NCBI GenBank assembly: GCA_964016885.1
Contig: OZ024742.1
Coordinates: 85,932,001-85,996,000 of the forward strand
Direction of reading: 5' to 3'
Source: Eledone cirrhosa
Taxonomy: Eukaryota
Length of the DNA stretch: 64,000 bases
Shown: positions 1 through 64,000 of the stretch, in pieces
Layout: each line of letters opens with the position of its first letter
How positions within the stretch are numbered: position 1 is the first letter of the stretch
The notes under the pieces: model-generated
Databases searched by the model: none
Seen by the model: only the letters and a program-made list of their open reading frames with translations
Told to the model about the DNA's origin: nothing
Program-made: the position numbers and the translations under genes

Positions 1-1228
1 CTTAACAGGATCCAGCCTGAGATGGAGAAGAAGCTCAGGGACAGCCAGAATGGCTTCAGAGAGGGTAGATCAACCACGAGTCACATCCTGATGCGGAGGA
101 GGATATTAGAGTGAGCTATGGCAAAGTGCCTTCCTGCGGTCATGGTTTTCATTGACTTTAGGAAGGCCTTTGATTCTGTGGACCGTTACTGCCTGATGAA
201 GATCTTACAGGCTTATGGAATCCCGAAGAAGATAGTGGACCTGATATCACATCAACACCAAAGCCCAAGTCATTACCCCTGATGGGATGACAGAGTTCTT
301 TGAGATACTGGCTGGAGTGCTCCAGGGAGATACATTGGCTCCCTACCTTTTTATCAACGTAGTGGACTATTGTATGCGCCTTGCACTGGAGAAACACCAG
401 GACTCTGGCTTTACTGTAGCACCGGCTCAGAGCAGGAGAGTTAGGGCGAAAAAGGTATCAGATGCTGAATTTGCCGACGACATAGTTTTGGTGACAAATA
501 CAGTGAAGGAGGCAGAGGATTTGATGCGGGAGGTTGAGACTGTGTCGATGAGTGTGGGGCTGAGAATGAATGAGACTAAAACAAAATATCTGGTAGAGAA
601 TGTTGAGAAGCCAGAGGGGATCACTAATGTAGGCGGGAAGCCGCTGGAATTGGTTGAGGACTTCCTGTATTTGGGAGCAATGATTGGGAATTCGGAGGAT
701 GATGCGGTTGAGAGGAAGAGCAAGGCCTGGGCGGCGTGACACAGCTTGAGATCGGTATGGAAGTCGGACCTTCGTAGAGACCTGAAAATCCGCCTCTTCA
801 TTGCTGTAGTGGAGTCTGTGCTGCTGTATGGACCTGAGACTTGGACACTGACCAAGAGACTCACTCAGATGGTGGATGGGTGCTACACGAGAATGCTGAG
901 GATGGCTCTGAACATTAAGCAGTATACACTGAGGATGAAAAACTCAGAGCTGTATGGGAGCATCCCAAAAGTCAGCTCAAAAGTGACACAGAGGAGATTG
1001 AGGTTAGCTGATCATGCTCACCGACATCCAGAGTTGACATTGCACTCAGTACTCCTTTGGGAGCCCCTACATGGACACACTAGAAGAGGAAGACCAAGGT
1101 TAACGTATGTTGATGCCCTAAGGACAGACACTGGTCTGTTGGAGATGCAGGACATGGCAGCGATAATGAGGGACAGAGACCGCTGGAGAGAATTCGTCCA
1201 TGGATCTCGGGAATTTTACCCGCCTTAG
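1..1228 (+). mobile_element. RTE-type LINE, 3' part of reverse transcriptase ORF, disrupted by stops/frameshift, cut by window start
   Basis: Translates to QNGFREGRST, FIDFRKAFDSV, GVLQGDTLAPYLF, FADDIVL, FLYLG, ESVLLYGPETW and RGRPRLTYVD, typical of RTE-group RT and C-terminus; ends directly in a (TA)n tract. Confidence 0.88.
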
Positions 1229-1232
1229 ATAG

Positions 1233-1263
<31 letters not shown>

Positions 1264-1268
1264 CATAT

Positions 1269-1311
<43 letters not shown>

Positions 1312-1506
1312 CATATATATATATAACATATATATATATATAACATATATATATATATAACATATATATATATATAACATATATATATATATAACATATA
1401 TATATATATATATAACATATATATATATATATATAACATATATATAAGAGAGAGAGTGAGAGAGAGAGAGAGAGGGGGGGAGAGCGAGAGGGGGAGAGAG
1501 AGAGAA

Positions 1507-1579
<73 letters not shown>

Positions 1580-1580
1580 T
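1229..1580. repeat. Compound microsatellite (TA)n / (TA)nAC / (GA)n
   Basis: Directly visible. Confidence 0.97.
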
Positions 1581-4089
1581 AACATATTTAGATATGGAAG
1601 ACGAATATTTATATGTAGATATATGCACATATATGTTGCTTCAAAATAAGAGCTGTAGCCTCACGTAACTGGAATATTCTTTTGGATAATAAAGACTTCA
1701 AAAAGCAGTAACTCAGTCACCAACAGCACCCGGAAAATCATTATGTTACCACTTACACGAGCACTCATGCTTCTGTACTAAGACCATCCGTGTTTTATTA
1801 CAGCATTACACTTTTCTAATTAATTACATTTGCAAACACGCCCTTATTCACACACAGACACACAGACACAAACACCCCCCCCCCCCACACACACACACAC
1901 ATACACACACACATATATATATAACATTCTTATATACATATCTAGAGATGGTAAATACTTTTGTAGTCTTACATTTGCCATCAACAATGATTAAAATACA
2001 CCACTCAAGAATATACGATTTGCAAAAGGAGGTGGCTGAAGTGTAAACCGAGCATGTGAGCTCTGTAGATTTCCAATCGATAGCACTGTACCGGGCTTGT
2101 GTTTCATGATGTTTCTAGAATATAGTAATATGTTGCATTATCATGTGTATCATTGTCAAGTTGAATCTGTATGCGTGACTGCAATTTCAATGACTATGAT
2201 TGTTCTAATATTAAGAATTGCCTTTTTTTTCAAAATAACTAGATATTCACTAATCATCTAATGTCAAATATATTTCTCTCATCACCAATATATTTCCTCT
2301 AAAAAACTATTTATATGTATTAGTGATCAATATCATAGCAATTTCCCTCAGTTCCCACTATTATGTTGTTTTTTTTGTTCGCTAACTGATGACTGAACTG
2401 AACAATTTTAAACTATTGCATTGCATCGGTTTTTCTGCAGGAGGATTGAGGTACTTTTTTAATTCTTACCTTAAAATGTATCCTTTACGATTGTTTCAAA
2501 TAGTTTATATACTATGATATTTTGTATGTTGTCTGCATAATTAATGTTTCTTGGATTCAGAGTAGATATATATTTTCTTCATCAGTGAGGGACACTTTCA
2601 ACAGATTATTGAATATTATTGTAAAACAACTCTGAAAGTATTTCGGATAGATATGTATAAGTGGTTCCCGGAGTATTATTCCTTTTATTATAGGTCGTTA
2701 TTTTATAATTTCCTTTCAAGTTTCACTCTAGATTCTAGAGTTGAGACTAATATGTGATACTCCTGACACGATTCGTACATAATAATAATTGTTTCTATTT
2801 ATTTCGCTATCAAAATGTTTTCTATTCTGGATTTTTGTTTCGCTTAACATTTGTAATGAATAACTTTGGGACGAAATGCTAACCGATCCCTTCAAACAGG
2901 TTTCTGCCTCTCTTAAAACGATGGTTTGTTTGCTATTCTGATAGTACGTGTCGATACAGACAAACTTGCATTTGCGATGCTTCGTTAATTTTTCTCACGT
3001 TTGTTTCCGTTTATGTAGATTCATCGGGAGTGTTACATTTCTTACGTTTCTATATTTTTTCTGTTTACTGTTTATTTGAGTGGCATTTATTGTGGAAACT
3101 GAGAATTTGTATTGACTACAGCGTGAACAGCATAAATTTCTGGGCCTACTGTGATTATAGTGAAGCCTTCGTCTCTTACCATATTTAGAATATCCTTCTA
3201 ACTAAAATAAAATTGTTGAATTTGAGTGTTGTCAGATACAATTTTCGTCATACCACTTAATCAGCTCCAATCAATTTAAGTTCTGTAGATTAGATTAGTT
3301 TGCAATAGCTGAATTTCGTGACATAACTTTTTCTGTTGTTTCTATTCGTGAATATAATTGGCTACAGTGTAACCGTATTGGGCATGTGGTATTTACCATG
3401 ATTTATATTTTTAGTTTGTATATTACGTTTCATTCATATATTATACATTTTTTATATTTTGCCTATTCTGTAGTGTGTTTGCATCTTTAGTTATTTCTAA
3501 ACTATGATTAATCTAATGCAGATACCGTAGGTGTATGTCTAATAGTATCAGCTTTCACGTAAAGTAAGTATAAAAAATATGAATTATAGTTAAAGACCTG
3601 TTGATTATGAGATTTGTTATCGTGCCTCTTTTTTAATATTTAACTTGTTATCACTGGATCTTAATTATAATTCCTTGGAACTTATTTATTGTACCCTTAT
3701 ATCTAACATATCTCTGTTCACCCCTATTCGAATATTCGTTCCTTAATATTGCAAGAAATTATTTCTTTTCTATTCTTATACGACAGTAATAGTTGCAGTA
3801 TCTATTATTTGCTGTGCCTACTAAATATGTAAGGCATAATCGGCAGAGAATAGAATTTGTTTACGTTTGGAATATCGTTGACATGTTTATTAAATATCTT
3901 GGTTACATCTGGAGGATGTGAAGTTTGAATTGAATTCAACGTTAATTAGTGATATCAAAAGTGCATTATAACATTTTAATATGCGTTTATATTTACTCTG
4001 CTCATGTGACATACCTTCCTCTCTAAATGTTATCTTTCATAAATGTTTGCCTTAAGTAGATAATCTGCAAATTATTTCAATGCTTTAGT

Positions 4090-5500
4090 ACAAGGTATAA
4101 CATATATTTTGCCAAAGTCGACAGAGAAAATAGCCCCCAACATTATTGTCCTATCCCTTGCCTTCTCATACAAAATGTTCACATCAATCTTGATTGAGAT
4201 TATCTACGAATTTATGGATGCAAATCATCTATTCCCTATTGAACAGAAAGTTTGTCGCTGTGAGTTAACGAGTGCAAAAACCAACCTCTCATTAGCAGCA
4301 TGATTCTGGTAAAATGTCATAAAAAGTATAGAAATCTGCGTACTTCTTGAATTGACTATAGAAAAGCATTTATCAGTGTTCCCACACATGGATTTCGAAA
4401 GCTTTTGATGTTTTGCAAATTTCCCTAGTAATATCAATCTTCCTGAAATACAACATGACTCTATGTAATACAAACCTATCATTGCAACACAGTGTTGAAA
4501 TTATATATTCCAACATCATAAGTATTAACTGTGATTCCTTTTCTCTTCTGATACTCTGCATTGCTTTCATAACGCTGTCTTTAGCAGTCAGCAAACCAAA
4601 ATATGGCTACACATATACAGTAAAAGTATACATCACCCATTTCATAAGGATGACCTAAAGATGTATGCCAAAGATGACAATGAACTGGAAGGACTGCTGA
4701 AGACTGTGAGGTTGTTCAATCATGAGATTGGACGACAAAACCAGGAAGATTTTGACCTAAAAGCAGATATAAATCACCTGTATCTCGCTAGACAAAATGG
4801 AGATAGAGGAATGATCCATGTAGGGATTACATTCAATCACAAAAGAAATCAGGAAGTTTGCAGAAGAACTGGGAATTCTGATTTTAAAAAAAGCTAATGG
4901 TGATTCTGCAATTAAAGCTGCAAAGAATATCAAAGTGTTGGCAAAGTATGAAAGTGAACAGAGTGCGTGCACTAAATAGGATCAAAGCCCACTGTATGGG
5001 TAGTATGTTATCTGAAGCAGATGTAGATCAAACAATCACTTATCAGTGTCTACGGTGATTTGGGCAAACGGCAGAGAGTGAGAGCTCTAATTTGCCTGCA
5101 AATGACCAGTGCTCCCCAACGTGCAACTTTCAAGCCAATATGATTAGTAATGGAACTGATCAAATGTGACAATGTTGTAGATGAACATGTTGTGATCATA
5201 GAAAACCGAGTTTCAGGCTTCAAGATGTTAGTTGCCGAGCAATATGAAACAAGCCATGATACAGTGGTGCAACACATACACTGGGTAATATGCAGGTTTT
5301 ATGGTATAAAAAGGGAGGAGAAATGGTACAATAATCACACAGATGCAGTAACAGGAATCGAGCACGCAACAATCCTCCTTGATTTCTCTCTGAATACTGA
5401 CAGAACAATCAACGCCAACAGACCTTGTATAATAGTGAAGGACCATGAAGAGAAAACATGTTTCTTAATTAACATGAACATTCCACCAGATCGTCATGTT
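4090..5500 (+). mobile_element. Heavily decayed R4/Dong-type non-LTR retrotransposon (RT to restriction-like endonuclease)
   Basis: Fragments HLFPIEQK, DDLK-like MYAKDDNELEGLL, KADINHLYLARQNGDRG, HIHWVIC, LDFSLNTDRTINANRPCIIV align by eye to the Dong copies at 29-33 kb. Confidence 0.8.
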
Positions 5501-5599
5501 CACCACTCTCATACCCTTTTCAACATACTTGCTGGAAAGCAGGGTTTACTTCACTGCCATGGTTTTCTCTTCAGCTAAAATCTGACTGCATTTCGAACC

Positions 5600-6400
5600 A
5601 ATAGAAGAGGGTGTAGCTATTTACTTGCAAGTCATAGCCAATAGCTTTATCCATCGTACATGTGGGCCCGTGTGTTCGAAATAAACCCACGATTCAACTT
5701 TGAATGAATAGTATTTCAGATAAAGATATCGTCACGCAGTGCCCATGCAGTGAACATTCGGCTGATAGCATTTCCATACCTCTATAGTATATCTGGAAAT
5801 GGCAATTCCTCCACAGCCATGTTAGTCCAAGGAATTATGGATGTTATCAATAGGACACGGACTAAAATGTTTCAGGAGCACAGCAGCTTGTTGATTGTCC
5901 TTTTCACAAAAAGTGACGCGAATAGCCTAATAAAATGTGTCTCACAATGATCACCTATATATTGCCGTAGTTAATTTTCCAATCGTCGCAGACCAGAACT
6001 GGTAGAAAGCTGTGAGTGCTTGATAATGTTGCAACTTCCAAGCGTTCCCTCTCGGAATTAGTCTGATTCAGGGATGCGTCTGTATCAAGGATTTGAGCTG
6101 GAGAAACGCATGCCTTGCAATCGATGAAGATAAATGTACATCATCTAGGAAGCGCTGAAAATGCCGAATCTTTAGTTCATTTATACGGATCACCACAAAT
6201 GCCATGCGAAACGGATCTTGGCAAGAGACAGTGCTGGTTCTGACTAATTAAATGCACCCCTTCCACAAAACAGCGGAATCATAGAATGTTAATTACTATT
6301 AGTAGTCGTTGTCGGTACATTAGCAACATCTCAGCCCATCTCAGGTTGAAATCCTTGCTCGTTAGCTTGTCCCATGTTTGTTAATCTGGAGGTCTGCACT
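5600..6400 (-). mobile_element. Possible very old L1-Tx1 ORF2 remnant
   Basis: Minus strand near 5900-5925 (ctttttgtgaaaaggacaa) resembles the FLWKG-coding segment of the Tx1 copies; GC-richer than flanks; otherwise unreadable. Confidence 0.3.
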
Positions 6401-7889
6401 AAAGAAGGCCCTGAGAAAATTGACCGATTCCTCCGTCCAGCCTCACACAAAACAATCTGATGACATGGAATTGTCTCTCCAAGTAACGAGCGATAGGCTC
6501 ATCGAATTTTCCTGTTTAATTTTCAGTCTTTTCAGCGCTTCTTATACACTAACCGTAATGCACAAAACTTAGATGTGTTTTGTACTTGGCACTACCACGT
6601 TGTCCTCATCACAATATGCCGACACGGATCCTCCACAGACTACTTGCCTGCCACGTCGGTATTTTTTAACTTTCGAAAGCTTTAATTTTGTCTAAAACGA
6701 TTTTATATTCAAACGTGTGAAATTCTTTACCCAGCTTCTACTTCACGTTAAACCTTTGGACAAGTTTCAATCTTGCTGGATGCCTGACGGTTGCGATGCC
6801 TGTTATATATTTCCAACTAATATTAACTTGAGTGAATATTTTTCAACAACCACATCATGTTTTCCTATATCTTCTATACAGCCATTTCAATTCAAACATG
6901 ATTAACTCAAATTTCAGTATGAGATGCTGAGCAGTGAACACAATTTGGTATATGTGCAAATCAGGATGAGAGGCATAATATATATATTTTTTCAATTGGA
7001 AATATAACAATTAATTTATCGAACCATCAACTTAAAAATTCAACACTTTCAAATTAACTGGTTAAATATATGTGATATCAGAAATGTAGTGAAACAAAAC
7101 CTTATCATTTCGATGTAATATCTTCCAGTTCTTTTAAAGAATAAAACCTATTGTTCTTCAAAATATCTATTATACCTATTGTTTTCAACAACTTTTAAGA
7201 GCTACTGTATTTTTATGGATTCGAGCAACACCACACGTTTATTAAAACGATTATAAAAACAAATACTTCTATACAGTCATAGCTCTAATATAGCAACATA
7301 TTTGCGAATATTGTTCAAAGAAACGTGTTATATCCATTAAAATCTAAACTCTAAAACAATATTTTCACACGAATGCAATTCTCACAAAATATAAATATAA
7401 TCTGAGTAACAACAAATATTATCTTGTTTCCACGGGTGTACATTCCCTATGCAATGATGCATTTTAATAAATACGTTATTTTATGGTTTAGTAACAAGAA
7501 AAAATCGTGTTTTTGTCTCGAAATTTGCAAGACTGGTATGGCAATAACGGGCATACAATAATAGACTAAAATGAGAGTTTCGATCCAAATGGTAACAATT
7601 CAATCGATTCCTCTCAAGGCAAAAATGATGTAGGTGAGTTTGTTTAAAGAAAACAAAAAAAAAACATATTTAGCACGAACATGTTTACAAACATATGGAG
7701 TAAGACTTCAAACATATTATTGAAAGGTATGTTAGTTGAATGCTTGTTTGTATTCAATATAATTTGCAGCAGTTTTTACAATGTTTGAGATTTGGTATAT
7801 GTTTTTAACTAGATATAATTCTTTGAACATGGGAAAAATGTTTGCATTTTATCCTGAATATTAAATGAAATTTTAAGGTAAACAAATCC

Positions 7890-8195
7890 CGGGGATTGTC
7901 CGGCTGCTTCCTCTTCACATCGGTCGCTGTCGAGACCACAGGCATAATTGTACCACGTACTGCTGAACACCACCGCAAGATCGGATCACGTATGGTGAAA
8001 GAGACCCACGAGATTGGCTGGCTGTTTCAGTCTGTATTGCTGGTGGGTGTCCGAGGAAATGCTTTTGCGGGCTTGTCCTAGGGGCGCAGCCTCATCAACT
8101 CCACGCGCAAGTCCTAGAGCCCATCACCCTCTCACCCTCTCTCTCATTCTGTGCGCTGAGAGCCCTTTCCCCCTCCCTTCAATTTCCGTATTTTA
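7890..8195 (+). mobile_element. 3' fragment of a CRE-like (RLE) non-LTR retrotransposon
   Basis: ORF 7896-8081 FTSVAVETTG...KIGSRM...E..WLFQ...VRGNA resembles the C-terminal F.P.A.ET.G...L.QR.....RGNA pattern of CRE-clade endonucleases; pyrimidine-rich putative 3' UTR follows. Confidence 0.6.
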
Positions 8196-9268
8196 AATAG
8201 CTGTATACTTGTTATTCGAAATACATTTGTCTATGTGTTTTTTTTCATATTTGTATTAATAAAACGTTTTAAGAAATTCTTTTCTAAAATCTCTTTTGGT
8301 ATATTTCCGCTAAACATATGATAGAGTGCTGTGATATATATTTTACGTAATACTATGAAATATTTTTTGTGTGTAATATAGTCGAATACTTAAGATTCTG
8401 CTATATGTGTATATCCTACTATGAATTTTTACATTTAATACATTTATGAAGCACAGAAGTTAAAAGGATAAGAAAAATATATTTCAATAATAAAATATTG
8501 AACCAAACAGCTGTTTTGAGAGACATACACTTGAATTAATGAGATGTATATTTTATTGCAATATTTGTAAATGTAGATTATTTAAAGTCATCTTACATTG
8601 TCTGTTGAATACAAATTAAATTCAAGTCGCATTGCAAATGTTATTATATATTGTAAATCCAATATTTAGTTATACTAATCTATATATACTCTAAATGCAG
8701 GCATAAATGTCAGCTCATTTCGGAATATACTTGCTTAATCTACATCCCTTGAATTAGAACTTTATGAACTTCAATGTCTTTTTATCAGTTTAAACCATTT
8801 CTGGCGTGTTGATACATTACATACCTTTTAAAATCCATGTGGTGCACTTCACAGTGCATATTACACGCATTAGAAATAATACAGCTTATATTAAGATATT
8901 CTTACCAAAAATGGTCATTTCATCATTTCATTTTCGAAATATAGCTTCAGAGAAGGACAATGTATTTTTCATCATTAAATGACGGTGAATTATTAAATCA
9001 TATTTTGACCTCTTTTTGTTCAAGTACTGTGCGTATTGCATTAATGTACTTAGCATGATTGACTGAAAACAATTTAGAGCATATCATATTAACTATACAT
9101 TAAGGAATGTGAAGTGCATTTCCTGATTAAAGTAGGTGATAATCAATTTCTTTCCATTCATTACCAACATTACTTCGGAATTTTGCTGTCCTGGTATATA
9201 CTATGGAATATAGCCGTTATGCATGCAACTACTGAAAATAATCATGTGTCATTACTTACTCAGTTTAT

Positions 9269-9480
9269 TGGCCGTATCGGTAGAGCGTCGGACACAATGC
9301 GTTGCGGTATATAGTTACGCCACTTTACTTTCTGTGTTCAAATCCCATCGAGGTTTGCTTTGCCTTTCATCTTTAACGAGTCGGTAATATAACGTACCAG
9401 TAATGAACTGGGGTCGATTTCATTGACTTTCCTCTCCTCTCAAAATTGATGGACTTGTGCCTGAATTAGATACCATAATT
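9269..9480 (+). mobile_element. tRNA-derived SINE, diverged full-length copy
   Basis: A-box-like tggccgtatcggtagagcg, B box gttcaaatcc, central gcctttcat...gtcggtaa...gtaccag block (MetaSINE-like), tail ggacttgtgcctgaattag; six other copies or pieces in the window. Confidence 0.85.
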
Positions 9481-9690
9481 TATTTGTGTTCCTTTCAATA
9501 TTCTTCGAGGAATTCAACTCATTCCCACGAGGGATTGAACGTTTCATTTCACATAATTGATCATACATTATGATTTCTATTTTTCGTACTGAATTTTCAT
9601 GCTTTTGTATTTAGGCACAAGCACAGAAAATGTTAGCCTTTCCTCACACTTTCACTCACTCACTCTTTGCTACTCCCTCTACTACTTCCG

Positions 9691-9947
9691 CCCGTTTGAC
9701 CTGTGGGAGATTCGTTCCTCACTCGCATTTCGACCAGGTCGAATGGTCTTTAATCTCACTCTTCTATGATTTCACAGAACTTATGTTCATCGATTTCAGG
9801 GACTTGACTCCTTCTTCCTCCCGTTTGACCTGTGAGAAATTCTTTCCTTACTCACATTTCGACCAGGTTTGATGGTCTTTATTCTCTCTCGTCCACAATT
9901 TCACAGAACTTTGTTCATCGATTTCAGGGACTTGACTCCTTCTTCCT
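9691..9947 (+). repeat. Two-unit tandem repeat of about 130 bp
   Basis: cccgtttgacctgtg...cagggacttgactccttcttcct starts at 9691 and again at 9821. Confidence 0.9.
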
Positions 9948-10140
9948 CACTTTTCATTGCATTACCATCTTTGATTGTTTACTCTCTCGCTCGTTCCCCC
10001 TATTTACGTGTCCCAACGACTTTCTGTAGCCGTTGCTCGCACCAACCGGAGGTATATGGTATTTAAAGCGATGAAATACCAATGAAGGTTGGAAGATCAC
10101 TGATGAAGGACTAAATTTATTCATATATATATATATATAT

Positions 10141-10315
10141 AGGAAGGAGTAGGACCCTAACGGCTGAGCTCAAGCCGTTTCGACGGCTAATTCTGGACTA
10201 ATATTGAGCTCAGCCCTCGGGGTCCTACTCGTTCCTATTACGCACTTTACTACCCAAAGTATTGAGTACTTTGGTGCGTTCGGGTCCATCTGGTTCCTTA
10301 CCACATTTCCTTCGT
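10141..10315. repeat. Structured inverted-repeat element between (TA)n tracts
   Basis: Arms aggaaggagtaggaccc..ggctgagctcaa and ttgagctcagcc..gggtcctactcgttcct; internal gccgtttcgacggc hairpin; second hairpin ccaaagta-ttgag-tactttgg. Confidence 0.8.
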
Positions 10316-10468
10316 TATATATATATATATAAGGAATATAAGAAAAACAGTAGAAGATAAACGGAAAAAATGAAACGGAATTTCATTTCTCACACTTAGT
10401 ACGGCTGTTACATAAATATAAGTATGTATACGTAAATACATATATGTATACAGACGTACAATAGTATG

Positions 10469-10519
<51 letters not shown>

Positions 10520-10651
10520 GTGAGGTTTTTTTTTACAAAATGAAAAATAACCGAGGTGTCCTACACGAGTGAAAGTATAAAGAAAAAGAGATGAAATCGA
10601 AAATGCAACTGAAGTCTTATTTTTTTTTCAAATATATATATATATTTGGTT

Positions 10652-10689
10652 CCTTTACCGGTTTCGCAGTTCTTCTGCTTTTCAAAAGG
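10652..10689 (-). ncRNA. Minimal type I hammerhead ribozyme motif, U3-A8 core variant (left arm)
   Basis: Reverse complement reads CCTT TTGAAAA GCAG AAGAA CTGC GAAA CCGG TA AAGG. Confidence 0.65.
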
Positions 10690-10759
10690 TGAGTTGAGAT
10701 GGAGGGTCTGTGGTTTTTCTGACATCTGAGAAAAACCACAGACCCTCCATCTCAACTCA

Positions 10760-10797
10760 CCTTTTGAAAAGCAGAAGAACTGCGAAACCGGTAAAGG
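10760..10797 (+). ncRNA. Minimal type I hammerhead ribozyme motif, U3-A8 core variant (right arm)
   Basis: Stem I CCTT/AAGG, core TTGAAAA in place of CTGANGA, stem II GCAG/CTGC, GAAA, palindromic stem III ACCGGT, GUA cleavage triplet. Confidence 0.65.
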
Positions 10798-10900
10798 AAC
10801 CAAATAAATATATATATATTTTTTTAAATATAAGACTTCAGTTGCATTTTCGATTTCATCTCTTTTTCTTTATATATATATATATATATATATATATTTT

Positions 10901-11079
10901 CATACATGCACACATATATATATGTACGTATGGATTCCTTTGTCAGTGTTGAACAAATGAGCAACGATGGTTGCTAGATACTGTAGGGCTTAATTCGGGA
11001 TGTTTGTTTACAAACACACCAGGCATTATAATAAATTTCGGTGAATCCATACGTACATATATATATGTGTGCATGTATG
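10901..11079. repeat. MITE-like element with 37-bp terminal inverted repeats in (TA)n
   Basis: catacatgcacacatatatatatgtacgtatggattc (10901-10937) and its reverse complement (11043-11079) around about 105 bp of unique sequence. Confidence 0.7.
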
Positions 11080-11113
<34 letters not shown>

Positions 11114-11467
11114 CATATTACTGTACGTCTGTATACATATATGTATGTACGTATACATACTTATATTTAAGTAGAAGATACTAATATGTTCTCATAAAAT
11201 AACAGCCAAACATGTATTTAAAAAAAAGCAATTAATTTCAGCAAAAAGTTGTTTAGGCTTATTCATGCTACGGGAAATATGAATAAAAAATATAGAATAA
11301 CATTAAGATGTATATGAATAAGAAGAGAGTATAAAAGAACATCTTTTTTCTCTCTGGCCTCCTTGGTTTGTTCCTTATTATTGTCTGACTGGTTGTTGAC
11401 TACAATTAATGTAGTAGTAGTGGAAGTGGTACAGGGAGGAAAAGGAGAAGAGAAAGAATGAAAAAAA

Positions 11468-11525
11468 CAAAGAAGAAGAAGAAGAAGATGAAGATGAAGA
11501 AGAAGAAGAAGAAGAAGAAGAAGGA
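11468..11525. repeat. (GAA)n microsatellite
   Basis: Directly visible. Confidence 0.95.
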
Positions 11526-11999
11526 AGTGTGTTAGTAACAATAGGGTTGTAGCATAGGAGGACGGGGGAGTCGAAGGATGAGAAGGAGAGGTAGAAGGCG
11601 ACGCCTTGGAAGTGTAGTAGCAATATTATTATTATTAGCAGTAGGAATAGAAGCTGTCCGTGGGACTCACCTTAAGATTGCCCTTAAAATTGACCTGAAG
11701 TATTGAATATTAATATACAACATCCTATTAAAATACAACTTAATTGTATTCTATACTTTTTAATCATATTTCCTGTTGCATGAAGTAGCATAAAAAAACA
11801 TTTGGCTGAAACTGGTACTATTTATTACCTTTTTTAAAATACATATTTTACTCTTATTCTATGAGAACATCTCATTAGCATGTTCTACTCTTTTTCTTAT
11901 TTTCCTAATATATATCAACTCATGTGTCATTTCTCAATATTCAAAATATAATACATATATATAACAATAATATATAAAGGAATACAGAATAACTGCTGC

Positions 12000-12360
12000 A
12001 TCGTATACATATTTAATTATATATTACACATGTTTCACTGTCGATCTGCTCGAGGAAGGATAGATTAATGATCGAACCTGACTCTGGAATCAGAAGCTCC
12101 TCAGATATGTTTGAACACGTGGACTCGCGTCTGAGAGTGGTCGAATATTATCCCGATTCCTTCTTATATGCGACCACAATCTTGGACATAGGGTGTGTCA
12201 GCGTATTCCACTTCTTGGTTTGTCTTCGGTCAGATCACAGCTGGGAACGTCCTATAATTTAGTTGCTGTTGCCCCCATCTGTGGTCAAGTTGTCGTACCT
12301 ATCGATGGGTGTTGCCCCGTCTGCATGACGTCGCTGCTATATTGTTTGAAGCAAGCATCA
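12000..12360 (-). mobile_element. Probable Penelope-like pseudo-LTR remnant hosting the hammerhead
   Basis: GC-richer non-coding block with a TATA-like tataagaagg upstream of the hammerhead and AT-rich sequence after it. Confidence 0.4.
12021..12108 (-). ncRNA. Type I hammerhead ribozyme motif with expanded, branched stem II
   Basis: Minus strand: ATAT CTGAGGA GCT [two hairpins] AGT GAAAC ATGT GTA ATAT; canonical core, GUA triplet, 4-bp stem I. Confidence 0.55.
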
Positions 12361-12366
12361 AGGAGA

Positions 12367-12545
12367 TAATTGTTTCTACTTTGGCACAAGGCCAGCAATT
12401 ACTCAGTACATTACTGGTACTTTATTTTATCGACCCCGTAAGGATGAAAGGCAAAGTTGACCTCGGCGGGATTTGAACTCAGAATGGAAAGGGCCGTAAC
12501 TATATGCGTCAAACATGGTGTCTGGCCCTCTACCAATATTGCCAA
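12367..12545 (-). mobile_element. tRNA-derived SINE, full length
   Basis: Reverse complement has gagttcaaatcccgccgagg B box, gcctttcatccttacggggtcgataaaataaagtaccag core and gctggccttgtgccaaagtagaaacaatta tail. Confidence 0.9.
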
Positions 12546-15268
12546 TCCAAGGAGATAATGCAATAGAAGAATGAAAGGGTAAATAGATATAAAGTGGTAA
12601 AAGGAATACATAGACAAAATGGAAGGAAAACAACCCTAAATTAAGTTACAGAGCAGATAAGAAAATTAATTTTAAAAAAAAATATTACGGACATATAAGA
12701 ATGTTAGTGAGATAGAGTGGTAGTGAGATAGAGTGTAATAGAAATAATAAAATGATACGACCCTAGAAACATATATAATAAAATAAAGATAAAATACAAT
12801 ATTAAATGGAAAAAAAACAATATCTATATATAACAAAAAAGAAAATATATATTAATAATATTTCCTCCGGCATTGGAATGTGTGTAAACGGTGGAGAAAA
12901 TTCAGTGATATTCTTCTTTTAAAAACCATCGCTTTGAGACGTGTATCTACACATGCACACAATCACGCCCACGCAGTATTCCACACATAACACATACACA
13001 TATATCTACACCTATGCACTGGCATACACATACATCTGCACGTATAAGGCCATACACATACACAAGCATGTATAACGTCTTACAATGAGAATCGTAATGG
13101 AATTATATGTTTTTACACCAACAGCAACAAGAAGGCAACATTTTCACTACATTTCCAAAGACATAGAAGATAGAACACATGCTTTCCCACCAACAATTCT
13201 CTGATACATAGAAAACCAATGAAAGTCAGATCCCGAAGAACAAACTCACTGAAAGCCATGACCAGCATCGGCAGAACATTCTGAGTTCTTCTACACGAAC
13301 ACTTTCAAACTGGCAAGACTTAGAAATACTATCCGACAGATAAAAGTCAATTTTCGCTGAATGTCCAAATTTATATCCACCATAAACTGTAAGTTTATAG
13401 TGGATAAAAGAATATTCTATAGTGGATAGTCACATACTCAATTATGATCTGAGTGGAGATGAAATGCTGAATAGTTAGTCTACGAGGCAACGCTAAAATA
13501 GTCAAACCCTGATCACACTATTGATCTCAAGCAATACATCACTCTTACTGAAGCAGAGTTTAAAGAGCCCTACACAATCCAATTCAGCACCGTATGTCAA
13601 AATGTTTCAAATGAAAAACTACTGAGTAAGTTATATCTATCCTGCTCCGATCAAAAGGTATAAAACGGTATAGGCATGATTGTAATATGTTTTATATAAT
13701 ATAATATATTTACCACTATATTTACATATCGGGGTTCTTTCTTAAGTGATTCCAATCCGACATTCAAGAAACGATATATATATTTATGCTCCATATATGC
13801 CCATACACCGGCATGCTTGACGCTGTATGGGATGGTGTTTGTGCAATATAGTATATGTATCACAATGGATTTCATTAGTCACTCGTTTCATTTCCTTGTT
13901 CTGTTGAGCTGTGTTTGTTTCTGCTCCATGTAATAGGTGTTTTGCTTGCAATGCAACGTTCTGACCATATCTGCCTTCTTCATTACCCATTCTGTCATTC
14001 CATGGTTGAACCTTAAAAACCGTAAGCTATAATCTCACTACATAAAACCCATGGTCACACATTATCTGATCCTTTAAATCTGAGCAATTCTAGAAAACAT
14101 AAATATCAATATCCTTAGAGTGGGTTTAGTAAAATTAATGACGAAACAAATAATGAATCAAACAATCAAACTTCACGAGGTCATTTTGGATTTATAAAAC
14201 AATAAAGCCATCTTTGATACAGAAGATTAATCCCTCGGTGGAACGAAAACATGGTAGCTTAAGCATATGTTTTTCACAGTGTTTTACGTCGAGAAATGTT
14301 TTTATGGAGGACATCATTTCATATGCCCGATGGCATGATTCTCTCCGCAAATAAAACGCCTGACTTGACGTCCTTTGGTCATTTTGAATAATTCTAAGAT
14401 ATAAATGAACATAACATATATCGCTCGACTAGTGAGTCACATATTTTATTGTAATGATGAGGCCATTTTTGTAATGAAAAAAGGAAATACCTATCCTAGA
14501 AGTCAATGGTCTATTTAAATTACTTTCCTAGCATGATGCAATGCATTCACAAAATAGAATGTTTCCTTGTGTTCATATACATGATACTTCAGTAACAATC
14601 AGCGTTTGGTCCACAGACCTTACATTTATATTATAAATAACATTTTCTCCGATTCAAAAGAGAATGGATAACATATATTACGACTGTTTGACAACATACA
14701 AAGGGAAATACACATTTTTGTGTTGTCACAAGCTGTTTAGATATTTTTCCAGAATTTCTTATTTCATGTTTGTAACTGTCATGTCCTAGCTAATAAAACA
14801 ATATGTCAAGGTTAGCACTTATCTATGTTTAAACTGTAATAGTGTTTAATAATAAAGAAACAGAACAAGGAATTATCAAAGTCGCTCGAATGATGTACGG
14901 TCATGGTAGATCAATTACAAGTTAGTAATATCTAGATATAATTATAAAGATATTCATCTTGCAATACCGGGTGTTCAGTAAACACATTCTACGGTAATAA
15001 AAACGCAACTAGCATTATCTTGACATTTTCTGCATTTTCAATAGTATTGAATATATCAAGCATACTGTGGAATTATGACGTGAATATTCCAAAGCGGGCT
15101 AATCTCTATCTAATAGATTGCAACCCAATTTGCCAAATTCTAAATCACACGAGATATTCACAATGTATGCTTTGAACACTATGCAGTAACATACTATTGT
15201 ATTATTATGTTAAACCAACTATTGTGTTTATTAGCGCATGAATATATATAATTGTATATATATATATA

Positions 15269-15520
15269 TTAGAAAGTGAGGTTTTTTTTACAAAATGAAA
15301 AATAACCGAGGTGTCCTACACGAGTGAAAGTATAAAGAAAAAATGATGGAGGGTCTGTGGTCACATCCGATGTGAGAAAAACCACAGACCCTCCATCTCA
15401 ACTCTACTTTTGAAAAGCAGAAGAACTGCGAAACCGGTAAAGAAACCAAATAAATATATATATATATATTTTTAAATAAGACTCCAATTGCATTTTCGAT
15501 TTCATCTTTTTTTCTTTATA
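15269..15520. mobile_element. Second copy of the palindromic Penelope-like element, most of the left arm deleted
   Basis: Same leader ttagaaagtgagg...cgagtgaaag and same right arm as 10513-10874; hammerhead motif retained at 15407-15442 on +; flanked by (TA)n. Confidence 0.8.
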
Positions 15521-18500
15521 TATATATATATTTATTTATTTATTTATTTAATTATTTATGCGCACGCTTGTGTGTATTATATCACCTATCTATCCTGATT
15601 ATCTGATGGGCGTATACCTTTGCGTGTATGTTAGCAGTCGATGTAAACATAATATTCCCCTGCTGGTATGAATGTATTCATAGTAATATTTTCAACAATA
15701 GAGAAACTAAATAAGCTAATCTCCTGCTTAAATATAATGCAAAATCAATATATTATCAAGAATTATGGAACAGAATACTAATTATTTTATAATACAGACC
15801 GAGGTATGATGTTTTCGTATTTTACCATATTTCACCATTAAATATTACTATCAATTCATGTTAATCTGTAATTATTTAGATATTAATTTCTTTATGACAG
15901 TTATTATGATCTATACATTTAATGAAAAACTCTGCTTCTTCAAAGTTCTATTCATTACGAGTTAGACCAACTTAAGTGTGATTTATGTATATTGCTATCT
16001 AGGGACCATGTGATAAATCTACATAAAACACTGTTTTGTAATATTTCTTGTTCAGTTGGTATTACATACATTTATAAAGTATTTTTGTATATAAAGTACA
16101 TAGTAATTGTATATATGTTGTTGACGCCTTACTTCTGAAATATGAAATATTATGTATAATTGCATAGTTGTTAATGCTTTTCCGAATTTCAGTAATAAAT
16201 TATATAGGGTATTTATTTTCACCAAGGTTAAATAGTGAATCAAGCATATAATGAATAATAATTAATCAAAAGAACTTACCTTTCTTTGGAAGATAATACA
16301 TTTACGTTTAAATGGAAAAAAATATATAGTGACATTGTTCATTCAATATAACAATATTCGTTTTTGGTTGAGCCTGTAGCATTTTGTCTCGCGACCATAG
16401 TTCTGCTCATTGCTATCAGATGGAGTTGTTTGCCCGCAGAAGCAATTACCGCGAGGTGGAGTGGCGTTTGCAGCACGTCATCTTCGCCCTCCTCCAGGGC
16501 AATGACGGCGGAGATACAGCTTTGTGTACACTTACTAATTAGAAAATAATAGTTAGATTAAATGAATATATACTTACACACACACATATGCACATATATG
16601 ATTATATATGTGCATATGTGTCTGTAGACAAGCAAAACAACCAGCGATATAAAAGAACAGAGTCGTGAATATCCTTTCATAACTTTAATAACTTTCCAGG
16701 CTAAAACATTTATGTTTCATTTCCCCCACGCCCGTATTGTAACTTCTTATATTGCCAAATATACAATCTGATTTCAACGTATGTTAATTTACCAACAGTA
16801 TTTTCTAAAAATAAAAAAAATTTCCCTTAATATTCTCAACAAACATAATTGTTTGTTATTTCTTAGTCTTTAACAACTTCATATTATTTACGAACGATGT
16901 TTTGTCACGACTACAAGTTTAACTTCATAAATATTCGGTATACCATCTGGAAAACCATTGTAGATGAACAAGTAATCGAATCGTAAATATATTTCTATTA
17001 TTAGTACCATTTCAAACGGCTATTTATATAATAATAAATACCAATTCATATTTCCAAACAATAAATATTGAATACTGTTTCGAAAGGAAGAAAGGTATAT
17101 AAGTCGTTTTTAGTTATAGAATATCAATCGACTACAGAAGATATTGGCAGGTATGGCTGTCCATGTATTTAGAGTATACCTCCCTTTTCTCTGTTTGTGA
17201 AAGAAATAACATTTCAGATCAATTATGAATGCAGATGATTGATCTTTAGTAACATTTCCTTTTCCTAGAACATCGTTACTTTTTGTTGTCATTTTTATAT
17301 TTTATATTTATATCTACATTAAAAATATTCTAATATTTAATGATCACGTGGGATATATACAAAAAAATGTTTATTGTATAATTTCATACGGTTGATCTAA
17401 AACATGTGACAGGTTATTTCAAATGATATAGTCTCAAATATATTTGTATACGTTATTTGCCGGAATTATAGTTATTTAATAATTATCTTAGTTGTTTAAA
17501 TGAAGGTTATGCTTTCACCATTAAAACCAGCACCATATCCTCAATATATATTCTTAGATGGATAATCCTTGTTGGAATCATTCACGTTGGGTTGTCGTGT
17601 AGTACAGATAAACTGTACACTCGTGTGTCATTTAAACACATATTATCGTTTTCATGCCTTCTTAATTCATATTTACATACTCTTATATATAAATGATTAT
17701 TTCTTTCCTGTTCTACTATTACTTAAATTCAATATTATCTCAACCCAGTGTTACTTATGTGTTTTATACTTATTATGTATGAGTAAGTTTTTATATATAA
17801 TGTGGCCTTTCAGACCAAGGACACGTTTGGGTCTGACCCATTAGGGAACTCAGGAAATATATTTAGATTATCTTTGATATAATCTGCAAGATCTCTTTAG
17901 ATTATCAATGGAATATTCTTATATACTGAAATATATTTTTATTAATACATATATTGCATAAACTTTCTCCGGAAGATGAATAATCATTGACCTTGTCGAT
18001 AGAACAAAGCTTATATGTTTTGTACTCGTGAATACGTATGAGAAAGCACTAATATCGTTACTTGAGATTGCCTTCAGATAAACGAATGTAAGTTGTATGA
18101 AACGTTATATTAAGTATAGAATGCGGTGTATGCTATATCAAATGAGATTGAATATATTAATTTGCATATGAATTTAATTATCTGAAAACACGTTTGTTAT
18201 ACATCCAAGAGACAACATTATTTGCAGGTAATCAATGATGTGCTTTGATCTATGAATTTATTATTAAATTGCAATACTGTTTATTTTAACTTGCCATCAT
18301 AACTTCATTATCAGTTTCATCTCTATAATTTTATTTTTTTCTGTACTATAGAATATGGATAGGATCTAGCATTGATAGTATGGATATGTGCATAGTTGGT
18401 TTGCCATTACATATTTGTAAGCATATATTTAAAAAATGATTATTATGGCACTTATTTCTATAGGGATTCCAACCATTTTCAAAAGTATATTATTTTGTGG

Positions 18501-20875
18501 AAAGGAAAAGTACATTTAGATTCCATTGGATATTTACCTTTTTATAATTTCTCCATTTCTCTTAGAGAAACATTAAAACGTACTGGTTCAAACCTGATTA
18601 TGAAAGATCATTTGTTTTGATGCGTCTTTACATTATTCTTTTCCCAATTAGAATTGACCTCTCTGCCGATATCAATATATATCTCCGTATATCTTCCTTA
18701 TAAAATCGTCTAGCTTGTTACTTAAAGTTATGTCACTTGAGCACCACAAATCATCAATTTCATTATTACTTGTAATATATTAACTTCAGATTATGTGTTA
18801 ATGATTTGCCTACGATAACATGTCAACCATATGTGTTATATTCCTGGAATACCGCAGAAGATATTTCCGTATTTCTGTGAGAAAGAAGATTGTAGTATCG
18901 CTGCTTTGTGTAACTTTATATATAATTTAATATTACTTTCTTGTTTCAACAAGAGGACAATAAATTGATACAAAGAAAATATTTTACTCAGAGCAATTAT
19001 TTAGCAGACATAATGTAAGATTAAAAACGGTCGGAATCTGTATAGTAATAATTTCCATAGTTTATTTGTTTTTAAATATAAACTGACAAATATGTAGCTA
19101 CAACCCAAAGAACCACATACTTATACTAGTAATGGTAGCCCCAAATCCATATATTTTAGTATGACATAAAATAAAACTATTGAGATGAAAATGTTAATAA
19201 ATATATAATGGCAAGTAAAGATAAACAGTAATTAAATGTAATAAAACATTGATAGGAAAAGTACATAATTGATTAAATGCAACTATTTTTATTAGATGGA
19301 TGTTCTAATTATGACTTAGTTTCTCCAGTATTGAAACTCAGATTTCAGCTTTACATTGTTTTATATTTTAAATATTAAGGTTTTGTATTCCGATATGATT
19401 CTTATTTCAAATGCTACATTTCATAATTCACGTGTCGTTATAATAGATTGCCTGCCACGTGCTGAAGTTAATTTACCAAATGTTCCTATTCTATCAAACA
19501 CGCTAGCATATTGCCTAAAATGAAGATTAATATCTTAAGTGTTTTGGAGATGCCGAATTTTAGAATGCCAAACATACATATCTGTCTTCAAAATATTTAA
19601 ATCGTGTCAAGGGCGATGAAATAATATACCAATCGAATACAGTGTTCAATACATTGATTTTCCTTTCCACAAGCATTCTTGAAATTGTGCCTAAATTAAA
19701 ATCATTAATTATCCAGTGGCGTTATATACATATTGGGGAGACTTCGTTTCCTCACTATTTTTTATTGCTATTTACTTTTGTAATTATCTCTTAAATGCTA
19801 TTGCTAGTGGATATGAGTAAGAATTTGTTGTTAACGTTGAAACTGTATACTGTTTTTTTTTTCTAGTATATAGAGTAGTGTTTAACAGTGTAGCCTAATA
19901 GAGAATATGAAGTGGAGATGGGCAACGTCAGGAGCAATAATGCAAAAGAATCACCTATTGTTAATACAACATCTCTACGACTCCCTCTTGAGTTACGGAC
20001 CATGCATACGTAAAAGGCAATCAGGATATTGTTGTTTGTTAATTCATATTTAAATTGCAGGGAGTGACGTTTATATGATAATGTATGTGTGAGCCCACTA
20101 TAGAAGTCCGACTACTGAATTTATATCACATGAATATTTAGCAGAAGAAACCTTTGACAATATACTCTTACCTATGTGGTGAGAGGTTGTCTAATATATT
20201 TGAATTTCTGCAGCATCTGATTAAACTTATATGTTTATTATTGAAGAATTACATTGCAAGTAAATATTTTCTAGCATTTCACTGCATCCTTATGCCGACC
20301 GTCTAAATACCATTACCACTATACCCGCGTGGAAGCGTGGAACCAGCAACCACACCCTTGTAAAAAACATATGCAGCGACTGCACCGCAAAATCAATTCC
20401 TTCACACAAAAATCCCAACATTAATGAAGGGTTATCTATATACGAGAAACAACGTGATTTATATTACACCAGAAAATGTCCAACAGGGATGTCAGATGAA
20501 CCTCATTGGCATTGTTTCAAAAGCTCATGGTCAAATCAGTCAAAAATGCTATTCCGTATAGAATGGTCACACAAACACAGTTCGTGCATAAGTAGTAACA
20601 TTCAATGCATCATATACACGATGGAATTTAAGACATATGATGGAAGCTGCCCTTGCAGAAAAATAACACATTACTGAGTGAGAAACTGAACGTATTTCTA
20701 CATACATTGATAGTTAAATTGCGTAAGTGAAGTCATTGTATTACACACCTGACGAGCAGTAGTACACCTTGAAATATGTCTCATTTGACTGTAAATGAGT
20801 TTCTAAAAATAATCGCATGGAAGAAAAGTTTAAGCCATTTAAATATACATAAAATCATTACACTTCTTATATATA

Positions 20876-20932
20876 AAATAAAGTACCAGAATGTACTGGA
20901 TAATTGCTGGCCTTGTGCCAAAAGTAGAAACA
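20876..20932 (+). mobile_element. SINE 3' fragment
   Basis: aaataaagtaccagaatgtactggataattgctggccttgtgccaaaagtagaaac. Confidence 0.8.
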
Positions 20933-23149
20933 GTTATACGTCTTATGTAACATTGTAGAAATTAGTGTCAAATGTGAGGTCCCTTTAACTGCATTATGAA
21001 GTGTGAGATAGCTCTAGATCAGCTGAGCTGCGATAATGGTAACTGATTGTGAGCAGTTTAATGGATACAATCATTATGACACTTAGAAATAGCTTTAGTT
21101 TAAACAATGTATATTTAACACAATTAATGCACTACATTCAATCAATGTCCAACATCATACAGACGTATTAATTCAACAGTAATCACCTCTGGTTATCAGC
21201 AGAATAGGGCTTCGGACTAAGGTAATTCTACAATTCCCGATCTGGATCTTGTCAATATCTAAACAACGACCACCCTTATTTATAAGTGTGACATGCATTA
21301 TATTCTTTATAATCGTGTATGTTACGAATGTAAAATAAGCGTAATAAATTAACTTTTACAACTGAAAGGTAAATTTAATGAAGTTGTTTATAACGGCAAG
21401 TCGTAAGAATTAAACAGAAATTAAGACCAATTATTGATAGAAGTGTCTAAGATTTTTATTTGTCACTGTATTTTCTTACGTTGCATTTCTTCATCCGCTG
21501 TCAATGGACCTCCAATTCAGAATTTGATATTTTTGTTTTTAACTTGTGTTAATATTCATCATCGAGCAAATCATATTTTTCTCAGCCCAGTATGTGTAGC
21601 ATACTAAGATATATTAATAGACTTACCTAAAAAACATAAATAATACCAGACAAGATTTGCCATTAATATATGTCCTGATACTGGGTTATTTAGTATTATC
21701 CTGTAGTTTCAATGCTGTCTTCTACCCATGGTTATTGTAATAGCACGTCTCACAATTTATCAGTTAGATTCTGAAATGCTTCAATATTTAAGCGAGTGCA
21801 CTAAATACATATATAAATAAACATTATATATGTTGGAATTGAGTCAAATATGGTCGGATATTTTTCATGAATGAAGTAAACGGCAGGTACTATGGCGAAG
21901 ACAAATGATGAAGTTGTTTAACTGTAATATGAATAAATCTGTAAAATGTATAAGTTTGTTGAGAGTAGAACATCAAAGTAGCTTTCAAAGAATCGTCATA
22001 TAATTTTATTTCTAAACGTAATATCTATGCAATTGTGAAACGCCACTTAGCAGCGAAGCAATCCTTATCAAGTGAAGTAAATATATATGTGTTCCTCATA
22101 AACAATGAAACATAAAGAAATGATTCAATGAGATATAAATATATAGAATAATGCTGAATAAAAATTCATAAATGAGCAGCGTGATATACTGAAATTGTGC
22201 TGAGGATTAAAGTAATGTTATCTTGGGAAAAATAGATGAATTTTATACTAATTTTTATTACTGCTGAAATTATTTTAACCTTTGGACATAAAAGTTAGAA
22301 ATGATACGGTTGAAGTGAAAAGGAAGTTACAAATTATTGATATTTATCATTGCAATGACATGAATCATTCGACCTTAAAATGGAAATGTTATACGATAGT
22401 ATTTTTTTAGTACTTCAGTTAGAATAAAAGGCATTTTCTGACTCTATTTTTACCTGGAATATACTCGTGGTTATCGCCAAAATAATATAGTATGAGAGCG
22501 CGTACTTGCAATGCCTTTATAAACTTAAAACCTGTATATATTTGTCTTTCCATTTTTTTAATTATTTTTTCCTATAGTATTTATTTATCTTTGTCACATA
22601 TTCAACATTAATATGAAACCAGAATAGGATATTTTATTCAAACAATGATTATAAACCAGATTATTGACCGGCTCTGTTCAAATCTTTGCAAAAATAATAC
22701 CACACTTATATATATTTCTTTAAGTATAATCGAGATTTGCACTAATCATATATGAGAATAATATCCAAACTATAACGATTTATATTATATTATCTCTTCT
22801 ATGTTTGCCAATGTCTAAAGATCAGCTTATGACACAAAATGCCAACATTTTCTCTTTCGATTTCGATATTTGACAATTTTATTGTGTTTTAATATCTCCC
22901 AAAATAGAACATTTGCAAAATTGCAGTATTAAGAAGAGACTCTAGTTGATTAAATGTAAGAGACCAGCAATATAAAAAGCTATAAATGTGTAGTAAATTA
23001 TATTGTTAAACATTTAACATTTAAGAAATATGCATTATTTTCACAAAATTTCACATTAAAATTATAGGCTGTATATAGTTCTAAATGTAAGATTTGATTA
23101 TTCACTTATATATTATCAATGTACACAAGCGAATAGAAAAAAAAAACAT

Positions 23150-25075
23150 AAATAGGCTAAAAATATCAAACAATAACAATAATCAACCAAGGAACATTCC
23201 CTAATAAAAGGGAGGAACACCGCCTATAAAGAAACACCCGACACTCCAACCGCAACTGAGAAGGACTCCTCTTCCCTCTTCAGATCAATGACCCTACTAG
23301 CACATTCTCAGAGAAGGGCCATTCACATGGGCTATTTTAAAGATATTCACCCACGTTTTAACAAATATACAGGAGGGTGGACATCCCTCTCCACCCTTAC
23401 CTTCCATTACAAGTAAGACATGAACAAGTTGTGTAGGGTTGGCCGAAAGGAAGAATGGTCATATCAACCTTGTCAAACACATCTTTCGCTACGGCCACCA
23501 GGCAAAGAAACTAATCTTGTTCTTCCCGACCAACAAACGTTGGTCGGGAAGAACAAGATTGACTTAAAAGAAAGCCAGATCCGTGCCACAGCTGTTCGAC
23601 ATAACTCCACAAGTCAGTAGATCATGGATACTGGGCGAATGCGATCTGCACGCATCTCAGACAGGTTCATTCAACCGTGAAACCGTCAATATAGAATTCA
23701 TCTCTAATTGGCAGTTAAATGTGAGCTATTTCTGGAAATAATCCATATTCCATGGTCGAATGTCTGTGGAAACAGACTGATCAGTTCGATTTTCTGGACA
23801 CATATACCCTTTCACAGAGCTTGATAGCACTTGCACACCCACTAATCCTATATAGAATTCTGACTTTATTGTCGCTTAGTAGAAGGCAGTGAGAGCCTGG
23901 CAATATTACAGAGGCCAGGTGCCACATGTTTTGGACTCTTCTTGATAAATTACTGCAACTCAGTCAAATAGACGGGAGAAAACAGTCTGTCTCGCAACTT
24001 GTGAGCACACCCGTTTGCTGTTTACGAATATCAGAAGATTAAATAGCGCCAGCGCATATTTACCCATCAACAGCCATGGCATGCCCAGCACTCAGTGAAA
24101 AGGTTGCTGACAGAAGATTGACCACATCTCCATATGAAACTTTTCCATCGGAATGAATTGGAAGATAAAGCGTTCCAATTTGTGAGATGGAAACGAGGGC
24201 AAGGTACGACGATTAGGCCTTATTACATGAATAATGTGAAGTACGCGTTAGCTGCCGACCCACGGCATTTCAGTGATACCGTCATGTAGCACATTTCTGG
24301 GGTGAGTGTAGCCAACCTCTTCCTTACCACGTCCCCCTTCTTATGCACTCGGATATTTGTACAGTACGTGAGACAAGCCATTTTACCAGTCACTGAGTCG
24401 AGAAGCAGCCCGCGCAGATCAACGGCTTTGAGTTACCTCTCCAAGCGCCAAGCTGCAAACTCACCGAATATTCCATTTTTTTTTTTTTGTCCCTTCAACA
24501 TTTTATATCATCCTAAGAGGGTGTAGACCACCTTTATATCTGAGTTGTACGACACAAACTTAGTGATACTGACCGCATAGACATATGCAGTCCTTCTATA
24601 TCCTAGCTCAAGCTAGATCCCCTGTAATAGCTTCAATTTTGGCAGTAAAGGCTCGAGCAGCAATACCCACAGGAGGATGGAGAGAGGGCACCACTAACAA
24701 AGCTATCCTGTGAACTGAAACGGTGCCAGTTGCTGAGCTTACTTTGACCAGCGAATAGATGCTGTTGTGCATTGCAGATGTTCAACTTCTGAAGACGGAG
24801 CTGAAACCAGCTGCTTTGGAAACAGTCTCCCAATATTGTTGAGGCTATCAAAATATTTCGATTTATCTAAATTAATCATTTACCCAACAAAGCTTTATTT
24901 ACACAATTTCTCCATGATATTTCATCTAAGGTTAAGATTGTCGTATATGGACCTGGTTGAGATTGCGTAAGTTGACACCTCCCCTACCAAATGCTCGACG
25001 ACAAGCGCAAGCCGCTTATCTTACACCTTCGCCAACATTTTAAACTCTGTGTTTAGTAGAGTGAAGGGTCTGAAA
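23150..25075 (-). mobile_element. Old decayed L1-Tx1 element (RT to 3' UTR)
   Basis: Minus strand at about 25075 reads FRPFTLLNTEFKMLAKV*DKRLALVVEHLVG; near 23310-23360 it matches the aaggtgggtgaat...gtgaatgggcc ORF2 end of the + strand copies. Confidence 0.8.
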
Positions 25076-25200
25076 TACTCCCGTTCTGTTGCCAGTTGCT
25101 ATAGACCATGTCGAGGGGTACATAGAGCTAGTGTGGCATATCTATGCTAATTTGATATGGCAGACCATACGAACATGTTTACATGCGTTTTATACAAAAT

Positions 25201-25385
25201 ATTATTGTTTCTACTTTTGGCACAAGGCCAGCAATTAACCCAGTGTATTACTGGTACTTTATTTTATCGACCGTGAGGATGAAAGGCAAAGTCAACCTCG
25301 GCGGGATTTGAACTCAGACCATAAATGGCCGTAATTATTTGCTGCGAAGCATGGCGTCCGACCCTCTTCCTATACTGCCAATTCA
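25201..25385 (-). mobile_element. tRNA-derived SINE, full length
   Basis: Same B box, core and tail as 12367-12545. Confidence 0.9.
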
Positions 25386-25499
25386 CTAAAATATAATGGC
25401 GTCACGAATAAAGGCTGGTGTTATTTGCTGTTTACAGCACTCAGCATTTGCTGGAGAGAGACGCAGCAGTGTGTCCATGTAGGAACTGAAATTTGCTAA

Positions 25500-25779
25500 A
25501 CATTCACTTTAAGCTGGCTCATCTGGAGAAGAGAGCGGTCCTCTCTTCATTTGCCTTTGGAGCGTTTGGTGGTTAATAATTTGTGAGGTTACTGAAGCGC
25601 CCCCGTTTTGTATTTTCCCTACTGGGAAGTTTATTTTTGTAATTCATTTGTTTAATTTTATTAGCTAATTTGTTTTTTATTTAATTTTATTGTAAACCAC
25701 CACTATCCCTGTCCATTGTATTGACCCGTATATCACCGTATTTGGGTTAATAACGAAATTGTTATTATTATTATTATTA
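25500..25779 (+). mobile_element. L1-Tx1 3' UTR fragment with (ATT)n tail
   Basis: ttgtaaaccaccactatccctgtccattgtattg...ggttaataacgaaat matches the 3' end at 40051-40124. Confidence 0.7.
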
Positions 25780-25780
25780 C

Positions 25781-27378
25781 TGTTCTTTGAATCTCAGTCA
25801 TTGATGTTATTTAACTGGAAAGTTTGTTGAAATGAATATCAAGCCGCTACATGCAACCTCAGATATTCAGGACCTATCGGAGGATTCTTGTTGTTCCCAG
25901 CAAGCATGTCATTTGAAGTGTTCCAAAAAGCGGAGCTGGACTAAACTTCTTTAACCATCCTTCGAAACTATTTGAGATAGTACCTAGTGCGCATATGACA
26001 ATCGGGACGACCTTGATATCATGGCAGATCGAAATCCTTTTTAACTCTCACTTTAAATCCTGGTATTGGTTAATTTTCTCCCTCTCCTTTTCCTGTCAAA
26101 TGGGCAGGCTACATCTATAATCAGGCACGATCTTTTTTCCTTGTCAAAAACCACCAGGTCAGGTATATTGTGTTCTAATTTCTTGTCCGTCTCTATCATA
26201 GAATCTCATAGTACCTTCACCTGATCCTTTTCTATCACCGACTCTAGCTTATGTTCATACCACTTCTCAGAATGTTGTAAATTGTTTAGTTTGCATACAC
26301 ACCAGTGGATCACCCTGCCTATCACATCATGTCTCCAGCCTTTATAGTGAGACTGGGCTAGATGTTTACACTCGGATACAACGTGAGCCACAGTCTCCTC
26401 TCTCTCTCCACAGATCCTACACAGTGAGCTAGCCTTCTCCTTGTCCATATGGTGTTTCACCCACTTCGTTCTGAGGGCTGGCTATTGCGCAGCCATTAGC
26501 ATTCCTTCTGTAGTTTTTTAAAGTCTCCTCTTTTTAATCAGTTCCATGTCTGTGGAACTCTTAGTTCCGTTTTGTTAAAGAAGGTGCTATGAAGGGATTT
26601 TTATGAAGGTTGCTCATCCTACGTGTTGTTATTTCCTCCTTGGACATCCCCTGGTCTATTGTATTCTCCTTCAGTACAATTTTGAGCATTGGCTCCCTAC
26701 TGACAGTCACACATTTGTGCAGGTTGTTTTTCTCCATCGGAACACAGTCCTCTATGCTGATAAGTCTTCTTCCAACATCAGATCTCTTTAAGTAGAGTCT
26801 ATTGACATCACTCCTCTTGTGGAACATGCTGTAGATAGTCAATAACTTCCGAGTCTTCCTATCCATTTCTTTTTGTTCAGCAACATTCCATTTCAGAATT
26901 CCCGCACTGTACCTAATAATAGACACAGCTCGGAAATTTACTGCACTTATGACATTTCTACTATTTAGATGTGATTTAAATACGCCCTTTACTCTCCTTA
27001 TGTACGCAGATTTTATCAATTCCTTCATTTTTTTCTTGATTTCATCTGCCTCTAGAACACCCAAATACTTGTATCCTTCTTCAGAGTCAATTTCCTTTAT
27101 CATCTCACCTGTTGGTACCTGGATTCCGTTATCTGCTCAATTTATCCCACTTCCTCACTGGTACTCCACACTTATTAATACCAAATTCCATACATATATC
27201 ATTGCTGAAAATACGGACAGTGTGAACTAGTACCTCCAATTCCTTCTCACTCTTCCCAAATAGTTTAATATCGTCCCTTTAAGAGGAGGTGGTAAATGGT
27301 AAGTTCTCCTTTTCCCAACTTATATCCTGCTCTCACTTTTCGCAAGATAACGGACAGGGGATCAGGGCAAGGACACAC
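25781..27378 (-). mobile_element. R4/Dong retrotransposon family A, copy 1, 5'-truncated
   Basis: YKYLGV, CCHC knuckle CRICGEREETVAHVVSEC, RHD motif, endonuclease region; both ends abut (ATT)n. Confidence 0.92.
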
Positions 27379-27405
27379 TATTATTATTAGTATTAGTATT
27401 ATTAT

Positions 27406-27516
27406 GAGTTCAAATCCCGCCCAGGTTAACTTTAACTTTCATCATTACGGGGCCGATAAAATAAAGTACCAGTAATACACTGGCATAATTGCTGGCCTTG
27501 TTCCAAAAGTAGAAAT
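27406..27516 (+). mobile_element. SINE, 5'-truncated at the B box
   Basis: gagttcaaatcccgccc...gctggccttgttccaaaagtagaaat followed by TAA/ATT repeats. Confidence 0.88.
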
Positions 27517-27537
27517 AATAATAATTATTATTATTAT

Positions 27538-29060
27538 CGTTCTTTGAGTCCAGTCATTGATGATATTTAACCGGAAAGTTTGTTGAAATGAATATCAAGA
27601 CGCTTCCGGCAGCCACAGATATTCAGGCTTTATCGGAGGGTTCTTGCTGTTCTCAGTAGGCATGCCTTTTGAAGTGTTCCAAAAAACGGGACTTGACTAA
27701 TCTTCTTTAACCATCCTTGGAAACTCTTTGAGATAGTACCTAGTGCGCCTATGACAATCGAGACGACATTGATTTCATGGCAGTTCCAAATCATTTTTAA
27801 CACCCAATTTAAATCCTGGTGTCGGTTAATTTTTTCCCCTCTCATTTTCCTGCTCTCTCGTGTCAAATGGGCAGGCTACATCTACAATCAGGCACGATCT
27901 CTGTTCCTTGTCGAAAACTACCAGGTCAGGCCTATTGTGTTCCAGTTTCTTGTCCGTCTGTATCCTAAAATCCCATAGCAGCTTCACCTGATTCTTTTCT
28001 ATCAGCGACTCTGGCTTATGCTCATACCACTTCTCCGAATGTGGTAAATTGTTTACTCTGCATAGATGCCAGTGGCTTACCCTGCCTATCACATCATGTC
28101 TCCAGCGTTTGTAGTGTGTCTGGGCTTGGTGTTTACACTCGGATACAATGTGAGCCACAGTCTCCTCTCTCTCTCCACATATTCTACACAGTGGGCTAGC
28201 CTCCTCCTTGTAAATATGGTGTTTCAGCCACTTCGGTTTGAGGGCCTGCTCCTGCGCAGCCATTAGCATTCCTTCCGTAACCTTTTTAAAGGTGTGCTCT
28301 TTTCAACCAGTTCCATGTCTGTGGATCTCTAAATTCAGTTTTCTCAAAGTAGGCAATATGAAGGGATATTTCATGAAGGTTGCTTTTTCTCCTTGTTATT
28401 TCCTCCTTGGACAACCCCAGGTCTATTGTCCTCTCTTTCAGTACAGTTCTGAGCATTGGCTCCTTACTATCAGTCACGTAATTGTGTAGGTTGTTTATTC
28501 TCCATCTGAACACAGTCCTCTATGCTGATAAGATCTCTTCCACCTTCAGATCTCCTTAAGTAGAGTCTATCGACATCACACCTCTTGTGGAACATGTAGA
28601 TAGTCAATAGCTTCCTAGTCTTCCTATCCATTTCTTTTTGTTCAGCAACATTCCATCTCAGAATTCCCGCACTGTACCTAATAATAGACACAGCTCGGGA
28701 ATTTACTGCACATATGGCATTCATACTGTTCAGATGTGACTTTAATACGCTCCTTACTCTCCGAATGTATTCAGATCTTATCAATTCCTTCATTTATTTG
28801 TTCTTGATGTCATCAGCCTCCAGTACAGCCAAATACTTGTATCCTTCTTCAGTATCAATTTCCTTTATCATCTCACCTGTTGGTACCTGGATTCCGTTAC
28901 TTCTGCTCAATTTACCCCTCTTCATCACAAGGACTCCACACTTACTAATACCAAATTGCATACATATTTGATTACACTCGGATACAATGTGAGCCACAGT
29001 CTCCTCTCTCTCTCCACAGATCGTGCACAGTGGGCTAGCCCCCTCCTTGTTAATATGGTG
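27538..29060 (-). mobile_element. R4/Dong family A, copy 2, 5'-truncated, with extra zinc-knuckle segment at its 5' end
   Basis: LMAAQEQAL, CRICGEREETVAHIVSEC, LWDFRIQTDKKLEHNRPDLVV (PD..D endonuclease), IVIGALG, LQKACL; flanked by (ATT)n. Confidence 0.92.
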
Positions 29061-29090
29061 ATTAATATTATTATTATTATTATTATTATA

Positions 29091-32000
29091 ATTGCATTTA
29101 TCTTGCTTTATGTTTATACGAGTTATCACCAAGTCACCACCAGTTAACCCAAGAGAAAACATGGTCCGCCATGTTCAAGAAAGAACATACATACACACAC
29201 ATGCATCTTTAGGTGTTTAGACTTGTGATGTACTTATATCGACAGAATCCTACTTAGTATATGGGCAGTTCCCATTAGTACTATCTTTTGTATTTCTCCT
29301 ATACGGGGGTTTCCTGGGATTTGCGGTAAGTAATCATTAGACCCCTTAGGTATCATTCCGAGAGCGCCTACAACCACTGGTATTGTTTTAGTTCTCAATT
29401 TCCAAATTTTTCCAATTTCTCTCTCCAGGTTCTTATATTTGCTCAATTTTTCAAATGTTTTTATAGATACGTTCTTGTCTATTGGAACGGACATATCAAT
29501 TAGCAGGCATACCCTCTTTTTAAAGTCCTTCAGTATTATGTCAGGTATTTTTGCATCTATGTTTTGGTCTGTTTGGATACTAAAGTTCCACAAGATTGAG
29601 ATGTGATCTTTTTTAAGTATGGGAGGTGGTTGATGCTCCCACCAATTCTTTTGATGGGGCAGGTCAAAATGCTTACGCATTATCTAATGTATGTATTGTG
29701 CAGCTCTGTCACGCCTGTTTAGGTATTGGGTTGGAGCTATAGGACTGCACATTGAAATTATATGATCAATGGTCTCTGGTTGTTTTTTACATACGGCATA
29801 ATGGGCTGCATCCATTTTTTATTATGTTGGCTTGGTAATTCTTTGTTGGCAGACACTGATCTTGTGCTGATATAATCAATCCTTCAGGCTCCGATTTCAG
29901 TTCAGAGGATGTCAACCACTGATGGGTTAAAGTTTTGTCAACATCAGGATTGTTAGCTCGCTCTGGGTATTTTCCATACAGAGGCTTTTTTTGCCATTTC
30001 TTAGCCAGTTTCTGTAGCAATTCTTTCTTTGCAGTTACTTTTACCTGCTTTGCTTTTTCTGTGTTTTCCACATCAGCAGTAAATTGGACTTCTGAAATTT
30101 GTAGTCCATTACTGTATCTGTGTGCATCTTTTGTGATGGAGTATGATCTTTTGATGCTTTCGTGTTTCAAAACGAGTTTGATCATCCAATCATGTGATTC
30201 CCTTAGATATGTAGATAATCCAATTGTTGCAGTTTTCAACGCAATGTCTAACTGTATTAACCCACGTCCTCCTTCTTTCCTAGGGAGATATATTATATCT
30301 GTATCTGCCTTAGGGTGATGCATTCTGTGCATGGTTAATAACTTTCCAATTTTTGTATCGAGCCTACGGATCTCTGTGCTTGACCAGTTGATGACATTGT
30401 AACTGTAGGTTATTACCGGTATGGCAAGCATTTTTATGGCATCGATCCTATTCCTTGCATTCACTTCCGTTCTTAAGATTGCTCTTACTCTGCGGTAACA
30501 TTCCTTCCTTATCCTTTCCCTCATTGTCGAGTGCTTGATTCCGTCTCCTTCACAAACTCCTAGATATTTGTAAGATTTTTCTTGATCAAGTTCTCTTATC
30601 ACATTCCCCGATCAAGATTAATATCTGAACTTTTCAGCAGCTTTCCTCTGGTGAAGGTTGCTTTGGCGCATTTATCTAGTCCAAACTCCATGATAATGTC
30701 ATCACTGAACTGATCCACAATGGATAATGGCCCTTGCAATTGTTCATCATTTTTTGCAAATAGTTTCAGGTCATCCATGTAGAACAAATGATTAATGGTT
30801 TTGTGATATACTTTATATCCATGTTTTGTTTCATTGAGCATTTTAACTTAATGGTATAAGTGCGATGCAGAATAAAAGCGGTGATAAAGAGTCACCCTGA
30901 AAAATTCTACAATTAATATTAAGTTCTCCAGCTTCCAGTGATTCTTTTTCACTATTCAAAAGGAGTGTCGTTTTCCATGTCTTCATACTGAATGACAAAA
31001 ACCTCCTGACAACGGGGGATATTTTGAAAATCTCTAAACATGTTTCAATCCAACTGTATTGAATGCTTTTTTATAATATTTTCAAGCAATTGATAGATTT
31101 TTGTGTCTATTATGACAATCTTCCAGTATCATTTTGTTAACCAAAAGCTGATCCTTACACCCATATGAGCCTCGTTTACACCCTTTCTGCTCATTGGGAA
31201 ATAGGTCATTTGTTATCAGGTGGTCATATGTATATTCAGTTAGGAATGATGTTAAAATGTTATACATTGTGGTAAAGCAAGTTATCGGTCTGTAATTTTT
31301 GGGATTGTTTTTCTCATCATTCTTCGGAAGCAGGAATGTAATGCCGTTAACTAGCATTGATGATATGTTTTCTGTCTCCTTAACAATTTCATTGTAAAGT
31401 TGGGCTAACAGCTCATGAGACTCTGTGAAGGCATTTATCCAAAAATTTGGTATTTTGTCTTTTCCTGGGGATTTCCATTTGCTGGTTTTTCTAAGAGCCA
31501 AACGCAACTGTTCAACTGTTATATTTTCCCATATTTGTTCCTCAAGGTGAGCTGTATCTTTCATTTGTCTGTCTGTCCATGGGGCATGTATATTATGAAC
31601 TTTTTCTTCGGCTCAGATCTTATCCCAGAATTCTTGCACTTCCTCCTTGGGTGGTATTTATTTAGCAGTTATTGTTGACATGCCAATTTTTCTGTAGAAG
31701 TTTCTTTGGTTGTTTTTCAACATATTATTGTCCTTAAAGAATCCAGATCGTTTTTCAAAGCGCCTTATACGAGCAGCTTTGGCTGACACTTTGCTTGATT
31801 ATTTTTATCAGCATGTCTATGTCACTGGTTGATTTTATACCGTACTTTCTTTTCAATTTTCCAAGTTTAGTTTGTTTAACATGTTCACCTACTTTGTAGT
31901 TTGTTAACATTTCTATGTCAGATCGTAGAAGGTTTATCTGGCGATTGATGTTCTCTTGCCAAGTAGATTTCTTGTGGGAATTCCTTTGTTTTTTTATTTT

Positions 32001-33045
32001 CACTCCACATAAATGAGTGGTGACTTTAGCCGATGCATAATAGAGATGATTTAGATCAGTAATGTTTGGTTTGTTTGTGATGATAATGTTTTTGAGAATG
32101 ATGTTAGTCTTGTGTATTATCTTTTGGTTCTGTTTGGAGTTCTGGATCTTAGGGAGGGTGTCTTGTTTCCCAATGTCAGATTCTTTCATTTTCATCCATT
32201 CGATCATAATTTCATCCTTCAAGTTGGCAAGTTCATTCTCATTCATTTCTTTATCATTTACGATCTCATTGTTTTCATTTTGAGTTTCATCTTGAGCATG
32301 CACTCCCTCCACTTTTTCGATCCTTTCTTTAATTTGTTCTGCTGTCAGGGATTCCGCCCCAACCCTGGGCTTCGAAGTGTTACAATTTACCTCGTTTTCA
32401 CTGACACATGTTTCATTTTCCCTTCGCTAACTGTGTGCTAATAGCTTGATTGATCTATTTCTATATCAGTTAGTAACTTTTTTTTAACAACATTTCTTCG
32501 TATATTGGCTAGATTGTTACTGTCAATATAGCCTCTGTTTTCGGGATGTTTCTTTTTCCAGTTGATATATGTCTGTTCTGTATTCGATGTATTTGATGGG
32601 TGGTACATGGCAGTGTAGAAAGCCTCAAGGACTTCTTTATTATCTTGCCTTGACCATTTTTCTCTCTTTTTCTTTGGATTTCTTGGTGGTGAGCATGGAG
32701 GGCCAACAGCAGGAGTATTACGGTCATGGGAGGTCTCCAGCTCCGAATTGATGGGAAGGTTTGAACCATTAGCTGATTTTTCGACCCCAGTCTGGTTCCT
32801 CTTTTAGGGACGCGGGCCTTTTTGACCCGGGTGACGGCCGATCCGGTATGAGATTTTATCATTTGACATTTACTTTATTTTGTCGCGTGTTATCCTTATT
32901 CGCCAAGGGATAATCATATCGTGTTACCACTTCTAGGACGAGTGTCCACCAAGACTAGTGGGGTCGTCCACCCCTAGAGACACGGCTATTCTCCCTCGGC
33001 CGCCATCCCGGTATTTCTTGGTCACGGGGTTTTCTTTTTTGTCGT
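29091..33045 (-). mobile_element. R4/Dong family B, full-length, single long ORF (about 32869 to 29234) broken by frameshifts and stops
   Basis: Ordered motifs WKSPGKD, NYRPITC, EQKGC, GIFQGDSLSP-like, HLFYMDDLKLF, YKYLG, AQDQ, CCHC knuckle, PDIIL, PVVVGALG, IQKIVL; about 170-nt 5' UTR. Confidence 0.95.
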
Positions 33046-33099
33046 TTTTTAAATTGTTATTATCATGAGTGGTTCCTTAATGTGAGCATTGCGTGGCTT

Positions 33100-33957
33100 A
33101 AGAATGAAATTATTAATAATATAATATACTTTTTGCTGAAGTTGCCTGTTATTGTTGTTGGCTATATCGGCGGTGGTGATGGTTTTTTTTCTATTGTTGG
33201 TGGGGAAGGGGAGAGCCAGCAGTGCCATTGTTGTTGAGATTTGACCAAGTCAATAAGTCAAATCTATTTATATATTTTGCTAGCCTCTCCCTTTTCTCGT
33301 GATAGCACGACCTTCCCCTTCCTTAAGTTAACAGAAGGCAATGGGGGAATAGTTTTGGTAGTAATGAAGGCGAGTTGGCGGCTATGATGAGATAGTGGTA
33401 GCAATGATGGATGGAGTGGTCGAGACGGTGACTATAGTGATGGCGTTGTCGTTACTGAGTTTTGTTGAATAGAATGTAGCTAGTATGCGTTTGTTTGATC
33501 TGTGTATCTATGCGGTTTGTCGCGTATATTTAATATATGTGTTGACATATTTTTCTTAATATTTGAATTAAAAATTTTGGGAAAACTTGAGACACAATAA
33601 TAATAGTAATTATTATTATTATTATGCTGGGATTGGTGGTGATGGTGGTGGTGGTGAGATTGCCGTTATCTGGCTGTTGTATTTAGTGTACACAGAGGGG
33701 TGATGGGATAGGTGGTGTATCTAGTTTGTGGTGTTGGTGAAATTGCTGTTATTTGGCTGTTCTATATAGTGTAGACAGAGGGGGTTTTCTTCCATTTATA
33801 ACCATTTTCTTTTTTGAATATAAAATTTATAATACAAAATTGAATATTTGAGCGATATAACAGGATATTATGAATCCGAATTTTTTGAGAGTTGAGTCTG
33901 TTGCTTTATGTATCATTTGTACTAATAATTGTTATATCACAATTGTTTTAAATATGT
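33100..33957 (-). repeat. Unclassified repeat X, copy 1 (ACC/AAC-rich on - strand)
   Basis: Shares tctatttatatattttg, actatagtgatgg, gttatttggctgttc and the terminal tatcacaattgttttaaatatg with 43500-44042; internal 50-bp duplication at 33651-33700 / 33733-33784; strand is inferred. Confidence 0.7.
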
Positions 33958-33970
33958 TATTATTATTATT

Positions 33971-36640
33971 ACCAATTCTTCAACGCAAAACACGAAGGCT
34001 GCGTTATAAGAGCTAGAGCGCGTGCTCTGAAACACGAGGGGAGAAAAGCCGTCCAATGGGCACAGGTGGCAGAGCCGCGACGTGGCAACAAAGCCACAAT
34101 TCGGTCTTTGTCTGAACAAAACGGGTGCGTGATGCTCGAACCCGAGCGGATGTGTGAAGCCTTTCAGCAGCACTTTGCTGAACTGTTCGGGAGCGGCGGC
34201 GGCCCGGATAGGGGCATGGACTTCAGTGCATACCTCGACGGACTGCCTCGGCTCTCGACGACCACAGCAGTGTTGCGAAAAGCAAATAACAGCGGGTGAA
34301 ATATGGGAAGCGATGGCTACTGCACAAGGGGTAAATCTCCAGGTTTGGATGGTCTGCCCTACGAGCTTTATGCATTTATGCCAGACTTGTTCGGTGACCT
34401 CTTGGCAGACGTCTACTGCAACTGGCAGCAGAACGGGAGCATTCCCAGTTTTGTGAGCCGGGGAGCAGTGGCCCTGCTGAGGAAAGACCCGAACAAGGGG
34501 GATGTTATCGATAATTTCAGGCCAATAACACTGCTAAACGCAGAGTTCAAGATTCTGGCCAGGGGTTAGCAACGAGGTTGGCGCTTGTCGTCAAGGGTCT
34601 GGTGGGAGTGGCGTAGACATGCGCCATTCCGGACAGATCCATACACGGCAACCTTCACCTCATGCGATACATCATAGAGAGGGTGGTTAAGGAACCTGCA
34701 TGGGTGGGGCCCTGATCAACTTGAATCAATCCAAAGCATTCGATAGGGTCGACTATCGGTAGCTGGCGGCGTTCGCGAGGCAGCCGGTTTCGGGCCCGTT
34801 TCCAGGGGTTGGATCGCAGCAATGTACAACGACATCTGCTCAGTTGTGAGGGTGAACGGTCACCTGTCGTAGCCGTTCAGCATCATGCGCTCAGTCGGCC
34901 AGGGTTGTCCCCGCTCGCTCCTCTTGTACGTATTTGCTCTCGAGCCGTTACTGCCCAGACTGGGGGCGATGAGGGGCGTCCCACGCGAACTAGGATGCGG
35001 GAAATCCGAGTCGGCTTACGCTGACGACGTCAGCGTGGTGGTGTCGAGCACCAGACACGTCCAGATGCTCGGCACCGCTCTCAAGGAATACGAAGCAGCG
35101 GCCGGAGCAAAGATGAACCAGGAAAAGTCGGTGGGCTTGCAACTCGGCACCTGGAGAGACAAGTCCATGCCGTCCGACAGCGTCGTTGGGCGTTGGACGG
35201 ACGGACCGGTTAAACTGCTCGGGGTCTGGTTCGGACCGGACCTCCAGATGGAGAAAAACTCGAACAAGGTGAAGAGCAGGGTGGCCTCCTTCACCCAGAA
35301 ATGGGCCGAGAGGAAGCTGTCCCTGAAAGCCCGGGCGGAGGTGGCGAATGCATACATCGCATCCGTCATCTGCTACCGCCACACCGTCGTCCTTTGCTCC
35401 AGCCCAACTCTCACCAAAATGGAGCGCCTCTTCTTCCGCTTTTTGTGGAAGCGACGTGCTGTCAACACCCGTGGCGTGGAGGACTGGGCATGCCATGGCT
35501 GATGATGCGCAAACATACGCTTAGGCTGCGACATCTCTGGTGCTTCCTTGATGGTGAACAGGTGTGGTCGCCGTTCGCCAGTCACGTTTTCCCACAGCTC
35601 GTCTCCTTGACAGAGCTGCAGTCCTAGGTCAGGAAAAGACCCAGGGATAGCGCTTGGAAACTGGAATGTCTCAAGGCGCTCATTGCCCTGTGCCAGCTGG
35701 GCACCAGTATCGGTGGAACATCCACCTCGGCGTTCTATAGAGAACTAGTGGAGGGGAAGAGCGCCGACATTCTCGGAGAGATCCTGGACGTCGAAGAGGA
35801 TCAGCTGTTTTCTCTCCTCCGGAGAACTTTCTGCCCGGGGCCTATGGATAACATCCACAAATCCCTGGCCGGGCAGTGCTACCGGGGAGCGCTGCCGGTT
35901 CGAGATAAGCTCTACAGGCACGGAAGTGCCGTCAGCCGATCCTGTCCGTGAGCGTACAGAGCGACGAAATCGTCGTACACGCCCTCGTTCAGTGCCCGAG
36001 CATTGCTGACATGTGGAGCTATGTCGAACAGATGCAGTGGCGTGTAGAACTGATCCGTTTGTCGACTGAGTCTATTATGCAGATGATCTCACCGTCTTCC
36101 TTCGAGGGGAAGGGCAGGCGGTTTTTATCTGCTTGGTGGCCATGGCGAAAGAGATTGTGTGGTGGACAAATGTTAAAAGTGTTAAATACAGACACTTTCC
36201 TCTTCGGCGAATCCCTAATTAACTTTTTCAAGTTTCACTTGAAGAGGAACATCAGGGTGGAGAGGCAAGTGCTGCCTTCTAGCAAGTTTGTTGAAAGGAG
36301 GGTGAATATATGTCTGTAGTTTGAATATATGTCTGTAGTTTGAGAGATGGAAAAATTGAGAGAGGCCGCATGCACTGGTGGGCAGGGTGGCCGTGGTCTT
36401 TTGTGTGGATTTCGCCACGAGTAACCTTCGGAGGTTTCCCCCCGATTGGGGAATTTTTCATTGTTTCAATTTTCATTTTTATTGTTTATATATATATGTT
36501 TCTTTGTCCTTTTTTTTCTTTTCTTATATAAATAATAGAAAATATTTACACGCACAAAATTCACATCATACCGTCCTCTACCGTCCTGTGCCGTCTGTAA
36601 TGTTTTTCTTGATGTCAGCCCTTGTGGCCAATAAAGAAAT

Positions 36641-36641
<1 letters not shown>
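33971..36641 (+). mobile_element. L1-Tx1 retrotransposon copy 1, 5'-truncated
   Basis: KSPGLDGLPYE, NFRPITLLN, QGCP, YADD, C-terminal zinc-finger remnant, 3' cccttgtggccaataaa; (ATT)n on both sides. Confidence 0.93.
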
Positions 36642-36672
<31 letters not shown>

Positions 36673-36679
36673 TTATTAT

Positions 36680-39600
36680 CGAGGTAAGGTCGAGCTTCCG
36701 GGTCCCTGACGGTACTTTGGTGGTCTTGGATGTGAGCAGTAGCGAAGGTGTTGCCTTTAGAGTGCTGGCCGTCTACGCCCCTACAGGGGCCGGACGACCC
36801 AACTTCTTTAGGCGCCTGGAGACCTTTCTGGGTACGTCTCGCCCTTTACTGTTAGCGGGGGACTGGGTGGCATGTTAGAAGCACGCTGGGATTGTGTGGG
36901 AGTAGCCGATAGGAGCGGGGGGTGCAAAATCCTCAAGCACCTACTCAGCCAGTTCCAACTGTCTGACAGGTATCGACTAGATTTCCCCCAATGTGCCAGT
37001 ATGGACATGGACCAACCGAATGGGGTCATCTAGATCATATATGGACAGGATCTTCATTAGGAAAATAGATAGAAATAGTGTGGGCTGTCCACTTTTTAAA
37101 ACGGTCGCCTATTCAGATCACAAATTTGTGATCTGTACCGTCGACCTAAATAAAACGCGTAGGTTAGGACCGGGTTACTGGAAGCTGAACATGTCAATTC
37201 CGGCACGTAAGGCTTACAGGGACCGAGTCAAAATTTAGTTAAGCAAAAGTTGACAGGGGGGATCATCAACAACAGATGGTGGGGAGCGGCTCTCAAAAGA
37301 GAGATTAGAGTAACTTCGAAAGAGTTCAGCAAAGAACTAGCGTTAGAGAAAAATGGAAGGGAGCGGGAGCTGGTAGATAAGTTAGACGAGGCTATTTGTA
37401 GTGGCATCGTGCTAGCGGCGAGAATGGCATTAGACCATTTCTTCAATGCCAAACACGAAGGTTACATTGTCAGAGCTAAGGCACGTGCACTGAGAAACGA
37501 GGGAACTAAAGCTGTTCGATGGGTCCGCGTGGCGGAGGCGCAGCGTGGTAATAAAACCACAATTCGGTCTTTACCGGACCGAGACGGACACGAGATAAGC
37601 AATTCCAAGCGGATGTGTGAGGCCTTTCGCCAGCACTTTGCTCGGTTGTTCAGGGTGAGTGGCGAGTCAGAGAGAGTAGCGAATTTCAGCCCCTACCTTG
37701 ACGGCTTGCCGCGCATCTCGACAATCGACGCTGAAGGCTGCGAAAGGCCGATTACTTCAGCCGAAATTCAGGATTTCCTTGTTGGCTGCATGAGACGCAA
37801 GTCACCCGGTTTGGATGGCCTGCCCTACGAGCTTTACGTAAATATGCCAGACTTGTTCTCCGAACTCCTCGAAGCACTCTACTGCAACTGGTACAGAATG
37901 GGAGTATTCCTAGTTCTGTGAGCAGGCGAGTGGTGACGCTGATAAGGAAAGACGAGAACAAGAGGGATACATTAGACAACTTCAGGCCCATAACTCTTCT
38001 TAACACAGATTTTAAGATTTTGGCCAGGGTGTTAGCAAAGAGATTGGCGCTTGTCGTCGAGGATTTGGTTGAGGAGGCGCAAACTTGCGCAATCCCAGCC
38101 AGGTCCATACATGACAACCTCCACCTCATGCGCTACATCATATAGAGGGTAGGGTGTAAACCTGGCTTCGGTGGGGCACTGATGAATTTAGATCAATCGA
38201 AAGCATTCGATAGGGTCAACCATCGGTATCTGGAGTTTGTCCTCAAAGCACCTGGCTGCGGCCCTGTCTTTAGAAGCTGTATCGTTGCAATGCACAGCGG
38301 CACACGCTCGGTGGTCAAGGTTAATGGCCACCTCTTGGAACCATTTCGGCTCTCCGGATCGGTCCGTCAAGGGGACCCTCTCTCTTCCCATCTGTACGTA
38401 TTGACTCTCGAGCCTCTACTGCGGAAGCTGGAGCTGTTGCAAGGCATCCCGATCGAACCGGGACGTGGAAAGGCGGTGTCGGCTTATGCGGACGACATCA
38501 CTGTGATGGTGTCGAACACCTCAGAAATCGAGGTGGTCGGCACCTATTGAAGGTTGACAGGAGCCAAACTTAACCCGGAAATGTCGGTGGGCTTGCAGCT
38601 CGGAACCTGGAGAGGCAAACCCATGCCGTCCAACAGCGTCGTGGGGCGCCGGACGGACGGACCGGTAAAGTTGCTCGGGGTTTGCTTCGGACCAGACCTC
38701 CAGGTGGAAAAGAAGTGGGACGAGGTAACGAGCAGAGTAGCCAGTCTCACCCAAAAATGGGCTGGGAGGAAGCTATCACTGAAAGGTCGAGCGGAGGGGG
38801 CGAATGCGTACATCGCGTCCGTCATCTACTACCGCCTAACCGTCGTGCCTTGCCCCCGTCCGCGCCTCGTCAAGTTGGAACGGCTCCTTTTCAAATTCTT
38901 GTGGAGGGGACAAGTTCCGTTGGTGAGGCGGTCCATCTGCTGGCAGCACCCTCTACGCCGACGGCTGGGCATGCCGTGGCTAATGATGCGCAGACATTCG
39001 TTGAGGCTGCGACATCTCCAGATATTCTGCCTCAATGGTGAACAGGTGTGGTCGCCGTTTATCAGACGGGCCTTTCCGCAGCTCATTTCTTTGACTGAGT
39101 TGCAGTCCTGGGTCAAGAAGAGACCGAGACTGGGTGACTGGCACCTGGAATGTTGCCAGGCACTCACTGCCCTCTATCAAGCGGGCGATGCGATCAGTGG
39201 AACTTCCACTCTTGAGTTCTAGAGAGGATTAGTGGTGGGCAAGTGCGATGACGCACTCAGACAAGCTTTGGGCCTCGACGAAGTCGAATTGATCAGTCTG
39301 TCCTGGAGGACTTTTGAGCCGGGGACGATGGACAATTTCCAGAAATCCCTCGCTTGGCAGTGCTACCGGGGGCACAGCCGGTTCGGGATAAACTCTACAG
39401 GCACGGAAGTGCTGCCAGACGGACCTGCCCAAGATGCGCACAGAACAACGAAACCGTTTTGCACGCACTTGTCCAATGTCCGTGCATTACTGACCTGTGG
39501 AGATATGTCGAACAGCTACTGTCGCGTGTGGAACGAATCCGGCTATCGGCCGAGTCCATAGTGAAGATCGAGCCGCCACCTTCCTTAGGTCAAGAAGAGC

Positions 39601-40124
39601 AGAACATTTTCCTCTGTCTGGTGGCAGTTGCGAAACAGATTATATGGTGGACCAGGTTGAAAGGACTAAAGACAGACACTTTTCTCTTCGGCCAATCCCT
39701 CATCAACTTCTTCAAGTTTCACCTGGAATGGAGGGTGAGGGTGGAGAGAGAAGTGCTGCCCCCCAGTACATTTGCTAAAAGGTGGGTGAATGTTGCGAGA
39801 ATGGCTCGTGTGAATGGGCCTACTCTGACCATGCGCCTATAGGCTAGCTAACTTGAGGAGAGGGATGATCTCCCTGGGTGCCCTAGAAGCGCAGGGTGGT
39901 TCAGGATTGGTGGGGTACCCGAATCACCCCAGGGTCGTCCACCCCCTTTCGGGGAATTTATTTTGTTATATTTATGCATAGTTTATTTTATATTTTTATA
40001 TGTTCATTGTTAAATTAGTCTTGCCATTTTTGCACATTTACTCGACCTTATTGTAAACCCCCACTGTCCCTGTCTTTGTATTGTCCCCTACATGTAGGCC
40101 CTTGTGGATAATAAATGAAATCAG
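36680..40124 (+). mobile_element. L1-Tx1 copy 2, truncated within the AP endonuclease domain, diverged subfamily
   Basis: AVYAP, GDW, DRIF, SDH (APE); DQSKAFDRV, RQGDPLS, YADD (RT); CPRC...ETVLHALVQC knuckle; aataaa then (ATT)n. Confidence 0.94.
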
Positions 40125-40147
40125 TATTATTATTATTATTAGTAGTA

Positions 40148-40200
40148 GTACCTGTAATGCACTGGGTAATTGCTGGCCTTGTGCCTGAATTGGAAACAAT
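40148..40200 (+). mobile_element. SINE 3' fragment
   Basis: gtacctgtaatgcactgggtaattgctggccttgtgcctgaattggaaacaat then (TAT)n. Confidence 0.8.
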
Positions 40201-40212
40201 TATTATTATTAT

Positions 40213-43115
40213 TGTTCTCTGAGTTTCAATCATTGACGTTATTTAACTGGAAAGTTCGTTGAAATGAATATCAAGCCGCTCCCTGCAGCCTCAGATGTTC
40301 AGGACGTACCGGAGGGTTCTTGCTGTCCCCAGCAAGCAGGCCTTTTGAAGTGTTCCAAAAAGCGGTGCTGGACTAATTTTCTTTCACCATCGTTGGAAAC
40401 TCTTTGAGAGAGTTCCCGGTACGCCTATGACAATCGGCACTACTCCGATTTCATGGCAGTTCCAAATCCTTTTTGCCTCCCACTTTAAGTCCTGGTATCG
40501 GTTAATTTTCTCCTTCTCCTTTTCTTGACCTCTCGTGTCAACTGGACAGGCTACATCTACAATCAGACGGGATCATTTTCCTTGTCCAAAACCACCAGGT
40601 CACGCCTATTGTGTTCCAGTTTCTTATCCGTCTCTATCCTAAAATCCCATAGCACCTTCACCTGATCGTTTTCTGTCACCGACTCTGCCTTATGCTCATA
40701 CCACTTCTCAGAATGTCGTAAATTGTTTACTTTGCATAGGTACCAGTGGATAACCTTGTCCATCACATCATGTTTCCAGCCTTTATAATGAGTCTGGGCT
40801 AGGTGTTTACACTCGGATACAATGTGAGCCACAGTCTCCTCCCTCTCTCCACAGATCCTACACAGGGGGCTAGCCTGCTCCTTGTAAATATGGTGTTTTA
40901 CCCACTTCGTTTTGAGTGCCTGTTCTTGTGCAGCCATTAGCATTCCTTCTGTAGCCTTTGTAAGGTCTCCTCTTTTCAACCAGTTCCATGTCTGTGCATC
41001 TCTGAATTCAGTTTTCTCAAAGAAGGTACTATGAAGGGATTTTTCATGAAGGTTGCTCTTCCTCCTTGTTGCTATTTCCTCCTTGGACATCCGCTGGTCT
41101 ATTGTTCTCTCCTTCAGTACAATTGTGAGCATTAGCTCCCTACGGTCGGTCATGTATTCGTGTAGGTTGGTTTTCTCCATCTGAACACAGTCCTCTATGC
41201 TGATAAGACCTCTTCCACTGCAGTATAATGGTCAGGGGTATCAGGGCAAGGACACACACCAGAGGAGACAGACTATCTCCCTTGAAGATACCACTCTTGA
41301 TCTTCCCGCCTCCCAAGGATTCCACACCCGATGTTAATTCTGTTTCCCAGGACCTCATACTTTTGCTCAACAACTGTTTGATGTTATCTGCCACCTTGAA
41401 GATCTCTAGGCTTTTGGTTATCCTAGAATGAGGTACCATGTCGAATGCCTTTTTGTAGTCTATCCATCCCATGGCAAGACCGGTGTGTCTCCTCTTTCAA
41501 TTCCTCATTACCATTTTATCAATATGTAGCTGGTCTTTTGTACCACGGGAGTTCTTTCGGCATCCTTTCTGTTCATCCAGTAACAAGTTGTTTGTGTGTA
41601 GGTGATGGTAGATTTCCTCAGACACAATGCTTATTAAGAGTTTCCACATTACGGATAGACATGTGATAGGTCTACAGTTGGTATCATCATTACCCTTGGT
41701 TCGGTCTGTCATTATCAGAACTGTGGTAACTTTAGTTTTTTGGCCTGCCCTTTAAGAGTTTCAACTGTGATGCTTAAATCAGTTTGTTGGTGTGCTTGTT
41801 CACTAATCTTCTTTTGTACCGTCTCAATCCACACCGTCTGATTATTATTTTCAACATCCTGCTCCCATATTCCTCTCCAGAATGTCTTAGTCTGTTCCGC
41901 TTCAGGGATCAAGTCGTTGCATCTTTCTTTCCATTCAAGCTGCCCAAACAGCATCTTCTGGTTGTTGTCAAACATGTGTTCTGTCTATAATGACTGACTC
42001 TGCTCTCATACCGCCTAATTTTTGCACTCTTTGCTACAATGCGTTCCTTCAGTTCCTCTATGATAATATTTAGCTTTTTGTCCTGGTTTTGTACTTTATT
42101 TCCAGTCTATTTTTAATGTCTATGCTTTGTAGTGTCCCACTCAGTAGAGACTCAAGGTTTCCAATGTCATTTCTCATTTCCCTGATTTGACCATTCGGGC
42201 GTTTTTCCACCAAGGTTCTGATCTTTCTTGTTTGTTTTTTCCTCTCGTTTTTATGCCAAGTAATTTCCTCACCGCATTTGCTGTTGCTTTGAGGATATTG
42301 TTGCATTGGTTAAGGTTTCTCGCCTCAAGGTATGGGATGAATTTGTTTACCTTAGCTGTTGTTTCTTTTAACTTTTTTCCAGTTTACAAATCTTAGGTTC
42401 ATAGGTTTCCCACTATCGTTTTTCATTTCATCTACCATATAGTTTAGGATATCAACCAAATTTTGTCCTAGCCCGTCAGCATTCATTTCCTCAATGGCAG
42501 GATCTTTGTTTCAGGTGTTATTTATGTCAGCATTCAGATCATTGTCTGCTTCGGATGCTTCCTTCGGTCTCTCAACCTCTTCACCTTCATTTCCCACTGT
42601 CTCGATTGCCTGGCATACTCCACTATCCATTTCCAACCTAATCTCTCTGGTGAGTTCCTCCAGTTCCAGCTCGCTTATCCATCCATTAGTTCTTATTACC
42701 CGAGCCTGCCCGGCCAATATTTGTTCATCTAATTTAAATAGACCAATCTCGTTCCAGATGTTATGCATCCGTTTCCTATAGCCTTTTTCCTTGGGGTTAC
42801 TCTTCAGGTAACATAGCATAACAGTTCTATTCAATTCTTTCGTCTAGTTGGTTCTTGTCACTTTCCTTCTTCTTCTTCCTCCAACACCAGCAGTATTTGG
42901 ATGACAGCCACGTCCCTGCTGCTGGGCCAGGGAGCACAGGCTGAGTGAGAGTCTGTCGCAATACGTTCCTATCTCCTCTTCACCGTTATTCGAACTGTTT
43001 AGGTTCGACATTTAAACACTCATATCGAGGATTGGTGAATGTATGGTTACATAATCGCCGGTGATTTCATCACCTCCCGGTGATTTTAGCGTGGCACCAT
43101 CACGCTGTAGACGAA
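40213..43115 (-). mobile_element. R4/Dong family A, copy 3, 5'-complete with internal deletion in RT
   Basis: ATG at 43011, N-terminal NRTVMLCY...GYRKRMHNIW, EQKGC, WIDYKKAFDMVPH, GIFKGDSLSP, then a jump at about 41220 to the post-thumb region, CCHC knuckle and endonuclease. Confidence 0.93.
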
Positions 43116-43399
43116 CATAGATAAATAAACAAATAAATAGATAAAAACTTTAAAAAACAAACATAAGTTTCATTGTAATGTTTGAATGTCTGACTTAGTT
43201 TTTTTTTTATTGTTTTTTCCTTTGCGTTTTTCGTTTTTCAAGGCCAGTAAGATCAGTTACTAGTGTTTTTGTTGCTGCTGTGGATAAGGGAAGTAGGGGT
43301 TGTTGTGTTCAAAACATTTGAAAGTTGTGTTTGTTGTTGCGTTTGCTTCTGTCTGTGTTCTGTTCTATAATTTTTCGACTTGTTGCTTATCATTGTTAT

Positions 43400-43490
43400 T
43401 TTGCCTTTCATCCTTACGTGGCCGACAAAACAAAGCACCAGCAACACACCTGGACAATTGCTGGCCCCGTGCCGAAAGCAGAAACAATTA
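43400..43490 (+). mobile_element. SINE core and tail fragment with clustered T>C substitutions
   Basis: Aligns base by base to the other SINE copies, with 10 T>C changes between 43422 and 43479. Confidence 0.88.
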
Positions 43491-43499
43491 TTATTATTA

Positions 43500-44042
43500 A
43501 ATTAAAGTTTTGATTTGACATCGTTTAACCTAAGCATTTTCAGAGAGTTTAGAGATACTACAATAATAATTATTTAGGTGTTGTTGTTGGTGTTGTTGGT
43601 GTTTGACCGGGTCACTAACCCAGTCTATTTATATATTTTGATACCTTCCTCGCTTCTTTTCATGTGTAGCGGCACTACTACCATCCCTCTCTTAACAGGA
43701 GGTAGTGAGGAAATAGTGGTGGTAGCGATGATGCAGTGGTGGCGGTGATGATGGGATACCAGTACTATAGTGATGGTGGTTGTTTGTATTTGGCTAGATT
43801 TTTTTATGTTAGTGGTGATGGTGGCGGTGGCGGCGGTGGTGGTGTTGGTGGTGAAGTTATTTGGCTGTTCTTTTTTAGCCATTTCCCTTTCTGACTATAA
43901 CATTTCTGATACGAAATTAAATATTAAATATTGGACCCCTATGCCATAATGTGATGCGTTATCACTTCCTGAGTGTTAAGACTGATATCATATGTTCCAT
44001 TTGTAATAAGAATTATTCTATCACAATTGTTTTAAATATGAA
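43500..44042 (-). repeat. Unclassified repeat X, copy 2
   Basis: Homologous blocks and same terminus as 33100-33957; short Thr-rich ORF 43882-43625 on -; abuts (ATT)n at 44044-44097. Confidence 0.7.
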
Positions 44043-44043
44043 A

Positions 44044-44097
<54 letters not shown>

Positions 44098-44098
<1 letters not shown>

Positions 44099-47000
44099 GG
44101 AAATCGTATTATCGTGAGCTCCGCAAATGTTTGTTGTTTTCTGTTTTTTCAAATTGCCTGTTATGGAAAATGTTTGTTGTTAAGTGTTTATATGTTCACA
44201 TAGATTGCTTTCTGAAAAGGAGACAATAAAATATGGGGGCCTTGAGCCCAAAACTGAAACCTTTTATTTTTAAAACAAAATCTTTCTTTGAAAAAGAGAT
44301 GGACGACACATTTACTTTTTTAACAGACCGACTCCCCACTCCCCCACCACAACCAGCACCAACACCATTGTAAGCCTTGCCACGGTTGCCAACACTGAAA
44401 ATATAATTAATAGCAGTCTGAAGTATTAAGATTTGCCGCATCAAAACATGGATTTCCCGCCATTACCAATAACTGCAGGTATTAAAGCCGCCACCCGCAC
44501 CACCACGATGTCTAAAAGAACAAAGAACACCACTGATAACCCCACCACCACAACCACCACAGCGACAACACAAACCCAAAAGACAATTATAATCACGTGA
44601 TATCGACATCGATTCACCCAGAATCGACTGACACCACCACCACCTCCACCACAACTGAAACTAAAAATATAAGTAACAACAACAGCAACAACAACAATGA
44701 TAATAACAGCAACGACATAAACACCACCGCAAAACAAAATGTGTCGTTTGTCAAAGCAGCAAAAAAAGCGAAACAACCGATGTAAGCCAGGATGAATTAT
44801 ATGAAGGCAAGCGAATGGTAAAAAAAGATGTGTACAGAGTCAGCCCCCCCCCCTCTAACAAAATGGAGCATCGGCGCCTATGCACCGTGTCATATCGGAC
44901 GATAAACAGAACATCAAGCCGAGTGGAACGGACAACCGAGTCCCAAAGACAAGGAGTTTGGGACATGTGTGGGCGAAAAAAAACACATCAGACGTGGGTA
45001 GAAATATGGAACTGTGGACGTGTTCTTTGGAACGCCACAGGAAGCCAGAGAACACCGCATGGCCCCATTAAGAAGTGACGACTTCACACTCGTCCCCAGC
45101 TATTGTGGTCAGGGATTCGTCAAGATCAGGGTGACCCACGTTCCACCGGCCATCGAAATTCCCTGGCTAATGGCTGCCGTCCTCGCCGGCATCGAGGCCA
45201 ACACGAAAATAATCAAAGTAACAGAAGAAAAGTAGGAGAACTGGTCCGGATGTGGTATGGAGCTGCTGATCCAAGCGGACCCCAAAAAACATTGAGGAAA
45301 TTCCAGAGACGATAGACCTCACTGACGGCACTCACCTCACCGTAATCGTTGAGGGTAGAATGCCTAGGTTTGTAGTTTATGGTGAAAGAACCCATCTAAT
45401 TACTTTGTGCCCTCAGGCTAAAAGGTTAAGGCCACCACTCTTACGCACCCCAGTGACTCAACCATCAACACCACCAGCAGCAGAAATGGCAGCAACAACT
45501 GTAGCAGCAACAACAGAAGCAACTGTAGCAGCAACAACCACAGCAACAGTAGCAAAAACAACACCACCAACTACCACCGCGCCAGAACTAGCACCAGCAC
45601 CTCCACCATCCACCACGCCACAACCAAAATCAACGCCTCTGGAGGATTTTCCACTGACCGACCTATCGCAACTGGAGACAGATTGTGACGACGAGGAGTG
45701 GGAAACTATATCAAGAAAAAAGAAAAAGAACACAATAAAAGAAAGAAATCCACTTCTTTCCCTCTCCAAAAACAAAATACAGAGTGAAACAAATAAACTA
45801 ACAAACCAAAAAGTTAGGACAGCTATGCCACCTTCCACAGCAGCATCACCAACCCCATCACCACAAACACCAACACCATCAACATCATTAACCCCAACAC
45901 CATCATCACAAACACCACGAAAGTCACCAAAAAGCGAAACAGAAACAAACCCACAACAAACGCAAACAAAACAAAACAACATAAACGATACACACTACAC
46001 AGCATTACATTTGAACAACAACCAATTATTACACTACATCCAACACAACACCAGCATCACAGAAAAAGACTACACAACACCTGAAAAATTCACACCACCT
46101 CCAGACATAAAAATCACTCGCATCACACAGAAAACTTACACGACACTGAAACAAAAATGCCCCAAAGACATCGGAGACTTCCGACAAACACTCTCCAGGA
46201 GGATTTATAAGGACATCCTTCCGGAGGAGGCCACAATCAGTGAGAAGGATGGAAAAACCATCCTCCCTCTGCGAAGAGTGAGGTAAGTGTCTTTCCCATC
46301 ATATTTCACTCATTTTCAACATCACCGCACTCAGAATACGTATCATAAATGCGCGTGATTTGGGGTCGTCATGGAAGCAGGGCCACCTACTCAACGATCA
46401 CAGGTCACTAAACATAGATGTGGTGGCCATCAACGAGACCAGAATCTCCGAAGCAGGGGCCTTCGCACCGATCTTCGGCTGGTACGATATGTACACATCT
46501 CCCAACCGTCCTGGATCGGGGGGAGGTGTTGCTGTACTTTTTCGGAGAGGTGTGGATCTCGCCATACGGGCCATCTTCCTGGACCCAGAATGTAAATTGG
46601 TGTTTCTGGACGTGGCCAGCGGAAAGGGGCAAGCTTTCAGGCTAGTGGCCGTCTATGCCCCGACAGGAGCAGGGCGGCCTGATTTCTTCTGGCGTGTGGA
46701 GACCTTTCTTGGAACGTCCCGCTCTTTAGTGTTAGTGGGCGACTGGAACGGGATCTTAAATGCACGCTGGGACTGTGTGGGATTATCGGATAGGGGAGGA
46801 GGGTGCAAGAGCTTCACGAACCTGCTCAGGCGTTTTGAACTGTCTGACAGGTACCGATTGGATTTGCCGAATGTGTCCATTTGGATTTGGACAAACCGCA
46901 TCGGGTCATCCAGATCATATCTAGATAGAGTATTTTGTAGGGAAATAGATAGGTCTAGCATAGGCTGTCCACAATTCAAGATAGTCAGCTACACGGACAA

Positions 47001-49958
47001 AATAGGTGATATGTGTGGTTGACTTAGATATGCTTCATAGACAAGGACCCGGCTACTGGAAGCTAAACGCGTCATTAACAGCGCGCAAGGACTAGAGACC
47101 GGATTAGCGAACTAGTTAGGCGGGCATTGACGGGGGCTATCGTCAACGACAAATGGTGGTTTGCTGTGAAAAGAGCAATTAGAATAGAATCCATTAGGTT
47201 TAGTAAGGCTTTAGCAACAGAGAAAAATAGAGCAGAAGGAGAAAAAGTTAGAAAATTAGACGAGGCAATTAGACGTACTTGCGGCGAAATTGGCCGTGAC
47301 CAATTCTTCAATTCAAAGCACGAAGGATGCGTTGTTCAGAGCTAGGGTTCGTGTTCTCAGACACGAGGGGACGAAAGCCGTTCAATGGGCCCGAGTGGCG
47401 AAGGCGCGTCGTGGAAACAAAGCCACGATCCGGTCTTTGGTGGACCACGACGGGCACATGCTACTAGATCCCGGGTAAATCTGTGAAGAATTTCAGCGAC
47501 ACTTCGCTCAGCTGTTGGGGCAGCGGCAGGCCATATCGGGCGATAGGCTTTAGTGTCTACCTTGACGGACTGCCGCGGCTCTCGGCCACCGAGGCGGAAC
47601 GTTGCGAAAAGCCGATAACAGCTGTTGAAATATGGGAAGATATGACTGGCTGCAGAACCGGTACATCGCCTGCTTTGGATAATCTGTCCTATGAATTTTA
47701 CGTACATATGCCAGACTTGTTCGGAGGCCTATTGACGGACGTCTATGCAACTTGCTACAGAACGGGTGAATTGCCACCAGCTTTGTGAGCCGAGAAGCGG
47801 TGGCGCTGCTGAGAAAGGATCCGAACGGTTGGGGATAACATAGATAATTTCAAGCCCTTAACTCTGCTAAACACAGAGTTCAAGATTTTGGACAAGGTGC
47901 TAGCAAAGAGGTTGGCGCTTGTCGTTGGTGACCTGGTGGGATAGGCGTAGACATGCGTCATTCCCGACAGATCCATCTACGACACCTCCACCTCATGCGA
48001 TACATCATGGAGAGAGTAGCTAGGGAACCTGGCACCGGTGGGTCCTTGATCAATATAGATCAGTCGAAAGCTTTTGATAGGGTCTACCATCGTTATCTGG
48101 CGGAAGTCCTGAGAGCGGCTGCTGGCTTTGGGCCCGTCTTCAGAGGTTGGATCGCTGCCATGCACAGCTACATTTGCTCTGTGGTGAGCGTGAACGGTCA
48201 CCACAGAACGGAACCTTTCAAAACATGCGCTCTGTCCGCCAAGGATGTCTCCTCTCGTCCCTCTTGTACGTATTGACTTTCGAGCAATTACTGCACACAC
48301 TGGAGATGTTGAGGGGGCTCGCGTGTGAAATAGGATGCGGAAGATCCGTATCAGCATATCCGGAAGATGTGACCGTAGTGGTGTCGAACGCCAAACACAT
48401 CGAGGATATCGGCACTACACTAAGGGAATACGAAGCGGTGACAGGAGCAACGATCAACCAGGAAAAGTCGGCGGGCGGCAGCTCGGCACCTGGATAGGCA
48501 GGTCCATGCCGTCCAACAAAGTCGTCGGGCCCTGGTCGGACGGACCGGTTAAATTAATAGGGGACCGGTTCGGTTCGGACCTCCAGCCGGACAAACACTG
48601 GGACGAGATGACGAGCAGGGTGGCTTTCTCTACCCAGAAATGGGCAGTGAGGAAGTGGCTAATGCGTACATCTACTACCTCCTGACCGTCGTGCCCTGTC
48701 CTAAGCCGGAGTGTGTGCTCTTTCGCTTTTTGTGGAAGGGACGCGCTCCGATGGTCAGGCGGTCCATCTGCTGTCTACATCCGCTACGTGGAGGGTTTGG
48801 CATGCCCTGGCTGATGATGCGCAGACACGCGCTCAGGCTACGACATCTCCACATCTTCCTCGACGGTGATCAGGTGTGGTCGCTGTTTGCTAGACGTATC
48901 TTTCCCCAGTTCGTCTCCTTGACGGAGCTGCAGTCCTGGGTCAAGCGAAGACCGAGAGGGAGCGCTTCGAGACTGGAATGTCTTCAAGCGCTCACAGCCC
49001 TCGCCCAATCGGGCAACGGGATCCGTGGAATCTCCACCTTGGCGTTCTATAGAGGATTAGTGGAGAGGAAGAGCCACGACGTACTAGGGGAAACTCTAGG
49101 CCTCGACGAAAATCAACATGTCAATCAATTCGAAAGAACTTTTGGGCCGGGCCTATGGACAACTTCCAGAAATCCCTGGCCTTGTAGTGCTACCGAGGAT
49201 CTTTGCCAGTTCGGGATAAACTCTACAGGCATTGAGGTGCCGTCAGCCGGGCATGTCCGAGATGTGCGCTGGGCGACGAAACCGTCCTGCACGCACTCGT
49301 CCAGTGTCCGAGCATTGCTGACTTGTGGGTTTATGTCGAACACCTGCTGTCGCTTGTAGGACGGATCCAGCTATCAGCTGAGACCATCGTGAGTATTGCC
49401 TCGCCCTCTTCCTTTAGCCGGGAAGGGCAGGCAATTATTATCTGTCTGGTGGCAATGGCGGAAGTGATAGTATGGAGGACGCGTTTGAAAGGGCTGAAGA
49501 CGAGCACTTTCCTCTTCGGTGATGCCTGATTACCTTTTTCAAATTTCATTTAAAATGGAAAATCAGGGTAGAGAGGGAATTGCCCTCTTCCCAGCCTTTT
49601 GTTGAAAGATGGGTGAGAGAGGCAAGAATAGCCCGTGTGAATGGGCCTACTCTGAGTATGTGCCTGTAAATTGAAGGTGGAAAACGGGTAGAGGGCACTT
49701 GCCCTGGTGGTCAGGGTCACCGTGGCTTTGTTAATGGGCTTTCACTAATGTCTCTCGGAAGTCTCCCCCCTATTGGGGAATTTTTCATCGTTTCTTTTTT
49801 TGTTACATCGTCTGTTTTTTTTTTTGGTTTTTTTTGGTTTTTTTTTTTTTTGGGGGGGGGGGGGGTACACGCAAACATGCCCATTTATGCCATCCTGTAT
49901 TCTCCTGTACTGTCCTTAATGTTTATTTGTGTAAACCCTTGTGGTTAATAAAAAAAGC
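44098..49958 (+). mobile_element. L1-Tx1 copy 3, full length (5' UTR, ORF1 about 44299-46286, ORF2 about 46320-49668), many disruptions
   Basis: Thr/Pro-rich ORF1; APE motifs (VAINET, AVYAP, GDWN, YLDR); RT motifs; aataaa and (ATT)n; collinear with 55270-61102. Confidence 0.94.
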
Positions 49959-49977
49959 ATTATTATTATTATTATTA

Positions 49978-52900
49978 AATGCCATGTTTGACGGAGCCTC
50001 GGCTCTGTAAGGTATTGTAATTTTTAACCGTTATAACAAGTGTAAATTGTTTAAAACTTGAACCAAATTGTAGATGAAGACACCTTCCTCCTTTTGAGCG
50101 GCCTCTTTCTCCCCGTTATTTGGCCCTTCGGAGTTAAATAACCAGATATTAGGGATTTGTGCCCAATATTCATTTTAAATCTTAAAAAAAACATGGCTAC
50201 AAAAAATAATTTTTACAAGTCACTCCCACTCCTTCCGTCTTCTTCCCAAATCGTCATTACGCCAGAGAAAAGATTGTCTCTCTCCCTCACTTCTCTAAAT
50301 GTGGTGTCGCCTCTGTCGCCTCTTTTGCAAGCGACGCCATTAAAGAAAAAGAAAAAATGTAGTTTCTCGTAGCTTTCTTCAAGAGAACGCGCGTACCGTG
50401 GAACATTTCTCACGACGACGACAACAGCGGAAGATGTGTGCGGTAAATACGGAAAGCGATTTCATTTGTCTGACGTCATGAAGAATAGCAGCAGCAGCAG
50501 CAACAGTGGCGAGGAAAATACTAGTAGCAGCCGCAACATCAGCAGCAGCATAAAAAACAACAACAACAGCAGCAGCAACAGCAACACCAACAGCAGCAGC
50601 AGCAACAGCAGCAACAACAACAACAACAACAACTGCAACAGCAACAGCGGCAGCGGCGGTCGTAGTACCAGCAGCAACAAGAAAAGTAACAGCAGTTTTG
50701 ACGATAACAACAAGAAAGAAAAACCAATCTCGTTTGCAGGTATCGCAAAGAACCTGGAAACCATCCATATAACAAATGAGGAATTACAGGAAGCAAGGAA
50801 GATGGTGACAAAAAGAGGACACCGAGCAATCTGCAATACAGCCGAAGAATTTTTCGAAAACCCAACAGCCCTGTACGGTCACATACCGTACAGTAAGCAC
50901 AAAATCACGTAGGGTTGAAAGAGTCTCAGAGGCTCAAATACAAAAAGAAATATGCCACCGTGGCTCAAATACAAGAAGAAATATGCCATCGTGGGCGTGC
51001 TTTTTGCCACACCCCAGGAGGCAAAGGCTCAATCCTTAGTAACCCCGAGGAGCGAAGAAATGGTGTTGGTGCCCTCCTACTGCGGGCAAAAATTGTGAGG
51101 GTCAAACTGATACAAGTGTCCCCCGGGATGGGCCCGTATTGGCTGGCCGCGTCTGTCCTCGTCAGAATCGAGGACAAAACAACCGTAGTGCAAGTACAGA
51201 AAAAAGTACGAGAAGATTGGATCGGCGCCTCCATTGAGATGTTAATTCAAACCAACTAGGAGTGCATCGAAGCCATCCCGGATGTGATAGACTTCGATAA
51301 CGGCACTCAACTTCCCATAAGTGTTGAGGGAAAACGCCCGAAATGCTTTCGCTGTGGTTCGAAGACTCACCTAAGGGCCAATGAGAACAGCCTGAGAAAA
51401 GAGAAAACTCCCCTCCTTCCGAAACCGGATCCACTGCTACTATCAACAGGACAGGCAGCAAGCAGGAAGGATAGGTCCATGGCACCCATATCCACGCCAC
51501 GGATATCAAGAACAGCAGCAGCAGTGGAAGTATTAACAACAACAACAGTAATACCAACTGCAGCTGCAACAGAGACTCCACTGCAAACATCACCAACAAG
51601 AACAAATGTAGAGTGGAGCTGGTATCCCGCCCCGACATCACAGAATCGGACATGGAGTGTGATGTGGGAGAGGGATGGCAAAAGGTCGCAATAAGGCACA
51701 AACGCAGAAGCAGCGCATTGTCGCCTTTGAATAAAGAGGGAAGAAATGAAAAAAGGGTGAATGCTACTGCAAAGCGATTTACATCAGCAACACCACCAAC
51801 ATCATCACCACCCACACTAGCACTACCATCACCACCGGCGGCAACCCCACCGCCAACAGCAACAACACCACCACAGACACCAACATCGCACACACAGAAA
51901 AAGAAATGCACAGCAATAAATACACACAACAAGAAACTAATGACTTACATAATTGAACACAGTCATTTCACAGCACGACTACATAATACCAGCATCAATC
52001 AAAACACAAACGAACATAAGACTGCTAAGAATATCACAGAAATAATACACAAACATTAAAATGAAATTCACCAACGCACTTGGTGATTTCACAGACATAC
52101 GAGGGACACTCAAGCGGAGAGTATAATCGGATATACTCACGGAAGAGCCGACGACCAGCCGAAGGCACTATTCAATGGTTCCTTTACCAGACGATCAAAG
52201 TAAGTGATCCTTTCTCATTTGCCCCGTTACCTCACTCAACAGGAATGGAAGTGTAACCGTGCGTGGCTTGAGCTCGGTTTGGAAGCAGAGTCACTTACTT
52301 AACGACCTCAGGTCATTAAACATAGATGTGGTGGCCATCAGCGAAACAAGAAACTCCGAAACGGAAGCTTTCGCACAGATCTTCGACTGTTACGAGGTGT
52401 ACGCATCTCCGAGCCGTCCGGGAGCTGGCGGCGGAGTGGCTGTGTTGTTTCCATAAGGCTTTGGTATCGGCATACGGACCATCTTCCTGAACCCAGAAGG
52501 TAAGTCTGTGGTGCTGGAGGTAAGCGGCACCGAAGGCAACGATCTCAGGTTAGTAGCCGTCTATGCCCCGACAGGGATAGGACGGCCAGTTTTCTTTCGA
52601 CCTCTAGAGACCTTTCTTGGAACGTCCCGCTATTTAGTGTTAGTGGGCGACTGGAACGGTATCTTGGATGCACGCTGGGATTGTGTGGGGCTAGTGATAG
52701 GGGAGGACGGTTCAAGAGCCTCACCAACCTACTCAGACGTTTTGAACTCTCTGATAGGTATCGACTAGATCACCCTAATATTCCAATGTTGACATGGACA
52801 AACCGCATCACCTCATCCAGATCGTATCTCGATAGGGTATTCTGCAGAGAACTAGATAAGGCTAGTATAAGTTGTCCACATTTTAAAATAGTCGTCTACA

Positions 52901-53790
52901 CAGACCACAAATTTGTGATCCGTGAGATCGACAGAGACAGACTTCATAAACAAGGACCCGGTTACTGGAAGCTGAACGCGTCTTTCTCGACGCGCAAAGC
53001 CTACAGAGACCGGATTAGCGAATTAGTTAAGCGGGCATTGACGGGAGCGGTCGTCAACAACAGGTGGTGGTTCGCTCTTAAAAGGCCAATTAAAGTAGAG
53101 TCGATTAGGTTTAGCAAAGGACTAGTGATAGAGGAAAATAGAGTAGAGGAGGAGCTAGGCAGAAATCTAGAAGAGGCGTTTAGGACAGGCATCGCAACCG
53201 ACGTGCTTGCGGCGAGATTTGCACTTGACCAATTCTTCAACGCAAAACACGAAGGCTGCGTTGTCAGAGCTAGAGCGCGTTCTCTGAAACACGAGGGGAC
53301 AAAAGCCGTCTAATGGGCCCGGGTTCAGAGGCTTGACGTGGCAACAAAGCCACAATTCGGTCTTTATCTGGTCAAAACGGGTGCTTTTTGCTCGAACCCG
53401 AGCAGATGTGTGAAGCTTTTCAGCAGCACTTTGCTGAACTGTTCGGGAGCAGCGGCGGGTTGAATCGAAGTATGGACTTCAGTGCATACTTCGACGGACT
53501 GCTTCAGCTCTCGGCGACCACAGCTCAGTGTTGCGAAAAGCCAATAATAGCCGGTAATATACGGGAAGCGATGGCTAACTCCACGAGGGTTAAATCGCCA
53601 GGTTTGGATCGACTGCCCAACGAGCTTTCTGCATTTATGCCAGGCTTGTTCGGTGACCTCTTGGCAGACGTCTACTGAAACTGGCAGCAGAACGGGAGAA
53701 TTCCCAGTTTTGTGAGCCGGGGAGCAGTGGCCCTGCTGAGAAAAGACCCGAACAAGGGGGATGTTATCGATAATTTCAGGCCCATAACTC
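49978..53790 (+). mobile_element. L1-Tx1 copy 4, 5'-complete with a distinct 5' UTR and ORF1, 3'-truncated at the start of RT
   Basis: ORF1 from ATG 50193 with CAG/CAA tracts and knuckle CFRCGSKTH; APE motifs from about 52250; stops after NFRPIT; 53229-53790 closely matches the start of copy 1. Confidence 0.92.
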
Positions 53791-55213
53791 TCCATTACTG
53801 TATCTTTGTGCATCTTTTGTAATGGAATATGATCTTTTGATGCTTTCGTGTTTCAAAACGAGTTTGATCATCCAATCATGTGATTACCTTAGATATGTAG
53901 ATAATCCAATTGTTGCAGTTTTCAACGCAATGTCTAACTGGATTAACCCACGTCCTCCTTCTTTCCTAGGGAGATATATTCTATCTATATCTGCCTTAGG
54001 GTGATGAATTCTGTGCATGGTTAAGAACTTTCGAATTTTTGTATCGAGCCTACGGATCTCTGGGCTTGACCAGTTGATGACATTGTAACTGTAGGTTACT
54101 ACTGGTATGGCAAGCGTGTTTATGGCATCGATCCTATTCCTTGCATTCAATTCCGTTCTTAAAATTGCTCTTACTCTGCGGTAACATTCCTTCCTTATCC
54201 TTTCCCTCATTGTCGAGTGCTTGATTCCGTCTCCTTCACAAACACCTAGATATTTGTAAGTTTTTTCTTGATCAAGTTCTCTTATTACGTTCCCCCGATC
54301 AAGATTAATGTCTGAACTCTTCAGCAGTTTTCCTCTGGTGAACGTTGCTTTGGCGCATTTATCTAGTCCAAACTCCATTTTAATGTCATCACTGAACTGC
54401 TCCACAGTGGATAATAGCCCTTGCAATTGTTCATCATTTTTTGCAAATAGTTTCAGATCATCCATGTGGAACAGGTGATTAATGGTTTTGTCTGAGACTT
54501 TATATCCATGTTTTGTTTCATTGAGCATTTTACTTAATGGTATAAGTGCGATGCAGAATAAAAGCGGTGATAAAGAGTCACCCTGAAAAATTCCACAATT
54601 AATATTAACTTCTCCAGCTTCCAGTGATTTTGTTTCACTATTCAAAAGGAGTGTCGTTTTCCATGTCTTCATACTGAATGAAAAAAACCTCCCGACAACG
54701 GGGGATATTTTGAAATTCTCTAAACATTTTTTAATCCAACTGTGTGGCGAACTATCGAATGCTTTTTTATAATCTATCCAAGCAATCGATAGATTTTTGT
54801 GTCTATTATGACAATCTTCCAGTATCATTTTGTTAACCAGAAGCTGATCCTTACAGCCATATGAGCCTCGTTTACACCCTTTCTGCTCAATGGGAAATAG
54901 GTCATTTGTTATCAGGTGGTCATATGTGTATTCAGTTAGGACTGATGTTAACATTTTATACATTGTGGTCAAGCAAGTTATCGGTCAGTAATTTTTGTGA
55001 TTGTTTGTCTCATCATTCTTCGGGAGCAGGCATGTAATGCCGTTAACTAGCCATGATGGTATCTTTTCTGGCTTCTTAACTATTTCATTGTAAAGTTGGG
55101 CTAACAGCTCATTAGAATCTGTGAAGGCATTTATCCAAAGTTTTGAATTTTGTCTTTTCCTGGGGATTTCCATTTGCTGTTTTTTCTTAGAGCCAAGCGC
55201 AACTGTTCAACTG

Positions 55214-55216
<3 letters not shown>
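53791..55216 (-). mobile_element. R4/Dong family B, copy 2, internal RT segment
   Basis: ORF 54972-53884 with EQKGC, WIDYKKAFD, CGIFQGDSLSPLLF, HMDDLKLF, YKYLG; closely matches 30107-31521; 5' end runs into (ATT)n. Confidence 0.95.

Positions 55217-55269
<53 letters not shown>
55214..55269. repeat. (ATT)n tract between Dong and Tx1 copies
   Basis: Directly visible; similar tracts at 25762, 27379, 27517, 29061, 33958, 36642, 40125, 40201, 44044, 49959, 61103. Confidence 0.95.
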
Positions 55270-58200
55270 GGCGACCTACGTAGTAAATCGGATCATCGTG
55301 AGCTCCGCAAAGGTTAGTTATTTTCAGTTATTTAAATTGCCATTTATGGAAAACTTTTATTGTTAACTGTATATAAGTGCAGATACATTGTTATCTGAAA
55401 AGTACACCCAAAAAGATTGGGGCCTTGTGCCCAAAATTTAAACTTTTATGATTATCAAAAAATTTCATTGAAAAAATCATGGCTGATTCACCTCTGCACC
55501 AAGCAGCTGAGAGCCATCCTCACAAACTAACACCTCACACCGACACCACCATTGTAAATATTACTACGTTTGCCAACACTAAAAATTTAAGCAGTAGCAA
55601 TATTTTTAATTTGTCTCAGACATTCATTTCCCGCCATTACCAATGACTGCAGGTGTTAAAGCCGCCACCACCACCACCACCGCGAGGACCACCACCCCCA
55701 CCACACCCGCGACAACAGAAACAAAAGAAAGAAAGAAATTAACTCGTGATGAAATGAATTCAACCAAAATGAACTCTTCCACACCGAACACCACTTACGC
55801 CACCACCACCACAACTGAAACTAAAATTAATAATAACAAAAATAACGATAACAATAAAAGCAAAAATGACATTAAGAAAACCACCCTGAGTTTTGCCAGA
55901 GTATCAAAACAGTGCGAAGCATTTCAGGTAACTCGGGAGGAATTAGAAGATGCACAAAAAATGGTAAAGTAAGATGGGTACAGGGACAGCCTCACCCCAC
56001 CCAACCCACCCCAAACACACACACACCAAATAAAATGGAGCATCGGCGCCTATGCCCCGTGTCTTATTGAACAATTAATGTAAAATCGCGCCGAGTGGAA
56101 CGGGCATCCGAGTCCCAAATCCAAAAAGCTTTGGGACATGTGTGGGCAAGAAAAACCCACATCAGACGTGGTCAGAAGCATGGAACCGTGGACGTGTTCT
56201 TTGAAACACGAGAGGAGGCTAGAGAACACTCCGTGGCCCCATTAAGAAGTGACGACTTCACACACGTTCCAAGCTATTGTGGCCAGAGACTCGTAAAGAT
56301 CAGGCTGACCCACGTTCCACCGGCCATCGAAATTCCCTGGCTAATAGCTGCCGTCCTCGCCGGCATCGAACCCAACACCAAGATAATAGCAATAGCGAAA
56401 AAAGAGCAGAAGAACTGGTCCGGATCTGGGATGGAGCTCCTGATCCAAGCGGACCAAAAAAGCATTGAGGAGATCCCAGAGGTAATAGACCTCACTGACG
56501 GCAGCCACCTCACCGTAATTGTCGAGGGCTAGGTGTGTCGTTTGTGGTGAAGGAACCTACCTAACGGCTTTCTGCCTTCAGGCTAAAAGGTTGAGGCCAC
56601 CTCTCCTACCCACCCCAGTGACTCAACCATCAACACCACCAGCACCAGAGATGGCAGCAACAACTGTAGCAGCAATAACAGAAGCAACTATAATAGCAAC
56701 AACCCCAGCAACAGTAGCAAAACCAACACCACCACCACCACCCAACGCTTCAGGACTAGCACCAGCGCCTACACCATCCAGCACGCTACAACCAAAACTA
56801 ACGCCGTGGAGGATTTTCCACTCCCCGGCCTATCACACCTGGAGACATATTGTGACGACGAGGAGTGGGAAACGGTATCAGGAAAAAAGAAAAAAAGAAA
56901 CCAAAAAAGAAAAAAATCTCTTCCTTCCAAAAACAAAATACAGAGGGAAACAAATAAACTATCAAACCAAAAAGTTAGGACAGACATGCCACCATCCATA
57001 CCAGCATCACCAACCCCATCACCCCAAACACCAACACCATCACCATCATTAACCCCAACCCCATCATCACCTACACCACAAAAGTCACCAAAATGTGAAA
57101 CAGAAACAAACCCACAACAAACTCAAACAAAACAAAACAACCAAAACGATACACACTACACAGCATTAAATTTGAACAACAACCAATTATTACACTACAT
57201 CCAACACAACACCAGCATCACAGAAAAAGACAACACAACAACCCAAAAGTTCACACCACCTCCACACATACAAATCAGTCGCATCACACAGAACACGTAC
57301 ATAACACTAAAACAAAAATTCCCCAAAGACATCGGAGCCTTCCGACAAGCACTCTCCAGGAGGATTTATAAGGACATCCTTCCCGAGGAGGCCACAAGCA
57401 GTGAAAAGGATGGAGAAACCGTCCTTCCTCTACGAGAAGTAAGTGAACTTTCCCATCTTTTCCACTCCTTTTCAATGACCGCAGTCAGAATAGGCAGCAT
57501 AAATGCGCCATGGCTTGGGGTCGTCATGGAAGCAGGGCCACCTGCTCAACGACCTCAGGTCACTAAACATAGATGTAGTGGCCATCAGCGAGACTAGAAT
57601 CTCCGAAGCACGAGCCTTCGCACCGATCTTCGGCGGCTACAATGTGTACGCATCTCCCAGCCGTCCGGGATCGGGGGAGGAGTTGCTTTGCTTTTTCGGA
57701 GAGATTTAGATCTTGCCATACTGGCCATCTTCCTGGACTCAGAAGGTAAGTTGGTGGTTCTAGACGTGACCAGCGAAGACGGGCAAGCTTTCAGGTTAGT
57801 GGCCGTCTATGCCCCGACAGGAGCAGGGTGGCCTGATTTCTTCCGGCGTGTGGAGACCTTTCTTGGAACGTCCCGCTCTTTAGTGTTAGTGGGAGACTGA
57901 AACGGGATCTTAGATGCACGCTGGGATTGTGTGGGATTAGTGGATAGGGGAGGAGAGTGCAAGAGTCTCACCATCCTGCTCAGGCGTTTTGAACTGTCTG
58001 ACAGGTACCGATTGGATTTCCCGATGTGGACTTGGACAAATCGCATAGGGTCATCCAGATCATATCTAGATAGAGTATTTTGTAGGGAAATAGATACGTC
58101 CAGCATAGGATGTCCACAATTCAAGATAGTTAGCTACACGGACCACAAATAAGTGATATGTGTGCTTGACTTAGATCGGCTTCATAGACGAGGACCCGGT

Positions 58201-61102
58201 TACCGGATGCTAAACGCGTCCTTAGCACCGCGCAAGGCTTACAGAGACCGGATTAGCGAACTTGTTAAGCGGGCGTTGAAGGAGGCCATTGTCAACAGCA
58301 AGTGGTGGTTCGCTCTGAAAAGAGCAATTAGAATAGAGTCCATTAGGTTTAGTAAGGCTTTAGCATTAGAGAAAAATAGAGCAGAGGGAGAATTAGTTAG
58401 AACATTAGAGGAGGCGCTTTGCAAAGGCATTGCCACCGACGTACTTGCGGCGAAATTGGCCCTTGAACAATTTTTCAATGCAAAGCACGAAGGCTGCATT
58501 GTCAGAGCTAGGGTGCGTGCTCTCAGACACGAGGGGACGAAAGCCGTTCAATGGGCCCGAGTGGCGGAGGCGCGTCGTGGCAACAAAGCCACGATCCGGT
58601 CTTTGGTGGACCACGACGGGCGCATGCTACTCGATCCCGGGAAAATGTGTGAAGCTTTTCAGCGACACTTCGCTCAGCTGTTGGGGCAGCGGCGGGCCAT
58701 ATCGGGCGATAGGCTTTAGTGTCTACCTTGACGGACTGCCGCGGCTCTCGGCCACTGAGGCGGAGTGTTGCGAAATGCCGCTAACAGCCGCTGAAGTACG
58801 GGAGGCAATGACTGGATGCACAAGGGGTAAATCGCCTGGTTTGGATGGTCTGCCCTATGAACTTTACGTACAAATGCCAGACTTATTCGGAGGCCTCTTG
58901 ACGGACGTCTACTGCAATGGCAACAGAACGGGACAATTCCCAGCTTTGTGAGCCGAGGAGCGGTGGCGCTACTGAGAAAGGATCCGAAAAAGGGGGATAA
59001 CATTGATAATTTTAGGCCCATAACTCTGCTAAACACAGAGTTCAAGATTTTGGCCAAGGTGCTAGCAAAGAGGTTGGCGCTTGTCGTTGGTGGTCTGGTG
59101 AAAGAGGCGCTGATATGCGCCATTCCCGACAGATCCATCCACAACAACCTCCACCTCATGCGATACATCGTAGAGAGGGTAGCTAGGGAACCTGGCACGG
59201 GTGTGTGTTTGATAAATTTAGATCAGTCGAAAGCCTTCGATAGGGTCGAGCATCGTTACCTAGCGGCAGTCCTGAGAGCGGCTGGCTTTGGGCCCGTCTT
59301 CAGAGGCTGGATCGCTGCCATGCACAGCGACATCTGCTCTGTGGTGAGCGTGAACGGTCACCTTTCGGAACCGTTCAACATCATGCGCTTGGTCCGCCAA
59401 GGATGTCCCCTCTCGTCCCTCTTGTACGTATTGACTCTCGAGCCATTACTGCACAAACTGGAGACGTTGAGGGGGGTCCCGCGCGAACTAGGATGCGGAA
59501 GATCCGTGTCAGCATATGCGGACGATGTCACCGTAGTGGTGTCGAACGCCAAACACATCGAGGCGATCGGCACTACTCTAAGAGAATACGAAGCGGTGAC
59601 AGGAGCAATGATCAACCAGAAAAAGTCAGTGGGCCTGCAGCTCGGCACCTGGGGAGGCAGGTCCATGCTGTCCAACAGCGTTGTCGGGCGCTGGACGGAC
59701 GGACCGGTTAAATTGCTAGGGGTCTGGTTCGGTCCGGACCTCCAGACGGACAAAAACTGGGACGAGGTGACAAGCAGGGTGGCTTCTCTCACCCAGAAAT
59801 GGGCCGAGAGGAAGCTATCCCTGAAAGGTCGAGCGGAGCTGGCTAACACGTACATGGCGTCCGTCATCTACTACCGCCTGACCGTCGTACCTTGTCCTAA
59901 GCCCCGCCTGACTGCGCTGGAGCGTTTGCTCTTTCGCTTTTTGTGGAAGGGACGCGCTCCGGTGGTCAGGCGGTCCATCTGCTGTCAACACCCGCTACAT
60001 GGAAGGTTTGGCATGCCGTGGCTGATGATGCGAAGACACGAGCTCAGGCTTATATCTCCACCTCTTCCTCGACGGTGATCAGGTGTGGTCGCCGTTTGCT
60101 AGACGCGTCTTTCCCCAGCTCGTCTCCTTGACGGAGTTGCAGTCCTGGGTCAAGCGAAGACCGAGAGGGAGCGCTTGGAGACTGGAATGTCTTCAGGCGC
60201 TCACAGCCCTCGACCAATCGGCCAATGTGATCGGTGGAAACTCCACCTTGGCGTTCTATAGAGGATTAGTGGAGGCGAAGAGCGACGACGTACTTGGAGA
60301 AAATCTAGGCGTCGACGAAAATCAACTAGCCAATCTCCTCGGAAGGACTTTCGGGCGGGGGCCTATAAACAACTTCCAGAAATCCCTGGCCTGGCAGTGC
60401 TACCGGGGAGCTTTGCCAGTTCGGGAGGTTCCGTCAGCCGGGCATGTCCGATATGCGCGCAGGGCAACGAAACCGTCCTGCACGCACTCGTCCAGTGTCC
60501 TAGCATTGCTGACTTGTGGGTTTATGTCGAACAACTGCTGTCACGTGTAGGACGGATACAGCTATCAGCTGAGTCCATCGTGAGGATTTCCCCGCCCTCT
60601 TCCTTTAGCCGGGAAGGGCAGGCAGTTTTTATCTGTCTGGTGGCCATGGCGAAAGAGATAGTATGGTGGACACGTTTGAAAGGGCTGAAGACGAGCACTT
60701 ACCTCTTCGGTGATGCCCTGATTAACCTTTTCAAATTTAATTTGAAAAGGAAAATCAAGGTAAAGAGGGAAGTGCTCTCTTCCCAGCATTTTGTTGAAAG
60801 ATGGATGAGAAGCAAGTATGGCCCGAGTGAATGGGCCTACCCTGAGTATGTGTTTGTAAATTAAAGGTGGAAAACTGGGAGAGGGCACTTGCCCTGGTTG
60901 TCAGGGTCACCGTGGTCTTTAATGGGCTTTCTCAACAAATGTCCCTCAGAAGTCTCCCCCCTATTGGGGAATTTTTCTTTGTTATTTCATTACATCCTCT
61001 GTTTTTTTTACACGCAGAAATGCCCATTTGTACCGTCCTGTATTGTCCTGTACTGGCCTTAATGTCTACTTTATGCAAACCCTTGTGGTTAATAAAGAAA
61101 AC
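55270..61102 (+). mobile_element. L1-Tx1 copy 5, full length and best preserved (ORF1 from about 55480, ORF2 57475-60864), frameshifted
   Basis: ORF2 MTAVRIGSINA, VAISET, AVYAP, TDH; RT segment 58948-60078 with DQSKAFDRV, RQGCPLS, YADD; CPIC...ETVLHALVQC; aataaa then (ATT)n. Confidence 0.95.
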
Positions 61103-61103
61103 A

Positions 61104-61134
<31 letters not shown>

Positions 61135-61399
61135 TATCATCATTATTATTTTTACTTTTCTTTGTTATTGGACAGAAATACAAAACTATTGTAGGTGAAG
61201 TGTGAATTTACAAACGATGAAAGAAATGCAAAATATGTAAAGAAATAAAACAGTTGATAATAATCAATAATAGTATAGCAATAAATATTCTCCAGAAAGA
61301 GGGAGTACCACGTAGGGGGTACCTAAGAAGCACAACGATGCTAGACCACCCTAATCTCCACGAGCACCATGAGAGAGCGCCTCTCTCATTTTTAGTCAC

Positions 61400-62720
61400 T
61401 CCAGCTTAACATGCGCATTTTCAGACTATATTTCTCAGGAATATTAATATATTTTTCAGGAAATAGTCTCATTCGGCCTATTTCTGAGTAAGCGTGGCCA
61501 TTCTGCACGTAACCATACCTTTAGATGTTATTTGAATCCCTCTAAGCCACAGGGTAGCACTACTAAGTCAGAAATGTCTGGTGGGCTGCCCATTTTTGCT
61601 GCCTTGAAATTTATCCGGATCAATTCTGGTGATTTCGATTTCGTCGCCGCCCAGGGGGTCTATGACAATGTCAAAGCTATGGCCCACCACAACTCAAATA
61701 TAGAATACTAGAATAGGATTTACACTGAGACCATTGCATGACCAATTTTGGGCTGTGAGCATCTGGCACGTTGCCAGATGCCGGATGCTCGGTTTTCACT
61801 TGACCTTCGACTGCAGTTCAGTCAAAGTGACGATCTGCGGAAAGACTTGTCAGAAAAAGGGCGTTAAGGAATCTCTGGAGGTACTCACGCATTCCTTGCG
61901 TATTTGCACGTCATTAGTCTCAATATACCAAGTCATTCAATTAGAAGATAGGCTGTCTCAGCAAAGATACCTGACACTTACACAAGAATGTGAAGAGCAC
62001 ACAATCCAATATGGCGTGTCGTTAACGGGGTTAAGGTATGACGATCAAGTAGTAATTGATGTTGGTCGCGATGTAGTGTTCGTCACTACCCGATCCTTCA
62101 GCAATATTTACTTAACAAGCATTTGAATATGCAATTTGCAATACAATTTCAATCCAATAAGTATTCCCGGAAACATTGTCGTCTGAACCTTTTGATTTCT
62201 GTTTTTGAGTTAAATTAGAGTTTTGTCTGATTTAATGGCAGATCATCGTAATTGGCTGAGCTATAGAAAATAATGTATTTTATTTTATCCACCTCAAGGG
62301 AAACCTTATTTCCTGAATACCAGTCATTTATGAGAGTTAATTGGTTCTTTATTTCTTTGAATAATGTACGGTTTTCATTTCAAGAGAGTTTCGTATCATC
62401 GGCAAACGTGATAACTTGTGGAAAAGGAACTGGATATGCTTATCATTGACATATATAATATCAAGTAAGGGACCTAATATTGACCCTTGAGGAGCCCCGC
62501 AAGATATGGGATGTACCCGGATTCATTGTCAGCAATTTGCACAAACTAGTATCTATAGCGTTAGGAACTTTGTAAACATAGTATATAATTCCCAGTAATT
62601 CTATAGTTTTCAAATATGTTTAATGAGTATTATATTGCGAACATTGCTCATAGCTTTCCTGAGGTTGACGACAATTCAATGTATACAATGTTTATTTCAC
62701 AGAGTTTATCTGTTGTTATT
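61400..62720 (-). mobile_element. Decayed CR1/L2-type LINE RT
   Basis: Minus strand reads NLRKA (about 62660), CGAPQGSILGPLL (about 62500), FADDTKL (about 62400) and a weak PIL...VW.P-like block (about 61700). Confidence 0.75.
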
Positions 62721-63094
62721 AATGAGGTCTATCAACCCAAAATCAACACCAGTATTCTTTCAAAAACCGAAATATTACAATTAAACAAATATAATTTTCA
62801 AGGAAACCCTGTAGAGGTAGAGGATGAGGGTCTCCGGCAACATGGAGGAGACAGATGCGACTAATATTGGCTGGTTATTATCACTTTCAGTAGTAAATAC
62901 TCTGCTGTCAATCGTACGTGTGTTGTCAATCGAAGTGCTTTCTTGGTTATTATACGGATGTCATTAACGATAGAACGCATAAGGTAACTTTGAGGCATAG
63001 TTTGGAAAAAAAGGTTTCTAGCCTTCGGATTTACAAAGCCATATCAATAAATTATATTCATTATAAGGTATATGGATCAAATACGGGTGGGTAA

Positions 63095-63103
63095 TATATA
63101 TAT

Positions 63104-63162
<59 letters not shown>
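63095..63162. repeat. (TA)n microsatellite
   Basis: Directly visible. Confidence 0.97.
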
Positions 63163-63166
<4 letters not shown>

Positions 63167-64000
63167 TGTAGAAGTGTTCGGATTGCAAATGACCAAGTTA
63201 GCTAGGTTGAAAAAATACTAATTTAACATAATATGGTTTGCCTGTCTCGATTTAAAATAATAAATCAATAAAAATAACAAACCTATATTGGCAATGGCCG
63301 TGATACCTGGACAAATTTTGAATTTGTTTCGCGACAATTAAGTGAAAGTTACTATTCCTGTGCTCTTCTTCGGTTATCCAGAAATATATATATATATGAT
63401 ATAAGTAATTGGCAGAATGTACATACCCTTTGGAGCTCGATCACAATTATCATTACATATATACTTCGAAATTAAATAAATGTGAACTGGTATATGTCAT
63501 ATTTCGGTCACGTAAAATTCTGAAGCATATATTGTTTCAATTGAAATATTGCCATTTATCTGTTACCTGAATAAATATCAGAACCATTACTTGATATATT
63601 TCTGTAAGTTTGTTGTAAGAAAAATTCAATACCGATTTATAATGAATTTTATTTCGGCTATAATTAGCGATTTTAAATTACTTTTTTCCATGTTCTAGCA
63701 TAATGTTTAAGAAGAAAATCGAATGAAAGATTTTATTTTATTTCTCATAAATATAATAAACGTAACAAATCAATACGTCTGTTGAAATTTATTGGATTCG
63801 TGTCTCATACAAAGAATTAACAAATTCAGGAGCATTACAAAAGGTAAGTTTTAAAACAGTAAATCTTAATATGTACAATCATATGTCAAATGTTTTGTTC
63901 ACTTATTCTAATTTCGTTTTTTTCTCACGTTTGAAATAATATGCATTTAGAAAGAAATAGGCAGTTTACTCGAAACGTTCTCAATTCCACTCTGAAAATA

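Follow-up and report, generated by a model that had tools for sequence, protein, structure and literature searches.

The 64,000-nucleotide stretch of Eledone cirrhosa DNA analysed here (contig OZ024742.1, positions 85,932,001 to 85,996,000; hereafter the window) raises the question of why retrotransposon copies of different classes lie on opposite strands and are joined through simple repeats of one orientation. Positions 25420-61150 of the window are occupied by a chain of 14 dead or broken non-LTR retrotransposon copies joined via short ATT repeats. The plus strand carries six Tx1-like copies and three SINE pieces, the minus strand five Dong/R4-like copies belonging to two families. The identified elements account for 33,636 of the 35,731 bp of the nest (94%). 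No N is present in the window, and no telomeric array was found in it. The evidence comes from this one window, and the copies of one nest are not independent of each other.

Composition of the nest

The leftmost element is T0 (25420-25760, plus strand), a Tx1-like 3' stub that likely comprises the last ORF2 codons and the 3' UTR and matches the 3' end of T2 at 78% over 95 nt; its left edge (~25420) is approximate and carries no ATT. A twin-priming inversion was considered as a link between T0 and an old Tx1 on the minus strand (23030-25420) and rejected, since the ORF2 of the latter runs to an end of its own and its 3' region is different. An ATT tract (25761-25781; this and the following ATT tracts are read on the plus strand) lies between the tail of T0 and that of D1a (25782-27379, minus strand), a 5'-truncated Dong/R4-like copy of family D1 recognised with tblastn and 86% identical to D1b and D1c. 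The next ATT tract (27380-27404) separates the 5' end of D1a from that of S27, a 5'-truncated SINE (27405-27513, plus strand) followed by an AAT/ATT tract up to 27538. D1b (27539-29060, minus strand) is a 5'-truncated Dong-like copy whose 5' end bears an additional 95 nt of zinc-finger region (28969-29063), and an ATT tract (29061-29093) leads from this end to the tail of D2a. The latter (29094-33066, minus strand; 5' edge approximate) is a 5'-complete Dong-like copy of family D2, with one ORF containing seven stops and six frameshifts. It is followed by segment X1 (33070-33958, strand not assigned), which has an internal AAT/ATT tract (33593-33626) and ends on the right in an ATT tract (33957-33970).

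Two 5'-truncated Tx1-like copies on the plus strand, T1 (33971-36641) and T2 (36678-40123, beginning inside the endonuclease), have ATT on each side, and the SINE 3' stub S40 (40150-40198, plus strand) is flanked by two ATT tracts. The 5'-complete Dong-like copy D1c (40214-43120, minus strand) has an internal deletion at ~41220. Segment X2 (43130-44043, strand not assigned) contains S43 (43400-43486, plus strand), a 5'-truncated SINE with a 9-bp ATT-type duplication with one mismatch, and stops at an 18-unit ATT tract (44044-44097). T3 (44098-49958, plus strand) is a full-length Tx1-like copy with 5' UTR, ORF1, ORF2 and 3' UTR. T4 (49977-53790, plus strand), of the T1 subfamily (90%), is 5'-complete and broken in the RT, and D2b (53791-55215, minus strand), 93.5% identical to D2a, is 5'-truncated and lacks its 3' kilobase. 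An ATT tract (55216-55269) joins the 5' end of D2b to that of T5 (55270-61102, plus strand), also full-length, 83% identical to the more decayed T3 and with the fewest breaks. A terminal ATT tract (61103-61154) closes the chain.

The sequence-only reading had placed five Dong copies on the minus strand, and five Tx1 copies and three SINEs on the plus strand. The classes and strands were confirmed, with the five long Tx1 copies starting at 33971, 36678, 44098, 49977 and 55270, and the T0 stub adds a sixth Tx1. The list lacked X1 and X2 and did not divide the Dong copies into two families or the five long Tx1 copies into three subfamilies.

The assignment of the Tx1-like copies is based on ORF2, in which Exo_endo_phos was found in T3, RVT_1 in T5 and zf-RVT in T2, giving the APE, RT and C-terminal zinc finger of this group. 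The RT scored 186 bits against P0114 (named Transposon TX1) versus 109 bits against LINE-1 ORF2; an RT tree of 28 rows, containing no named R4 or other named references, parts the Tx1-like from the Dong-like sequences. ORF1 retains a decayed CCHC knuckle in T4 and T5, and the motif is intact in 18 of 150 ORF1 relatives, mostly fragments. In the test for an RRM-like core, RRM_1 was found on 18% of one Atlas cluster. The relatives of the nest ORF1 come from octopods.

The two Dong-like families have no nucleotide match between them. D2a aligns to residues 3-1237 of P0124, in which no Exo_endo_phos (APE) was found, and RVT_1 was detected in D2b; a single ORF with RT and without APE agrees with the R4/Dong clade. 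The best solved relatives of the protein are R2 proteins. The translations of D1a, D1b, D1c and D2a carry a C-terminal CCHC finger and PD-(D/E)xK restriction-like endonuclease motifs, the combination that we take to define the Dong-like C-terminus, and this region matches the P0124 C-terminus at 56%. At the N-terminus Atlas gave a Myb_Rap1 lead at 0.86, under its 0.9 line, and Pfam gave no match. Neither Rfam nor a strict descriptor found an HDV-like ribozyme at the Dong 5' end; a relaxed descriptor, tuned afterwards, returned one candidate in D2a from 32981 (1 of 60 shuffles) and none in D1c.

The SINE is likely a partner of the Tx1-like elements. For three of six SINE copies the similarity to the 3' end of T1 is reached by 5 or fewer of 500 shuffles; the match to the other Tx1 ends is weak or absent. 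SINEs outside the nest show 12- and 10-bp duplications starting with ATTAT in the sense orientation, a clear duplication being present in 2 of 4 outside copies. The search for a tRNA-like head gave no tRNA call and no Rfam match, and the three nest pieces are without heads.

X1 and X2 are related 0.9-kb segments, about 70% alike. A Dong-like 3' end, expected if X were mobilised by Dong, failed the shuffles (418-2000 of 2000, X left ends); as a Tx1 3' UTR on the plus strand X had no significant match (16-640 shuffles reached), and as a protein-coding 5' end on the minus strand it had no match among 300 candidates. None of 150 ORF1 relatives matched X, which shows no codon-phase signal. A weak likeness to the Tx1 5' UTRs was reached by 0 and 9 of 300 shuffles for T5 and by 50-100 of 300 for T3; read as Tx1 5' ends on the minus strand, the segments would violate the polarity of the nest. 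Rfam returned AT-repeat and hairpin miRNA noise only, under the gathering scores.

Repeat tracts at the element ends

Among exact tracts of at least four units, 16 of 17 read ATT on the plus strand, and 15 of those 16 fall within 25764-61129. When tracts of at least three units in any phase were counted, the nest contained 19 of ATT type versus 4 of AAT type, and the 25.4 kb to its left 3 versus 4. A clear ATT run, defined as a score of 13 or more, was found at 14 of 19 scored junction points; it is decayed at two (score 8) and absent at three. Of 5000 random windows in the flanks 0.16% reached a score of 12, and of 5000 element-body windows none did. The earlier claim of ATT in one orientation at nearly every boundary stands for the 14 clear points, but fails at the 5' end of D1c (~43120) and at the fusion of T4 to D2b (53790/53791, junction score 4), both without ATT.

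The Dong sense strand carries (TAA)n at all four intact 3' ends, and three of five 5' ends are clear. At the 5'-complete copies, D2a and D1c, the 5' tract is decayed or absent, and segment X, not a clean TAA run, adjoins the 5' end of both. A clear 5' ATT was found in two of the three SINE pieces of the nest. No 5' ATT was seen at T0 or at three older Tx1 copies outside the nest.

These ends bear on the view that Tx1 and SINE elements insert without repeat preference and bring ATT tails, which Dong alone targets. It agrees with the three Dong 3' ends that meet a Tx1 tail (25782) or SINE tails (27539 and 40214), as had been noticed from the sequence, and with the position of SINEs outside the nest, which are not in long tracts. 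However, ATT is present at the 5' ends of all five long Tx1 copies, including two whose 5' truncation falls in ORF2, and it also occupies two junctions where elements meet head to head (27380, score 21; 55240, score 53) and where it cannot be a tail. Locally this contradicts a role of tails alone, which we regard as very unlikely, and argues that Tx1 itself targets the repeat, in the sense opposite to Dong. The proposal that ATT tails create Dong targets thus keeps its sink and loses its restriction to tails, since ATT also flanks Tx1 and SINE 5' ends as the target of all three classes. The proposed order of insertion, Dong into Tx1 tails, is not demonstrated: tail-to-tail junctions are symmetric, so that which element entered which is not readable from them, and the ages of the Dong copies overlap with those of the Tx1 copies.

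The polarity is local to the ATT tract. Just outside the nest, older Tx1 copies lie on the minus strand, an older Dong on the plus strand and SINEs on both. An older separate pair at 4085-6646 consists of a Dong and a Tx1 arranged tail to tail, both flipped relative to the nest; both tails are lost, and the ATT link between them is presumed.

How the nest may have grown

The reading we favour, with a probability of about 0.78, is that Tx1-like elements, together with a SINE that is likely their partner, and Dong-like elements inserted separately into a shared target, the (ATT/AAT)n repeat, nicking opposite strands of it and leaving the tract on both sides, and that the nest likely grew in this way. 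As cDNA synthesis is primed by the nicked strand in target-primed reverse transcription, the strand that is cut sets the orientation of the insert. The predicted nicks are in the AAT strand for the APE endonuclease of Tx1 and in the ATT strand for the restriction-like endonuclease of Dong, and the strand polarity would result from target-primed insertion into a single tract by way of its two strands. The poly(A) signal of all five Tx1 3' ends is just 12-14 nt away from the tract that follows, with no poly(A) ahead of that tract, which suggests that the Tx1 RNA would end in a few AUU units copied from the donor tract and able to anneal to the primer. A single seed tract would then set, through its orientation, the polarity of all later arrivals. 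As one tract becomes two with each insertion, self-propagation follows logically, and there is support for a multi-family sink fed by one independent insertion after another into ATT/TAA tracts. The direct junction of T4 and D2b may be due to later deletions. Most likely the nest is neutral debris.

A broader scenario, which we consider unlikely, would have octopod Tx1 gain (ATT)n specificity in parallel to Dong, with the doubling of targets producing runaway strand-sorted interstitial arrays as part of the octopus LINE hotspots. X would be a captured promoter module common to two Dong families, driving minus-strand transcription against the Tx1 promoters and giving dual-strand small-RNA loci.

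There is little probability that the nest is a host-selected piRNA source whose polarity is selectively maintained so as to yield a transcript antisense to one class. Three Tx1 5' UTRs do point through Dong copies in antisense and element density is high, but targeting fully explains the polarity, the whole pattern is flipped at 4085-6646, and the nest contains just a 96-nt local palindrome and no inverted pair of one family. The small-RNA role suggested earlier is therefore unsupported here.

It is scarcely probable that the array arose mainly from a few units duplicated segmentally or in tandem, or from recombination between ATT tracts. The families are paired (T3/T5, T1/T4, D2a/D2b, X1/X2), the orders SINE-ATT-D1 and Dong-X-ATT-Tx1 each occur twice, and T3 and T5 have one frameshifting gap in common (versus 8 and 3 private ones). 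However, the check for shared junctions found none of 16 with a second copy matching at least 60 nt on both sides, sister copies have unlike 5' ends and neighbours, and the pair identities are unequal (70, 83, 86, 90 and 93.5%). T3 and T5 also differ in age, as indicated by their private substitutions (101 versus 52 over 1633 columns, p = 9e-5) and breaks per 100 codons (1.94 versus 0.56). T1 and T4 could not be ordered, with 12 versus 22 private changes (p = 0.12) and break densities pointing the opposite way. The repeated SINE-ATT-D1 order is read as probable recurrence, since the SINE tails at the two junctions differ like two subfamilies; an old duplication of X alone may have occurred.

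An assembly artefact, with repeat reads joined through ATT tracts, is hardly credible: nearly all joins lie in simple repeat, but the copies are 6-30% divergent mutually and decayed individually, the window has no N, and misjoins would not respect class polarity.

Comparison with known systems

Insertion of Dong into TAA repeats is known (PMC7998251, PMC3774820), TAA being the target in most insects, molluscs and cnidarians (PMC7998251), and PMC13282606 describes Dong-R4 as abundant in O. vulgaris. The nest copies resemble known members of the R4 clade (Bombyx mori Dong, DongAg, DongBg and Dong-R4 in Octopus annotations) in having one ORF, RT, CCHC finger, PD-D/K endonuclease and (TAA)n. They differ in that two divergent families occur in one nest and 5'-complete copies are preceded by X.

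Microsatellite-specific Tx1 elements are also known. The accessible parts of PMC4494074 and PMC10088271 describe Kibi on (TC)n, Koshi on (TTC)n, crocodilian elements on (TTCC)n/(TTTC)n and the telomeric Tx1-1_ACar, which have in common with the nest Tx1 two ORFs, an APE-RT-zinc finger ORF2 and the same repeat at both ends. The nest differs in its target, (ATT)n in sense, which does not appear among the targets given in those parts, in its mollusc host and in a target common with a restriction-endonuclease element. PMC4494074 calls a Tx1 target-specific when one repeat type makes up over 20% of flanks genome-wide; within this nest, all five long Tx1 copies have ATT at both intact ends. An ATT-specific Tx1 with the target of Dong was not found in the accessible literature, and the supplements of PMC4494074 and Repbase may list further Tx1 targets. 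The nest suggests the existence of a Tx1 lineage specific for (ATT)n. The principles at work are already known, and the evidence reveals no host function.

With a common target, the other strand and another endonuclease class, (ATT)n Tx1 and Dong would form a natural pair for studying target specificity evolving twice. They also offer a simple testable cause for some transposon hotspots of Octopus vulgaris, 288 of which are mapped without a mechanism in the available text of PMC13282606.

In crocodilian SINEU/Tx1-Mar, according to PMC4494074, a SINE shares its target preference with a Tx1 group and tandem insertions arise around the target. That target is a Mariner transposon, whereas the pairing of SINE and Tx1 in the nest draws on a weak 3'-end match and the duplications starting with ATTAT. 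The nest works like the silkworm TRAS/SART elements, which insert oppositely into one (TTAGG)n telomeric repeat, as set by their endonucleases, and form arrays (PMC7265360, PMC10088271): in both, two element types lie in opposite orientation in one repeat. TRAS and SART are telomeric, and both are APE elements of the R1 clade that carry poly(A) tails, whereas the nest combines Tx1 (APE) with R4 (restriction-like), without poly(A) and with ordinary flanks on both sides.

Composition and layout of the nest

The window is AT-rich animal DNA in which retrotransposon remains are packed densely between about 25420 and 61150; the anatomy of this block was drawn from self-comparison and from tblastn with intact relatives. 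From the left, the block consists of the 3′ stub of a Tx1-like copy (T0, plus strand), the Dong-like copy D1a (25782-27379, minus), the SINE piece S27 (plus), the Dong-like copies D1b (27539-29060, minus) and D2a (29094-33066, minus, 5′-complete), segment X1 (33070-33958), the Tx1-like copies T1 (33971-36641, plus) and T2 (36678-40123, plus), the SINE piece S40 (plus), D1c (40214-43120, minus, 5′-complete with an internal deletion) and segment X2 (43130-44043), which contains the SINE piece S43 (plus). These are followed by the full copy T3 (44098-49958, plus), T4 (49977-53790, plus, 3′ half absent), D2b (53791-55215, minus, 3′ end absent) and, rightmost, the full copy T5 (55270-61102, plus). 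All 14 identified copies obey the class-strand rule, and every copy is broken, at a density of 0.56-2.0 stops plus frameshifts per 100 codons. Far older Tx1-like copies lie on the minus strand on either side (23030-25420 and 61626-62075; break densities of 6.6 and 7.0 per 100 codons), the left one containing a minus-strand SINE (25206-25387).

The plus-strand LINEs carry APE, RT and zinc-finger domains and a decayed ORF1 knuckle, and score 186 bits to a protein named Transposon TX1 vs 109 bits to LINE-1 ORF2. They form three subfamilies (T1/T4, 90%; T3/T5, 83%; T2 alone, matching the rest at about 70-72%). A single ORF in the minus-strand LINEs encodes RT, a CCHC finger and PD-D/K motifs, and R2 proteins are their nearest solved structures; D1 copies are 86% and D2 copies 93.5% alike, and the two families have no nucleotide-level match with each other. 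Architecture and nearest names provisionally assign the plus-strand LINEs to Tx1 and the minus-strand LINEs to R4/Dong. Ten of the 150 listed ORF1 relatives were looked up, and the seven with an organism name all come from octopods (Octopus sinensis, O. bimaculoides, O. vulgaris, Argonauta), which makes an octopod host likely. Excerpts of PMC13282606 and PMC8967140 describe Dong-R4 and L1-Tx1 as abundant in octopods. The CpG observed/expected ratio is about 0.48 in Dong copies (29240-32870, 40300-43010) vs 0.85-0.91 in Tx1 ORF2 copies. At its 5′ end (28969-29063), D1b repeats 95 nt of its own interior (91.6% to 28130-28224), perhaps through a template jump at insertion.

Probable insertion at ATT tracts

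Sixteen of the 17 exact tracts of at least four units read ATT on the plus strand, 15 of those inside the nest, and the 19 junction points comprise 14 with a clear ATT run, two decayed and three with none; under the proposed mechanism these counts are not independent, and they show structure, not genome-wide specificity. A comparable ATT score is reached by 0.16% of flank windows. ATT directly precedes all five long Tx1 copies, even T1 and T2, whose 5′ truncation falls within ORF2. At 27380 (D1a/S27) and 55240 (D2b/T5), a tract lies between two head-to-head 5′ ends, so that neither tract is a tail brought by a neighbour; ATT is probably the target, beyond being a tail. All five Tx1 3′ ends have a word like a poly(A) signal 12-14 nt upstream of the tract, with no poly(A) in between, a spacing which suggests that Tx1 transcripts terminate in AUU units copied from the donor locus.

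In target-primed reverse transcription, the cDNA is primed by the nicked strand. Insertion in the ATT sense would then require cutting of the AAT strand, and insertion in the TAA sense cutting of the ATT strand. Because repeat remains on both sides of an insertion, one tract would become two of unchanged orientation, and newcomers would adopt the polarity of their own class. Dong ends are TAA in sense, in agreement with excerpts of PMC7998251, PMC3774820 and PMC3812793. Near 5500, an older plus-strand Dong (4085-5500) meets an old minus-strand Tx1 (5500-6646) in a tail-to-tail fusion that has lost both tails; this flipped pattern is what a polarity set by the tract would produce. Both tails are likewise lost at 53790 (T4/D2b), probably through a deletion of about 3 kb.

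Segmental duplication would have left shared junctions, and a search of 16 junctions found no second copy with a match of at least 60 nt on both sides. The SINE-ATT-D1 join does recur, below this threshold since S40 is short, and its two SINE tails diverge as members of distinct subfamilies would. T3 and T5 carry unequal private substitutions (101 vs 52) and frameshifting gaps (8 vs 3, with one common to both). These results argue firmly for a nest built by independent insertion, not duplication. Private change of about 6% in each D1 copy and about 3% in each D2 copy points to overlapping Dong and Tx1 arrivals, in at least two waves. Tail-to-tail junctions give no readable order, and the sequence-only reading, in which Dong entered the tails of Tx1 and SINE copies, is thus no more than possible.

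SINEs, segment X and other repeats

Two of the four SINEs outside the nest have clear duplications (12 and 10 bp) beginning ATTAT in sense, and the 3′ ends of three out of six SINE copies look like that of T1; together these weakly suggest that the SINE may be moved by a Tx1 machinery. A 29-nt stretch in the 5′ UTRs of T3 (44220-44250) and T5 (55415-55445) is like the SINE 3′ end (11 and 59 of 1000 shuffles). The T2 3′ end (40060-40123) presumably resembles that of the octopus OK SINE.

Segments X1 and X2 resemble each other in blocks, at about 70%, and at an ATT tract both finish in the same 22 nt. Each 5′-complete Dong copy has X upstream, and the three truncated copies lack it there; on the minus strand X shows weak likeness to Tx1 5′ UTRs. 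It may be a Dong 5′ module, a separate element or old host sequence. Protein, codon-phase and 3′-end tests of X1 and X2 were all negative. A conserved TATA-like word and ATG context occur on the minus strand of X.

At 1-1229 (plus) lies the 3′ part of another LINE (RT match), which we take to be RTE-like; it ends in a long (AT)n tract and is a second case of repeat-associated insertion. A MITE-like, near-perfect palindromic element of 300 bp in (AT)n and a second, shorter copy (10486-10899, 15242-15545) account for sub-threshold miRNA matches. Inverted-arm pairs at 11170-11889 (76% over 167 nt) and 18201-19303 (73% over 295 nt) are likely old non-autonomous DNA transposons.

Relation to known systems

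The polarised nest described in the sequence-only reading is real, mostly as described, and known targeting rules explain it; its proposal of a small-RNA source found no support in the window sequence. No ATT-specific Tx1 or cephalopod Dong/Tx1 nest was found in the titles, abstract openings and passages of the literature that were covered, nor in excerpts of PMC4640811, PMC4758252, PMC11203168 and PMC9115989. Known microsatellite-specific Tx1 families target TC, TTC, TTCC/TTTC and telomeric repeats (excerpts of PMC4494074). What may be new here is a likely ATT-specific Tx1 lineage that shares the target of Dong on the other strand. Compared with the TRAS/SART arrays in excerpts of PMC7265360 and PMC10088271, the nest is not such an array, yet it works like one.

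Follow-up and report, generated by a model that had tools for sequence, protein, structure and literature searches.

A repeat shared by the leaders of two Dong-type elements in an ATT-repeat insertion pile of Eledone cirrhosa and its possible origin by 5' transduction

Introduction

How do two retrotransposons of different families come to be preceded by the same repeat? The question is raised by a 64,000-nt stretch of the Eledone cirrhosa genome (the window, in which all positions below are counted), where two Dong-type elements lie in an ATT-repeat insertion pile, each with a repeat, here termed X, upstream on the minus strand. The pile comprises more than a dozen insertions, and their orientation is constant within each family. 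A sequence-only reading of the locus had proposed that X provides a transcription start and that X and Dong move together as chimeras. Unit 1 consists of X1 and Dong1 (29090-33957), and unit 2 of X2, a SINE, a spacer and Dong2 (40214-44040), with the SINE piece and the 290-nt non-Dong spacer (43110-43399) lying between X2 and Dong2. The features are as follows.

29090..33046, minus strand: Dong1, a decayed, 5'-complete element of Dong/R4 type with reverse transcriptase (RT), CCHC and restriction-like endonuclease; a 5' UTR of about 177 nt precedes the ATG at 32869
33047..33228, minus strand: inner part of leader 1, without homology to leader 2
about 33055-33066: degenerate short TAA tract adjoining the Dong1 5' end, ATT score 8
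33229..33957, minus strand: X1, with AT-rich head, CA-rich middle (internal duplication and extra sequence) and conserved core; multicopy
33263..33279, minus strand: X1 copy of a 17-mer common to X1 and X2, with a TATA-like box inside
33957..33971: ATT/TAA tract that adjoins the X1 head and forms the outer boundary of unit 1; ATT score 15
33972-36641 and 36680-40124 (region 33972..40124), plus strand: two 5'-truncated Tx1/L1-type copies with ATT tails, between the units
40214..43110, minus strand: Dong2, of a second Dong family, with internal deletions and an uncertain 5' boundary; ATG at 43023
43110..43399, minus strand: A-rich spacer with a T-rich stretch at its end, 290 nt, non-Dong; multicopy
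43400..43486, plus strand: 3' end of a 5'-truncated SINE that lies antisense to Dong; a T-to-C cluster (A-to-G on the minus strand) falls between 43422 and 43479
43487..43590, minus strand: ATT tail of the SINE and inner part of leader 2
43591..44040, minus strand: X2, with head, Thr-rich frame and core; multicopy
43625..43882, minus strand: Thr-rich frame of X2, 85 aa; no homologue found, no codon periodicity
43624..43640, minus strand: TATA-like 17-mer of X2
44044..44098: (ATT)18 tract adjoining the X2 head; next comes a full-length Tx1 element on the plus strand

Results

Dong1 and Dong2 indeed represent different families, as they share 31-47% amino acid identity and give no blastn match. 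Dong1 is 93.5% identical to a truncated copy at 53792-55213, and Dong2, whose internal deletions leave loose ends at 41220 and 41732, is about 86% identical to truncated copies at 25780 and 27536. Reverse transcriptase was detected in the single ORF of a Dong1-family copy (Pfam RVT_1, E 2.4e-23), while a CCHC knuckle and a PD-(D/E)xK endonuclease were recognised by eye in the translated C-termini, together with weak zf-RVT matches. ATT scores of 14-25 at four intact Dong 3' ends point to insertion into TAA repeats. Judging from structure and target site, both elements probably belong to the Dong/R4 clade (Bombyx Dong, octopus Dong-R4), which likewise combines a single ORF encoding RT, CCHC and restriction-like endonuclease with TAA flanks, and of which Dong-R4 is abundant in octopus (PMC13282606, PMC8967140). 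Both copies had been regarded as 5'-complete, which holds for Dong1, whose 5' UTR and ORF start are homologous to those of L006 (z 25.6); Dong2 retains its ORF start, while its 5' boundary could not be fixed.

Dong relatives start 100-210 nt ahead of the ATG, beside a simple repeat, and no match to X longer than 30 nt was found in 80 such loci, so that X is an addition to Dong and, as had been assumed, lies outside the ordinary Dong 5' UTR. The three truncated Dong copies (3/3) also lack X, as previously stated, which is trivial since their 5' ends are missing. Both tRNA-like A and B boxes occur in 5 of 13 relatives inspected, and Dong-type heads thus vary. A ribozyme in Dong1 was considered and could not be established: an HDV-like descriptor, made after viewing the sequence, gave one match in the window (32981-32894), from which the majority bases differ at 32947 and 32900, Rfam yielded no ribozyme match and nothing credible in 25000-46000, and the fold z values were -1.95 and -0.39. 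Bombyx Dong RNA self-cleaves exactly at its 5' junction (PMC3774820, excerpt); an active ribozyme here would cut X off.

The homology of the two leader blocks was borne out, with 69.8% identity in the head and 70.4% in the core (z 22 and 35; none of 200 shuffles scored as high). Its extent had been set too wide, at 33100 and 43500; the real limits are about 33229 and 43591, and the inner leader segments reach a z of 1.8, equalled by 18 of 200 shuffles. Both blocks begin at the same point, as claimed, with a terminal 22-mer at 33935-33956 and 44019-44040, both on the minus strand. This 22-mer has two matches in the window (at most 3 mismatches), a number given by none of 100 shuffles, and its identity exceeds chance only marginally at 70-72% overall identity (P about 0.04-0.09). 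X1 contains an internal duplication with 83-nt spacing, plus extra sequence. The described succession of an AT-rich leader and a Thr-rich frame is found in X2 (leader of about 160 nt, frame of 85 aa), while the frame is broken in X1, and mismatches between X1 and X2 are spread over the codon positions as 17/20/16 (p 0.78, with no coding control alongside). Elsewhere in the window, blastn found no X other than weak low-complexity matches in Tx1 ORF1; no inverted partner of the X terminus, as in the TIR of a DNA transposon, was seen at up to 3 mismatches, both window matches being on the same strand; and the exact terminus had 0 matches in metagenome contigs. The TATA-like box in the shared 17-mer lies about 30 nt ahead of an initiator-like site, and the homology stops just past the 17-mer, whose conservation is no better than chance (P 0.2-0.4). 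An RNA started at this site, which sits on the Dong-facing side of X, would lack most of X.

The junctions place the outer insertion boundary at the X head rather than at the X/Dong joint. ATT scores of 13-25 were obtained at 14 of the 17 junctions scored, including both X heads, which adjoin ATT/TAA tracts as reported, and the 5' ends of all three truncated Dongs. Lower scores were obtained at Dong1/X1 (8), the SINE 5' end (8) and Dong2/spacer (3), against a background mean of 4. ATT tracts thus mark the outer ends, clean at the X heads and present also where the Dongs end 3', and are absent or weak at the inner joints, with no TAA tract at the Dong2 joint, such that the extra 5' sequence is enclosed by the insertion boundaries, although the simple-repeat flanks give no unique target duplication. 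Against this pattern, a Tx1/Dong fusion at 53791, outside the 17 scored junctions, is also without an ATT tract.

X1 and X2 are both multicopy by read depth; relative to the Dong 5' bins, X1 reaches 0.29-0.37 and X2 about 0.2, depth being, by the tool's own warning, no copy number. As X is covered only 0.2-0.4 times as deeply as Dong 5' ends, it is not on every Dong. Depth in X1 is 43.5k in the head-side bin, which holds simple repeats, versus 27.0k, and the spacer reaches about 1,000 at 43324. Among the joints listed, the X tip is linked elsewhere to an ATT run before a Dong2-type 3' end in 402, 401 and 339 reads (9, 1 and 1 starts), and no listed read bridges either X/Dong joint. The sequence-only reading had named abundance of X as an independent repeat among the findings that would undo it; X is abundant, yet less deeply covered than Dong 5' ends, a level that fits a chimeric subset and an independent repeat alike. 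The adjacency of X and Dong itself amounts to 2/2 copies in one pile in which orientation is fixed per family.

As to its identity, X most likely derives from an L1/Tx1-like element, of which it would be the 5' end, a view resting on layout and composition only. Its AT-rich 5' UTR, ATG and low-complexity ORF1-like start are laid out as in an L1/Tx1 5' end, and the X2 frame (A.38, C.30) agrees in composition with Tx1 ORF1 starts (A.39-.40, C.29-.31). Tx1/L1 elements of the same pile similarly show an AT-rich 5' UTR of 160-210 nt, an ATG, a Thr-rich frame and a PPLP-like motif; in contrast to X, they are oriented on the plus strand, and no significant homology to X was found. Two profiles for the conserved ORF1 domain detect all three Tx1 ORF1s of the window (3/3) and neither X nor the spacer. 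Searches for X peptide homologues gave 0/355, 0/10 and 0/68 candidates and no usable Atlas match, and tblastn of ORF1 relatives against minus-strand X queries gave no match at E 0.01. The X1 core aligns with residues 56-75 of P0003 at a pairwise E of 0.005, with no clear excess over the best shuffled scores. A minus-strand Tx1 piece at 23150-25505 was rejected as the lost body of X, as it begins mid-ORF2 and is one piece for two X copies.

The SINE in leader 2, which provides the strongest evidence, had been described as looking edited, and the count agrees: 13 substitutions occur in 82 columns, and 11 of 25 T columns are C. Read on the minus strand, 11 of 25 A positions have become G, so that 11 of the 13 substitutions are of a single type, A to G on the transcribed strand, as in ADAR hyper-editing clusters. 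The same type was found at 0 of 91 positions in five other SINE copies (Fisher p 6e-9), and 90-nt windows in six other element pairs never reached this skew (best 7/14 and 9/28). U is the 5' neighbour at 7 of 11 changed versus 2 of 14 unchanged sites (p 0.017), and a 5' G precedes 1 of 11. On the 3' side, A follows just 1 of the 11 changed sites, which is no enrichment, while invertebrate hyper-editing prefers A there (PMC5625713, excerpt). One of the 11 sites is common to another SINE copy and one is alignment-ambiguous, and the 11 C positions might alternatively mark a distinct SINE subfamily rather than editing. Since T-to-C changes on the plus strand need a minus-strand RNA, the leader DNA of unit 2 has likely passed through such an RNA. 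Passage through RNA, earlier suggested for the whole unit, thus gains support in unit 2 from the edited antisense SINE; unit 1 has no RNA-passage mark of its own.

Discussion

On balance, we lean slightly towards both units being chimeric insertions, generated by 5' transduction from a predicted promoter borne by a repeat. At a donor site, each Dong would have lain downstream of a copy of X; transcription would have started from the predicted promoter, situated at the X head or above it and perhaps within X, and Dong protein would have copied the whole X-Dong RNA into a TAA tract. Pairing of the antisense SINE with a sense SINE strand may have exposed that part of the leader RNA to ADAR, whose edits reverse transcription would then have fixed in DNA. 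The two Dong families would have acquired X separately.

It is rather improbable that the Dong RT instead finished the Dong RNA and jumped onto an abundant transcript headed by X, entering at the 3' end and copying as far as the 5' end, in which case X would need no donor locus upstream of Dong. A template jump of this kind has been proposed for SINE 5' extensions (PMC4494074, excerpt), and would suit the differing inner ends of the leaders and the Dong2 joint without a TAA tract, while the editing proves only an RNA state of the leader. The degenerate TAA tract at the Dong1 joint argues against a jump, both complete copies (2/2) would have had to jump to one kind of RNA, and the multicopy spacer fits a propagated chimera. 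Likewise improbable is plain nesting, whereby X would be an independent abundant retroposon with the edited SINE, and Dong would have landed later at its inner end, co-oriented through the TAA target. That X is multicopy, that n is 2, and that more than a dozen pile insertions keep one orientation per family would agree with nesting; however, the window contains no remainder of X past the 3' end of either Dong, the leaders have no common tail at their inner ends, and the Dong2 joint lacks the TAA target kept in all three truncated Dongs.

There is a small chance that X represents an ATT-tailed 3' end which belongs to a plus-strand element and was carried passively by minus-strand read-through RNA from further upstream, the 5' junction being resolved at TAA by homology with the target. 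X is T-rich on the plus strand and ends in ATT like Tx1 and SINE 3' ends, and the higher head-side depth of X1, though from a bin with simple repeats, points the same way. Such an orientation had been foreseen as fatal to the original proposal; it is weakened by the absence of AATAAA at the end, unlike in Tx1 3' ends, by 12 comparisons with Tx1 3' UTRs (z at most 2.9), and by the ATG, Thr-rich frame and TATA-like site all facing the minus strand. It is highly improbable that octopus Dong elements ancestrally had X as a long 5' UTR: X stands on both complete copies, and recent O. vulgaris Dong-R4 copies (1129 insertions, 4,732,901 bp; PMC13282606 Table 1) average about 4.2 kb against 3.96 kb for Dong1, yet X is about 70% identical where the ORFs have no DNA match, the true 5' UTRs of Dong1 and Dong2 are unrelated (z -0.8), L006 starts at TAA without X, and depth drops 3- to 5-fold into X.

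For 5' transduction, the mechanism, or that of head exchange, is already known, and the setting is new. SVA 5' transductions, and SVA_F1 with its MAST2 leader, also co-mobilise upstream sequence from an upstream promoter and can found a subfamily (PMC12593883, excerpt); SVA, however, is non-autonomous and L1-driven, and F1 arose from one splicing event, whereas two autonomous families with a repeat-derived leader are concerned here. In crocodilians (SINEU-2 and Tx1-Mar), shared 5' extensions were similarly gained more than once, one of them traced to insertion into another transposon (PMC4494074, excerpt), but those of given size are 31 and 42 nt long or are U1-like heads, and they belong to SINEs, in contrast to the 0.9 kb seen here, which bears an editing mark and precedes autonomous elements that target TAA. 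Mouse L1 families acquire new 5' UTRs and exchange sequence as well (PMC3600994, excerpt); there the new UTR becomes the standard promoter of the family, whereas X seemingly occurs on a minority of Dong 5' ends. Unlike Bombyx Dong, described as self-cleaving at its 5' end (PMC3774820, excerpt), both complete copies here carry a 0.9-kb non-Dong leader, and no ribozyme is established. The literature covered, with subscription papers and Repbase outside its scope, describes neither Dong elements that share a non-Dong leader nor DNA-fixed edited SINEs in octopus.

With considerable doubt, one may go further and regard X as a mobile promoter cassette of about a thousand copies, captured by several unrelated Dong lineages and spreading only as X-Dong chimeras, which would replace host read-through and the 5' ribozyme and whose leaders would preserve traces of germline ADAR hyper-editing fixed in DNA.

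The transcription of microsatellite-targeting elements without an obvious promoter is little studied, and Dong-R4 ranks with the LINEs of most recent activity in octopus (PMC13282606). Should X-Dong chimeras prove recurrent, octopus assemblies would allow a direct test of the promoter source. The edited SINE would be a DNA record of a germline read-through RNA that was hyper-edited and then reinserted, and such A-to-G clusters could be counted genome-wide as marks of transduced sequence.

A leader repeat shared by two Dong families

X, a leader repeat outside Dong, is shared by two Dong/R4-type elements and is a real feature of the window, where its terminal 22-mer occurs twice, both times on the minus strand:

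29090-33046, minus strand: Dong1
33229-33957, minus strand: X1, the X copy upstream of Dong1
40214-43110, minus strand: Dong2
43591-44040, minus strand: X2, the X copy upstream of Dong2

The sequence-only reading had placed homologous leaders 5' of both elements, which holds for X1 and X2 over these extents, with about 70% identity in the head and core blocks (z 22 and 35), while the inner leader segments beyond X showed no relation between leaders 1 and 2 (z 1.8). Exact runs of 22 and 17 nt common to both copies are not clearly above chance at that identity. The two Dong families are indeed distinct, having 31-47% of residues in common and no blastn match. Two segments, a SINE piece of 87 nt and a spacer of 290 nt, intervene between X2 and Dong2.

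Insertion units in the ATT/TAA pile

Both units belong to a 36-kb pile (25510-61150, or roughly 25.5 to 61.1 kb) of insertions into ATT/TAA tracts, in which Tx1/L1-type elements (Tx1) and SINE 3' ends lie on the plus strand and Dong-type elements on the minus strand. Tx1 and Dong thus use the same microsatellite in opposite orientations, and as orientation to the repeat is fixed per family, co-orientation alone says little. Three Tx1 elements in the pile have complete 5' ends. The window's Tx1 ORF1 has three named relatives that are Octopus proteins (best identity 42%), which makes an octopus the probable source of the DNA.

Junctions were scored for ATT at 17 sites, some with a tract in common and excluding the tract-less Tx1/Dong fusion at 53791. 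Scores of 13-25 were obtained at 14 of the 17, among them both X heads and the three truncated Dongs at their 5' ends; Dong1/X1 scored 8, the SINE 5' end 8 and the Dong2/spacer junction 3, where the background averages 4. The natural insertion units are therefore 29090-33957 and 40214-44040. Plain nesting of X and Dong is an unlikely account of their composition.

Several other arrangements were seen. At 53791/53792 the 5' half of a plus-strand Tx1 is fused, with no ATT tract, to a minus-strand Dong whose 3' end is missing; a deletion within the pile is the likely cause. At 23150-25761 a minus-strand Tx1 ORF2 plus 3' UTR piece and a plus-strand Tx1 3' UTR lie head to head, meeting near 25505. 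The arrangement resembles a 5' inversion, but both pieces contain the 3' UTR start; a SINE lies inside it at 25201-25385. The truncated copy 27536-28973 has, at its 5' junction, a 95-nt internal Dong2-family fragment (28969-29063), possibly a template slip. Outside the pile are an old, decayed plus-strand Dong-like element without ATT flanks (4064-5500) and two related TA-rich palindromic, MITE-like segments (10486-10899 and 15242-15545, 88-94% identical).

Probable RNA passage of one unit

The SINE piece in leader 2 carries 13 substitutions in 82 columns and has C at 11 of 25 consensus T columns, one of these 11 sites being changed also in another copy and one alignment-ambiguous; the same change was found at 0 of 91 in five other SINE copies (p 6e-9). 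No window of comparable skew was present in six other element pairs, and the family majority in the reads is T at the first position checked (43441, a loose end). Read on the minus strand the changes are A>G, with U, the 5' neighbour that ADAR prefers, preceding 7/11 changed vs 2/14 unchanged sites (p 0.017). Had the SINE's own RNA been edited, the A>G changes would lie on the plus strand, which argues for minus-strand read-through RNA as the template. The nearest TAA tail downstream of the SINE on that strand belongs to Dong2. According to PMC5625713, hyper-editing is very high in octopus, and invertebrate hyper-editing prefers a 3' A, a preference that the SINE piece does not share. The earlier proposal of passage through RNA gains good support from this antisense cluster, for unit 2 only. 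Template jumping is a doubtful alternative source of the joined units.

Abundance and nature of X

Four runs, three from one sample, were mapped on 32300-44040 at 80% likeness. In one run, summed contig depth, which is no copy number, was 27k and 44k for X1 against 92k and 118k for the Dong1 5' bins, and 35k for the X2 head against 183k for the last full Dong2 bin; long single contigs, among those listed, had depths of 3-15. X is clearly a repeated sequence, with lower depth than the Dong 5' ends. RAD reads connect the tip of X with an ATT run that precedes a Dong2-type 3' end (402, 401 and 339 reads, with 9, 1 and 1 starts), and the tip therefore adjoins ATT at other loci too; none of the read rows listed lay on X/Dong joints. 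That X is a plus-strand tail, passively carried, is rather improbable.

On the minus strand, X has about 160 AT-rich bases, then an ATG and a CA-rich frame whose base composition is as at the Tx1 ORF1 start. Both cores align loosely to residues 56-100 of an O. sinensis ORF1-type protein, not significantly over shuffles; two ORF1 profiles found all three window ORF1s and missed X and the spacer. Homologue searches and Atlas returned no homologues of X, and X showed no codon periodicity. At the end of the homology both copies have a TATA-like box followed, 30 nt further on, by an initiator-like site; such matches number five in the pile, all in X on the minus strand, and 88 in the whole window.

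X and ordinary Dong 5' ends

Eighty related Dong loci contained nothing of X beyond four simple-repeat matches of 23-30 nt. Among the 13 whose 5' regions were inspected, complete relatives have their 5' ends some 100-210 nt upstream of the ATG, adjoining a simple repeat. One (L006) starts directly after (TAA)17, and its match to the 5' UTR and start of the ORF in Dong1 (z 25.6) puts the ordinary Dong1 5' end near 33046; Dong2 has its ORF start, with a 5' boundary somewhere between about 43110 and 43400. The relatives' 5' ends lack X, which makes X an addition rather than part of Dong, in a group with variable heads. An ancestral Dong UTR is a very remote reading of X.

tRNA-like A plus B boxes occur in 5 of the 13 relatives, two of the five near-identical; ARAGORN made a tRNA call in 1 of 17 and Rfam in 1 of 10. 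The 5'-complete relatives with tRNA-like heads straight after the simple repeat are L002 (78-168, called by both programs), L014 (10-90), L017 (23-100), L020 (90-165) and the L061 and L062 5' regions; the L006 and L038 heads differ. Such heads could be internal pol III promoters that autonomous elements carry. Across distant relatives (L006, L014, L017, L018, L020, L038, L061, L062), some 50 nt where the ORF begins (window 32780-32910) are conserved at the DNA level (z 7-26) and may be an RNA signal besides coding sequence. On the minus strand, a pyrimidine-rich, splice-acceptor-like run ending in CAG (43104-43135) lies just before the Dong2 5' hairpins, and the Dong2 frame stays open across it.

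A proposed route

Self-cleavage at the 5' junction, described for Bombyx Dong (PMC3774820), would remove X; no ribozyme was established at the Dong 5' end here. Our literature search found no report of an X-type leader. Other papers describe 5' transduction of SVA from upstream promoters (PMC12593883), repeated 5' extension of SINEU-2 (PMC4494074) and 5' UTR recruitment by mouse L1 (PMC3600994), and report Dong-R4 and L1-Tx1 as abundant in octopus (PMC13282606; PMC8967140; PMC9115989). On balance we lean towards a route in which each Dong would have lain downstream of an X copy at its donor site, been transcribed from the predicted promoter in X or from above it, and been copied as a whole RNA into a TAA tract.

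Follow-up and report, generated by a model that had tools for sequence, protein, structure and literature searches.

A-to-I editing is treated as a non-heritable change of RNA. A SINE copy in the genome of the octopus Eledone cirrhosa raises the question of whether such edits can enter inherited sequence. The copy lies at 43400..43490 of a 64,000-nucleotide stretch of contig OZ024742.1 (the window). A preliminary description of this stretch noted ten clustered T>C differences from other SINEs, read them as ADAR editing of a minus-strand transcript carrying the SINE in antisense, and proposed that the edited RNA had been reverse transcribed and integrated, most simply as 5′ flank of the adjacent LINE.

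The window SINE copy

The copy (43400..43490, plus strand) represents the 3′ half of a SINE of the tRNA type; a SINE alignment and an empty site in a sister locus (L048) place it antisense to the LINE, within a run of (ATT)n in that element's 5′ UTR. The left copy of its ATT-rich target site lies at 43392..43399 (plus strand); later SINE insertions hit the same spot in sister copies, in tandem and with target duplications. Its (ATT)n tail and the right target-site copy (43487..43499, plus strand) are unchanged in sequence. An Rfam scan of the window gave no matches.

For comparison, 213 SINE copies from the window and the fetched loci were aligned, 86 candidates were set aside, and the commonest letter in each column of the other 127, all free copies, served as the yardstick; these 127 came from locus flanks and from the matches of one genome search, and are not a random sample. 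In the scored columns of the window copy 11 of 25 T read C, while A>G is absent at 26 A, C>T and G>A do not occur, and the two transversions, at 43419 and 43451, have hardly any counterpart in other copies. Taking 2.5% per T, as in free copies, the T>C count has a binomial probability of 8e-12. The changed positions are 43422, 43426, 43431, 43436, 43442, 43445, 43450, 43455, 43467, 43468 and 43479, so that the ten originally listed are all confirmed and one, 43450, had been missed. On the minus strand, which is that of the LINE RNA, alignment counts and sharing among LINE-borne copies define the cluster (43422..43479) as 11 A>G changes. The statement that every TpA in the span is converted holds within 43422-43479, with the qualification that 43445 is a TpA only where the SINE haplotype has A at 43446, as in 35 of 118 free copies; the TpA immediately 5′ of the span and those of the ATT tail are unchanged.

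Other SINEs of the window served as comparators. Those at 12366..12549 and 25201..25386 (both minus strand) are free and unedited, and the free copy at 27401..27522 (plus strand) has in common only the C matching 43422, as the preliminary description had it. An unedited SINE 3′ fragment (40147..40213, plus strand) has an ATT tail into which the 3′ end of the LINE is inserted. Elsewhere in the window, a 300-base palindrome at 10576-10874, 93% self-complementary, is related to 15242-15545.

Of 43 LINE-borne copies, spread over many contigs, 38-42 have any given one of the 11 C residues, as against 1-7 of about 110 free copies, so the earlier count of nine private changes does not stand. The T core of the SINE has 249,168 exact genomic copies. 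Because of this sharing among LINE copies and the abundance of the T core, we regard the cluster as a fixed feature of the LINE lineage, T as ancestral and an assembly artefact as not credible; the C alleles, on their many contigs, are surrounded by ordinary private decay. DNA reads of two other samples add weak evidence, with C at 43479 in 16 of 33 plus-mate reads from one and 18 of 24 from the other; these cannot be assigned to this locus, and reads of free SINEs dominate among them.

The carrier LINE and its lineage

The host element (40214..44043, minus strand) is a single-ORF non-LTR retrotransposon, nearly full-length though decayed and bordered on each side by (ATT)n; Pfam, tblastn and its ends identify it. 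Its 5′ UTR of about 1 kb (43012..44043, minus strand) is delimited by homology to genome copies, which extends to 44044, and we infer a start codon at 43011. About 65 bases found at the 5′ end of other copies (the longer ends of L010, L013 and L024) are missing from the window copy. The Pfam models RVT_1 and zf-RVT both score below cut-off on the fragments in the window; a 1237-aa homologue scores above cut-off for RVT_1, and in tblastn it matches the minus strand. Together, the Pfam results and this homologue support a predicted reverse transcriptase with a C-terminal zinc knuckle. A motif in the ORF, read by eye, we take to be that of a restriction-like endonuclease. Dong elements insert into (TAA)n repeats, and the (ATT)n at both ends of the window and sister copies agrees with this habit. 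The label R4/Dong-like is based on anatomy and recall rather than on a tree, and no named R4/Dong element was among the 120 homologues listed. The same part of the window (33971-61141) also holds at least five Tx1/L1-like LINE copies, all on one strand and in part nested with a further LINE of the restriction-endonuclease type.

A search of the animal's own genome gave dozens of matches at 86-94% identity, whose homology extends out of the LINE ORF, across the SINE piece and as far as 44044. The SINE piece therefore sits inside the 5′ UTR, and not in a 5′ flank as first proposed. When loci were picked solely by the UTR beyond the SINE, 28 of 30 had the cluster. Among sister copies L048 retains an empty (ATT)n site and L044 has a separate, unedited SINE insertion; SINEs in the T state at the window insertion site are later insertions. 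Editing is not obligatory, since the antisense SINE of L018, L021 and L037 is inherited yet unedited.

LINE copies diverge from the column majority by a median of 4.3%. The LINE tree, of 53 elements after 2 of 55 were dropped for low coverage, is star-like and weakly supported; it sets L141, L044 and L048 apart (0.93) and does not unite as one clade the copies having a second SINE (below). The order of events is accordingly read from shared junctions. An unedited donor with the same insertion was sought and not found among the 53 LINE copies.

Private editing specific to this insertion is rejected, the C residues being shared across the LINE lineage. What stands of the original interpretation, and is well supported, is A-to-I hyper-editing of a minus-strand RNA with an antisense SINE, followed by reverse transcription; what does not stand is that editing occurred at this insertion. 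The cluster was already in a probable master LINE that had captured the SINE piece, and from which the window locus, like dozens of others, descends. The preliminary description had allowed that many copies with the same C residues would reveal a SINE subfamily instead. Such copies do exist, and yet all those examined lie at one site of one LINE, so they do not form a SINE subfamily.

Other hyper-mutated SINE insertions

The genome was scanned for the exact triple-C core motif, and all 48 matches (control, 0) were examined. The window unit at its one LINE site accounts for 25; the other 23, with other patterns, comprise 14 heavily changed copies (9-20 T>C), one inverted duplicate of one of these, and eight light copies that may be background (crude expectation about 12). 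Outside the window lineage all-C triples outnumber mixed ones by 17 to 5, where independent mutation predicts 0.3 to about 1. A second scan used a motif from elsewhere in the SINE and gave 43 matches, of which 30 were fetched and divided into 17 heavy and 13 light copies. Heavy copies lie inside the LINE UTR or the small retroposon family described below in 14 of 17 cases and light copies in 0 of 13 (P 5e-6), two of the heavy copies, L198 and L199, being tandem units of one locus.

Eleven separate insertions together have 148 T>C changes (including up to three motif-selected sites per copy), against 18 C>T, the next class, and two A>G. Counted by junctions there are 14 separate insertions or clusters, or 13 without the older L195: the window unit, the second unit, the L141 type, L177, L126/L130, L133/L135, L124, the H3 group, L140, L137, L138, L123, L179 and L195. 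The genome-wide motif scans yield at least 13 separate hyper-mutated SINE insertions, with differing site patterns and mostly inside retroposons.

Several belong to the same LINE family. The second unit is a longer SINE beside the first, with 13 shared T>C in its 5′ half at 10 loci; the 20 matches to it that follow are free SINEs without the cluster. L070 and L109 have six and five additional T>C, 10 of these 11 at TpA. A sister lineage (L141 and nine further focal copies) shows another site pattern, L177 has 12 T>C and no other change, and L126 and L130 represent a further edited sub-lineage. Heavy copies without an identified carrier number three of the 14 non-lineage copies in the first scan (L137, L138 and L123) and three of 17 in the second (L182, which is L137, L179 and L195).

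Some loci deserve separate description. At L126:2900-3110 and L130:2920-3110 the (ATT)n beside edited SINEs has turned into ATC-rich repeats, and editing may in this way create new microsatellite motifs. L137 (oriented 3500-4600; G000:C2 near 101,556,000-101,557,000) has two T>C-changed SINEs and an intervening AGT/AGC repeat over about 1 kb, with no identified carrier, and is a candidate retrocopy of an edited transcript. At L179 (G000:C1 near 356,650,000) three SINEs in alternating orientation, with TA/CA repeats, have changes on one strand and lie upstream of the 5′ end of the small retroposon; this is a candidate 5′ transduction of edited read-through RNA. At the (ATT)n sites of the LINE UTR as many as eight SINE pieces stand in tandem, every one of them in antisense orientation relative to the LINE (L198, L190, L013).

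Strand of the changes and confinement to predicted duplex

If the changes arose in carrier RNA they should read A>G on the transcribed strand, and they do so in the LINE, Penelope-like and small retroposon carriers. In the LINE, this is the ORF strand. At L140 the SINE is antisense, both downstream of a GIY-YIG ORF and in an inverted copy of the same end, and the changes are again A>G on the ORF strand. L140 (G000:C3 near 122,634,000) is a Penelope-like GIY-YIG fragment with an inverted duplicated end, an arrangement made by Penelope-like elements, and its two SINE copies differ in C pattern. The third carrier is a non-coding retroposon of about 600 bases (24 loci fetched). Its visible copies share a fixed 3′ end and vary at the 5′ end, which sets its RNA strand, and on that strand the changes are A>G; for the H3 group we infer the carrier strand from contiguity with this element. 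The small retroposon (L143-L165, in G000) is young, high-copy and 96-97% alike. It is found within (CATA)n repeats, and at its 5′ end it is similar to the HDV-like ribozymes of RTE elements.

Inverted SINE pairs give evidence on the substrate. When the arms of L133, L135, L123 and L179 are read as SINEs, one has T>C and the other A>G, which means that both arms are changed on one genomic strand. L133 and L135 are one insertion, with overlapping but differing patterns and a truncated partner arm. The full arm of L133 is changed at 17 of 25 sites in its paired part versus 1 of 17 in the unpaired part, and that of L135 at 12 of 27 versus 1 of 15; the predicted fold of L133 has 115 pairs, 37 of them G-U. 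This confinement to the paired part of the predicted hairpin fits the editing of an RNA hairpin, and is unlike deamination of cDNA at SINE insertion.

Such deamination is the alternative that survives best. During SINE insertion, adenine in the cDNA of the RNA:DNA hybrid would be deaminated, the changes would date from that insertion, and LINE RNA would not be involved. ADAR acts on RNA:DNA hybrids, the polarity is strong (48 copies of the triple T>C motif versus one of the matching sense-strand A>G motif), and L137 contains a full-length SINE with target duplications outside any identified carrier. Under this process, however, the only change expected is T>C on the sense strand of the SINE, yet inverted pairs include sense arms that have 11-18 A>G, and these changes keep to the predicted stem of the RNA. 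Stand-alone SINEs, moreover, are the light class, none of whose 13 copies lies in a carrier, and descendants of one insertion differ by the extra T>C of L070 and L109. The 48-to-1 polarity may have a simpler source in the polarity of the targets, as every one of the 51 SINE copies that were counted within the UTR of the LINE is antisense to it. We therefore consider this alternative very unlikely, and prefer editing of the carrier RNA.

Neighbour bias

Excluding motif-selected sites, the fraction of adenosines changed in the 11 insertions depends on the 5′ neighbour: U 36/47, A 55/87, C 17/66 and G 10/41. A second set of five further copies, treated likewise, gives U 21/35, A 28/39, C 8/29 and G 4/23, and the sense arms of L133 and L123 give U 13/15, A 13/19, C 3/6 and G 0/8. 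Free copies have a milder gradient (U 3.5%, A 2.7%, C 2.4%, G 1.3%) without the step between A and C, and in the second SINE cluster few edits have a 5′ U (1 of 4). The 3′ neighbour (U 10/40, A 40/85, C 30/53, G 38/63) is not sharply diagnostic. The preference for 5′ U or A over C or G matches ADAR, as far as its neighbour rule is given in the part of PMC8586724 used here and as upstream G is depleted at octopus hyper-edited sites, where repeats dominate, in the corresponding part of PMC5625713. The genome encodes an ADAR2 that is 95% identical to that of Octopus vulgaris; the ADAR2-like gene and further genes with adenosine deaminase domains are at G000:C6 13,644,405-13,646,174, on C1 and on C25.

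Carrier-strand A>G clusters might also come from a process other than ADAR, for instance misincorporation by reverse transcriptase, or some other adenine mutator that acts where templates are structured. An enzyme cannot be named from genomic sequence, and the 3′ pattern leaves room for such a source. The changes nevertheless occur only in tracts that derive from SINEs or are self-complementary; the LINE body is free of them, its shared changes outside SINEs having no strand bias (T>C 37/490, A>G 19/294), and the 5′ bias is that of ADAR. This source of the clusters is, in our judgement, most improbable.

If one rare event had instead spread by gene conversion or template switching among SINEs, the recurrence would be illusory. 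Chimeras of adjacent SINE units occur (L093, L065, L016 and L023), and the same hot-spot sites are common to many events. Against this, site patterns vary by insertion and cover SINE parts that are missing from or unchanged in the window unit (some of the extra T>C of L070 fall where the first unit cannot be the donor), a T>C donor cannot yield A>G clusters in sense arms, and a cause for the first event would still be needed; we judge such spread extremely improbable. The C residues common to dozens of copies might, finally, point to a SINE subfamily that has diverged, to chance or to an assembly artefact; this is scarcely credible given the single LINE site of all examined sharers, the 249,168 copies that keep the T core, the 17-to-5 excess of all-C triples, and C alleles on many contigs amid private decay.

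Proposed mechanism

The reading that we favour, and hold to be very probably correct on the sequence patterns above, is that ADAR hyper-edits retroposon RNA, that reverse transcription fixes the edits, and that a master copy amplifies them, sometimes over several rounds. It would proceed as follows. A SINE entered the (ATT)n run of a LINE copy, as the empty site shows. In the LINE transcript the antisense SINE would pair with a sense SINE. A complementary partner for the window SINE was not found within the LINE, and the closest SINEs of opposite strand that the window offers lie at distances of 18 and 31 kb; the fragment at 40147..40213, having the same orientation, cannot pair with the UTR fragment. 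Since the window unit thus has no partner inside the LINE, its partner would be a SINE upstream in a read-through transcript or SINE RNA in trans; at other loci a cis partner is present. ADAR would then deaminate about 40-70% of the adenosines in the duplex, as direction, strand, stem confinement and neighbour bias suggest, and the LINE's reverse transcription in the germ line would, by established base pairing, read inosine as G. The edited copy founded a lineage, as the sharing of the cluster shows, and later SINE captures and later rounds, in which editing would again be the cause, added the further clusters seen as nested patterns.

Relation to known systems

Hyper-editing of the A-to-G kind was described in two avian retroviruses (Felder 1994; Hajjar and Linial 1995, as cited in the part of PMC8586724 used here). 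As there, A-to-I edits of a retroelement RNA would be made permanent through reverse transcription; unlike there, the octopus case concerns non-LTR retroposons in an animal germ line, is natural, recurs in several carrier families, is inherited through master lineages, and is layered. An inverted repeat reportedly figures in the avian case.

Octopus has the most hyper-edited sites in a table of PMC5625713. The retroposon clusters resemble the hyper-edited inverted-SINE transcripts treated in that part of the work in their inverted SINE substrate, clustering, depletion of 5′ G and duplex confinement, and differ from those edits, which are in RNA only, by being in genomic DNA. They also resemble the ‘DNA editing’ by APOBEC, whose one-way clusters are fossilised in retroelement copies; in the relevant part of PMC2873906 APOBEC clusters are in retroelement DNA, as G>A from cytidine deamination of cDNA, and ADAR clusters in RNA traces, whereas the octopus changes are A>G on the RNA strand and tied to duplex RNA.

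The role of ADAR in SINE subfamily evolution is left open in the portion of PMC4982230 concerned with it. Dong-R4 elements are abundant and recently active in Octopus vulgaris according to PMC13282606, in which the word ‘editing’ does not occur, and the part of PMC5974252 consulted has nothing about fixation of edits. Our searches of open papers, confined to their main texts, brought up no account of ADAR clusters becoming fixed in the non-LTR retroposons of a genome; the precedents in print that we found all concern retroviruses.

Significance

The footprint predicted for fixed hyper-editing is seen many times in this genome, together with internal controls in the form of an empty site, unedited late insertions, and paired versus unpaired arms, and its value lies less in the window copy than in this genome-wide controlled set. 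The question becomes testable from genomes alone. Edits of this kind would be a source of the diagnostic changes of ‘subfamilies’ and of new microsatellite motifs. They call for caution in the dating of repeats and in calling editing from RNA-seq, as reads from changed genomic copies mimic edited reads.

A wider and more doubtful proposal, which we put forward tentatively from the same sequence patterns, is that ADAR may be a recurrent and cumulative germ-line mutagen of octopus retroposons. Antisense SINEs in carrier RNA would be hyper-edited, often through trans pairing with abundant SINE RNA, and edited copies would be favoured as masters since weaker pairing lets the LINE RNA escape silencing by double-stranded RNA. 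If so, the genome would be a datable archive of past ADAR specificity. For the biology of the octopus, the clusters imply hyper-editing in the germ line and a route from RNA editing into inherited sequence.
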